In this document: piece after piece, positions 1 through 45,207 of the stretch
Layout: each line of letters starts with the position of its first letter
Numbering within the stretch: the stretch's first letter is position 1
Assembly (NCBI GenBank): GCA_021162205.1
Contig: JAGGZE010000090.1
Location: 1 to 45,207, forward strand
Direction of reading: 5' to 3'
Source: a bacterium
Lineage (GTDB): Bacteria > UBP14 > UBA6098 > B30-G16
DNA: 45,207 nt
Position numbers and translations under genes: made by a program
The notes under the pieces: model-generated
The model's input: only the letters and a program-made list of their open reading frames with translations
Told to the model about the DNA's origin: nothing
Databases searched by the model: none

Positions 1-55
1 CTATTGTATTTTAAAAAAAGTATCTTAAATTTCATAAAAATTTGGAGGATATTTA

Positions 56-688
56 ATGGGAATATTATCGGTTAGTGCGAATCGAATGAATATGATGAAA
101 CTTCGGCGAAGACTCTTGATTGCTCGCAAGGGTCATAAATTGCTCAAGGACAAGCAGGATGAACTGATGCGCAATTTTCTCGAAATAGTCGATGAAATAA
201 AAGGATTGCGCGATAGAACCGAAAAAATTTTAATCGAGGCGCTGCAAAGATTCACTGTTGCAACAGGTTCACTTCCCCGTGAGGAAATCGAGGGAATTTT
301 CACGATACCATCCGTCAAAGCCAGTGTCGATGTTAAATCAGCCAGACTATTGAATTTGCGAGTGCCTCGTTTCGAGGTCTCATTCGAGGGCGATGGAATT
401 TCATACTCGATTGCACAAACTCCCGCAGAACTCGATGGAGCTATGGAGGATATGTCGGAATCGCTTAAACTTTTAGTCGTTCTTGCCGAGACCGAGAAGA
501 AATTAGAACTTTTGGCACGCGAAATCGATACCACACGCCGAAGAGTCAATGCTCTCGAATATGTGATGATTCCCGATTTAATCGATACTGTTCGATATAT
601 TAGAATGAAACTCGAGGAACTCGAACGTGGGAATTTAACGAGATTGATGAAGGTCAAAGACATCATCGCAGAAAAACGAGGATATTAG
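56..688 (+). CDS. ntpD: V/A-type ATP synthase subunit D
   Basis: Family motifs ARKGHKLLKDKQDEL and EIDTTRRRVNALEYVMIP; SD GGAGG upstream. Confidence 0.95.
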   Translation: MGILSVSANRMNMMKLRRRLLIARKGHKLLKDKQDELMRNFLEIVDEIKGLRDRTEKILIEALQRFTVATGSLPREEIEGIFTIPSVKASVDVKSARLLNLRVPRFEVSFEGDGISYSIAQTPAELDGAMEDMSESLKLLVVLAETEKKLELLAREIDTTRRRVNALEYVMIPDLIDTVRYIRMKLEELERGNLTRLMKVKDIIAEKRGY

Positions 689-750
689 CACCCTTAAAGT
701 GTTTTCTTTGCAAAAGTTTCCTCCCAACAAGTCGGGATTCCCTATTGTGC
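689..750 (+). repeat. Degenerate copy of dispersed structured repeat
   Basis: cac-ccttaaa-gtg, TTTTCTTT, then GCAAAAG-TTTCC-TCCCAAC-AA-GTCGGGA-TTCCCT-ATTGTGC; starts directly after the stop codon. Confidence 0.6.
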
Positions 751-833
751 CTCATAATCATAATGGGTTGTGAGAAGTTTATTGATAATAGAATTCACTT
801 GTAGTTGATAATTTTACATTTTCAGTTTAAAAA

Positions 834-2594
834 ATGAAAAAAATTATATTAACAATACTTTTACTAATTATTCTTCTTTCCGCACAGGATAAATACTGGA
901 TTTATTTCTCCGATAAAGGGCTTTACACCGCACAGGATACGGTTGCGGCAATCGAGAAAACCGAAAATATATTGACAGAGCGATGTCTCACTCGAAGGGC
1001 AAAAGTTCTCTCGATAGACAGAATCGTCGATTGGCAGGATATTCCTGTATGTGTGGATTATATCGAACAGGTGAAATTTACCGGTGCGAAAATCGTTCAT
1101 ATAAGCCGATGGTTAAATGCCGTATCGGTTTATGCGAACCCCGATATTCTCTCTAAAATCGCCGATTTTCCATTCATTCAAAAAATAGATATTGTGCAAA
1201 AATTTCATCGAAAATTTATGACCGAGGACACTACCGATTATTCGGGCGAGGCGATTTATGGAATGACAAAGAATCAACTCGCTTTTATGAATATTCCTCC
1301 GTTGCACCAAATGGGTGTTTTCGGCGATGGCGTCCTATTATGTATCACCGACACAGGTTTTAATCTCGACCATATTGCGTTCACACATTGCAATGTCGAA
1401 GCGACTTACGATTTCGTCTCGGGCGATTCCATTGTCGATGTTCAGGAAGGCGATAACGATGGAATTGTTTCTCACGGGACAAAATGCTGGTCTGAAATCG
1501 GCGGACGAGTCGATTCATTATACTGGGGTGCCGCTCCGAATACATCGTTTTTGCTCGCTCGCACCGAGGATATCGATACCGAATGGATTATCGAGGAGGA
1601 CAACTGGGCGGCAGCAGCAGAATGGGCGGATTCGCTCGGTGCAGATATTATGTCGGTCTCGCTGGGATATTACGATTGGTATACTTCCGATGACATGGAT
1701 GGCGATACCCCCGTGATAACCGCTGCTGCGGATAGAGCGGTTTATCTCGGTATCGCTGTTTTCACAGCAGCGGGGAATAGTGGCGGTGGTGGATATCGCA
1801 CACTCGTTACTCCCGGTGATGGCGATAGCGTGATTACAGTCGGTGCTTGCGATGGCAATGGCAATCTTGCGGGATTTTCCTCGCGGGGACCTACCGCCGA
1901 TGGCAGAATTAAACCCGATATTTTGGCTCACGGTGTCGGAACGATTTGCGCGAATGGAATGGATGACTCGACATTTTCGTCAGCATCTGGGACATCTATG
2001 GCGACACCTATGGCTGCTGGAATCGGTGCATTGCTTCTTTCGTTGCGAACATCGCTTACGCCTATGGATTTACTCGATATTCTTCGTAAAACTGCCGACA
2101 ATTTCATTTCACCCGATTCGGCTTATGGATGGGGCATTATCGATGCTCGCGCCGCTGCAGCATATCCATTTCGCGATTCATCGTTCATATATTTCGAGCG
2201 GGGGTGGAATATCATCGCTTTGCCGGTAGATACTGTCCTGCTTGCCGATATTTTGCCGACAATTCCTTATGTATATTCGTTCGATGGCTCGACATTTGTA
2301 TCGGTCGATACATTGCAACCGGGAATAGGATATTTCGCATTTTTCACAGTCGATACATTTGCGATTTTAACTGGCAGACCGATTATCGATTTGAATATTG
2401 TGCTTCACCGCGGATGGAATCTTATCGGGGGGCTTTCGAGAACAACATTCACAACCGAATTGGAAACTTTGCCACTCACGGATAAATTTTTTATCACCGA
2501 AAACGAGGGTTACAATTTATCTTGCGGACTCATCCCCAGTCGTGGCGGATGGTTCTATGCAACATACGACCATACCGCTCATCTTGTAGAGTGA
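834..2594 (+). CDS. Secreted S8 (subtilisin-like) serine peptidase with C-terminal GWN-repeat domain
   Basis: Signal peptide; catalytic motifs ITDTG, SHGT, AAGN, GTSMATP, plus GRIKPD; tail has RGWNIIALP and RGWNLIGG. Confidence 0.9.
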   Translation: MKKIILTILLLIILLSAQDKYWIYFSDKGLYTAQDTVAAIEKTENILTERCLTRRAKVLSIDRIVDWQDIPVCVDYIEQVKFTGAKIVHISRWLNAVSVYANPDILSKIADFPFIQKIDIVQKFHRKFMTEDTTDYSGEAIYGMTKNQLAFMNIPPLHQMGVFGDGVLLCITDTGFNLDHIAFTHCNVEATYDFVSGDSIVDVQEGDNDGIVSHGTKCWSEIGGRVDSLYWGAAPNTSFLLARTEDIDTEWIIEEDNWAAAAEWADSLGADIMSVSLGYYDWYTSDDMDGDTPVITAAADRAVYLGIAVFTAAGNSGGGGYRTLVTPGDGDSVITVGACDGNGNLAGFSSRGPTADGRIKPDILAHGVGTICANGMDDSTFSSASGTSMATPMAAGIGALLLSLRTSLTPMDLLDILRKTADNFISPDSAYGWGIIDARAAAAYPFRDSSFIYFERGWNIIALPVDTVLLADILPTIPYVYSFDGSTFVSVDTLQPGIGYFAFFTVDTFAILTGRPIIDLNIVLHRGWNLIGGLSRTTFTTELETLPLTDKFFITENEGYNLSCGLIPSRGGWFYATYDHTAHLVE

Positions 2595-2747
2595 ACAATC
2601 TCATCTAATATCCTATGGTGGATACTAAGGATATTCCATTAGAAAACCCACAATTTAGTCGAAATGAAAACTAAAAAAAATAACTATTTCTTGCATACTT
2701 TTTAATCTGCGATATATTTTTCGGTTCAAATGAAATGAGGTATTTAA

Positions 2748-4049
2748 ATGAAATTGAAACATTATATCGTATTACTTTTTGTGATGTTTGCTGCGGCATC
2801 CTGCGCAAAAACACCGACAATAACTATTTCACCCGAATCGATAAATCTGGGAACACTTTTGCCAGGTGAATCTGTCGAGGATACATTCTGGGTGAAAAAT
2901 ATCGGTAAAGGTGTGCTTTCAGCATCGGCAAGGTCCGGTTGTGATTGTATCGAACTGGAAAATGAATTGCCCGAATCGATTGCACCGGGGGACAGTTCAA
3001 AGCTTGTTTTCATCTATTATGCACCCGATTCGGCGACTATCGACAATAAGAGTGTTTTTGTTTCATCTAATGATAAAGAAAGCAAAATAAAAAAATTGAT
3101 TGTTAAAGCTACGGTTCGTGCAAGAAAATTAGCCAAGGGCGATTCTACGATTACATTCATTCCATTTGCATCGCAAGGAACGCAATTGACAAATGTTTCG
3201 GATAATATTATGCGAACATTTTTCAGCGATGTTAAGAAAAAACTGCACTTTACACCTGTAAATCCATCGAAAATCATTCAAAATATTATAACCGACCACA
3301 ATTACGGGAAAAAGCCGATAGCGGAAGTCATTCGCAAATGGGCATTGATGGATAGTGTTCGCTGGATTGTCGCTTGTCAGCTTTCGCTCGAAAAGGATTC
3401 GTCTGTTGTCGGCAAATGCTCGGTTGTCGATGGTTTCTCCGAGTTTCCGATGATATTTTCATTTCGAGCTAGAATTTCCCAAGCGGGTAAGGTATTTATC
3501 GACAGCTTGGTAACTTTTTTCGGCGACATAGGTAATCGGTATCGTTCTTCTATGATGAAAGGTATGCAGAGGAAATGGGCGAGTCAACGGAAAAGTGCAA
3601 TGAATAGACCGCTGCCGAAAATGGAATTCGTCGATGTCCGCACAGGAGATACACTCACCGAAAAATCTGCTGAGGGAAAAATATTACTGATGCACTTTTT
3701 TGGAATAAACTGTGAACACTGCGAAGAAGAAAGTCGATGGCTAACCGAATTGGAAAAAACTCATCCCGATAATTTGGTCATCTGGGGAGTTTCTATCGAT
3801 ATGGGAATGCCCGACAGCGTGGAAATATTCGCCCGACAGCATAAATTGCCATATCCAGTCGTTCTTCCAACCGTGGAATCTCATCGTCGATTGACGAGAA
3901 TTTATGGTGGAGCGACTCCGCAAACGATAGTCGCAGACAAGGATGGTGTTGTCAGGGAATTTTTCGTGGGATTCAATAAAGTGTTTGTCCAGCGGCTCGA
4001 ATCGCTCCTGAATTCGCTTACTAACAAACCGACCGAGCAGAAAAAATAG
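2748..4049 (+). CDS. Lipoprotein with N-terminal DUF1573-like Ig domain and C-terminal TlpA/redoxin domain
   Basis: Lipobox AASC; FWVKNIG...SGCDC Ig-type motif; C-terminal thioredoxin fold with CEHC and cis-Pro-type GATPQT. Confidence 0.75.
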   Translation: MKLKHYIVLLFVMFAAASCAKTPTITISPESINLGTLLPGESVEDTFWVKNIGKGVLSASARSGCDCIELENELPESIAPGDSSKLVFIYYAPDSATIDNKSVFVSSNDKESKIKKLIVKATVRARKLAKGDSTITFIPFASQGTQLTNVSDNIMRTFFSDVKKKLHFTPVNPSKIIQNIITDHNYGKKPIAEVIRKWALMDSVRWIVACQLSLEKDSSVVGKCSVVDGFSEFPMIFSFRARISQAGKVFIDSLVTFFGDIGNRYRSSMMKGMQRKWASQRKSAMNRPLPKMEFVDVRTGDTLTEKSAEGKILLMHFFGINCEHCEEESRWLTELEKTHPDNLVIWGVSIDMGMPDSVEIFARQHKLPYPVVLPTVESHRRLTRIYGGATPQTIVADKDGVVREFFVGFNKVFVQRLESLLNSLTNKPTEQKK

Positions 4050-4053
4050 CACT

Positions 4054-5613
4054 ATGAAATGGCGTTCCATAGATACAGGATTGCTATCCGCTGCGGAAAA
4101 TATGGCTTGGGACCAGGCTTTGCTCATAGCTCAAAGCGAATCGGATAATCCTTTGCCACTCTTGCGATTTCTACAATTTTCACCATCCTGCGTTCTTGTT
4201 GGAAGGCATCAATCGCCATCGCAGGAAATTCGCATCGATTATGTTCGCAAGCAGCTATGGGATATAAACCGCAGAATTACCGGCGGTGGCACGATTTTTT
4301 TCGACCCATCGCAAATCGGCTGGGAAATCTATTCAACACGAAAACAGAATTGGGCAAAATGCTCACAGCCGCAACTGTATCGTAAAATTTCAGATGGTGC
4401 GATTGCTGGATTGAAAAAACTCGATATCGATGCGAAATTTCGTCCGAGAAACGATATCGAGGTCGATGGCAGAAAAATTTCAGGGACAGGCGGTTCATCC
4501 GAGGGCGATGCCTTTATGTTTCAGGGAACGCTTCTCGTGGAAAACCTCGCCGAGAAAATGCTTCGAGCATTACGAGTTCCCGCTGAAAAACTCGGCAGGC
4601 ACGGTCTAAAATCGATTAAGGAACGAGTAGTATTTTTGGATGAACTTCTCTCGCCAGTTCCATCGACAGATGAAATCAAATCGGCAATCGTTAGCGGTTT
4701 CGCTGAGATATTCGATGTCGAAATAGTCAGAGATGAACCGACATCACGGGAGCGTGAATTGTTCGATAAATATCTCGAATATATGTATTCAGACGATTGG
4801 ATTTACAAAATCGACAATCCATCGAATATGAAAGGGACACTCGTCGAGGTTTCGCGGCGGAAAGGGACCGTTCGAGCCGCTGCACAAATCGATGTCGGAA
4901 AACGAAGAATTTCGGCGGTTCAATTTTGGGGCGATTTTTTCATTGAGCCAGCACGAACTCTCAACGACCTCGAAGCATTACTGAAACACCGCAGGGCAAA
5001 AGTAGAATCGATAATTCCTGTGGTCGAGGAATTTTTTAAGAAATCCAAACCTCATTTTATCGGTGTAAATCCGGCAAATTTTGTCGAGGCAATCGCGAGA
5101 GCCGTATCGAAATTTGCACTAATCAAACAGGGATTCACATTCGACGAGGCAAACCGTCTTTATTTCGTGAATTTAGACCCATCGAATTGGCACAAATTTC
5201 CATTTACTCATTTTCTATTCCCTTATTGCTCGAAACTTGTCGGCTGTAAATTTAGACACACTGCAAATTGCCCGATTTGCGGACAATGCACAGTCGGCGA
5301 TGGCTATGAAATCGTTCGCAATGTCGGTCTCGAACCTTATACGATAACATCGTTCGAGCATTTGATGAAAACTCAAAGAAGATTGCGCAATGAAAATTCG
5401 CCGGGATATATCGGTTCGTGCTGCGAGGAATTTTTCGTCAAACATATGTCGAGTTTCAAAAATTCAGGATTGGGTATTGTTCTTGTGCGAATCGATTCCA
5501 CAACCTGCTATGATTTATCGCAGGAGCGAGCGGCATATCGGGGTGAGTTCGAGAGCCAGACCGAATTAGATTTGAATCTAATCGAAAAAGTAATTGGGAA
5601 ATGGGAAGAATAA
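4054..5613 (+). CDS. lplA: Lipoate-protein ligase (LplA catalytic and accessory domains) fused to a Cys-rich DUF116-like domain
   Basis: NMAWDQALL, RRITGGGTIF, NDIEVDGRKISGTG, WGDFF; C-terminal LFPYCSKLVGC, CPICGQC and GSCC. Confidence 0.85.
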   Translation: MKWRSIDTGLLSAAENMAWDQALLIAQSESDNPLPLLRFLQFSPSCVLVGRHQSPSQEIRIDYVRKQLWDINRRITGGGTIFFDPSQIGWEIYSTRKQNWAKCSQPQLYRKISDGAIAGLKKLDIDAKFRPRNDIEVDGRKISGTGGSSEGDAFMFQGTLLVENLAEKMLRALRVPAEKLGRHGLKSIKERVVFLDELLSPVPSTDEIKSAIVSGFAEIFDVEIVRDEPTSRERELFDKYLEYMYSDDWIYKIDNPSNMKGTLVEVSRRKGTVRAAAQIDVGKRRISAVQFWGDFFIEPARTLNDLEALLKHRRAKVESIIPVVEEFFKKSKPHFIGVNPANFVEAIARAVSKFALIKQGFTFDEANRLYFVNLDPSNWHKFPFTHFLFPYCSKLVGCKFRHTANCPICGQCTVGDGYEIVRNVGLEPYTITSFEHLMKTQRRLRNENSPGYIGSCCEEFFVKHMSSFKNSGLGIVLVRIDSTTCYDLSQERAAYRGEFESQTELDLNLIEKVIGKWEE

Positions 5614-5626
5614 AAATTATTCTCAC

Positions 5627-5654
5627 TTGACTTTTCCCGATTTTACAGTATAAT
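5627..5654 (+). promoter_or_regulatory. Sigma70-type promoter
   Basis: TTGACT-N16-TATAAT, ending 44 nt before the ATG at 5699. Confidence 0.7.
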
Positions 5655-5698
5655 ATAAATTTGAAAATTAACTTTAATTATCTAATAATAATTGAGAT

Positions 5699-6373
5699 AT
5701 GTTTTTCTGGGACCCAACATTTATTTTGCTTATTCCTGCGATTGCTTTTGCACTGTGGGCGCAGTCACAGATTAAAAAATCCTATGCCGGCTGGTCGGAT
5801 ATCGATACGGATAGGAAAATCACAGGTGCCGATGCTGCCAAAATAATACTTTCTGCCAATGGTCTCGATGTGAAAATCGAAAAGATATCGGGCAAACTTA
5901 CCGATAATTACGACCCGCGAAGCAAAATATTGCATCTATCCGAGGGAGTTTACGATAGCCAATCGGTTGCTGCGGTTGGAATTGCGGCTCACGAATGCGG
6001 ACACGCGATTCAACATGCAAACAAATATGCACCGTTGAAAATTCGCAATTCGATTGTGCCTGTCGTATCGATTAGCTCTAATCTTGCATTCCCCATTTTC
6101 TTCATCGGCATAATATTTTCGATACCGATTATTTTGAAAATCGGGATTTGGCTTTTTGCCGGTGTTGTAGTTTTTCAACTAATCACATTGCCAGTCGAAT
6201 TCGATGCATCGCATCGTGCGCTCAAAACATTAGATAGAATGGCTATACTCTCGCCAGAGGAACTTACAGGCGCGAAAGAAGTCCTAACTGCGGCAGCATT
6301 AACCTATGTCGCTGCGGCGCTTATGGCAATAGTTAATTTACTCCGAATGCTTTTGCTCTCACGAAGAAGATAA
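5699..6373 (+). CDS. Membrane zinc metallopeptidase (YugP/Zn_peptidase_2 family)
   Basis: LTDNYDP, AAHECGHAIQH (HExxH), TLPVEFDAS, AAALTYVAA. Confidence 0.92.
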   Translation: MFFWDPTFILLIPAIAFALWAQSQIKKSYAGWSDIDTDRKITGADAAKIILSANGLDVKIEKISGKLTDNYDPRSKILHLSEGVYDSQSVAAVGIAAHECGHAIQHANKYAPLKIRNSIVPVVSISSNLAFPIFFIGIIFSIPIILKIGIWLFAGVVVFQLITLPVEFDASHRALKTLDRMAILSPEELTGAKEVLTAAALTYVAAALMAIVNLLRMLLLSRRR

Positions 6374-6775
6374 TTACGCAACAGGTGCGTTCTCACTCTC
6401 AGCAAACCATTGTTTGCCCTCGTCGCTGAATAAATCGATAAGAATAATAATTCCGAGAACAGTCCCAATCGGGATACTAAAAAGCATTAGAATTGCGAGA
6501 ATAATACCGACAATATTAGCCCAATTTTTCCTATTAGCGATTCCTTTGGCAACCACAAAATATAATATACCGTAAATCACACTGAAAATTATTATTATAA
6601 TCCCAATAATAATGGTTGCTATAGTATGCTCACTTCCACTCGATGAGGATTTTGGAAATATACCGAGTACGAAAACAATAATTCCACCTAAAATTCCAAA
6701 TATGAGATATAACCAGCCAAGCACTTGAAAAATAATCTTACTGGTTTTGATTTTACTCGGTAGTATCTCGTTCAT
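6374..6775 (-). CDS. Small integral membrane protein
   Basis: 3-4 hydrophobic helices with a PIGTVLGI motif; GGAG SD before the ATG at 6775. Confidence 0.7.
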   Translation of the reverse strand: MNEILPSKIKTSKIIFQVLGWLYLIFGILGGIIVFVLGIFPKSSSSGSEHTIATIIIGIIIIIFSVIYGILYFVVAKGIANRKNWANIVGIILAILMLFSIPIGTVLGIIILIDLFSDEGKQWFAESENAPVA

Positions 6776-6877
6776 AATTTCTCCTTGTTGGTATTTGTTA
6801 TTCAAATTTAACATATATTAGATTATCGTCAATATATTTTTCAGCACAGTCGATATAAATACAAAAGAAAATGGTAG

Positions 6878-7285
6878 TTATTCACCGAATTTATCGAGAA
6901 TATCGAGAATTTTTTCGAGGTCGTTCTCCGTCAGGTCGGATGCACGAAGAAATATTTTGTTAAGCATCTCTTTTTGGTGTGGTTCGACTCGTTTAACCTC
7001 GGCTCGTTCTGTAATTACGATGAAATAATCCTTAATATCTTCATCGAGCAGTTCATCGGAAGTAATAGCTTCCTCGAGCGAAAGTCTTCTTGTAAATAAT
7101 TCACATAAATGAGCCATTTTTTTCTGCGATGGTATCTGCCCACTTTCCCAGAACACAACTGTCTTACGAGAAACACCGAGCATATCGGCTATTTCCTGCT
7201 GAGAAAATGGTGTGCCTCGTGAAGCAATTCCAGCCGCTTTCCTGAGAAAGCGGATATTTCCCCCAAATAATTTACTTATAGTCAT
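6878..7285 (-). CDS. XRE-family helix-turn-helix transcriptional regulator
   Basis: SQQEIADMLGVSRKTVVFWESGQIP, a typical HTH_3 pattern. Confidence 0.85.
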   Translation of the reverse strand: MTISKLFGGNIRFLRKAAGIASRGTPFSQQEIADMLGVSRKTVVFWESGQIPSQKKMAHLCELFTRRLSLEEAITSDELLDEDIKDYFIVITERAEVKRVEPHQKEMLNKIFLRASDLTENDLEKILDILDKFGE

Positions 7286-7295
7286 AATAATAGTT

Positions 7296-7371
7296 GTAAC
7301 ATATTATTACATTTTAATCTTGACTTAATAATGTTGAAAATTATTATATCCACGAGGTAACATTGTGTTAC
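7296..7371. promoter_or_regulatory. Two palindromic operator-like sites upstream of the XRE gene
   Basis: GTAACA-TAT-TATTAC (7296-7310) and perfect GTAACA-TTG-TGTTAC (7357-7371), flanking a + strand TTGACT-N16-TATTAT (7320-7347). Confidence 0.55.
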
Positions 7372-7387
7372 ATTACGCTCTTTGATA

Positions 7388-7717
7388 TTATTTATTAAAA
7401 TCATCGATAAAACCTATTTGGTGTTCCGTTTCTTCCTTTGTGGTCGGCAATTCGGGAAAATATGCAATCGACGAAATAAATTCATATCGAATTAGAAGAT
7501 AAGCTTTCTGGTTTGAAAATCGGGTTGTTTTCGGGTCGGGATAAGGATAATCTGTGTGTTCAATCCAGATACCGAGTTCATCGGTTTCTATCACTTGTGC
7601 GGCAAGTGTAATCGTTTCATTCTCCAATATCTCGACTTTGGGACGCAACTGTCTATCCTGAAATTTTGGATTGTTAATCGTTATAATCACTCTCGCACCG
7701 ACTAAATTTTCCAGCAT
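7388..7717 (-). CDS. Hypothetical protein, possibly Sm/LSm-like beta fold
   Basis: GAGGAG SD; beta-strand pattern LVGARVIITI, VIETDELGIWIE, LLIRYEFISSI. Confidence 0.65.
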   Translation of the reverse strand: MLENLVGARVIITINNPKFQDRQLRPKVEILENETITLAAQVIETDELGIWIEHTDYPYPDPKTTRFSNQKAYLLIRYEFISSIAYFPELPTTKEETEHQIGFIDDFNK

Positions 7718-7826
7718 AAGTCCTCCTCAAAGTTCAAAATTTGAATTTCAAAATCAGAAAATACACAAAAATCGTCTATGTAAAAAAATAGAAAAAAACA
7801 AAATGTCAAACAAAAGGAGTAATTAA

Positions 7827-8174
7827 ATGTCAAAAAAGAAAAAAGTGCGTCCGGTAAGTGTGATGGAGGTTCAAAAACTTCCCCCCGAAAAAGTCGAGGA
7901 ATTGTTCGAGGATTTAAACGATGGGAAAATTGCCCTAATCTCGATTTACCCCGACCGATGGGCGCAAATCGGACTTCACTCACCGACCTTGAAAAGATTT
8001 ATCGCCCGAAAACAAGGTCTACAAATAAGTTCAATTGCAAAAATGATGAAAATTTTATCAAAGGAGTGGCTCGATGAAGACGCGAAAAGAATATCTCAAC
8101 AGACGAAATCGAAAAATTCGAAAACTTTACAAACAACTTCGAAAACAGGGATTTGTGGCAAAAAAATGCTTTGA
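7827..8174 (+). CDS. Hypothetical basic protein
   Basis: AAGGAG SD 7 nt before the ATG; 115 aa, Lys-rich; no family recognised. Confidence 0.6.
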   Translation: MSKKKKVRPVSVMEVQKLPPEKVEELFEDLNDGKIALISIYPDRWAQIGLHSPTLKRFIARKQGLQISSIAKMMKILSKEWLDEDAKRISQQTKSKNSKTLQTTSKTGICGKKML

Positions 8175-8237
8175 GGAAATCGCCAAACTTACCGATGGCG
8201 AACTTTCTCCAGAATCTATCAAAAGAATCGTCTATAC

Positions 8238-8304
8238 ACACCTTTAAGGTGTTCTCTTTGTGCGACTTCCCTTCCGATAAAATCGGAATCCCTTGTCGCA
8301 CCTG
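8238..8304 (+). repeat. Dispersed structured repeat copy
   Basis: ACACCT-TTA-AGGTGT, TCTCTTT, then GTGCGAC-TTCCC-TTCCGAT-AAA-ATCGGAA-TCCCTT-GTCGCAC. Confidence 0.85.
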
Positions 8305-8336
8305 CATATATAATGGGAATAGAATGCTTTTAGATT

Positions 8337-10712
8337 CTATTTCAACTCGAGATAATAAGGCATAAGATACCAAAAATCCTCGTTCTGAATTTTTCCCAGC
8401 AATTCGGCATCCTGTTTCAATTTCAAAATTTCAGGTGTCAATGTAAATTTTCTTGCGAGTCCAAACAAATCGAATGATTCATAAGGACTGTAATTGCGGA
8501 TTTTATAATCCGAACCGAGTTCGAGATGTTTCGCAAATTTGTTCTGAACCTGCACTATTCCAGCGATACCATCGATGAGACCGATACTAAGCGCTTTTTT
8601 TCCTGTATGAACTTTACCCTGTGCAATTTTCTCCAGCGAATCGGGACTTAAATTATCTCTCCCTTGAATAATTCGATTCTTGAAAAGCGTATATGAACTC
8701 TCCATATTTTTCCGCATAAGTTCCCGCTGTTTCGTGCTGAATGTATCTGTTGGCGAAAATATATTCGCATTCGGCGACATATAAATCTGCTCTTTTCGCA
8801 GACCGAGTTTATCGTAAAGTCCACCGATAGTGAATTTCCCGCCAAGCACTCCAATCGAACCCGTTATAGTGCTTAAATCGGCGAAAATCGAATCGCCTGC
8901 GGATGCGATATAATATCCACCGCTTGCGGCATAAGAACCCATCGAAACCCAGACAGGTTTTTTCTTCGATGCTTTATCTGCCGAATGCCAAATCAAGTCC
9001 GATGCATAAGCCGAACCCCCGGGAGAATCGATTCGTAAAATTATCCCTTTAACTTTCGGATTTTTTGCAGCCTTTTCGATGAGTTTAACGATAGTTTTAT
9101 CACCAGCAGTTCTACCCGCGATAAATCCACCAGGATTCGAAGCTCCACCGACTATCGAACCCTCGATTGGAATAATCGCAATCATCGGTGGACTGTCCCA
9201 GCGATATGAAATTTCTTTATGCTCGAAAAGATAAGTGTTTATCGATTTCGACTTATCCCATCCCGAGAATTTCTCGAACTCATCCCAATATGCCACAGTA
9301 TCGATGATGTTAGCTTCTCGAGCGGAACTTGCCTGCAATGGACATTTTTCAATCCAGCCACGAACCGTATCTGCGGTAATATTTTTCCCGTTCGCAATTT
9401 CATTCACGATAATTGTATCGATATTTTGCAGCATCGTTGTGATTTCCTCGCGCATCTGCGGACTCATCGAATCGGCGACATAAGGTTCTGCGGCAGTTTT
9501 ATATTCGCCGATGTGTATCATATCAGCTTTCACACCGACTTTTTCAAAAAGTTTTTTATAATATGTGATGTCGGCACCGATACCGAAAAAATTCACTCCG
9601 CCAGCGGGCGGAAGACAGATTTCATCAGCAACCGATGTCAGATACATAGTGCCATTGCCGAGATATTCCGCAAATATTTTTATCTTGCCGCCACGGTTCT
9701 TAAATCGCTGCAAGATATTTCGCAATTCCTCATACTGCGCAAATGTGAACGATGGATTTTTCAGACGGATTATTAACTCGTCGACCTTGGTGTCATCGAC
9801 TATTTTTGAAATTTTACCAGCGAGCCGCGCGAAACTTTTCCCGCCGAAAAGAGATGGCGACTCGGAATATGAACCCGCAAGCGTAAATTTCAACGATTTA
9901 GCTCGATATGGAATAATCGACTTGAATCTTTTCTCTGAAATAATCACACCTGCGTTAGAAATATTGTTATTATCGTTATTGCTGTTACAACCGAACAGCG
10001 AGAAATGTCCAATATCGAAACGCAATCCAGCGGAAACCTGCTCGTTCTCGATATCATAAGAACCGCGCAGATGAATTCCCTTATATGGCATAATTTCTCC
10101 GCCGACAATTGCACTTTTATATTCGAAATCGCGATTAAAAATGGCATCGCCATAGATTGTTAAAAATTCGGCATTAGGTCGCAAAGCCAATCCCGTGCGG
10201 ATTTCCTGTCCGAGCGGTCTATTCATAACATCGATATTGAAATTGCCCGGCGAATAGCTCGAATCGATATTGCAATCCTCGCTGTAAGTAGCTCCCCATG
10301 AAAGCCATCTCGCCATCCGCGAAACTAAACCGACTCGCCATGAATGCCTATGCGCACCATCGCTGAAATAGTATTTATCGAGATAGCCGATACCACCGGC
10401 TTTCCCGCCGAGCGATAGTCCCCACCAGAACGAAGTGATACTTTCATCGCCATTACCGATGTCATAACTGGAGATGTCGAATCCGAATGGTGCGAAATTA
10501 TTTGCGAAAATGCCGCCGAATTTTTTAGCATCGAAAGATTTACTGTCATTTGCGATAAAAGCTTCGAACATAGAACCATCGATAGTAGAAAAATATCCAG
10601 GATTTTGCATCCCATCGACTGGATTTTCCGGATACGCCACCGAGAATTGCTGTGCCTGTGCAATCGCAAAAATGAAAAGAATCGAAATAGCAGCGAAAAA
10701 ATAATTACGCAT
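8337..10712 (-). CDS. sppA: Signal peptide peptidase SppA (S49, two-domain type) with extra N-terminal beta-rich domain
   Basis: IGEYKTAAEP, LRIDSPGGS, AASGGYYIA, TITGSIGV; signal peptide starting MRNYFF after a GGGAG SD; about 270 extra N-terminal residues. Confidence 0.9.
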   Translation of the reverse strand: MRNYFFAAISILFIFAIAQAQQFSVAYPENPVDGMQNPGYFSTIDGSMFEAFIANDSKSFDAKKFGGIFANNFAPFGFDISSYDIGNGDESITSFWWGLSLGGKAGGIGYLDKYYFSDGAHRHSWRVGLVSRMARWLSWGATYSEDCNIDSSYSPGNFNIDVMNRPLGQEIRTGLALRPNAEFLTIYGDAIFNRDFEYKSAIVGGEIMPYKGIHLRGSYDIENEQVSAGLRFDIGHFSLFGCNSNNDNNNISNAGVIISEKRFKSIIPYRAKSLKFTLAGSYSESPSLFGGKSFARLAGKISKIVDDTKVDELIIRLKNPSFTFAQYEELRNILQRFKNRGGKIKIFAEYLGNGTMYLTSVADEICLPPAGGVNFFGIGADITYYKKLFEKVGVKADMIHIGEYKTAAEPYVADSMSPQMREEITTMLQNIDTIIVNEIANGKNITADTVRGWIEKCPLQASSAREANIIDTVAYWDEFEKFSGWDKSKSINTYLFEHKEISYRWDSPPMIAIIPIEGSIVGGASNPGGFIAGRTAGDKTIVKLIEKAAKNPKVKGIILRIDSPGGSAYASDLIWHSADKASKKKPVWVSMGSYAASGGYYIASAGDSIFADLSTITGSIGVLGGKFTIGGLYDKLGLRKEQIYMSPNANIFSPTDTFSTKQRELMRKNMESSYTLFKNRIIQGRDNLSPDSLEKIAQGKVHTGKKALSIGLIDGIAGIVQVQNKFAKHLELGSDYKIRNYSPYESFDLFGLARKFTLTPEILKLKQDAELLGKIQNEDFWYLMPYYLELK

Positions 10713-10888
10713 AATAACACTCCCTGTTTTTATGTTTTCATAACATATAGACAAAATTTTACAAAAATTGTTTCACTTTTACAATATAATTATTAAAATA
10801 ATAATAGATTGTTTATTTTATACAATATTTGAGGGTAACCCTTCTTAGAAGAAGGGCTTTCTCCCAAGAAATTTCTAAATTAATTATT

Positions 10889-11668
10889 ATGAAAAAATTT
10901 CAGAAAATATTATTGTCTATTTTCACGGTTTTGTATGTGTTGATTTACATTCCATTTTTCATTGCAATATTTTTGCCGCTTCCATTAATTTGGGCGACTC
11001 GAATTTTCGGGCAATCGTTTCATCGGAAAATGGTGAGCATAGTCCCGAAAATATGGGGGAAAATAACGATATATCTGACATTAAGCCCTGTGAAAATTAT
11101 CGGTCGCGAAAATATACCAAAATCTGCGGGAAATGTAGTCTATATCGTGAATCATCAAAGTTTTTTCGACATCCCGATTCTGCTCGGATGGGTCGATAAC
11201 AGAATTAGATTCGTTGCCAAAGCAGAGCTTTTCAAAATCCCGATATTAGGGCAATGGATGAAATTAATGAATTGCGTTCCAGTAAGCAGAAAAGTTTCTC
11301 GCGAGGAATTGAAAAAATTCAATAAAATAGCACAATATCTTTCATCGGGTGGGATAATCGTGGTATTCCCCGAAGGCACAAGGTCTGCCGATGGTTCGCT
11401 GCAAAAATTTCACCCATCGTCATTCAGACCTGCTCGAAATGCAAAATCGAAAATCGTGCCTGTGCGTATTATCGGAAGTTTCAAATTATTCCCGCGAAAT
11501 AGAAAATATATAAAACCATCGAGGATAATAGTCGAAATCGGAAAACCCGTCGAATTAGCAGAATATTCCAATATGACTCCCGCACAGCTTTCAGGCAGGT
11601 TTCGCCTGTTTTTTGTGCACCCGTCACCCGTTCGGGTGTTTTCTTTGCGTTGCGTCCCTTGCCGATAA
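10889..11668 (+). CDS. plsC: 1-acyl-sn-glycerol-3-phosphate acyltransferase
   Basis: NHQSFFD (HxxxxD), FVAKAELF, FPEGTRS; the last ~25 codons overlap the repeat element. Confidence 0.9.
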   Translation: MKKFQKILLSIFTVLYVLIYIPFFIAIFLPLPLIWATRIFGQSFHRKMVSIVPKIWGKITIYLTLSPVKIIGRENIPKSAGNVVYIVNHQSFFDIPILLGWVDNRIRFVAKAELFKIPILGQWMKLMNCVPVSRKVSREELKKFNKIAQYLSSGGIIVVFPEGTRSADGSLQKFHPSSFRPARNAKSKIVPVRIIGSFKLFPRNRKYIKPSRIIVEIGKPVELAEYSNMTPAQLSGRFRLFFVHPSPVRVFSLRCVPCR

Positions 11669-11714
11669 AATCGGCAATTCCTTTGCAACGCCTGATTAAT
11701 CAAAATAACATTTC
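11625..11714 (+). repeat. Dispersed structured repeat copy
   Basis: CACCCG-TT-CGGGTG, TTTTCTTT, GCGTTGC-GTCCC-TTGCCGAT-AAA-ATCGGCAA-TTCCTTT-GCAACGC, then tail CTGATTAATCAAAATAA. Confidence 0.85.
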
Positions 11715-11825
11715 AAAATTTCTGGGCAACAATGAATTGTCCCGACTTGTCAGTGGAAGGAAAGTCGCCCTTAAAAAAGAGCCGAATGGCTCTCCAGAAA
11801 TACTAAAGTTTTCTGGAAAGGGTTT

Positions 11826-11858
11826 GGGGAAACTTCTTTTTCAAAAGAAGTTTCCCCA
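11826..11858. repeat. Long palindrome (REP-like or bidirectional terminator)
   Basis: TGGGGAAACTTCTTTT-TC-AAAAGAAGTTTCCCCA (approximate bounds) between convergent genes. Confidence 0.6.
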
Positions 11859-11900
11859 GAAAATCTTTTCTTTCCTCTATCCGATATTATTTTAAGAATA

Positions 11901-11923
11901 GTAGGGGCGTATCGAATACGCTC
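11901..11923 (+). repeat. GTAG-type REP-like palindrome
   Basis: GTAGGGGCGTATCGAATACGCTC, identical to 40440-40462. Confidence 0.75.
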
Positions 11924-11966
11924 TCATTCTATCGAGCGAACTCAATGCCCTGTTGCACCCGATTAG

Positions 11967-13622
11967 TCAAATAAATTTTCGCCACAGTTCGAATGTTAGC
12001 CACCAGTCGAGAATGGATTTTTTGGTATCGTCGCCGGCAAAATATTTCTCGATAGAACTCTCGATGAATCGGTTATCATAGAAACCGACGGTCTTAAAAT
12101 CATTAGATGATAAAATATCGTAAATCCGCTCATGCAATTTGTTCATCGTTTTTCGGAAAAATTCATTAGTAATATGTGTTTCTCTGTTTCGTGTAAATGG
12201 CAGCCACATTTTCATCAGATATGGGTTCAAACCGATTTTAAATGGAAATTTTCTTCCCATACGAGCGAGTTTATATTTTTTCAATTTCGGTGCGAATTTC
12301 TCGATTGCACGCAGATGAACCGCAGAATTCCTACGCGCAGAATGAGATAATTGCAAACCAGCAGTCAACACAGTCGGCTGAACAAATGGCATAAAATTTC
12401 GCGTGAATTCATCGAGACGAGACTGTTCGAATCCCGAATAGTTTGGCAGACGAAACCATATCGCCCACATCTCGGCGATTTCATCGGCTCGCATACCGGA
12501 ACACATATTCAGCGCATTTTCGATATCGGCGAGAAAACCGCAACCGAATGATTTATGGACATCCTCGTTAAATATCGGTGGAAATTCCGAACCGATTAGT
12601 TTCTGCACTATTCTCGGCGTGAGTTTCATATTCGGCACGGGAGCGAGTCTGCGCAGAACACGCTGACGCAAAATCTCGCCGAGTCCACCATCGATTGTGA
12701 TAACATTCCGACCTGCCAAAAAATTCAGCGAATCCAAAAAAAGCGCGGTCGAAATCGGAATCGTAAGCATTTTTCTTGCGGAATGTTCTCGCAAAATATC
12801 CCATAATTCATCGGATGATGGTATCTCGACCTTGTGAAACTCGAACGGGAAAGTAAGCTCATCCGACATCTGTTCGACAATTTCGATATCGGGTTCGCTG
12901 CCGAGCCCAAATGAAAATGTTCGCCACCGTGTCGATGAGCCGAAAAGCAATGCCAAAAGTCCTCGTGAATCGAGCCCGCCCGATAATGATAAATATCTCA
13001 AAGTTTCGGGTTCGGCAGATACGGCAGCGGCAAGTATATCTATTACATCGTCGACAGAATAATTTTGCCCTCGCGGACGATGAAAGTAATCGTTCCCGTG
13101 ATGAACGAAATCGGAATTATTAAATTCGACAGTTGCACCTGGACCGAGTCGATGAATGCCTTTCACAAAAGTATCCCAGTGCAAAATACTCGGTCCGAGC
13201 CACAAGGAACCCAATTTCTCGAAATCGATTTCATTTTTATTAGAATATCGCGCAACCCAATCCATTCTCGATGAAATCACGAAACCATCGCCCAATTTTG
13301 CCCAGAATATTTCGCGCAGACCGAGAATATCGTTGCGAAATTTTATCTCGCCATTTTGCCATTGCACAATTATAAAATGCCCATCGGATGGCACTTCATT
13401 TTTGGCTATCGCATTTCGCCAGTCGGTTTCGTGCAAAATTCGCCAATTGTCGATACCGAGACCGCAAACAGCAAAACCGCTTTCATCATCGAAATCTGCA
13501 ATGCAGGTGCTTGGATTCCCACCGAGAAAAATATCGAAATTTTTATTATGGATACGATGAAGCGGTTTCTCATCGGGTTCGATGCGTTTCCCTAAATTAT
13601 ATGTGATAAATAGCCAGCTCAA
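11967..13622 (-). CDS. Asparagine synthase-related protein (AsnB-like ATP pyrophosphatase)
   Basis: PP-loop LSLSGGLDSR; NDILGLREIFW GATase-like region lacking an N-terminal Cys; DGGLGEILR; TTG start. Confidence 0.8.
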   Translation of the reverse strand: MSWLFITYNLGKRIEPDEKPLHRIHNKNFDIFLGGNPSTCIADFDDESGFAVCGLGIDNWRILHETDWRNAIAKNEVPSDGHFIIVQWQNGEIKFRNDILGLREIFWAKLGDGFVISSRMDWVARYSNKNEIDFEKLGSLWLGPSILHWDTFVKGIHRLGPGATVEFNNSDFVHHGNDYFHRPRGQNYSVDDVIDILAAAVSAEPETLRYLSLSGGLDSRGLLALLFGSSTRWRTFSFGLGSEPDIEIVEQMSDELTFPFEFHKVEIPSSDELWDILREHSARKMLTIPISTALFLDSLNFLAGRNVITIDGGLGEILRQRVLRRLAPVPNMKLTPRIVQKLIGSEFPPIFNEDVHKSFGCGFLADIENALNMCSGMRADEIAEMWAIWFRLPNYSGFEQSRLDEFTRNFMPFVQPTVLTAGLQLSHSARRNSAVHLRAIEKFAPKLKKYKLARMGRKFPFKIGLNPYLMKMWLPFTRNRETHITNEFFRKTMNKLHERIYDILSSNDFKTVGFYDNRFIESSIEKYFAGDDTKKSILDWWLTFELWRKFI

Positions 13623-13688
13623 ATTTTTTCACCTGCGCAAATTGCGAAGATAAAATACGACTCGATTATATATAATTGGCAAACTACT

Positions 13689-14072
13689 TTATTCATTGTA
13701 TTCGGCGATATATTTCCCGCCCCAAGTTCTGAGTATCACCTTAACATTCTTGCCAGTCATACGATGAGCGATTTTTGCAAGCTCTTCGACAACATCGTTC
13801 GGACTTTTATCGACCTGTTTTTTCTGAACTTCTATCAAAATGGGAAGCTGATTTTTGGTCACCGTATAACCCTGTTTCTGAATATAATGCAAAAATGCAG
13901 TATTACCAGTAGGTTTTTGATAAAAATCATCCATATCGACCTCGGGTAATTTTTCGCCGGTATCTCTTTCCAAGGTAGGTGTCAGCATTATCAAAATTGT
14001 AGCGATAAGAATCGCCCACGAAATTTTCGACACTATTTCCCGTGCCGTAATATTTTTTTCCTTTCTTCTCAT
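13689..14072 (-). CDS. Hypothetical membrane-anchored protein
   Basis: 127 aa with one N-terminal hydrophobic helix. Confidence 0.6.
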   Translation of the reverse strand: MRRKEKNITAREIVSKISWAILIATILIMLTPTLERDTGEKLPEVDMDDFYQKPTGNTAFLHYIQKQGYTVTKNQLPILIEVQKKQVDKSPNDVVEELAKIAHRMTGKNVKVILRTWGGKYIAEYNE

Positions 14073-14278
14073 ACATCAATAATAATATCGATAAATAAAT
14101 TTGTAAAGTTTTTTCGTCGGCATACCTCACTATATAAATTTTGTAAATATCCTCGATTATATTCAATATAAAAATATTTTTAGATTTGTCAAAAAGTGCA
14201 GACAAAATATTTGAAAAATATATTGCATTTTAATTATTGTAGAATAAATTTTAAGATTCAATAAAAACGGAGGGAAAA

Positions 14279-15379
14279 ATGCCGAATTCACCCGAATATA
14301 TACGAACCAGTCTCGCTGCGGCGATGACATTGAAATTGCGTGATGGACTGTTCTGGCGAGATGCGCGGCTTTATTGTATCAATTTGCTTTTGGTCTATGA
14401 CCGACCTTGCGCAGGGAACTGTGCATATTGTGGACTTCAAAGTCATCGGCGAGCGCCCGAACACGCACCTGCCGATACACGCGGGTCTAACCGTCCGGAT
14501 AAAACATTTATCCGTGTGGATTGGCCAGTGTTCGATACAGATAAAGTAATCGAACGAACCGTCGAACTCGAGGATGAGCAAAATCTCGGAAGAGTTTGCA
14601 TTTCGATGCTTACGAGACGAGAATGTGTGGACGATACTATAACGGTAAGTAAGCGTTATCGTAAATTAACCGATATACCGATAACGGTTCTCGCTTCGCC
14701 GATGGTTACTCGAAAAGACGATTTAGTTAGATTTCGTGAAGCCGGTGTCGATAAAATCGGTGTCGCTGTCGATGCCGCTACTCCCGAGTTATTCGATAAA
14801 TTCAGGGGAAAACCTCGTGGTGCACCGCACAATTGGGCTCGATACTGGGAATTTTATCGTGAATCTGTGGATGTTTTCGGTGTCGGTAATGTCGGAAGTC
14901 ATTTGATTGTCGGGCTTGGCGAGACCGAGAAAGAAATTATTTCATCGATTCAACTTTCCAAAGACCTCGGCGGAGAAACTCATCTATTCACATTCTATCC
15001 GGAGGAAGGCTCCGATATGGAAAATCATCTGCAACCGCCTATAGACCAGTATCGCCGAGTGCAGATAGCGAGATATTTAATCGATAAGAATATCTCGTCG
15101 ATGGACAGGATGAAGTTCGATGCACAAACCGGCAAAATCATCGGTTATGGTATTTCGCAAGCAGGACTGAATGAAATAATCGATAGCGGCGAGCCATTTA
15201 TGACATCGGGTTGCACCGGCAAAGATGGCAAAACTGTCGCCTGCAATCGTCCATTCGGCAATTCGAAACCTGGACCTGGATTACGGAATTATCCATTCGT
15301 GCCAAATGAAAATGATGTCGAACTTATACGAGCACAAATGGAAACAGGTTTAGAAATTCCATCGGGACATTATGAGTGA
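14279..15379 (+). CDS. lipS2: Radical SAM protein, LipS2-like (alternative lipoyl synthase subunit)
   Basis: CxxxCxxC (CAGNCAYC); HLIVGLGETE; C-terminal TSGC...ACNRP resembling the LipS2 TxGCPxC(N/D)RP motif; GGAGG SD. Confidence 0.75.
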   Translation: MPNSPEYIRTSLAAAMTLKLRDGLFWRDARLYCINLLLVYDRPCAGNCAYCGLQSHRRAPEHAPADTRGSNRPDKTFIRVDWPVFDTDKVIERTVELEDEQNLGRVCISMLTRRECVDDTITVSKRYRKLTDIPITVLASPMVTRKDDLVRFREAGVDKIGVAVDAATPELFDKFRGKPRGAPHNWARYWEFYRESVDVFGVGNVGSHLIVGLGETEKEIISSIQLSKDLGGETHLFTFYPEEGSDMENHLQPPIDQYRRVQIARYLIDKNISSMDRMKFDAQTGKIIGYGISQAGLNEIIDSGEPFMTSGCTGKDGKTVACNRPFGNSKPGPGLRNYPFVPNENDVELIRAQMETGLEIPSGHYE

Positions 15380-15496
15380 GAATAACTTGCCGAATTTATA
15401 GTTTCAGGATGTGATTTTATACGGATGATTATTTAGTTATGGATTTTTTAACTAAATACCATGTGCGTAAAGCAGACAAAAAAATAAAATTAACTA

Positions 15497-15524
15497 TTGA
15501 CATTTGAAAAATTATTCATATAAT
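15497..15524 (+). promoter_or_regulatory. Consensus sigma70-type promoter of the sigma factor gene
   Basis: TTGACA-N16-TATAAT. Confidence 0.8.
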
Positions 15525-15569
15525 CGCAATTCGTAAGTCGAAGTTTTTTAATAAAAAGTGAGGTGTAGT

Positions 15570-16418
15570 ATGGCGAGAGCACCGCGCAGAGATGTCGACC
15601 GCACATTAGACCTTTATCTGAAGGAAATCGGCGAGACAGCTTTGTTGAAAGGGAAAGAAGAAGTCGAACTTGCTCAACGGATACACAAGGGCGACCAGAA
15701 AGCACTCGAGCAACTTACCAAAGCAAATCTTCGTTTCGTTGTGAGTGTAGCAAAACAGTATCAAAATCAAGGACTTTCACTTGCCGACCTTATAAACGAG
15801 GGTAATATCGGTCTTATCAAGGCGGGGAAGCGGTTCGATGAAAAACGAGGTTTCAAATTTATATCTTACGCTGTCTGGTGGATTCGGCAGTCTATACTTC
15901 AGGCACTTGCCGAACAGTCGCGAATCGTGAGACTTCCGCTAAATCGAGTTGGAACACTTCACAAAATCGGTAGAACGGCATCGAGACTCGAACAGGAAAG
16001 TGGACGAGCTCCAAGCACTCAGGAAATCGCCGAGGAACTCGGTATAACTGTTGCTGAAATTACTTCTACACTTCAAATTTCAAATTCGCATCTATCTCTC
16101 GACCAACCATTCACCGATGGCGAATCGAACTCGTTAAAAGATGTTCTCGAGGATGAAAAATCGCCATCACCGGATGAGGATGCGATGAAACAGTCTCTCA
16201 AAGGTGAAATCGAGCGAGTCCTTGCAACTTTGACCGAGCGTGAAGCTGAAGTTATCACACTTTATTTCGGTATCAATCGCGATAAAGCTCTCACTCTCGA
16301 GGAAATCGGTGTGAAATTCGGACTCACTCGTGAGCGTGTTCGTCAAATTAAGGAAAAAGCGATAAAACGATTGAAACACACTACCAGAAGCCGAAATCTT
16401 CACGCCTATGTAACATAA
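15570..16418 (+). CDS. rpoD: RNA polymerase sigma factor, RpoD/SigA family (short, lacking region 1.1)
   Basis: [56 protein letters not shown]; GAGGTG SD before the ATG at 15570. Confidence 0.9.
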
Positions 16419-16492
16419 TTATCTCGATGAAACTCACAAAGTCGGCGAATATCGAGGCGAGCCAATATTTTTTCGTATATGCTCGATTTATG

Positions 16493-16516
16493 AGGGCGGA
16501 TTCCCCGCCCTTTTTT
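16493..16516 (+). terminator. Rho-independent terminator
   Basis: AGGGCGG-ATTCC-CCGCCCT followed by a T run. Confidence 0.8.
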
Positions 16517-16617
16517 GTTTTGCGTTCTTATATTTCAAAAATCCATACAATTTCAAATCCCTGCCTTGACAAAACATATTTATGTATTAATTTTGGAATT
16601 TAATCGAGGAGAATTTT

Positions 16618-17229
16618 ATGTCGAACATGGTCGAGTCTATACTTTGGATACCGGGACTTCTGCTGGCACTGACTTTTCACGAATACGCTCACGGAAAAGT
16701 TGCCTATGAACTCGGCGACCCCACTGCTGCACGAGCTGGAAGACTTACACTTAATCCACTATCGCATCTCGACCCGCTGGGAACTATCGCACTGTTTATA
16801 TTTCATATCGGCTGGGCAAAACCTGTGCCTATAAATCCATATTATTTCAAAAATCCCCGAAGAGATACCGTTTTGGTTTCGATTGCAGGACCCGCTGTAA
16901 ATTTTATACTCGCAATTATATCGGGATTAATACTTAAAATTATGTCGTCTATGGGATTATATAACACACCGGGCTGGAGAATGATTCTATACACGATGGA
17001 TATAAATGTAATTCTTGCGATGTTCAATCTAATACCTGTTCCGCCATTGGATGGCTCGAAAATTCTCTTCGGGATTGTGAAAATGCGAGATTCGACTATG
17101 TTTATGCTCGAACGATTCGGTCCGATGATTTTGTTGGGTTTGATTCTATTGGGCAGTTTTACCGGTTTTAATATATTACGGCTCGTTATTTATCCTGGAA
17201 TGGCAATTTTCAATGCAATTTTTATATAA
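16618..17229 (+). CDS. Site-2 protease (M50 family)
   Basis: FHEYAHG, GRLTLNPL, GWAKPVP, AGPAVN, NLIPVPPLDG. Confidence 0.92.
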   Translation: MSNMVESILWIPGLLLALTFHEYAHGKVAYELGDPTAARAGRLTLNPLSHLDPLGTIALFIFHIGWAKPVPINPYYFKNPRRDTVLVSIAGPAVNFILAIISGLILKIMSSMGLYNTPGWRMILYTMDINVILAMFNLIPVPPLDGSKILFGIVKMRDSTMFMLERFGPMILLGLILLGSFTGFNILRLVIYPGMAIFNAIFI

Positions 17230-17241
17230 AAAGGTGCAGCG

Positions 17242-17451
17242 ATGATAAAATTTTCAAAATACCGCAGAAATTTCGATGTGAGTAAAAAAAAAGATAATAA
17301 TGAACAGGATGAAAATTTAGAATATGTTAATCTCGGGCGAATCGACCGTTCTAAATATCCGAAATCTATATTCTGGATTATATTTGCTGCTGCTGGAGTG
17401 GTGTTATTGTGGATGGTTATAAAATTCCTTTTTATACTTATGCAACATTGA
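17242..17451 (+). CDS. Small membrane protein
   Basis: 69 aa; charged N-terminus and C-terminal TM helix; fills the gap between co-oriented genes. Confidence 0.55.
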   Translation: MIKFSKYRRNFDVSKKKDNNEQDENLEYVNLGRIDRSKYPKSIFWIIFAAAGVVLLWMVIKFLFILMQH

Positions 17452-17480
17452 TTTTTTATGGTTTTAGAAGGAGATAAAAA

Positions 17481-19421
17481 ATGTTTCGTAAAATTTTAAT
17501 AGCGATGCTTTTCAATATTTTAGTGATTTATGCTCAACCACAGAAGTATTTTATCTATTTCACCGATAAAAGTTCAGCTCGAAAAGCTAACTGGCAAGAG
17601 ATTGCGGCAAGCCATCTTTCGCAAAGAGCATTGGAACGCAGACAACGGCTCGGTATCCCATTAGATTGGTTCGATTTGCCTGTCGATGAAAATTATGTTG
17701 CGCAGGTCGAATCTCTTGGGGCACAGATTGTCCATAGATTGAAATGGTTAAATGCAGTTTCGGTGCGTTGCGAACCCACTGTGCTGAATGAAATTCACTC
17801 GCTGCCTTATGTTGTGTGGACTACAAAAGTTAAAACGATGCGTGGAAAAATTCCGCAGATTATTAAAATAAAAGGAGTCGAACCGGGGGAATCCTTTTAT
17901 GGCTCGGCATATCAGCAGGAAAATATGCTCGGTGTTCCCGCAATGCACGCTGCTGGCTATCGAGGCGAGGGCATTCGCATAGGGATGTTGGATTCAGGTT
18001 TCGATTTGACACAATCCGCATTCGATACGCTTATCGCCGATGGCAGACTTATCGCAAAATTCGATTTCGTCCACAACGATACATCGGTCGGATACGATTC
18101 GCTCGCAGGCGATTGGGATTTGTTCGGTTACCAGCATGGCACAGCGACTTTATCGTGTATTGCGGCATATGTTCCCTATGAAATGGTCGGTGTCGCCCCC
18201 GGTGCTGAAATCGCACTCGCGAAAACCGAAATTGTCGATACGATGGGCGTAGATTTCGAGCGTCGAATCGAGGAAGATAACTGGGCTGCCGGTATCGAAT
18301 GGCTCGATTCTCTCGATGCCGAAATAATTACAAGCTCGCTTGGATATTCAGATTTTCAAGGCGATAGTCAGGATTATAGTTTCGACCAACTAAATGGCGA
18401 TTATGCGATAACGACTGTTGCCGCCGATTTTGCTGCGAGTCGAGGCATAGCGGTTTTCAATTCCGCTGGCAACGAGCGTGGAAGCGGTTGGAACCACATA
18501 ATCGCTCCCGCCGATGGCGATTCGGTCTGCGCAATAGGTGCTGTTAATTTCGATGGCTCTTATGCCTCGTTTTCATCGCCAGGTCCTACCGCAGATGGCA
18601 GAATAAAACCCGACTTAGCCGCTCCCGGTGCTATGGTAACCGTATGGAGTCCCGATGCAGGTGCGCCATCCTACTCGAATGGAACGAGTTTTTCATGCCC
18701 GATTACCGCTGGTTCTGCGGCATTGGCGCTTCAAGCACTACGAGAAACCACCCCATCTATCGGCGGATGGAATTTAATCGAAACTATCAAATCCACCGCA
18801 GACCAGTATGATTCTCCCGATAACGACTATGGTTGGGGAATTCCAAAAATGCCTATCGCCACTGGAATTTTCGATGGTGTCTATGGAATTGTGAAAAACG
18901 CAAGCTCCGATGAATTGATAGTCGATGCTGAAATTGTAATCGGCAATGATACTATTTTAACCGATGCTCGCGGAAGATTTTGTGTCTACATTCCTGTCGC
19001 AGATACGAATATTTCAGTATCGACATCTATGACAGGATATTTTTCTGAGGACACGATTTTTGCACATAGAGAAAGGCAGCAGCATTATTTGAATATTATG
19101 CTAACACCCGTTGTCGGAGAAATTCACGATGTCTTATGCTACCCGAATCCATTTACAGATAGTCTGACAATTTGTTGGAAAAATGACGACCAAAATTTTG
19201 ACAATGCTTATGTTTGCATTTTCTCGGCATCGGGAAAACTTGTTAGGGAAATGCCTGTTGAAAAATTCGATGAATATGGTCATCTCATCTGGGATGGTAA
19301 AAATAACGATGGTAAATCGATTTCCGCAGGAATTTATATCGTCGTTGTTCAAATCGAAAAAGATTCCGAATGCTGTGTAGATGTTAAAACACATAAGATT
19401 AAAATTCTCTGCGTTCGATAG
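17481..19421 (+). CDS. Secreted S8 serine peptidase with FlgD/T9SS-like C-terminal domain
   Basis: LDSG, QHGT, SAGN, GTSFSCP; tail CYPNPF...IWDGKNNDG...AGIYIV; paralogous to 834-2594. Confidence 0.9.
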   Translation: MFRKILIAMLFNILVIYAQPQKYFIYFTDKSSARKANWQEIAASHLSQRALERRQRLGIPLDWFDLPVDENYVAQVESLGAQIVHRLKWLNAVSVRCEPTVLNEIHSLPYVVWTTKVKTMRGKIPQIIKIKGVEPGESFYGSAYQQENMLGVPAMHAAGYRGEGIRIGMLDSGFDLTQSAFDTLIADGRLIAKFDFVHNDTSVGYDSLAGDWDLFGYQHGTATLSCIAAYVPYEMVGVAPGAEIALAKTEIVDTMGVDFERRIEEDNWAAGIEWLDSLDAEIITSSLGYSDFQGDSQDYSFDQLNGDYAITTVAADFAASRGIAVFNSAGNERGSGWNHIIAPADGDSVCAIGAVNFDGSYASFSSPGPTADGRIKPDLAAPGAMVTVWSPDAGAPSYSNGTSFSCPITAGSAALALQALRETTPSIGGWNLIETIKSTADQYDSPDNDYGWGIPKMPIATGIFDGVYGIVKNASSDELIVDAEIVIGNDTILTDARGRFCVYIPVADTNISVSTSMTGYFSEDTIFAHRERQQHYLNIMLTPVVGEIHDVLCYPNPFTDSLTICWKNDDQNFDNAYVCIFSASGKLVREMPVEKFDEYGHLIWDGKNNDGKSISAGIYIVVVQIEKDSECCVDVKTHKIKILCVR

Positions 19422-19431
19422 GAGGTGAAAT

Positions 19432-20145
19432 ATGAGGAATTTGAATCTTGAACGAATTTTAGCATATCCATTTCGTTTGAAAAGCAGGTTTTCACGATTT
19501 TCGATATTATTTTTTCTCACATTCATTCCGATTATCGGCTGGTCTGTTATAATCGGTTATATGCTTAAAATATCCAAAAGCTGGCTCGATGAGGATTTTG
19601 AAAAATATCCTTCGTTTTCGAAAATATTTGGAATGCTTGGCAACGGATTTATTATTATGCTAACACTATCGATATTTTTGATACCTGTATATTTACTATT
19701 GATGATTCCTAATATTGGCATAGTGATAGCGGATGTTTGGATTTTACTATTCATTTTCATTGTTCCATATTCGATTTCACGATATAGTGAAACTGAAAAA
19801 GTATTCGAGCTATTTAATTTTTCTATACTCGTAAAATTCATTCAGGAAAATACTCTTTACCTTGCCGCTGCATTTTTTGTTAATTTAATATCTTTGGTAA
19901 TAGTATCGATAGCACCATTTCTGCTGATTTATGCTGGAAGAATAATTATGCTATTTCCCCAAATCGGTGCGATATGGAAAATTTTCGGTGGACTATCGAT
20001 TGTGCTCGGTGTAATATTCGCAATAATCGGTTTGATATATTGGCTGCATATATTATTTTCGCTATCCGGAAATATATATGCTTTATGGCTTCGCACTCCA
20101 GAAACTGAAAAGAACCGCAGAACAAAAGTATCTCAAATCGCATAA
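19432..20145 (+). CDS. DUF4013-like membrane protein
   Basis: YPF, FIPIIG..IIGYML motifs and several TM helices; GGAGGTG SD. Confidence 0.7.
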   Translation: MRNLNLERILAYPFRLKSRFSRFSILFFLTFIPIIGWSVIIGYMLKISKSWLDEDFEKYPSFSKIFGMLGNGFIIMLTLSIFLIPVYLLLMIPNIGIVIADVWILLFIFIVPYSISRYSETEKVFELFNFSILVKFIQENTLYLAAAFFVNLISLVIVSIAPFLLIYAGRIIMLFPQIGAIWKIFGGLSIVLGVIFAIIGLIYWLHILFSLSGNIYALWLRTPETEKNRRTKVSQIA

Positions 20146-20150
20146 TAGAA

Positions 20151-20624
20151 ATGGAAGCTCTCGATAAAAATATCGGCAAAAAACTCGTGTATGGATTGAA
20201 TGGACTTTGGCTAATCATTTTAGTTCTTATCGTATTAACTCCATATCTTGCGAGTATAAGCAGTCCCTCGACTAAATATCTATATTTGCTTTTCAGACCG
20301 ACATGTCATCAAATGCCGCAAAGGTCGTTTTTTCTATGGGGACATAAAATGGCTGTTTGTGCAAGATGCACTGGAACTTACATCTCACTGCTTTTTTGTG
20401 GAATTATCTTCACATTATTTTTGACTTTCGGTAAGGTGAAATCGATTTCGACAATAGTCTTTTTTATTTTTCTCCTGCCGATTGCAATCGATGGTGGAAC
20501 GCAATTTGTGCATCTTCGCGAAAGCACGAATATTCTGAGATTTGTCACTGGTTTTTTCGGTGGACTGGGAACGATATGGTTCGTATATCCCCGCCTGTGG
20601 AAAATAGATGAAAAAAATTTATAA
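20151..20624 (+). CDS. DUF2085 membrane protein
   Basis: CHQMPQRSF, VCARCTG, IDGGTQ, STNILRFVTG. Confidence 0.88.
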   Translation: MEALDKNIGKKLVYGLNGLWLIILVLIVLTPYLASISSPSTKYLYLLFRPTCHQMPQRSFFLWGHKMAVCARCTGTYISLLFCGIIFTLFLTFGKVKSISTIVFFIFLLPIAIDGGTQFVHLRESTNILRFVTGFFGGLGTIWFVYPRLWKIDEKNL

Positions 20625-20693
20625 TTTAGATAGAATCGAGACATTGGGATTAGATAAATGCCGTGCAAATTTAAAATAGATGACAAAATCTAA

Positions 20694-21182
20694 TTATTCA
20701 CAGGTTTCCACATTCTGCGCTATTACAATGAAAAGGTCATCTCCATCGGGGATTTCCATAATTTCACCGACAGTTCCGTGAGTTAAAGCCCAACACCATT
20801 GCATTTGGTGAGTTTTGTCCTTGCCGAGATATGTTATGCCGACCGACCTTACACCATCGCAGATGTGATTTTCATAATCATACATACTATGAAACGCATC
20901 CCTGCTGGGAGTCGGCCATTTATCGAGATATTCTGGAACGAGATTGAATGGAGCTATATTCGGGTTCACATCTGGAGGATAGCAGCCATAATCGTAATAA
21001 TATTCTTCGAGTGCCTGATAAATTCTTTTCAACCAGATTTTTGCACCTGCATATCTCGCTTTATCAGATGCAGTCCTATACATACTAACCGATAACGCCG
21101 CTAAAATCCCTATTATAACAACGACAATCATCAGTTCTATAAGCGTGAATCCTTTGCGATAATATTTATTTAAATATACCAT
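20694..21182 (-). CDS. Type IV pilin / GspG-like pseudopilin
   Basis: Prepilin cleavage/methylation motif KG|FTLIELMIVVVIIGILAA; ALEEYYYDYGCYP. Confidence 0.88.
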   Translation of the reverse strand: MVYLNKYYRKGFTLIELMIVVVIIGILAALSVSMYRTASDKARYAGAKIWLKRIYQALEEYYYDYGCYPPDVNPNIAPFNLVPEYLDKWPTPSRDAFHSMYDYENHICDGVRSVGITYLGKDKTHQMQWCWALTHGTVGEIMEIPDGDDLFIVIAQNVETCE

Positions 21183-21364
21183 CTCACTTAATATACAGCA
21201 ATTTTTATACCAATTTCAATTGCCTTATACTATTGTGTTTTAGATAATTGTATAATTTTTAAAACTTTTTATTTTGCAAATTGCAAAAGTATTTTTTTAA
21301 AATCTATTTATTGCATTTTTATAGAATAAACTTATTTTTCATATAATCTTATTAAGGAGATGCT

Positions 21365-21445
21365 ATGATAAAAGAAATCGGTGGCAACTCTGAGTCAAAT
21401 TGCTATATTTCGACTATGGTTTTGGTTAAGACTTGGAGTAGATAG
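21365..21445 (+). CDS. Possible 26-aa small ORF or leader peptide (MIKEIGGNSESNCYISTMVLVKTWSR)
   Basis: AAGGAG SD at 21354-21359, ATG at 21365, TAG at 21443-21445. Confidence 0.3.
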   Translation: MIKEIGGNSESNCYISTMVLVKTWSR

Positions 21446-21496
21446 GTTATAAGCTGGATTTTAACTTGGGGTATAGACACTGTGAAGGAGGTTATA

Positions 21497-24400
21497 ATGA
21501 AAATCTTTTTATTCATCTTTTTATTACCTTTATTTTTATTTGCTCAAACAGATTCTATTGTAGTTCTCGATACCGAGAATTTTAGTCTCTGGCTGCCGAC
21601 TGGATGGACAGTTCTCGACCTTGCTGGCGCTGCGCCAGCGAATCATTGGTTTCCACTTACAGTGAGTGGAGATACTGCCGCAGCAATTACATATTCGGGA
21701 GACCGTTCAGATGATTGGCTAATAACTCCTATTTTGACTTTATCGAGTTTATCTGATTCGATTATGCTTTCATATTGGCAGCATTTTTCTCACTGGGCAA
21801 CCGAGGCAGGTTCGAGTTTTGTGATGTTTTCTCACGATAATGGCGCAACCTGGACAGATACACTCGTGATTTATCCCAAAGCTATGCCATCCGACGACCA
21901 GCTTGGAGATACCACGATTCATATCGAGACCGCTGGACCATTTACAGGAAATGAAAAAATCGCATTTTGGTATAACCATCGATATGGCAATTATTGGTAT
22001 ATCGATAATGTTCGCATCGTTCAATATATGTCGGAACCTGTTCCACCCGAGATTACTCACGATTCTTATTATCGTGCGGGAATGCCGTATTATTATGCTG
22101 CATTTCCAGAAACAATCTATATCTACGATATGACAGGATTGGACAGCGCTTATGTCTGTTATGATGTGGATTCGACAGATTCGTTTACTTGCGTAGCGAT
22201 GAATTATACCGGTTCCGACCCCGATAGAGTGGGTTTATGGGCGGGTTCGATTCCGATACAACCCGTTTGGAGTCGAATACGGTATTTTTTCTATGCGAGA
22301 GATTCTTATTTTGCCGACCCGAGTGTGGACAGCACCGATACATTCGAATTCATTGTTCAGGGCGAATATTATGCATTCGATAATACCGATTCCGACCCTG
22401 AAAGACCCGATACGGCATGGGTCGATATCGAGACGATGGGAGCGTATCGGATAGATGACTCGTGGACACTTGCCATCGATGATTCTGCTATCGCTTTACC
22501 GTTCACATTCAGATTTTACGGAATCGATTACGATACGGTGTTCGTGCATATGTCGGGATTTTTAAGATTCGGTGGACTCGGCACAATATTCGACCCTAAA
22601 GATAATCAAAATTTTCCCGACCCTATCGTTACCGGTCCCAATGGTTTAATCGCTGGAATGTGGGCTGAATTTCTTGCAACCGCTACAAATGGCGGCGATG
22701 TCTGGATATATGACAGCGACGACGATACTTTTATCGTTCTATACGATACTGTCGCCTGGATTTATCCCGGCGGTGGAATTCTCGATAATGTGATTACGAT
22801 GGAAATTATTTTAATAAGTCCATCTATTTGTTCCGAACCGGGCAATAATGGCGAAATTATTATAAGATACAAAGAACTTAACGATGACACGGTTTTATAT
22901 CACTGCACAGTCGGTGTCGAGAATGAAACGGGTGAACTTGGAACAACTTATCTTTACGATTATGTCTATTCCAGTGATGCCGCTGGAATCGAAAATGGAA
23001 GGGCAATTAAATTTACATCTACTCCGCCGTTGTATTTTGGGACAGCTTGCGTGGTTCAGGGAACCGCCGATTTGCGTGGAACACCTGCACCGGGGGATTC
23101 GGGGTTATATATCGAACTTATAAATTCCGACCTCACAGTTTATTCACGAACGAATGGATTTTATGAATTTCTTGGAGTTCCACCGGGGCAGTATTTTGTT
23201 CGAGGAAGACTTCCAGGATACAATTACGATGCTTCACCTTTATTCAATATCGCCGAAGGTGAAACAATCTTTTTGGATACATTATTTGTCACTCCAATTA
23301 CCGCTCCCAATAAGTATATCGCCGATTTTGAATTTACCGATGAACCAGGAATAGCAACAGGTGTATGGCAATGTGGTGAATTCGATATAAATTCATTCTC
23401 GTATTCTACAATTCCACCGCTTGCAAATCCTCCATTTTCGGCTCATTCTGGAACTCGTATGTGGGGAACGATGCTGAATTCCGAATATCCAAACGATGCG
23501 AATGGTTTTCTCGTGTTCCCGACGATTCCGACAATGGTGAAATTCTGGCATTACTACGAGACTGAAAATAGTGCCGATGGCGGACAAATATTATATTCCG
23601 AAGATTATGGCAAAACATGGTTATTGGCTCATCCTGTCGATGGCTATGACGATTCGGTTCATACACTGTCCGATTCTGGATTCACAGGTTCATCGGGCGG
23701 ATGGATTCAGGATAGCGTGAATTTGAATTCGACTAATGCAACCGATATCGGTTTTGTTTTCGTCAGTGATAATTCCACGACATATTCGGGATGGTATCTC
23801 GACGATGTATTTGTAGTTAATCTAAATCATTCGTATGGCATCATTCAGGGTTATGTATATAATAGCGCAGATTACGCTGGAATAAGCGATGCCATAATTA
23901 TTGCCGGGGGAACCGAAGGCGAAAGCGATGGCACCGGATTCTATCGATTAAACAATGTTGTAGTTGGGAATTATGACATCGAGGGGGATGCTTCAGGTTT
24001 TATTCCGACTCTCGTGCCTACTATAGTCGGCAAGGGCGATACGGTTATCGAAAATATTCCGCTCACTCGAATCGGTATCGAACCGACGGGGGATGATTAT
24101 CCCGAATGGGATTTTAATTATGGAACAAATGACACTTTGTATCTTACCATCACAAATCCTACCGATGATACAATCGATATTTTTGCCGATTTAATCGACG
24201 ATACAACATCGTTTCCCGAACTCGCAATCATAGATAGCATAGATATAACGGGCGTTTCATCGATATCTACCCCTATGGCTATCGGTTGCAGGGGCAAAAT
24301 TACAGGTTTCGATTACTGGATAACATCGGTGAATTTTGTATCGGGGAATCGTTTTAATGTCCAATTTAATCTCGATGGTATGCGAACAGGTGTTTTGCAT

Positions 24401-26518
24401 TCTACATTGTCATATACGGGATTTACAAATCTACCGGGGGATATGGCTTACGATGGACAATATATGTGGCAGACAGTTCCCGAAGCTCACACGATATATG
24501 CATGGGATGCGAATACTGGTGTGGTAGTCGATTCGATAGTCGCGCCAGTCGGTTCCGGCTGGGACAATCCCGATGTGCTTGTCTGGGGACTCGCATACGA
24601 CCTCGCTGGCGATGTATTTTATCTCGGCGATACTCTCGGAAAAATCTGGAAAGTCGCAGGTAAAAGCTGGACTATACCGGGCGATTCGATATGCAGCTGG
24701 CAGGTTTTTCAGCCATCTGGCGGAAATTATGAAAAAATTTATGGTCTCGCATTCGACCCGCAAAGAAGAACCATTTGGGCTTACGGCTCGGTTTTATACG
24801 GTATTCTCGCCGAACTCGACCCCGATTGCAATAGCTCGAACATCAGAATTATTTCTCAAACCGATATATTCTCAGATTATGAAATACATAGTCTCGACAT
24901 AAGCTATGACCATAAACTGTGGGGAGTATTTTATAATACCGTATCGGGAAGATACCAAATATATGCAATCGGGAATCTTTTAGCGGGAGCATATCCGGTC
25001 GGTGTTGGAATATATCCGCATTCGTTGGAAATCGCAGGTGGTGAATCGGGACAAATAGCGATTTTCACAGGTGCGAGCACACCAGCTGGTATTTATCCCT
25101 GCACATTGAGTATTTCCACGGTGACAGACGATTACAGTTTCAGCGAGCCGCTCGAATATCCATTGAATATAGTCGTATCGAAATCGCTGAATTTCGGATG
25201 GAACTTAATTTCGGTGCCTGTGCAGCCCAATTCGAATGACCCATATACGATGCTTTCCGATGATATAGTCCCATTTTTTAATGAACCCACGCATACAAAT
25301 ATTTATGCTTGGGACCCCGAAAGAGGAATGTATGTTGTGCCGGATACTTTCGCTCGCAATAATGGCTATTTCCTGTTTGCATGGCACAATAATACATATT
25401 TCGATATCCCCGGCGTGCCATATTACGATGCCTACACGATTACGATGCCGTATTACGAGACATCGCTATATCCTGGATGGTATCTTGTCGGCAATCCTGT
25501 AAATTATGCAATCGACTGGAACCAAATCGTGAACGGCTCGGGATTTTCAGGTCTTATGCCGATATATTATACACTAACAGGAGCTGGATGGGGAAGTTAT
25601 AGCCCGGGTTTTCCAGCCGGTGCCAGCAGATTTATTCAACCATACACGGGATTTTTCGTAGTGGTATATCCCGATATGACAGGAGTTCTGCCGATTGGAA
25701 CTAATTCGTTTATACCGGTGATGGCAAAAATGAATGCTATAAATTCCGATTTGCCCGATTTCACATTTAGGTTCGATGTTTTTGCATCGGATGATACAGC
25801 GAAATGGAACTATCTCGGCACACGAGCCGATGCAGACGACGATTTCGGCGATAGATACGATGCCGAAATTCCGCCGAATCCAATCGGTAAAAATAATATC
25901 GTCCATTTCATAAATAATAGCGATAAATTGATGCGCGATGTCCGTCGCACATTGGAAATCGGCGAATCGAAAATATGGACATTCGCTATCGACAATATCA
26001 CCGATGGTGAAACAGTCACTATTCACTGGAATAGCGACCATGAACCCGACGATTTCGATTGCTCGCAGGGACTGAATCAAATCGGTGCTAATTTCGATTT
26101 CGACCTGTTAGATATGCGAACTGGCACACATATAGATATGTGTTCGACCGACCATTATACATTCGCTCACGATGGCAGCAGGACATTTAATATAACGGTT
26201 TCAGCATTCGCATTAGATGCATCTGAGCAAACGAAACCCGACCGATATAGACTTATCAAAAACACTCCAAATCCATTCAATTCCGCCACTGCAATCGGAT
26301 TCGGTATCCCCGATAGATGCGAGGTATCGCTCGATATACTCGATATTTCGGGGCGAGTTGTCCGAAATCTTGCCGCAAACGAGTTCGATTCTGGATGGCA
26401 CAAAATCATCTGGGATGGCACGAATGATTTCGGCGAAAATGTGCCATCGGGTGTCTATTTATACCGATTGCGGGCGGGCGATTTCACCGCTATGAAGAAG
26501 ATGGTTCTACTGAAATAA
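21497..26518 (+). CDS. Giant secreted multidomain surface protein with FlgD/T9SS-like C-terminal domain
   Basis: AAGGAGG SD and signal peptide; adhesin-like DDWLITP; LPFTFRFYG module; carboxypeptidase-regulatory-like domains; GFTGSSGGW...GWYLDDV; GWNLISVP module; tail NTPNPFN...IWDGTND...SGVYLYRL...KKMVLLK. Confidence 0.88.
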   Translation: MKIFLFIFLLPLFLFAQTDSIVVLDTENFSLWLPTGWTVLDLAGAAPANHWFPLTVSGDTAAAITYSGDRSDDWLITPILTLSSLSDSIMLSYWQHFSHWATEAGSSFVMFSHDNGATWTDTLVIYPKAMPSDDQLGDTTIHIETAGPFTGNEKIAFWYNHRYGNYWYIDNVRIVQYMSEPVPPEITHDSYYRAGMPYYYAAFPETIYIYDMTGLDSAYVCYDVDSTDSFTCVAMNYTGSDPDRVGLWAGSIPIQPVWSRIRYFFYARDSYFADPSVDSTDTFEFIVQGEYYAFDNTDSDPERPDTAWVDIETMGAYRIDDSWTLAIDDSAIALPFTFRFYGIDYDTVFVHMSGFLRFGGLGTIFDPKDNQNFPDPIVTGPNGLIAGMWAEFLATATNGGDVWIYDSDDDTFIVLYDTVAWIYPGGGILDNVITMEIILISPSICSEPGNNGEIIIRYKELNDDTVLYHCTVGVENETGELGTTYLYDYVYSSDAAGIENGRAIKFTSTPPLYFGTACVVQGTADLRGTPAPGDSGLYIELINSDLTVYSRTNGFYEFLGVPPGQYFVRGRLPGYNYDASPLFNIAEGETIFLDTLFVTPITAPNKYIADFEFTDEPGIATGVWQCGEFDINSFSYSTIPPLANPPFSAHSGTRMWGTMLNSEYPNDANGFLVFPTIPTMVKFWHYYETENSADGGQILYSEDYGKTWLLAHPVDGYDDSVHTLSDSGFTGSSGGWIQDSVNLNSTNATDIGFVFVSDNSTTYSGWYLDDVFVVNLNHSYGIIQGYVYNSADYAGISDAIIIAGGTEGESDGTGFYRLNNVVVGNYDIEGDASGFIPTLVPTIVGKGDTVIENIPLTRIGIEPTGDDYPEWDFNYGTNDTLYLTITNPTDDTIDIFADLIDDTTSFPELAIIDSIDITGVSSISTPMAIGCRGKITGFDYWITSVNFVSGNRFNVQFNLDGMRTGVLHSTLSYTGFTNLPGDMAYDGQYMWQTVPEAHTIYAWDANTGVVVDSIVAPVGSGWDNPDVLVWGLAYDLAGDVFYLGDTLGKIWKVAGKSWTIPGDSICSWQVFQPSGGNYEKIYGLAFDPQRRTIWAYGSVLYGILAELDPDCNSSNIRIISQTDIFSDYEIHSLDISYDHKLWGVFYNTVSGRYQIYAIGNLLAGAYPVGVGIYPHSLEIAGGESGQIAIFTGASTPAGIYPCTLSISTVTDDYSFSEPLEYPLNIVVSKSLNFGWNLISVPVQPNSNDPYTMLSDDIVPFFNEPTHTNIYAWDPERGMYVVPDTFARNNGYFLFAWHNNTYFDIPGVPYYDAYTITMPYYETSLYPGWYLVGNPVNYAIDWNQIVNGSGFSGLMPIYYTLTGAGWGSYSPGFPAGASRFIQPYTGFFVVVYPDMTGVLPIGTNSFIPVMAKMNAINSDLPDFTFRFDVFASDDTAKWNYLGTRADADDDFGDRYDAEIPPNPIGKNNIVHFINNSDKLMRDVRRTLEIGESKIWTFAIDNITDGETVTIHWNSDHEPDDFDCSQGLNQIGANFDFDLLDMRTGTHIDMCSTDHYTFAHDGSRTFNITVSAFALDASEQTKPDRYRLIKNTPNPFNSATAIGFGIPDRCEVSLDILDISGRVVRNLAANEFDSGWHKIIWDGTNDFGENVPSGVYLYRLRAGDFTAMKKMVLLK

Positions 26519-26684
26519 TGATTTGGCATGGCAAACATTTACTCGAAATTCACATCTACGAAGCCGCAAATCGTTCGTAGGAGGTCGCGGTTCGTGTGTA
26601 GGAAGTCAATAACCATCTCGACTAATCGGGACAAGTTACGCATTTGAGCGGTAATCGCACAAACTTGCACCCGAAAATGAGATG

Positions 26685-26759
26685 TTCTTTCACACTCCAA
26701 AATACGCTCTCAGAATAATGAGAATTTTTCTTGCGAAAAGGTGGACGGGAAGGTAGATT
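26685..26759 (+). repeat. Duplicated promoter-bearing module, copy 1 (upstream of hicB)
   Basis: TTCTTTCACACTCCAAAA..CGCTCTCAGA..AATTTTTCTTGCGAAA shared with 28170-28244; contains TTGCGA-N17-TAGATT. Confidence 0.8.
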
Positions 26760-26791
26760 GAGAGGAAGGAAAATTACAATACGGAGGTAAA

Positions 26792-27010
26792 ATGCAAAAC
26801 CAAACTTATAATAACGAAATTATCTTTCTTGTCGAGGAAGATATCGAAGGTGGCTATAATGCGAAAGCGATGGGCTTCCCTATTTTTACTCAGGCAGAAA
26901 CAATCGATGAACTCAAGGAAATGATAGACGATGCCGTTCGATGCCATTTCAAAACATTACCACAAATGATTCGGCTTCACTTTGTCAGAGATGAGGTTAT
27001 GGCAGTATGA
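26792..27010 (+). CDS. hicB: HicB-family antitoxin (short)
   Basis: EEDIEGGYNA, IFTQAETIDEL, DAVRCHF; GGAGG SD; ATGA overlap with hicA. Confidence 0.85.
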   Translation: MQNQTYNNEIIFLVEEDIEGGYNAKAMGFPIFTQAETIDELKEMIDDAVRCHFKTLPQMIRLHFVRDEVMAV

Positions 27011-27252
27011 AAATTCCCAGAGACTTATCGAGCAGAGAATTAATTATAGTGCTCGAAAAATTCGGTTACTCTGTGATTCATCAAACAGGCAGTCATATCA
27101 AGATTAGAACCGAGCAAGAAGGTGTTCACTCCATTACAATTCCAGCCGAACGAGAATTGAAAGTTGGAACATTGAACTCGATAATTCTCGAAATTGCCCA
27201 TCATTTTCAGATAACAAAATGGGAATTAATCGCTTCGCTTTTCGGAAAATAG
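27007..27252 (+). CDS. hicA: HicA-family mRNA interferase toxin
   Basis: LEKFGY, QTGSHIK (catalytic His), ITIP, LKVGTLNSI. Confidence 0.9.
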   Translation: MKIPRDLSSRELIIVLEKFGYSVIHQTGSHIKIRTEQEGVHSITIPAERELKVGTLNSIILEIAHHFQITKWELIASLFGK

Positions 27253-27483
27253 TTACTAAAGATTAATTATTTCACATCATTTCATCATTCAATCAGTTAT
27301 ATCACTGGTTCAGAAACTGTTTTCTGCGTCTCTTTTCATCGAGGAAATGAATTACCCCCGACTTTATCGAGATATTCGACTCGCTGACCATTGTAAACAA
27401 GGCGGATTTGACAAAAATTCAGTGTGTGGTTTCAACCGTTCGGTTCGTAAATCCAAGTTAATCCGCCATGAAAACATCCGAAT

Positions 27484-27540
27484 AGGCAACAGGGAATCGA
27501 CGAAATCGAGGAAAGTTGCCCTGAAAACACCCGAAGCGTG
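27484..27540 (-). repeat. Dispersed structured repeat copy, inverted
   Basis: Reverse complement reads CACGCTTCGGGTG-TTTTCA-GGGCAAC-TTTCC-TCGATTTCGTCGA-TTCCCT-GTTGCCT. Confidence 0.75.
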
Positions 27541-27582
27541 TCCGCGCCGATTCTGTTTCCCTAAAATTTTCTCAAAAATAAT

Positions 27583-27610
27583 TTGACATCTCATAAATAA
27601 TCCCTATCTT
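27583..27610 (+). promoter_or_regulatory. Promoter of the RelE-type TA operon
   Basis: TTGACA-N16-TATCTT upstream of 27655. Confidence 0.6.
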
Positions 27611-27654
27611 ATTCGATGATATGAAATTCAACTTCATTTCATAAGGATAAAACA

Positions 27655-27852
27655 ATGCAAATCGCAATAGACCAGACAACATTATATACACTCATCAAAA
27701 AAGCCGTGAAAGAAGCCATCGAGGAAGAGGAATACAAACTATTCCTTGCCCACATTCCCGAAGTCTCCGATGAGGAGATGCAAGAAATCGAGCGCATTCA
27801 TGGCAAACCCGGCGAGAAGGATGTCGCACATTCCGTTACGGTGCAAACGTGA
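27655..27852 (+). CDS. Putative antitoxin of a RelE/ParE-type TA pair
   Basis: 65-aa acidic protein (PEVSDEEMQEIE); GTGA overlap with the downstream RelE-like toxin. Confidence 0.75.
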   Translation: MQIAIDQTTLYTLIKKAVKEAIEEEEYKLFLAHIPEVSDEEMQEIERIHGKPGEKDVAHSVTVQT

Positions 27853-28121
27853 ATTGGAGTATCGAATTTTCGCCAAAGGTTCTAAAGTTTGCACAAAAAC
27901 ATGAAATCCTCGATGCCATTATCGACAAGATTACGCAGTTTATAACCGCCCGTGAAGGAAAAGCTTATGTTCCCGATGTGAAGTCTTTGAAGGGAATCTG
28001 GAAAGGATACTATCGCATTCGATACCGAAAGTTGCGGATTATTTTCGAGATATATGACGAGAACAAGACCATCTATATCGAGGCAATCGATAATCGGGCA
28101 AAAGTCTATCGAAAGAAATGA
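27849..28121 (+). CDS. relE: RelE/ParE-family toxin
   Basis: WSIEFS, DVKSLKG, YYRIRYRKLRIIFEI, IDNRAKVYR. Confidence 0.85.
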   Translation: MNWSIEFSPKVLKFAQKHEILDAIIDKITQFITAREGKAYVPDVKSLKGIWKGYYRIRYRKLRIIFEIYDENKTIYIEAIDNRAKVYRKK

Positions 28122-28169
28122 AATCCTGAATTGCGCCATCCTTTTCTCCTTCATTCCGCGATTCTGGCT

Positions 28170-28244
28170 TTCTTTCACACTCCAAAACCCGCTCTCAGAT
28201 TAATTGGAATTTTTCTTGCGAAAGAAAAGCGGGTGGTGTAAATT
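28170..28244 (+). repeat. Duplicated promoter-bearing module, copy 2
   Basis: Matches 26685-26759; contains TTGCGA-N17-TAAATT. Confidence 0.8.
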
Positions 28245-28282
28245 TTGGGAAGAGAAAATGAAATAGGAGGGGAAAATGGATA

Positions 28283-29158
28283 ATGGATACTGAATTAAAG
28301 ATACAATTAGAGCAATATCTTAAATCTGGAAGCGATGGTTCGTATGGACAAAGGGTTCAAGAATCATTTGAGGAATATGAATCCTTTGATGAATGGAATA
28401 AAAGTGCAATTAAGTACATCAATGACTTGTTTAAGCCGAACCCAAGTGAATTGGAACAAAATATCATCGATTATACCTTTATTTTATGTAAATCCTTTAT
28501 TGCAACTTACTTAGAAACAAAAAAGAAAGATAAAGAGATAGCACATAGTTTCCTGAAATCACTATTCTTTGACTTTCCTGGGATTGATGAGTCAAAGCTC
28601 TTTAGCAAATGGCAATCTCTTACCGAAGCTTCTTTTGCTTTTCAAGCAGTTGCACATTCAAATAACTATAACTTAGTGTGGCAACAGTCCAAGACATTAA
28701 CTCGTGCCTATCAAGAATTTATCAATGGATTATTTGGATTCTTGATTATATGTTGGAGATGTATTAATGGTAAAACTCTAAATAAAAATGTATTTAAAAA
28801 CACTTATGGCTCAAAGATGGAAGAACTTTATAAACTCACAGATGGTGATGAAGGAATTTTCGCACAAATTTTTCACATTTGCAATCCCAAACTGAGAAAT
28901 GCAATTGCTCATGATAATATTTGGAACAATCCAGAAGCAGAAAAAATAGTCTATAAAAGTGTTGGACAAAATGTCTATCGTGGTGAAATAGACATTAGCA
29001 AATTCTTGCTTTTTGCATCGTTGGGTACTCGATTAGGGCAATCATACTTCGCATCGATTTGTGCAGTTCTGCTCATGGAAGAAGGAAAAGAAAACGAAAT
29101 AGAGCAACTACCTTCCCAATTGGTAGGAATGTTTTATAAGAAGATTAAAAATTCATAA
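28283..29158 (+). CDS. Hypothetical helical protein with HEPN-like RxxxxH motif
   Basis: KLRNAIAHDN; more AT-rich and poorer in TCGA than neighbouring genes; GGAGG upstream. Confidence 0.65.
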   Translation: MDTELKIQLEQYLKSGSDGSYGQRVQESFEEYESFDEWNKSAIKYINDLFKPNPSELEQNIIDYTFILCKSFIATYLETKKKDKEIAHSFLKSLFFDFPGIDESKLFSKWQSLTEASFAFQAVAHSNNYNLVWQQSKTLTRAYQEFINGLFGFLIICWRCINGKTLNKNVFKNTYGSKMEELYKLTDGDEGIFAQIFHICNPKLRNAIAHDNIWNNPEAEKIVYKSVGQNVYRGEIDISKFLLFASLGTRLGQSYFASICAVLLMEEGKENEIEQLPSQLVGMFYKKIKNS

Positions 29159-29301
29159 GATATAAAATTGATGTAAAATCATATAAACACTCTCTCCCAC
29201 AGCGACAACCAGAAGGAGAAACAAATGGCGATGAAATTTGATAATTTTGATAATTTTGATGCGAATTATATAAAATTTAATATTTTCAAGGAGAAAAGAA
29301 A

Positions 29302-29802
29302 ATGGGTTATCGATTCGATGATAAGGGATTTATGATTATCCCCGACCCTCGTGAGATTCGCCGTGAGCGTGAAATTGCCGAGACGAATAAAAATGAATGT
29401 ATAATCGTAAGAAAAGCTTTCTGCCCCAATGGGCATAATCTAATCGATGAATATGTGAATTTCAATGGATTTGCTGGAATTAGATTGAAAATCAGCCGTC
29501 CAAATGGCGATGAAGGCGAAATGGTGCTTTCTCCCATATTCGGCGACCAATCTATCGTTTATATTGGAATAAAACCACAAAATGGTGAAAAATTAGATAT
29601 ATTTTGTCCCGAATGCGGTGAGAAATTGCCGATTATTCAGCACTGTGAATATTGCGAAAATGGCGACATTATAGGTCTTTCGCTCGATGAGAAATTCGAT
29701 ATTACAAACGGGATAGCATTTTGCGATGTCGTGGGCTGCCCGAGTTCTTACATTGTCGATTCGGACGAACTAATCGAGAAAGCTTATCTCGAAACAAGAT
29801 AG
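29302..29802 (+). CDS. Cys-rich putative multi-zinc-binding protein
   Basis: CPNGH, CPECG, CEYC, CDVVGC; AAGGAG SD. Confidence 0.75.
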   Translation: MGYRFDDKGFMIIPDPREIRREREIAETNKNECIIVRKAFCPNGHNLIDEYVNFNGFAGIRLKISRPNGDEGEMVLSPIFGDQSIVYIGIKPQNGEKLDIFCPECGEKLPIIQHCEYCENGDIIGLSLDEKFDITNGIAFCDVVGCPSSYIVDSDELIEKAYLETR

Positions 29803-29805
29803 CGA

Positions 29806-31068
29806 TTAGCAGAATTCGCCGCCATCCTCGAAAGGATATTTTTCGATATCACCAAATTGCAATGCGCACCAAAGCACATTAAGTCCCGCCGATACACTTC
29901 TTGTGCGAATAGCATTTCGACCGCCGAAGAAATTGTATTTGCGGACATAATTTCGTTCCCGTGTGGATAGAGCGACATATACGAGTCCAACAGGTTTCTT
30001 CGATGTTTCGGAAGAGGGTCCCGCGATTCCTGTAATTCCAATACCGTAATCTGTATCGAATTTCGATTTTGCACCGAAAGACATTTGCTCGGCGATTTGC
30101 CTGCTAACAGCACCATATTTCGATAAAGTTTTTTCATCGATACCTAAAATGTTCAATTTCGCCGAGTTAGCATAGGATACGATTCCGCCGAGAAAATAAT
30201 CCGAGCTGCCCGGTATATCGACAATTTTAGATGCAAGCATTCCGCCGGTGCAGGATTCAGCAACCGATAGTGTTTCATTTCGTCGACGAAGTATCTCGCC
30301 GATTACAGCCTCGATTTTTCTGCCCTCATCTCTTGCGAAAGTATATGGACTCAGTTTTTCAGATAGAATATTTTCAGCGGATTCGACATCGTCGGGATTG
30401 TCTGATGATATATATAAATCGACACCCATCAAAGATGGATAGAATGCGGTATCGATGGAATCGGGCAAAGTCATTTTTCCCACCCATTCGGCGATAAGCG
30501 ATTCGGGAATCCCTATTGTTCTGAATGTGGCATAGGATTTCGGTTTCAAATCGAGTTCCTTTTGCAAAATCAATCGAACAGATTTGAATACGGTCATCAT
30601 TTCGCTGGGCGGTCCAGGCAGAAGAAAAATCAATTTAGAATGATAATTGACAAAAATACCGGGAGCAGTGCCTTCATCGTTTTCGATTGGAACCGCACCA
30701 TCGGGAAGATATGCCTGAACGAGGTTATTCTCCGGCATTTCGAGATTTCGCTTGCGGAAAAATTCGCGGATTTTTTGAGCGATACGCTGATTTAGAACCA
30801 AATCCTTACCGAGAAAACGAGCGAGTCCATTTCTTGTGGTATCGTCGCGAGTCGGTCCGAGACCACCTGTGATAAAGATTATCTCCGCCATTTCGACAGC
30901 ACTGTCGATTCCAGCACAAACCCATTCTTCGGTATCGGAAAATGTATGGTGCACTGAAACCTTTATCCCTAAAAAATATAATTTCCTCGCAAGGTAGGCG
31001 AAATTCGTATCGACAATTTTTCCCCTTAAAAGTTCATCGCCTATGGAAAGAATTACAGCATTGTGCAT
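29806..31068 (-). CDS. cinA: Competence/damage-inducible protein CinA (MoCF domain plus PncC NMN deamidase)
   Basis: IGDELLRG, DTN, TGGLGPTRDD, GTAPG, LPGPPSEM, VAESCTGG, GITGIAGP. Confidence 0.95.
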   Translation of the reverse strand: MHNAVILSIGDELLRGKIVDTNFAYLARKLYFLGIKVSVHHTFSDTEEWVCAGIDSAVEMAEIIFITGGLGPTRDDTTRNGLARFLGKDLVLNQRIAQKIREFFRKRNLEMPENNLVQAYLPDGAVPIENDEGTAPGIFVNYHSKLIFLLPGPPSEMMTVFKSVRLILQKELDLKPKSYATFRTIGIPESLIAEWVGKMTLPDSIDTAFYPSLMGVDLYISSDNPDDVESAENILSEKLSPYTFARDEGRKIEAVIGEILRRRNETLSVAESCTGGMLASKIVDIPGSSDYFLGGIVSYANSAKLNILGIDEKTLSKYGAVSRQIAEQMSFGAKSKFDTDYGIGITGIAGPSSETSKKPVGLVYVALSTRERNYVRKYNFFGGRNAIRTRSVSAGLNVLWCALQFGDIEKYPFEDGGEFC

Positions 31069-31093
31069 AACGACCTCGTTTCGAACAAATCTA

Positions 31094-31504
31094 TTAAACA
31101 GGTATATCGGCTTTATCTAAAATAGCCCGATTTAATGCATCTATTATTTCCTGTGTGAATTTCTTATCCTCGGATGAATATGCAATAATATTGTTATCCG
31201 AAAAATTTAATTTTATGTAATATATCGGCTTTACATTAGCCCAGATAAAATTGAAAATTCCCAATGCAACAAATACAAGCCCGAGAATAGATACAATCGA
31301 TGCCGATGAAATGAGTCCAATGAGAATCAATATAATTCCGATTGCTGAAAGAATGAGAGCTTCACGAACTTTTTTCACACTTTTAACTAACGATATGGAA
31401 ACAATGTTCTCGACCATATATGGTTTCCCCGAAAGCAGCGCTTTCGTTTCGGTTATGAGAACATTATTAGAATTGAAATATATCTTTTCGTTTTTTTCTG
31501 TCAT
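31094..31504 (-). CDS. DUF6232-like two-TM membrane protein
   Basis: N-terminal beta region (NVLITETK), two TM helices, terminal IIDALNRAI; AGGAG SD. Confidence 0.65.
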   Translation of the reverse strand: MTEKNEKIYFNSNNVLITETKALLSGKPYMVENIVSISLVKSVKKVREALILSAIGIILILIGLISSASIVSILGLVFVALGIFNFIWANVKPIYYIKLNFSDNNIIAYSSEDKKFTQEIIDALNRAILDKADIPV

Positions 31505-31968
31505 AGTATCTCCTATAAAATATTTATATACACTTTTAGTCGAAAATAATCCGCATTTTTTTATACAATATTAAAACCTTCAAAATCCCTCTAAAACAAT
31601 AATATAACCTTTCGATTTCAAAAGTAAAGCGATATTGTTATTTAACCGATGAGATTTATTTCGTAATTGTTTCTAAATTTTCCGTATTCGACCTTAAAAG
31701 ATATATTTCGATGAAATAAATTTATCGAGCTTAATATAATCGGCGGATTTCTGAATCCCGATGAAATCGGTGTCGATTTTATCGCCTTGTTTTTTACAAT
31801 TTAATATTTTTCTTTGGAAAATAGTGAAAAGTTATAAATTTCAATGAAGGAATATGTTCCTTTATTCATTTAGAAAACATTACAAAATGACCACGCTCCA
31901 TTGAAAGTTAGTGGTTAAATAATTTTACATCGATAATTTTACATTGAATTCTTTAATAAGGGGGTGCA

Positions 31969-33462
31969 ATGGTATTCGGCGAAAAAGTCTATTGGGATAG
32001 CAAAACCGCATTTGTGTTGGCGGCAATCGGCTCGGCAATCGGACTTGGCAATGTCTGGCGATTTCCATATATCTGTTACAAATATGGTGGTGGAGCATTT
32101 CTAATCGCATATTTTGCCGCTCTGCTTATCGCAGGGATTCCACTTTTGATACTCGAATTTTCACTCGGACAGAGAATCGGTGGTTCGCCACCTACAGCAT
32201 TGGGCAAAGTTCACAAAAATTTCGCATGGCTTGGATGGTTCGCTATTTTCGTAGGATTCATCATAACGACTTATTATTCGGTCGTGATGTCGTGGTCGGC
32301 GAACTATCTTGTGCATTCGTTTTCACTCGCATGGGGCAACGACCCGAAAACATTTTTTTACTCTAATGTGCTAAATCTTTCAGATGGCATTTTCAAAATC
32401 GGTTCGCCACAACCATATCTTTTGCTCGGGTTAATTATCTGCTGGATATGGATACTTCTCTCTATCTGGAAAGGTGCTCGCACAGTGAGTAAAGTCGTAT
32501 ATGTTACAGTAACTCTGCCGTGGTTGATTCTTGTAATACTCGTTATCGGTGGATTCACGCTCGATGGTGCGATGGATGGTATCCGCTATTATCTCACGCC
32601 GGTATGGAGTCAACTACTCGAACCCGAACTTTGGCAGGCGGCATTCACTCAGGTATTTTTCTCGCTATCGGTCGGTTTCGGTGTGATGATTGCCTATGCC
32701 AGTTTTTTGCCGCCGAAATCCGATATCGTGAATAATGCATTCATAATCGGTCTCGCAGATGCTGCAACCGCATTTGTCGCTGGATTCGCTGTGTTTTCCG
32801 CACTCGGATATTACGCAAACATTCAGGGTGTCCCTGTTTCCGAGGTTATGAAAAGCGGTCCAGAACTCGCTTTCGTAACATATCCTGCGATTATCAATAA
32901 TCTTCCGCTGGCACCACTTATGGGAGTGCTATTTTTCATTATGCTTTTGACACTCGCAATAGATTCAGCATTTTCGCTTGTCGAGGCCGTTGTCGCAGGT
33001 TTTATGGAAACTTTCGCAATCCATCGCACAAAAATTAACCTAATCGTCGGTGGAATAGCATTTATTATCGCAATTTTATTCACTACTCGTGCAGGACTTT
33101 ACTGGCTCGACCTCGTCGACCATTATATGACATTTTTCGGATTATTCACAGTGGCATTTCTCGAATCTATCGCTGTAGGATGGTTTTTCGATACCGAACG
33201 ATTGCGACAACGAATTAATGAGCATTCGCTGGTTCATATCGGTAAATGGTGGAATGTTGCGGTTAAAATTGTGATTCCACTTATTGCACTCGTTCTGCTC
33301 GTGATTTCGGTTATCGGCATTATACAGAAACCTTACGGCGGTTATCCTCGCATGGCGGAACTTCTTGGCGGATGGATTCCACTCGTGCTTGTTATTATAA
33401 TAGGTATTTTACTCGGAAATATCACAAGAAAGATTTTGCGTAAATCCAAAGTAGAGAACTAA
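31969..33462 (+). CDS. Sodium-dependent transporter, NSS/SNF family
   Basis: AAIGSAIGLGNVWRFPY, GGGAFL, QVFFSLSVG, GPELAFVTYP. Confidence 0.95.
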   Translation: MVFGEKVYWDSKTAFVLAAIGSAIGLGNVWRFPYICYKYGGGAFLIAYFAALLIAGIPLLILEFSLGQRIGGSPPTALGKVHKNFAWLGWFAIFVGFIITTYYSVVMSWSANYLVHSFSLAWGNDPKTFFYSNVLNLSDGIFKIGSPQPYLLLGLIICWIWILLSIWKGARTVSKVVYVTVTLPWLILVILVIGGFTLDGAMDGIRYYLTPVWSQLLEPELWQAAFTQVFFSLSVGFGVMIAYASFLPPKSDIVNNAFIIGLADAATAFVAGFAVFSALGYYANIQGVPVSEVMKSGPELAFVTYPAIINNLPLAPLMGVLFFIMLLTLAIDSAFSLVEAVVAGFMETFAIHRTKINLIVGGIAFIIAILFTTRAGLYWLDLVDHYMTFFGLFTVAFLESIAVGWFFDTERLRQRINEHSLVHIGKWWNVAVKIVIPLIALVLLVISVIGIIQKPYGGYPRMAELLGGWIPLVLVIIIGILLGNITRKILRKSKVEN

Positions 33463-33522
33463 ATAGCTTTCAACAAGTCGAGAATTGTTAGTTAAATAAT
33501 CGATTAATCGAGGATAGTAACG

Positions 33523-34431
33523 ATGGATATTATAATTTCAATTTTAGCTTTAATCATTTTAATACTGCTTATTGTGGTCATCACCATTGTTTCACACAAG
33601 GGCAAACGCGATGATTCGCAGAAAATTATTCTCGATACTGCGAAAGAAATTCAGCAGGGTGCGCAAAAGATTTCCGAACAGGTTTCGCAAAGACTCGATA
33701 ATCTGAATCGTCAACTGGGTGCAATAAATAAAGTCGGCGACCAAATCGAGCAATTCCAAAAATTTCTACTCGCACCAAAAACACGAGGCAATATCGGCGA
33801 AACATTTCTTGAAGATATGTTGGTCAAGGTGCTTCCAAGAGATATGTTCTCATTGCAGAATACTCATTTGGCAACTGGAATTCGTCCCGATGCTATTATA
33901 GAAACGGCACAAGGGAAAATACCTATCGATTCTAAATTCCCTATCGTGAATTATCGAAAATTCATCGATGCCCAAAGCGACGATGAGCGAAAAATTGCGA
34001 TAAAAGATTTCCGAAGAGACATCCGCAATCATATTCAGGCGGTATCGAAATATATTTTACCGCAATCGGGCACTGTTAATTTTGCGATAATGTATATTCC
34101 CGCCGAATCTATTTTCGCACACATTCTCGAAAATGAACAGGGAATTATTCACGAGGCACAGAACAAAAAGGTGATAATCGCATCGCCGAACTCGTTTTAT
34201 TATTTTTTACAATTGACATTAATTGCAATGCGTCAGCAAATCGCCGGTAAGAAAGCGAAAAAAATAGTGGCAGGATTGGAGGGAATTGCGATTACCGCTA
34301 ATAAACTCGAGGAAAGTGCCGAAAAAACTCAAAAGCAAATTTATAATGCTCAAAAAAATTCTGATAATACGAAAAATTTATGCTCGGATTTAATTTCAAA
34401 AATCAATAAACTCGGCGAGATGGAGGAATAG
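33523..34431 (+). CDS. rmuC: DNA recombination protein RmuC
   Basis: N-terminal TM and coiled coil; KTRGNIGE, RPDAII, IDSKFP, FAIMYIPAESIF. Confidence 0.92.
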   Translation: MDIIISILALIILILLIVVITIVSHKGKRDDSQKIILDTAKEIQQGAQKISEQVSQRLDNLNRQLGAINKVGDQIEQFQKFLLAPKTRGNIGETFLEDMLVKVLPRDMFSLQNTHLATGIRPDAIIETAQGKIPIDSKFPIVNYRKFIDAQSDDERKIAIKDFRRDIRNHIQAVSKYILPQSGTVNFAIMYIPAESIFAHILENEQGIIHEAQNKKVIIASPNSFYYFLQLTLIAMRQQIAGKKAKKIVAGLEGIAITANKLEESAEKTQKQIYNAQKNSDNTKNLCSDLISKINKLGEMEE

Positions 34432-34432
34432 T

Positions 34433-35017
34433 GTGAAAATAGGAATTTTCGGCGGCACATTCGACCCGCCGCATATCGGTCATCTGATACTCGCAGAATT
34501 TGTGCGCGATGAAATCGGATTGGATGAAGTGTGGCTCGTTCCTGCACTCGACCCGCCGCATAAACTCGACAGGCACAAAACGCCAGCCGATATTCGCTAT
34601 GAAATGGTGAAACTCGCCTGCGGTAACGACGCATTCATTCGTCCATCGGATATCGACCTCGTGCATAGTCGCAGACCATCTTACACAATCGATTTGCTCG
34701 ATGAAATAAGTCTAAATTTCCCCGATAATGAATTTGTGCAGATAATCGGCGAGGATTCGATTGCAGAATTTACACTATGGAAAAGTTGGAATGAAATTCT
34801 AAAAAAATATCGCATCATCGGACTAAGAAGACGAGGAATCGACCTAACATGCGTAAATAATGAGGTGATTTCTTCGGTCGAGATACTTAACAATCCTTTA
34901 ATCGAATTATCCAGCACCGAGATAAGAAAAAGAATCATTAACGGCAAATCTGTGCGGTATATGGTATCGGAGCGAGTTTGGGATTTTATTTTCAGCAATA
35001 AAGTATATAAAAAATGA
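34433..35017 (+). CDS. nadD: Nicotinate-nucleotide adenylyltransferase
   Basis: GIFGGTFDPPHIGH, PPHK, SYTID, IIGED, LSSTEIR. Confidence 0.95.
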   Translation: MKIGIFGGTFDPPHIGHLILAEFVRDEIGLDEVWLVPALDPPHKLDRHKTPADIRYEMVKLACGNDAFIRPSDIDLVHSRRPSYTIDLLDEISLNFPDNEFVQIIGEDSIAEFTLWKSWNEILKKYRIIGLRRRGIDLTCVNNEVISSVEILNNPLIELSSTEIRKRIINGKSVRYMVSERVWDFIFSNKVYKK

Positions 35018-35095
35018 AAATAATGAAAACTTTGTCTTGACTTTTCTGTTAGAATTCTCAATATATTATTAAAGGGACTTTCTAAATAGGAGAAG

Positions 35096-35806
35096 GTGAT
35101 GGCACATAAGTTCAAATGGTTGTTTGGGTTATGTGTTTTAGAAATTGCGGTTTTAATTTCAGGATGCAGTCAATCGTCTATCTTGACAAGGCATAAGAGC
35201 GGTGGTTCTGGCGCTGGAAAAATATCCGCAGTTTCAAAAAAAGCAAAACCCCCGAATAAAGTTTGCGATTTAAGAGTTCAAGTCAAAATAACCGACCCAA
35301 TCGCTCCATATATGTCGGATTTCGGCACTGTCGATGTATATGGGAACGAAGGATTTCATATATCGAAACAATTCTCTGTCAGATTTGGCACACAACTCGT
35401 AACAATTCAGGAGCTCGAGGCAGGAAGATATTCCGTTCAAGTGAGTTATGGAACAATTGTCGCCACCAAATGCGTTATTCTCGGCTGTGTATGTATCGAT
35501 AATTGGAAAGAGGTTTTCTCGCAAGCCACAGCTAATGAATTGCGAAAGGAAATCACATCCTGCACAGGTTGCTCGAAATATACAAGCACAACGGGTTGGG
35601 CATCGGGGAACTACGGCTGGACAGGTGGAAACACAGGTGGAAAATATTGGAATCCAAAAAGTGGAAATTCAAATTTCGGTGGATGGGGTTCGGAGCAGAA
35701 AACTCCAGAATTAAAAGGTTCTGGCGAATTGAAAATGCCATGCTCGACGATTACGCCCTGCGGAAGAAATGTATCGTTCGAATTTCCGAAGGATGCGAAT
35801 GAATAA
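35096..35806 (+). CDS. Cys-rich lipoprotein with a Gly/Trp/Asn-rich segment
   Basis: Lipobox-like LISGC; several Cys pairs; GWASGNYGWTGGNTGG...GGWGS. Confidence 0.7.
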   Translation: MMAHKFKWLFGLCVLEIAVLISGCSQSSILTRHKSGGSGAGKISAVSKKAKPPNKVCDLRVQVKITDPIAPYMSDFGTVDVYGNEGFHISKQFSVRFGTQLVTIQELEAGRYSVQVSYGTIVATKCVILGCVCIDNWKEVFSQATANELRKEITSCTGCSKYTSTTGWASGNYGWTGGNTGGKYWNPKSGNSNFGGWGSEQKTPELKGSGELKMPCSTITPCGRNVSFEFPKDANE

Positions 35807-35871
35807 CGGGCTTTGCCCGTTTTTATTGTGCGAATTTCCTTGCCGATGAAATCGACGATTCCCTTTCGCAC
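35805..35871 (+). repeat. Dispersed structured repeat copy overlapping the stop codon
   Basis: AACGGGC-TTT-GCCCGTT, TTTATT, then GTGCGAA-TTTCC-TTGCCGAT-GAA-ATCGACGA-TTCCCT-TTCGCAC. Confidence 0.8.
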
Positions 35872-36000
35872 AGCGGAATTATAAAGGAAATGATACCGTG
35901 TTTAGTTTAATTGATAATTTTTCATTTAATAATGGACAAGGCAGATATTGCCTCTACTATCGACTGATTTGAACTTTGAATTTTATATAGGAGGATTGAA

Positions 36001-37428
36001 ATGAAAAAGATATTTCTTTCGCTTTTGATTGCGAGCTGTCTTGTATTTTCACAGGGCAATGCAATTTTTAAAGTTACCGATTTCCCCGATAACGAACTTT
36101 GTCCACGTGTGTCGCCCGATGGTCAAAGATTGGCTTATGTGGACTTAAAATTTAATGGTCCATTTCCAATTGCTAATATTAGAGTTTCAACTGCCGATGG
36201 GCAAAATTCTATGCTTGCCACAACTGGGCAAAGTCCTCAAACGGGGGGGGTTCCAATAGATAATCAATACCCGAGTTGGTTTCCCAATGGCTCTCAGGTC
36301 ATTTATGAAAGACTCGTCCCAATAGCTGCGGGAACGGAAACCTATGAAATTTGGTCGGTGCCGTTCAATTCATCCAATGGGACGAGACTCATTCAGAATA
36401 ATTACAATTTTTCGATTATGCCCGATGTATCCGTAAATGGCGATGTCGCATTTGTTACATCGGGGAATCTTCAGTCTCCATTTCCTGGCTATCCGATGAC
36501 ACGATATGGCAATGTGCCTCCACCAGCCGCAGTTATGAAAAACTTTATGATTGCGATTCAACCTGCTGGACAGGCTGTTGTGCTAAATTCTATTCCTGGA
36601 TTGTATCCTCACTGGAATCCCGATGGTAAATTAATCGCATACAGTTCATGGAATCCAACTACTGGATGGGATATTTTTGTAGCAGATTATACGATGGAGA
36701 GAGGTCTTACGAATTTCAGACAGATTACATCCGACCCGGGCGATGAATTTGTTCCGTCCTGGTCTCCCGATGGCAAATGGATTGCTTATGCTTATGCACG
36801 ACCGCAATCATCATCTCCTGTGAATATTTTTGTCATCAATATATTCGATGGCACGAGAATTCAGGAGACATTAGAGCCTAACTCGATTATCACTATGCCC
36901 GATTGGACTAAAACCGCCGATGGCAAGGAATATATATATTGCTGCTCGAATATGGATGGCGATTTCGATATATATCGTCTTGTGCCTCTTCTCGGCAATA
37001 CATCACCCGTATCGAGTTCATCGCAGATGCCACCCGCTCCTGGTGGAATGATTATTACACCTCAACAACAGCAACAAAAGAATGCAGGCAAAGTGCGAGT
37101 TATTGTCCTTAACACATCTACAGATAAAACTGCCGATATTTCTCAGAGTTTTGCCAGTAAAGTCGCACAGAAAATAACCGAATGGAACGATAGTATATTT
37201 GTTTCGAGTGTGATAAACGGCTCCGATTCGGGTGAACCTCATGTATATTATTTCAGCGAAGATTTCAAAAAGCTTGCGGATAATATTTCACTATTTCTCG
37301 ATGGTTTAATCAATAATGAAATTTTATATTCTGAAACCGAATACAGTTTTTTCCCATCGGAACCGTTAAGCAATTCTCCATATAAGCTTAACAATGTCGA
37401 TATACTTATCGAGGCACCCGCTAATTAA
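36001..37428 (+). CDS. Secreted TolB-like PD40 beta-propeller protein with possible LytR_C-like C-terminal domain
   Basis: Repeats PRVSPDGQRLAY, PHWNPDGKLIAY, PSWSPDGKWIAY; Pro/Gln linker; VRVIVLNTS...ASKVAQKI. Confidence 0.82.
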   Translation: MKKIFLSLLIASCLVFSQGNAIFKVTDFPDNELCPRVSPDGQRLAYVDLKFNGPFPIANIRVSTADGQNSMLATTGQSPQTGGVPIDNQYPSWFPNGSQVIYERLVPIAAGTETYEIWSVPFNSSNGTRLIQNNYNFSIMPDVSVNGDVAFVTSGNLQSPFPGYPMTRYGNVPPPAAVMKNFMIAIQPAGQAVVLNSIPGLYPHWNPDGKLIAYSSWNPTTGWDIFVADYTMERGLTNFRQITSDPGDEFVPSWSPDGKWIAYAYARPQSSSPVNIFVINIFDGTRIQETLEPNSIITMPDWTKTADGKEYIYCCSNMDGDFDIYRLVPLLGNTSPVSSSSQMPPAPGGMIITPQQQQQKNAGKVRVIVLNTSTDKTADISQSFASKVAQKITEWNDSIFVSSVINGSDSGEPHVYYFSEDFKKLADNISLFLDGLINNEILYSETEYSFFPSEPLSNSPYKLNNVDILIEAPAN

Positions 37429-37469
37429 TTTAATTATGCACATTTGAACATAATCGAGGATTTACTCTG

Positions 37470-38921
37470 ATGTCACAAATGAAATATATAATCGCAGCTG
37501 TCATTTTACTTATGTTAGCTATGGTTTTGGGTGAATCTAACGGATTGGGTTTCATTCCGCAGAAATTTCCAGATTCACTTGTGAACCAAGAACTTCCGCT
37601 ATTATATCGAACTGTTACTTTGCCAGACCATTTCGATTGGCGCAGTGTCGGCGGAGTAAATTATATTACATCGGTCAAAAATCAAGGCACTTGCGGTTCC
37701 TGCTGGGCGTTCGCAGCACTCGCTCAATTCGAATCTGCTGTCAGAATATATTCTAATTATCCATTGATTCCAATAGACTTCTCGGAACAGGAACTCGTTT
37801 CCTGCCATCCCGATTACTATGGATGTTATGGTGGTAATTTCCCGACAGATTATCTCGAACAAAACGGTATCGTCGATGAGAATTGTTTTCCTTACGATAC
37901 CTTACAGAATATTTACATATATTTTCCCTGCGATTCTATTTGCGACGATGCGAGTTATAGAAAAAATTATCGCCTCGATGTCGATATAGTAAATACTCAT
38001 TTCAATATTCAGACGATAAAGGAAGCGATATATGTCAGCCCGATGTTTTTAGGAATGGATGCCTTATCGTCGTTTGCCAGTCTCGGCACTGTTTCATCCG
38101 ATTATATTTGGCTTCCCGATTCGACGGATTCTAACGAAACCAGTGTCGGCGGACATGCTCTGTTGTGTATCGGATGGGATGACAGCTTGCAATACTTGAT
38201 TTTCAAAAATAGTTGGGGAACAAACTGGGGCGATTCGGGTTTCATTAAAATCGGCTACCGTGCATTCGATATGAATTTTTCTAAAAATATATGGCTTTCT
38301 CCCAATACCTATGAAACATACATTTTCCCTGTGAATAAAATTTCTGCGAAACTAATCGAAAACTGGGTAATCGGAGAAAATATTATAAAATCTGAAACAT
38401 CGTTTGTGCCTATATCTGTTTCAGATTCGACTGAAATCGTATCGAATAGGTTCTTTGCATCGACAGGACAATGGTATATGGTGCAAAATTGGAACTATAC
38501 AAAGGATTTAATCGATACTATATTGTTTCAAAATGGCGATGGCAACACACTTTCTGTGATATACGATTCTCCGATGGAAATAAATTGGGAATGCGCCGAG
38601 ACCACCGCTGTTGCGACAGAATGCCTTTCAAATGAAAATATTATCGCATATCCAAATCCGTTCATTCTCGGCGAGGATAATATCACTATTTCATTCAAAC
38701 TATGCCAAAGCGGTATTGTTGGAGTAAAAATTTTCGATGTAGGATACAATCTTGTGAACGATATTGTGTCGGGCGAAAATCATCAGGCAGAAAGTGTAAA
38801 TATTTTGTGGGATGGTAAGGACCAGCGAGGTAAATTTGTTGCTCCCGGTGTCTATTTTGTCGTAATCGAAAGCACTATGGGCGAACACGGAGTCGCAAAA
38901 ATCGTGGCGAGGCGAAAATGA
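37470..38921 (+). CDS. Secreted papain-like C1 cysteine peptidase with FlgD/T9SS-like C-terminal domain
   Basis: LPDHFDWR, KNQGTCGSCWAF, GGHAL, KNSWGTNWGDSG; tail AYPNPF...WDGKDQRG...PGVYF. Confidence 0.92.
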   Translation: MSQMKYIIAAVILLMLAMVLGESNGLGFIPQKFPDSLVNQELPLLYRTVTLPDHFDWRSVGGVNYITSVKNQGTCGSCWAFAALAQFESAVRIYSNYPLIPIDFSEQELVSCHPDYYGCYGGNFPTDYLEQNGIVDENCFPYDTLQNIYIYFPCDSICDDASYRKNYRLDVDIVNTHFNIQTIKEAIYVSPMFLGMDALSSFASLGTVSSDYIWLPDSTDSNETSVGGHALLCIGWDDSLQYLIFKNSWGTNWGDSGFIKIGYRAFDMNFSKNIWLSPNTYETYIFPVNKISAKLIENWVIGENIIKSETSFVPISVSDSTEIVSNRFFASTGQWYMVQNWNYTKDLIDTILFQNGDGNTLSVIYDSPMEINWECAETTAVATECLSNENIIAYPNPFILGEDNITISFKLCQSGIVGVKIFDVGYNLVNDIVSGENHQAESVNILWDGKDQRGKFVAPGVYFVVIESTMGEHGVAKIVARRK

Positions 38922-39895
38922 AAAATTTTCATAATACATTTTTCTGTATAGGGGTAATTATTTTAACGATGGCAATGTTTTCATCGGCATACTGCACTGT
39001 CCCCGGCGGCGATGCAGGTGTATTTCTCGAACTGCCACCATCGATATCATCGGCGGCATTCGCGGGAGCTTGCTATACTTTTAATCCCGAACCCGATGCA
39101 ATTTTTATCAATCCCGCAAATCTATATAATTCGCAAGCTATTTGTGCTGGTGCATCTTTTGAAAGTTATCCGCTTTCGGTGCAAAGGTATTCCATTGCTG
39201 GAATTATCCCGTGGAGAAATTTCAGAATCGGTGCTGGAATGCTGCAGCATTCGATAGGCGAGATAACAGGCAGAGACGATGTCGGCAATTTAACATCGAC
39301 ATTCGGATATAATTATATAGCATATTCATTCGGTGGAACTTATGGAATTTCACGCGGCAAGATGAAAGATGCCTGCAAAAGTCCTTTCTATGAATTTTCC
39401 GCTGGGTTCGCAAGCAAATTGCTCACTCAATACGAAGCCGATTCGATTGCCGGCACAGGATATACTTTCGATATGGGTGTTTCAGGAAAATATACATTCA
39501 TTCGATATGGTTTGCTTCTGCGGAATGTAACGAGTCGAATTATCTGGAAAGACGCTGCTGAAACCAAAAATTCACTGCCGACTTCGATTATTATGGGAAT
39601 CGGTTTCGAATATTGTGCATCGAACTGGTTCGAACTATCTGTCGAAAATAAAGTCGCAGATAGATTCCATTTCCGCGCAGGTGGACAATATCTTGCGAAC
39701 GATTGGGCAGGTTTCCGAGCGGGACTCGATTTCCAGACAGGTTCGCCGACACCATCGAATGAGTGGAAATTAGCATTAGGTGGAGTATTCTATCGAAAAT
39801 TTGTCCTGCCATTAGAGATTTCCTATTCGATGCAATATATTGCTGCAATCGATGGCTTCTCATTAGGCATCGGGCTGAATTGGAATACTTTCTAA
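38918..39895 (+). CDS. PorV/PorQ-like outer membrane beta-barrel
   Basis: GVFLEL, AIFINPANL, GRDDVGNLTSTF, FDMG, amphipathic strands and terminal Phe; ATGA-coupled to the peptidase gene. Confidence 0.78.
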   Translation: MKNFHNTFFCIGVIILTMAMFSSAYCTVPGGDAGVFLELPPSISSAAFAGACYTFNPEPDAIFINPANLYNSQAICAGASFESYPLSVQRYSIAGIIPWRNFRIGAGMLQHSIGEITGRDDVGNLTSTFGYNYIAYSFGGTYGISRGKMKDACKSPFYEFSAGFASKLLTQYEADSIAGTGYTFDMGVSGKYTFIRYGLLLRNVTSRIIWKDAAETKNSLPTSIIMGIGFEYCASNWFELSVENKVADRFHFRAGGQYLANDWAGFRAGLDFQTGSPTPSNEWKLALGGVFYRKFVLPLEISYSMQYIAAIDGFSLGIGLNWNTF

Positions 39896-39931
39896 TTTAG
39901 CTTAAATATTTATAATTAGAAAAGATTATTT

Positions 39932-40135
39932 ATGAAAGCATTAAATCTCGTTTTTGGGATAGTCTTAACCTTAATATCGCTGAATTATTGGATAACAGTC
40001 GGTGCTTCATCAAAAATATCGAATGTTCCAATTTTTTATGAATTCACATTTAAGCTATTTCCATATATGGATGTTATTATTACTATCATTGCAATATGGC
40101 TCGTAATAAAAGGTGTCAAAGATATTATTAAATAG
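39932..40135 (+). CDS. Small two-TM membrane protein
   Basis: 67 aa with two hydrophobic helices. Confidence 0.55.
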   Translation: MKALNLVFGIVLTLISLNYWITVGASSKISNVPIFYEFTFKLFPYMDVIITIIAIWLVIKGVKDIIK

Positions 40136-40210
40136 CGATAATACCGAATAAATCCGCTGTCTCTCTGCAATCGATAAAAAATCGATTATCGAATTTATAA
40201 AAAAAATGAT

Positions 40211-40238
40211 TTGACACTCGAAATCATTCCAATAAATT
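40211..40238 (+). promoter_or_regulatory. tRNA promoter
   Basis: TTGACA-N16-TAAATT, ending 15 nt before the tRNA. Confidence 0.65.
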
Positions 40239-40253
40239 GTTATGAAATTGAAT

Positions 40254-40328
40254 GGTGGGTGTAGCTCAATTGGTTAGAGTGCTGGACTGTGGATCCGGAG
40301 GTTGGCGGTTCGACCCCGCTCACCCACC
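40254..40328 (+). tRNA. tRNA-His (GTG)
   Basis: G-1, acceptor GTGGGTG/CACCCAC, D arm GCTC/GAGT, anticodon arm CTGGA-CTGTGGA-TCCGG, T loop TTCGACC, discriminator C; CCA not fully encoded (CCT follows). Confidence 0.96.
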
Positions 40329-40333
40329 CCTTC

Positions 40334-40419
40334 CAGGCATTCGCCTGTTTTTATCGTGCAACTTTCCTTTCACCAGAGTGAAATTCCCTGTTGCACCCGA
40401 TTAACCAAAATAATATTTC
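40334..40419 (+). repeat. Dispersed structured repeat copy directly after the tRNA
   Basis: CAGGC-ATTC-GCCTG, TTTTTATC, GTGCAAC-TTTCC-TTTCAC-CAGA-GTGAAA-TTCCCT-GTTGCAC, then tail CCGATTAACCAAAATAATATTTC. Confidence 0.85.
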
Positions 40420-40439
40420 AACCAATTGAAAAGCACCGT

Positions 40440-40465
40440 GTAGGGGCGTATCGAATACGCTCCTA
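40440..40465 (+). repeat. GTAG-type REP-like palindrome
   Basis: GTAGGGGCGTATCGAATACGCTCCTA. Confidence 0.75.
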
Positions 40466-40560
40466 AGAAGAACCGAAGGTTCACCCGCAAATCGCACCCG
40501 TTCGGGTGTTTTTATCGCATTCCGCATGATATGCCTCCTGTTTGTTTATTGCGGTGTCGT

Positions 40561-40590
40561 TGTAAGGGTTCAAAATTTTGAACCCCTACA
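40561..40590. repeat. REP-like palindrome
   Basis: TGTAAGGGTTCAAAATTTTGAACCCCTACA; near-perfect inverted repeat with a GTAG end on the minus strand. Confidence 0.75.
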
Positions 40591-40659
40591 ATCAATTGTT
40601 TTTCTCTATCTTTCATAATTCCAACAAATTACATTTTCTAACCCATTATTTTGCCTTGA

Positions 40660-40848
40660 TTTCTTAGGAAATTGCCTTGCTTTCCCTGTCATTTGTTGAC
40701 ATTTCCTTATATTTTGCGATAATTTCCTTAGAAATTGCCTCGCTTTCCATGGAAATATGTTCCGTCTGCTTGGAAATTGCAATAATTTCCATAGAAATCA
40801 TTTCAGTTTCCATGGAAATTATTCTAATTCCCTTGGAAATCTAAACAA
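40660..40848. repeat. 21-bp periodic tandem array (9 units) with conserved core and variable 8-nt spacers
   Basis: Units start at 40660, 40681, 40702, 40723, 40744, 40765, 40786, 40807 and 40828; consensus TTTCCWTRGAAAT-N8. Confidence 0.85.
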
Positions 40849-40908
40849 AATAGTGACCCTTTCCTGTGAACAAGGGATAGATACCCCTTGTTCAGATATG
40901 GTTCGGCG

Positions 40909-41066
40909 ACAGGCGTTCGCCTGTTTTCTTCGCATTGCTTTTCTTCCGACAAAGTCGAAATTCATTGCAACGCCTGATTAATCAAAATAATATTTCACCA
41001 CCTTTCAGGTGTTTTCTTTGTGCAACTTTTCTGACAACCGAGTTGTCGCACCTGATTGATCAAAAT
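40909..41066 (+). repeat. Two tandem copies of the dispersed structured repeat
   Basis: 40909-40996: ACAGGC-GTTC-GCCTGT..GCATTGC-TTTTC-TTCCGAC-AAA-GTCGAAA-TTCATT-GCAACGC-CTGATTAATCAAAATAA. 40999-41066: CACCT-TTC-AGGTG..GTGCAAC..GACAAC-CGA-GTTGTC-GCAC-CTGATTGATCAAAAT, with a partial deletion. Confidence 0.82.
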
Positions 41067-41272
41067 TTCTCGGCGACAATGAATTTCACTCTTCTGAAAG
41101 ACCCCGATTTTATCGGGATTAAGAAAAAAGTCGCCCATAGAAAGAACCGAAGGTTCCCTGATATATTTTGTGAAATCTCACTATTGAAATTAAAAATAAT
41201 TTTGAAATATGTGAAAATATTGCAATAATGAGCATATCAATAATTTTTGGAATATCTTTTTTCGATTCGATT

Positions 41273-42946
41273 ATGAAAGTTAAAGTTGCAAAAAGTGCGG
41301 GATTTTGTGTCGGTGTGAAACGAGCTGTCGAGCTTGTTCTTCGCATTGCCGACGAACATCGCAACCGCAGGATTTTCACTTATGGTCCGCTGATTCACAA
41401 TCCTCAAACTATCGAGATGCTTACCGAAAAGGGAATTACACTTCTCGAACCTGAAAATCGTGGAAACGAGGGCGATATTGTCGTTATTCGTTCACATGGA
41501 GTATCTCCCGATGTAATAGGGCGATTGAAACATGATGGATACAGCATTTTCGATGCCACTTGTCCCAAAGTCGCTTTCGTTCACAAATTGGCGAAAAAAT
41601 ATTCCAGCGATGGTTATGCGATAATAATTATCGGCGATAAAAATCATTCCGAAGTAATCGGTATCGAGGGCGAGGTGTTAGGTGATGCTGCGGTTGTGAA
41701 TTCGCCCGAACAGGTAAAAAAATTACCCGATTGGGAAAAAGTTGCGGTTGTTGTCCAAACCACTATGGACAGACAGACTTTTGAAAATGTAATCGAGGCG
41801 ATAAAAAATAAATTCGATGAAGTCGTTATAAACAACACACTTTGTTCGGAAACCGCATATCGTCAGGATGAAATCGTCGAACTCGCAAAAGAATCTGGTG
41901 CGTTCGTTGTAATCGGTGGGAAAAACAGTGCCAACACAAAGCGTTTATACCAGCTTGCATCCCAAACAGGTCTACCGACATTTTGGGTCGAGACAGTGGA
42001 TGAGCTTAATCAAGATGATTTCGAGCAAATCGAGCAGGTTGCAGTAGTCGCCGGTGCATCGACTCCACACTGGATTATCGACAGGGTTGTCGAAAAACTC
42101 GAATCGATGAACCGAAATTTTTTGCCACCCTGGCGATGGCAATGGATGAAATATTTGGCTTATGTGATTTTGCGAAGTAATTTTTGGGCATCGTTCGCCG
42201 CAGGTTGTTTCGCCGCTGTGATTGCCGCACAACTAAACATTCGATTTCCAGTATTGAATGGATTAACTATTATTTTTATACTTTTTAGCGTCCTCAATGT
42301 ATATGAATACAAAGAATGGCAGGGATTGGCGCTTATGGACCCATCTAAAGTTCGATTTGTCAGAAATTCGAGAAAAATTTTGAATCCACTCTCTATTATT
42401 TCGTTTGCAACCGCTTTGATAATGTCGTTTTCCCTGAATAAATTTCTCGGTGCGACTGCAATTGCCATTATAATATTAACATTTGCTTATTGGAAAATTC
42501 CAATTCTTGAAACCATTTTCCCAGCATTCATCAAGGACAGCGCTATTTTAGGTTTATGGATTGTTCTCATCTGGGCTTATGGATGCAATTGGAATTTGAA
42601 TTTGCTTATTCCACTGACGATGTTCGGTGTTCTTCGAGGACTTACGATGGGATTGAAAGAGTTGGAAACCGATAGAATTCTTCAGCGAAAATCGATAACT
42701 TCAGCACTCGGAGAAAAAACATCGGTTTTCTTAGGACTCGTTCCATTATTCGTCTGTATTTTCACTTTGATTATATCGAAAAGTGCGAGTAATTTCATCG
42801 GGATAATTCTCGGTTCGGTTTCGATGTGGTTTCTCGCTATACTGGTCGGATTCCGAATAATCCGCAAGGGCAGTTATGTCGAATTTTTGGCCGACTCGAT
42901 AGTTCTAATATTTTCGATTGTTCAGTGGTTCAAAGTATTCTCATAA
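41273..42946 (+). CDS. ispH: 4-hydroxy-3-methylbut-2-enyl diphosphate reductase fused to a UbiA-like membrane domain
   Basis: GFCVGVKRA, LIHNPQ, IRSHG, DATCPKV, VQTT, NTLCSET, GGKNSANT, GASTP, then about 270 aa of multi-TM domain. Confidence 0.9.
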   Translation: MKVKVAKSAGFCVGVKRAVELVLRIADEHRNRRIFTYGPLIHNPQTIEMLTEKGITLLEPENRGNEGDIVVIRSHGVSPDVIGRLKHDGYSIFDATCPKVAFVHKLAKKYSSDGYAIIIIGDKNHSEVIGIEGEVLGDAAVVNSPEQVKKLPDWEKVAVVVQTTMDRQTFENVIEAIKNKFDEVVINNTLCSETAYRQDEIVELAKESGAFVVIGGKNSANTKRLYQLASQTGLPTFWVETVDELNQDDFEQIEQVAVVAGASTPHWIIDRVVEKLESMNRNFLPPWRWQWMKYLAYVILRSNFWASFAAGCFAAVIAAQLNIRFPVLNGLTIIFILFSVLNVYEYKEWQGLALMDPSKVRFVRNSRKILNPLSIISFATALIMSFSLNKFLGATAIAIIILTFAYWKIPILETIFPAFIKDSAILGLWIVLIWAYGCNWNLNLLIPLTMFGVLRGLTMGLKELETDRILQRKSITSALGEKTSVFLGLVPLFVCIFTLIISKSASNFIGIILGSVSMWFLAILVGFRIIRKGSYVEFLADSIVLIFSIVQWFKVFS

Positions 42947-43730
42947 AACCATCGAGTGCCGTTGCAAGTTTTTTCGATGCAATTTTAGCAGAATCGAGAA
43001 CTTCTGCGTGATTCGAATGCGCACCCGATTTATTCGTAACCAATGCTACTCCGACACATCGAATTCCTGCCGAGTTCGCTGCGGTAACATCGGGTGCCAT
43101 AGACATAGACACGATATCTGCACCGGCAATTCCGAGCATATTCACGGTGGCGAGTGTTTCGTAAGTCGGTCCAGTTAAAAATGCAGCGATACCAGTTTTT
43201 ATATAAATTCCACTTTTTTCGCCAGCAGAGATAATCATCTTGCCGATTTTATCATCGAATGGATGAAATTTTTTCGATTCGACCGTGCAAAGTTGAGAAT
43301 ATTTCGCTGTCCATATTCCGCCGAGCGAGATAATATCTTTCAACAGCACGAGGTCGCCGGGTTCGATATTGTCGCTAACCGCTCCCATCGACGATGTGAA
43401 AACACCGATTTGTGCACCGATTTCAGCCATAACCTTGGATATGAATAGTGCTTCCTCGACACTGCCCTCGTAAATATGTTTTCGCCCGAAAATCAGATAT
43501 AATGGTATTTTGCCATCGAATTTGCCATAAACTATTTTCCCATTATGACCTTTGACAGTCGGGGTAGGAAAATTTGGGATTTCACCGAAAGAAATATTTT
43601 TAACATTTCGACAATCAGCAGTCATCGAGCGTAAATCGACTCCCGAACCGAGGACAAAAAATATCTTCGGTCTGCCGAATTTATTCGCAAGAAAATCTGC
43701 GGTTTCTTTAACCGAACCATCGTTTAGCAT
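42930..43730 (-). CDS. punA: Purine nucleoside phosphorylase (trimeric PNP family)
   Basis: VLGSG, IPNFPTPTVKGHNG, GRKHIYEG, GPTYET, VSMSM, LVTN. Confidence 0.85.
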   Translation of the reverse strand: MLNDGSVKETADFLANKFGRPKIFFVLGSGVDLRSMTADCRNVKNISFGEIPNFPTPTVKGHNGKIVYGKFDGKIPLYLIFGRKHIYEGSVEEALFISKVMAEIGAQIGVFTSSMGAVSDNIEPGDLVLLKDIISLGGIWTAKYSQLCTVESKKFHPFDDKIGKMIISAGEKSGIYIKTGIAAFLTGPTYETLATVNMLGIAGADIVSMSMAPDVTAANSAGIRCVGVALVTNKSGAHSNHAEVLDSAKIASKKLATALDGFMRIL

Positions 43731-43750
43731 ATTCGATTCCTTTGAAAAAT

Positions 43751-44956
43751 TTATGCACCGAATTTTTTCAATTTACCAGCGTCAGCCATCATCAAAAGGA
43801 TTATAGCTTCGGCTGGGATATGCCCGATTATTCCCTTTGCACACTCGCGCTCTGAAAAAGTTTTCGCATCGTCGGCAAATGTATATTTCCCTTTCAAAAG
43901 CAACGGCACAGGATGCCAGCTATGAGATTTATGAACCGATGGCGTGCAATGGTCTCCTGTAATAGCGATTACATCGGGTTTCAAATCGAGCAGCATCGGC
44001 AATTTCTCATCGACCTCCTCGATTTTACGAACCTTGCCATCGAAATTGCCATCTTCACCATAAGAATCGGTTTTTTTGATATGCACAAAAAAGAAATCGT
44101 AATCGTTCCAAACTTTTTTCACCGTCTCGAATTCGTCCTCGGTAGTTTCGCCGGGCAATTGTGGAGTATCCATTCCGACTATTTTCGCTAGCCCACGATA
44201 CATCGGATACACAGCGATACATACAGCGCGCATTCCATATTTTTCTGTCGATGTTTTAATGTCGGCGAGTTTTGAATATCCCCGCAGAAGCACAGTATTT
44301 GCGGGATATTCTTCGGCGAGAATTTCTGTCGCCATCTCGATGAATTTATTCACTATTCGAGCAGTTTTCTCGGCGATTGGAGAAAGTGGCATCGCCTTTA
44401 TAGGTCGTTTCCCAATTGTCTGAGGGTCTGCATCGGATATCATTGCAGAAAGAGCATCCCCGCGCAAAACAACAGCGAACCTATATTCACGCCCGGCTTT
44501 AATATCGATTTTTATATCCTCGATTTGCTGAATTTTATTTTTTAATTTTTCCACAAGTTCTTTGCATTTGTCGGTTGAAATTCTTCCTGCGCGGCGGTCT
44601 GTGATAATACCATTCTCCATTGTGCAGAAATTCCCGCGCATAGCGAGGTCACCTGGATTGACTTCCATATCTACACCGAATGCCTCGAGTATCCCGCGCC
44701 CGATTTGATATTTAATCGGATTGTATCCAAAAAGTCCGAGATGACCAGGTCCGCTGCCAGGAGTAATTCCATATCCCACAGGACGATGCAGTCCCGCCGA
44801 ACCAGATGAAATCAGCGCATCCATATTGGGTGTTCGAGCTACCTCGAGTTCGGTAACTCCATCTGCATTCGTCGTTCCTCCAAGACCATCGAGAACGAGG
44901 AGAACGAGTTTAGTATTGTTCGTGTTTATCAATTGTGGTAAAATTTCCTCATACAT
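43751..44956 (-). CDS. apgM: 2,3-bisphosphoglycerate-independent phosphoglycerate mutase (ApgM type)
   Basis: LLVLDGLG, TPNMD, PGSGPGHL, GRGILEA, DRRAGRI, TDSYGEDG, TGDHCTP, HSWHPVP; AAGGAGG SD. Confidence 0.95.
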   Translation of the reverse strand: MYEEILPQLINTNNTKLVLLVLDGLGGTTNADGVTELEVARTPNMDALISSGSAGLHRPVGYGITPGSGPGHLGLFGYNPIKYQIGRGILEAFGVDMEVNPGDLAMRGNFCTMENGIITDRRAGRISTDKCKELVEKLKNKIQQIEDIKIDIKAGREYRFAVVLRGDALSAMISDADPQTIGKRPIKAMPLSPIAEKTARIVNKFIEMATEILAEEYPANTVLLRGYSKLADIKTSTEKYGMRAVCIAVYPMYRGLAKIVGMDTPQLPGETTEDEFETVKKVWNDYDFFFVHIKKTDSYGEDGNFDGKVRKIEEVDEKLPMLLDLKPDVIAITGDHCTPSVHKSHSWHPVPLLLKGKYTFADDAKTFSERECAKGIIGHIPAEAIILLMMADAGKLKKFGA

Positions 44957-45207
44957 TTTATTCCTCCTTTTTATTCTAATTTAAGTCTTCTATAAAAATT
45001 ATAACTTATTGTGTTTCATAATATTATGATAATAATATTCTTTACTTTTCCTCATGGCTTGCTACGGTGTCGGTCGAGATGGTTATTCTCGTCGAGCTAT
45101 GCTTAGCATTTATCGTGAAAAATCTCGAATAAATCAAAAGGCACCGTTTCACTAAACACATTTATAATCGATTCCAAGCCGGTAATGGCTGCAACGCAGG
45201 AGAACAA

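Follow-up and report, generated by a model that had tools for sequence, protein, structure and literature searches.

The closest described counterparts of the repeats reported here are the REP/BIME elements of E. coli, which are repeats of the same kind; our family is a new, lineage-specific relative of them. Elements of the IS200/IS605 group have a near-absolute orientation bias, whereas our family shows only a moderate one when its orientation is set against local GC skew (odds ratio about 0.5; p 0.07 with clusters collapsed). A further point of comparison is the attC site, which PMC5027507 describes as having a 7-bp R box, a central spacer of 5-6 unpaired bases per arm whose sequence is not conserved, an inner stem formed by the L box, and a terminal loop that varies.

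In the window, by which we mean the whole 45,207-nt stretch analysed (contig JAGGZE010000090.1), a preliminary description had listed eight copies and two fragments of a structured element. Reading the sequence recovered all of them in place and with the layout claimed: a short GC hairpin, a T-rich linker, a 7-bp outer stem, TTYCCT, an inner hairpin, ATTCCYT, and the closing stem, often followed by CYGATTAAYCAAAATAA; two minus-strand copies (11702-11796 and 41049-41161) had been overlooked. A covariance model (R1), run over the window with filters off, gave 10 matches at E <= 3e-4, starting at 685, 8234, 11621, 11702(-), 27468(-), 35803, 40330, 40906, 40996, and 41049(-); those at 8234, 11621, 35803, 40330, and 40906 match by construction because they were in the seed, while the other five are independent. 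These copies are samples of a genome-wide, lineage-specific family of about 500 small hairpin repeats situated between genes. Over the 2,565,228 bases of the genome under study (G000), that of an uncultured bacterium, nhmmer returned 504 matches at E <= 1e-3, a count that, like the array structures, is approximate because this draft of 185 contigs often breaks at repeats; R1 scored 150 of 150 candidates as matches (E <= 1.9e-9). The copies are thus not peculiar to the window, nor do they belong to a known Rfam family, two outcomes that the preliminary description had envisaged: the tRNA was the sole Rfam match at gathering score, and at E <= 10 over 40200-41250 only chance-level matches appeared. 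An R1 search of 41 genomes, G000 included, detected the element in four (23 matches in G001, 2 in G003, 4 in G008) and in none of the 8 other genomes of the taxonomic family or the 29 more distant ones. Among the genomes searched, it is therefore confined to the genus of G000 and two sister genera, and its roughly 500 copies in G000 stand against 23 matches in the congener G001 by the same search.

The full unit measures about 111 nt, and a tandem unit of that length is seen in an array. Hairpin 1, whose 5-bp GC stem is capped by a tetraloop, precedes a T-run; together they fit an intrinsic-terminator consensus and look like a terminator for transcripts arriving from the left. In hairpin 2 a conserved pyrimidine 5x6 internal loop separates the 7-bp outer stem from an inner hairpin that varies; after hairpin 2 comes a linker of about 35 nt that holds a 10-bp palindrome (TGATTAATCA or TGCTCGAGCA). 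The right end consists of an A-run and an inverted hairpin 1, which look like a terminator for transcripts arriving from the right, and a second, inverted hairpin 2 can precede it, producing a REPIN-like pair. Conservation begins at hairpin 1 and fades about 25 nt past hairpin 2. Among 319 copies of subfamilies A and B, 57 continue into the A-run and inverted hairpin, ending 44-50 nt on, 34 carry an inverted hairpin 2 before the inverted hairpin, and 41 are directly followed by the next unit.

Stem sequences vary with pairing kept, as had been proposed: the outer stem is 98.7% paired in the seed, with six of its seven pairs changed on both sides. Because the seed was picked for pairing, the unbiased figure comes from the nhmmer matches, where 313 of 404 pair at all seven outer-stem positions (6.66 positions on average; shuffled arms, 5.42); covariation is thus present in both sets. 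It takes the form of a few discrete subfamilies with recombining modules rather than continuous drift, the arms falling into classes GTGCAAC (157), GCGTTGC (70), and GCATTGC (28), with a GGCGAC type in addition (44 parsed copies). The inner part ranges from 24 to 74 nt with pairing kept throughout, which favours a folded form over a double-stranded dimer site. The loop is indeed the most conserved part, since most columns of a 45-copy alignment that vary little or not at all fall within the two loop strands, the hairpin-1 loop, and the T-run. The loop strands are tightly coupled, TTTCCT occurring with ATTCCCT 52 times and TTTTCT with ATTCATT 54 times. An RNA-type excess of G:T over A:C mismatches was sought in the outer stem (GT+TG 77 vs AC+CA 87) and in hairpin 1 (11 vs 27) and was found in neither. 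Both strands of the element fold equally well.

When folded as single strands, four of seven window copies adopt the described structure (11621 and 40330 on both strands, 8234, and about 35803), with z from -3.5 to -7.2 and a 5x6 or 5x7 internal loop in each, while those at about 685, about 27468(-), and 40906 miss it (z -0.1, -0.7, and -1.3) and look decayed. The first of these (685-772, plus strand; R1 40 bits, E 5e-7; not in seed) has imperfect hairpin-1 and outer stems and no stable fold, and the orthologous site in G001 bears only an unrelated terminator-like hairpin. It agrees with an earlier claim that three copies start at gene ends, as the copy, counted from 689, comes directly after the TAG of ORF 56-688. 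The well-formed copy at 8234-8323 (plus; R1 67 bits; seed) has the outer stem GTGCGAC/GTCGCAC, hairpin 1 ACACCTTTAAGGTGT, and the lowest z, -7.2, with a 5x6 loop; its G001 counterpart has no element, and synteny is broken there. At 11621-11713 (plus; R1 92 bits; seed) is a well-formed subfamily B copy, GCGTTGC/GCAACGC with linker CTGATTAATCAAAATAA, whose two strands fold with z -4.3 and -3.6. It forms the left half of a convergent, tail-to-tail pair with the subfamily C copy at 11702-11796 (minus; R1 57.9 bits, E 3e-11; not in seed; nhmmer match 11713-11792, minus), which has a GGGCGAC-type arm and hairpin 1 GAGCCATTCGGCTC. A 3' fragment at 11944-11979 (plus) retains a loop strand, a GTTGCAC arm, and linker (repeat family D5). 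The short copy at 27468-27545 (minus; outer stem GGCAAC/GTTGCC; R1 29 bits, E 2e-4; not in seed) is spanned unchanged by a public contig of run X1. An X1 contig also spans the copy at 35803-35893 (plus; R1 67.5 bits; seed; hairpin 1 ACGGGCTTTGCCCGT, outer stem GTGCGAA/TTCGCAC), which is absent from the orthologous G001 site and which, counted from 35805, is the second gene-end case, 3 nt after the TGA of ORF 35096-35806. The third, at 40334, is 3 nt after tRNA-His (40255-40330, plus) and belongs to the well-formed subfamily A copy directly 3' of that gene (40330-40418, plus; GTGCAAC/GTTGCAC; R1 88.8 bits; seed; z -5.3 and -5.1 on the two strands, 5x6 loop); the inverted hairpin of its right end, GAACCGAAGGTTC, is found near 40470-40482, beyond an inserted GTAG-type repeat. 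Next comes a 5' fragment (40491-40556, plus; R1 21 bits, E 0.014) with hairpin 1, the T-run, and the start of a GCATT arm before unrelated sequence. The copy at 40906-40995 (plus; R1 86 bits; seed), with a GCATTGC 5' arm, a GCAACGC 3' arm, and one A:C mismatch, does not take the expected fold as its minimum. It adjoins a truncated copy without the 3' loop strand (40996-41073, plus; R1 41.5 bits; not in seed), the left half of a tail-to-tail pair, and beside this is a subfamily C copy with two inner hairpins and hairpin 1 GGAACCTTCGGTTCC (41049-41161, minus; R1 28 bits, E 3e-4; not in seed).

Copies occur almost exclusively between genes and prefer gene 3' ends: by crude ORF calls, 53 of 249 convergent, 104 of 1211 tandem, and 14 of 222 divergent intergenic regions are occupied, and a search for mid-gene copies found none that convinced. 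Regions with two elements have them as '+-' 22 times and as '-+' 0 times; where an A or B copy is paired tail to tail with a C copy, the spacings cluster near 21 and 34 nt. Tandem arrays are mosaic in their modules. A consensus scan called hairpin 1 with its T-run terminator-like at 35805, 40334, 40494 (site 40494-40509), 40905, and 40999. Genome-wide, 185 genes have a hairpin and T-run within 100 nt of the stop, of the family type in 135, and 50 of these 135 hairpins begin no later than the last letter of the stop codon, vs 7 of the 50 others. Most of the transcription stop signals that the scan predicts in the genome thus come from this family, and its terminator-like hairpin 1 does suggest that part of the element acts at the RNA level.

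Copy number and module content differ between species and between near-identical strains. The comparison of orthologous loci that had been recommended bears this out: at all three window sites examined the element is absent in G001, and although a G000 element lies within 400 nt of the orthologous flank at 13 of 19 G001 element loci, only three of ten aligned pairs hold the same modules. On metagenome contigs with flanks 97-99% identical, whole units or modules differ at six loci (L095, L104, L114, L115, L118, and L125), most strain differences being inside arrays, where homologous recombination, slippage, and assembly error would look alike. The changes comprise modules of 7-20 nt replaced in patchwork fashion from strain to strain and from species to species, tandem copy-number changes with breakpoints inside repeated sequence, and inserted 14-nt hairpins flanked by short duplications; at 40 junctions a truncated hairpin 1 adjoins a complete one. 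No target duplication or exact insertion boundary was definable.

We consider it probable that the family is a small, non-autonomous, mosaic DNA element of the REP/BIME type, one that is recognised in a folded, single-stranded form and has been co-opted for termination. Two readings had been offered at the outset, and although neither is proven, that of a single-stranded DNA hairpin element is favoured over an RNA motif because of the very high copy number, the variable presence between species and strains, the mosaic arrays, the tail-to-tail pairs, the equal folding of both strands, and the lack of a G:T excess. The unit would multiply and exchange modules at the DNA level, and a trans-acting enzyme would recognise hairpin 2 by the unvarying geometry of its stem and the conserved letters of its loop. 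Insertion or conversion may be targeted to terminator hairpins already present at gene ends, and the host would have co-opted hairpin 1 as its main intrinsic terminator, so that copies were presumably kept there. The enzyme may be P0001 (136 aa, matching Y1_Tnp). An HUH nuclease encoded elsewhere had been postulated, and this intact, single-copy, IS200-like gene supplies a candidate, its link to the element being circumstantial. Its nearest solved relatives are IS200/IS605 transposases, residues H54, H56, Y114, and Q118 are invariant, and orthologues occur in 10 of 11 genomes of the family and all 8 of a second family of the class, including 7 family genomes and 8 further class genomes without an R1-detected element. 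Directly upstream of the gene, both G000 and G001 carry an element copy (93.5% identical between the two), which is weak evidence because many element positions are common to both; the flanks of orthologues in other genera held no element. An autonomous master copy was not found, three pairs of matching ends 2.3-3.5 kb apart being rejected as they flank housekeeping genes.

A cis-acting RNA motif, either a 3'-UTR or read-through structure or an antisense RNA with protein-binding, GGA-bearing purine loops, seems to us rather improbable. Selection on the RNA would then keep the structure, and copy number would come from duplicating a useful module. The co-varying stems, the conserved and coupled loop strands, the terminator consensus of hairpin 1 with its T-run, the excess of family hairpins at stop codons, and the common positions in G001, which suggest retention, all accord with it. 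Yet the content at those positions is swapped, not conserved, and hairpin 2 lies downstream of the terminator, hence would be transcribed by read-through only, and in full units is faced from the other side by a second, inverted terminator. Neither strand has a G:U-type excess, single elements in tandem gene pairs are weakly oriented (33 '+' vs 19 '-'), three of seven window copies have lost the fold, and Rfam has no match. It is unlikely, if worth serious consideration, that no dedicated enzyme is involved and that an old family, retained because hairpin 1 serves as terminator, is reshuffled by ectopic gene conversion, hairpin template switching in replication, and unequal crossing-over. The patchwork replacements, the breakpoints in repeated sequence, the short duplications around the 14-nt hairpins, the missing autonomous element, and the presence of P0001 where the element was not found would fit such a history; host recombination alone, however, would not easily place copies at hundreds of fresh, unique sites between genes, as in G000 with its roughly 500 copies to 23 matches in the congener, and it gives no role to the unvarying geometry of hairpin 2 or to its conserved unpaired letters.

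That hairpin 2 is an attC-like site, recombined as folded single-stranded DNA by one of two Xer-like tyrosine recombinases, with units exchanged between sites much like integron cassettes, appears very improbable. Its geometry matches the attC structure described in PMC5027507, in subfamily A the arm GTGCAAC agrees with RYYYAAC, and the arm GTTGCAC with GTTRRRY, at six of seven positions each, and whole units are swapped between strains; but the spacer is the most conserved part here, unlike that of attC (PMC5027507), inner stems lack extrahelical bases, and in subfamily B it is the 5' arm that carries GTT and the 3' arm AAC, opposite to attC. There is no integron integrase (best TIGR02249 match 77.6 bits vs a cut-off of 265), the genome has only two Phage_integrase genes, with 14 of 14 control genomes matching as well, and copies are dispersed on both strands among housekeeping genes instead of forming a one-orientation array beside an integrase. 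The idea that short-read metagenome assembly or binning made the repeats or their arrangements draws on the 185-contig draft, in which numerous contig ends fall within or close to copies (29 of 319 A/B copies are within 170 nt of one), and on a depth about ten times that of the flanks over the 40.3-41.2 kb cluster in contig-level data. For the elements themselves it is close to refuted: solo copies are embedded in long unique contigs, the stretches 25208-28025 (0 differences) and 35184-36870 (2 differences) are spanned by independent public contigs, eight pattern matches on metagenome contigs are each spanned by a single alignment of at least 95% to G000, and the family recurs in the separately assembled G001, G003, and G008.

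The structured element is a genome-wide repeat family with about one copy per 5 kb, and is not confined to the window. A sequence-only nhmmer profile gives 504 matches at E <= 1e-3 in the draft genome G000 (2,565,228 bases in 185 contigs, 40.8% G+C), which supplies the copies outside the window that the preliminary description had proposed to look for; it is because of this family that G000 assembles into many contigs. Reading of the sequence confirmed the position and the layout of all eight copies described at first, and the count of at least eight is borne out by the covariance model R1, which with its filters off finds ten copies in the window at E <= 3e-4 (five seed members and five independent ones) and scores the fragment at 40491 at E 0.014. 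R1 was built from 45 aligned copies, 40 from other G000 contigs and five from the window, and it matches all 150 candidates scored in G000. Two minus-strand copies had been missed (11702-11796 and 41049-41161), each being the convergent partner of a plus-strand copy. On folding, four out of seven window copies reach the expected two-hairpin fold with an internal loop of 5x6 or 5x7, those at 684, 27462 (minus strand) and 40906 are decayed, and both strands fold equally well in the two window copies folded on both. The element corresponds to no known RNA family in Rfam, a comparison also suggested earlier: at the gathering score the sole match in the window is tRNA-His, and the best other match, Gut-1, reaches 23 bits against a gathering score of 50. 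Public contigs from four DNA runs span the copies at 27484 and 35805; elsewhere these contigs present repeat-induced joints alone, with no clean empty site seen among them.

Conservation sets in at hairpin 1 and fades about 25 nt past hairpin 2. Hairpin 1 is a 5-bp stem with a TTCG-like loop, followed by a T-run; in the 321 copies that have it, the stem reads CACCC (123), CAGGC (80), GAGCC (31), CACCT (29) or GAACC (8). Because these five recurrent types make up 271 of the 321 stems, we rejected an origin of hairpin 1 by inverted target duplication, an idea prompted by site 35805, at which the 5' arm and the sequence in common with the same-genus genome G001 overlap. The 7-bp outer stem of hairpin 2 falls into the classes GTGCAAC/GTTGCAC (157 copies; subfamily A), GCGTTGC/GCAACGC (70; subfamily B) and GCATTGC/GCAATGC (28), besides the GGCGAC-type arms of subfamily C. 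The two pyrimidine strands of its internal loop are tightly coupled (TTTCCT with ATTCCCT, 52; TTTTCT with ATTCATT, 54; TTCCCT with ATTCCTT, 32), and the inner part measures 24-74 nt and holds two hairpins in some copies. At the start of the linker stands a 10-bp palindrome, which takes two compensated forms (TGATTAATCA and TGCTCGAGCA) and also occurs as a hybrid made of half of each; an IHF site was considered there and discarded by eye, as the linker does not fit the IHF consensus WATCAANNNNTTR. At the right end, 57 of the 319 copies of subfamilies A and B run into an A-run with a GAGCC- or GAACC-type hairpin in inverted orientation, whose end in most cases lies 44-50 nt past hairpin 2; 34 run into an inverted GGCGAC-type hairpin 2 and then an inverted hairpin 1, 41 directly into the next unit, and 12 into an inverted arm only. 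Something else follows in 146, often other repeat families inserted in the linker, and 29 lie too close to a contig end for a call. With hairpin 1 at one end and the right-end hairpin at the other, the full unit is thus capped on both sides by terminator-like hairpins facing outward-coming transcription. In a clean tandem array the complete unit is 111 nt long.

In the seed alignment, whose copies were picked for pairing, the outer stem is 98.7% paired with six of seven pairs changed on both sides, and the inner stem is 89% paired with all five changed; shuffled or slid controls come nowhere near. The nhmmer matches form the unselected set, in which both arms are present in 404 of 504. All seven outer positions pair in 313 of these 404 copies with G:T allowed and in 277 by Watson-Crick pairs only, the mean being 6.66 paired positions against 5.42 for shuffled arms. 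The initial claim that the stems change while pairing is kept extends to copies not chosen for it; real as this pairing is, a small number of subfamilies account for it. The modules (hairpin-1 type, arm type, loop pair and inner hairpin) are only partly linked (Cramer's V 0.5-0.75) and are found in many different combinations, which argues for frequent recombination among copies while the arms still match. A wobble-asymmetry test for an RNA strand gave no strand asymmetry, either in the outer stem (GT+TG 77, AC+CA 87) or in hairpin 1 (11 and 27, respectively), with a power that is limited because most mismatches are hybrids between the GCGTTGC and GCATTGC subfamilies. Taken with the variable inner length, this symmetry is more in keeping with folded DNA, or with either strand, than with a single functional strand of RNA.

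The placement of the copies relates them to gene ends. By crude gene calls (1867 ORFs, 89% coding) and leaving aside 196 matches at contig ends or in ORF-called stretches, elements occur in 53 of 249 convergent, 104 of 1211 tandem and 14 of 222 divergent intergenic regions. Regions with two elements are arranged '+-' in 22 cases, '++' in 16, '--' in 14 and '-+' in none, and single elements in tandem regions are '+' in 33 and '-' in 19. Tail-to-tail pairs of subfamilies A and C (n=15) are spaced at 19-35 nt, except one at 137 nt; there are eight B and C pairs. The midpoint falls inside a crude ORF in 69 of the 504 matches, 50 of them in ORFs below 150 aa. All 11 matches in ORFs of at least 300 aa sit within 200 nt of an ORF end, the listed ones in 150-300-aa ORFs are at most about 200 nt away from one, and no convincing in-frame insertion was found among the matches inside ORF calls. 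A hairpin with a T-run lies between -12 and +100 of the stop codon in 185 of 1783 genes tested, and it is of the family type in 135 of the 185; a single family supplies about three quarters of the recognisable gene-end terminator hairpins. In 50 of the 135 family-type cases, against 7 of the 50 others, the hairpin begins no later than the final base of the stop codon. Where the distance is 0, 26 of 29 genes end in TAA, compared with 995 of 1783 genome-wide; the AA of TAA can extend the hairpin-1 stem against the first Ts of the T-run, and the TAA in the loop of the CACCTTTAAGGTG type is itself the stop codon of some genes. Hairpin 1 also stands directly 3' of several tRNA genes. In a simple consensus scan it was scored terminator-like at five window sites, having what defines an intrinsic terminator, a GC-rich stem-loop with an immediate T-run after a gene. 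Judged from its sequence and position, hairpin 1 is best filed as a putative main terminator of the host, acquired by co-option.

R1 detects the family in 4 of 41 genomes including G000, with 23 matches in G001 and with two and four in the sister-genus genomes G003 and G008, respectively; it finds nothing in eight other genomes of the taxonomic family, nor in 29 more distant ones. Copies in the other genera retain hairpin 1, the T-run, the arms and the loop letters, and the linker is not kept. Three of eight window sites were compared with G001: at 689 an unrelated terminator-like hairpin occupies exactly the same place, the site at 35805 is empty, and at 8238 synteny is lost. In the reverse direction, G000 carries an element no more than 400 nt from the orthologous flank at 13 of 19 element loci of G001 and lacks one at five, the remaining locus being ambiguous. 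The same modules are found in only three of ten aligned G001/G000 pairs (identity 82.5, 91.1 and 93.5%), the other seven differing in hairpin-1 type, arms or inner hairpin. Between these two genomes element positions persist and their contents get replaced. The subfamily A pattern occurs in 38 metagenome contigs from two data sets, many of them 97-99% identical to G000, and has no match in viral contigs. Among 43 metagenome pattern matches, eight are spanned by one alignment of at least 95% identity to G000, four break at the array though both flanks match, 21 have one alignable flank only, and ten are without a close match. Whole units or modules differ between metagenome contigs and G000 at the loci L095, L104, L114, L115, L118 and L125. 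At L104, a 92-nt stretch of G000 (T-run, hairpin 2 and linker) is absent from the metagenome contig, where a truncated hairpin 1 abuts a complete one; G000 has 40 such junctions of a truncated against a complete hairpin 1. As assembly error could partly cause differences within arrays, these were given less weight than solo sites.

The element is in our judgement probably a non-autonomous, mosaic DNA repeat of the REP/BIME kind, recognised in its folded form and co-opted as the main terminator of its host; the enzyme assigned to it, its mechanism of insertion and its role at the RNA level are what we infer around that core. The REP and BIME sequences of enterobacteria are hundreds of extragenic imperfect palindromes in few subfamilies that prefer gene 3' ends; they form mosaic clusters of alternating orientation with few fixed-length linkers, and roles in termination and at mRNA ends have been proposed for them. 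The element agrees with these as a high-copy set of short imperfect palindromes outside genes (504 matches), with few sequence subfamilies, a preference for gene 3' ends, and clusters that alternate in orientation via few fixed linkers. It differs in that each unit also bears a canonical terminator hairpin with a T-run, in the large conserved 5x6 internal loop and freely variable inner hairpin of its palindrome, and in its host, an uncultured non-proteobacterial lineage. The GTAG (or CGTC) tag at the palindrome foot, described as a feature of the REP class (PMC3733652), is missing from the outer arms, which begin GTGC, GCGT, GCAT or GGCG, whereas this genome has another repeat, GTAGGGGCG..., in which a GTAG tag is present. 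An intact cognate class-2 RAYT is likewise missing: the only RAYT-like gene found (product P0002, contig C149) is truncated, and is flanked by the different, GTAGGAG-type repeats. REPIN-RAYT systems (PMC3116915, PMC5581495, PMC6006769) combine hairpin repeats, paired in inverted orientation at a short and fixed distance, with a single-copy Y1 HUH gene. The inverted hairpin pairs at short fixed spacing correspond to this description, as does the candidate enzyme P0001, an IS200-like protein that is single-copy and vertically inherited, has its catalytic residues intact and has a repeat copy beside its gene. P0001 is of the class-1 Y---Q (IS200) type, whereas class-2 TnpAREP is Y---NP in the account cited (PMC6006769), and neither P0001 nor P0002 is a cognate class-2 RAYT with copies on both sides.

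Other known systems share parts of the design. The miniature elements derived from IS200/IS605, also called palindrome-associated transposable elements, are likewise short non-coding units with subterminal hairpins, and the genome encodes a transposase of the matching type. In IS200 a left-end terminator hairpin blocks incoming transcription, as hairpin 1 would do here; in IS608-type elements the left- and right-end hairpins are near-identical, and the two hairpins of our unit are unlike each other. No full-length IS with the ends of the element exists in the genome. An autonomous master element was also sought and rejected, since no pair of element ends encloses a transposase and all three candidate pairs enclose housekeeping genes. 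The strand bias is weak: against local GC skew, in a draft assembly where skew is confounded with gene strand, the odds ratio for orientation is 0.35-0.75 depending on window and threshold, with p 0.07 after cluster collapse, a moderate bias only. Hairpin 2 further recalls integron attC sites, described as an R box (RYYYAAC/GTTRRRY), an unpaired 5-6-nt spacer per arm, an L box and a variable terminal structure (PMC5027507). Both have the geometry of a folded single-strand hairpin with a 7-bp outer box, unpaired 5-6-nt spacers, an inner stem and a variable terminal loop, and hairpin 2, like attC, would be recognised by structure with stem sequences free to vary; the arms of subfamily A agree with the attC box at six of seven positions (those of subfamily B reversed). 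The inner stems of the element are perfect, without extrahelical bases, its spacer sequence is conserved where that of attC is described as free, and its copies are scattered over both strands. G000 encodes just two tyrosine recombinases, both Xer-like; no integron integrase was found there, and no TIGR02249 match reaches the cut-off. We rejected the integron reading, given this missing integrase and the failure of hairpin 2 in the defining tests of attC despite the same geometry. The Correia elements of Neisseria are 100-150 bp long with terminal inverted repeats and target duplications, and its inverted DNA-uptake pairs consist of 10-12-bp signals. These resemble our element as dispersed repeats that supply many gene-end terminator hairpins of the host, and differ from it in being without a second hairpin with a conserved internal loop. 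The REP/BIME-like reading is the one we retain.

G000 has three Y1_Tnp matches. P0001 (136 aa, intact, single copy) does not reach the curated IS200-model cut-off, and its nearest solved relatives are IS200/IS605 transposases. Its orthologues occur in 10 of 11 genomes of the taxonomic family (44-85% identity) and in all eight genomes of a second family within the class. The HUH histidines do not vary, nor do Y114 and Q118. Directly upstream of its gene, in G000 as in G001, lies an inverted element copy with two inner hairpins. As to the RAYT/TnpA gene flanked by copies that the preliminary description had proposed to look for, P0001 has a copy on its 5' side only. The flanks of orthologues from other genera are free of the element, and many orthologues occur in genomes where R1 found no element. 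The special conservation of the adjacent copy is weakened as an argument for an enzyme link, because 13 of the 19 G001 element positions are occupied in G000 as well. The orthologue consensus has DHIH and Y---Q--RH with an invariant H122, and a W motif of WD rather than WQ, which fits neither class-1 subclass. In the published classification, subclass 1.1 genes average 4.8 copies per genome and subclass 1.2 has DH[IV]H, Y---Q--HH, a low copy number and no IS-type ends, no associated REP being given for it in that account (PMC6006769). The P0001 gene, a single copy conserved class-wide, departs from subclass 1.1, and by motifs and copy number it seems to resemble most the low-copy, non-IS subclass 1.2 as described there. 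P0002, described above, is the second match, and the third is an in-frame Y1 (HUH) domain in an open frame of more than 1100 aa (locus L002, contig C114 719-4033). This frame looks like a fused restriction-modification enzyme, and short peptide repeats (RRLKSSVQG, NGGLQSTA), present in three copies, give it the appearance of having taken up a DNA repeat in frame.

A bolder proposal, which we regard as possible though rather doubtful, is that hairpin 2 is the DNA partner of P0001 in a REPIN-RAYT-like system outside the Proteobacteria, homing to gene-end terminator hairpins, swapping modules in place and having rewritten most of the intrinsic terminators of the host. If the REP/BIME-like reading is right, one dispersed hairpin repeat would be both a selfish DNA element and the standard transcription stop signal of its host, with strains swapping its modules at a rate far above that of mutation in the flanks, and would offer a natural case of how mobile repeats turn into regulatory parts. 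It would also be a case of structure-specific single-strand recognition, with constant geometry and a conserved internal loop alongside freely varying stems, and would bear on the role of the widespread low-copy IS200-like proteins without IS features. On the practical side, R1 can be used to mask or annotate copies of the element in related metagenome bins.

The repeat families interleaved in G000 number at least four or five. The second has the classical REP form GTAGGGGCGTATCGAATACGCYC, a GTAG tag with a palindrome, and frequently sits as an insertion within the main element's linker (window 11903-11927 and 40441-40465; locus L003 at about 1340-1390 and 1840-1900); the GTAGGAG... copies flanking the P0002 gene are related to it. 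The near-perfect 30-nt palindrome TTGTAAGGGTTCAAAATTTTGAACCCCTACAA at 40565-40596, whose minus strand reads GTAGGGG..., may be a further GTAG-type member. A third family consists of the long perfect hairpins TCCAGAAATACTAAAGTTTTCTGGA and GGGGAAACTTCTTTTTCAAAAGAAGTTTCCCC (window 11793-11862). At locus L108 (670-782, compared with contig C111 of G000) a metagenome contig has a long-hairpin block of about 119 nt, bounded by GGGAAA/GGGAAC, that is lacking at the G000 locus of 98-99% identity. A recurrent block, ...GGAGAAGGATTTAGGATGAGGGAAATCC..., is in many cases found immediately upstream of compound hairpin-1 junctions (for example at about 8400-8560 in contig C31 and 1000-1055 in C40), and a hairpin block GGGGGACAG...CTGTCCCCC recurs in linkers of G000. 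The region of the copy at 27484 is flanked by a 54-nt direct repeat (26685-26738 and 28170-28223; 91% identity, 1485 nt apart). Finally, the stretch 40640-40850, upstream of the ORF at 41228..42946, contains at least six direct or inverted repeats built on TTTCC(A/T)TGGAAAT and GGAAATTGC, with a 26-nt inverted pair at 40772-40797 and 40807-40832, and looks like an array of regulator binding sites.
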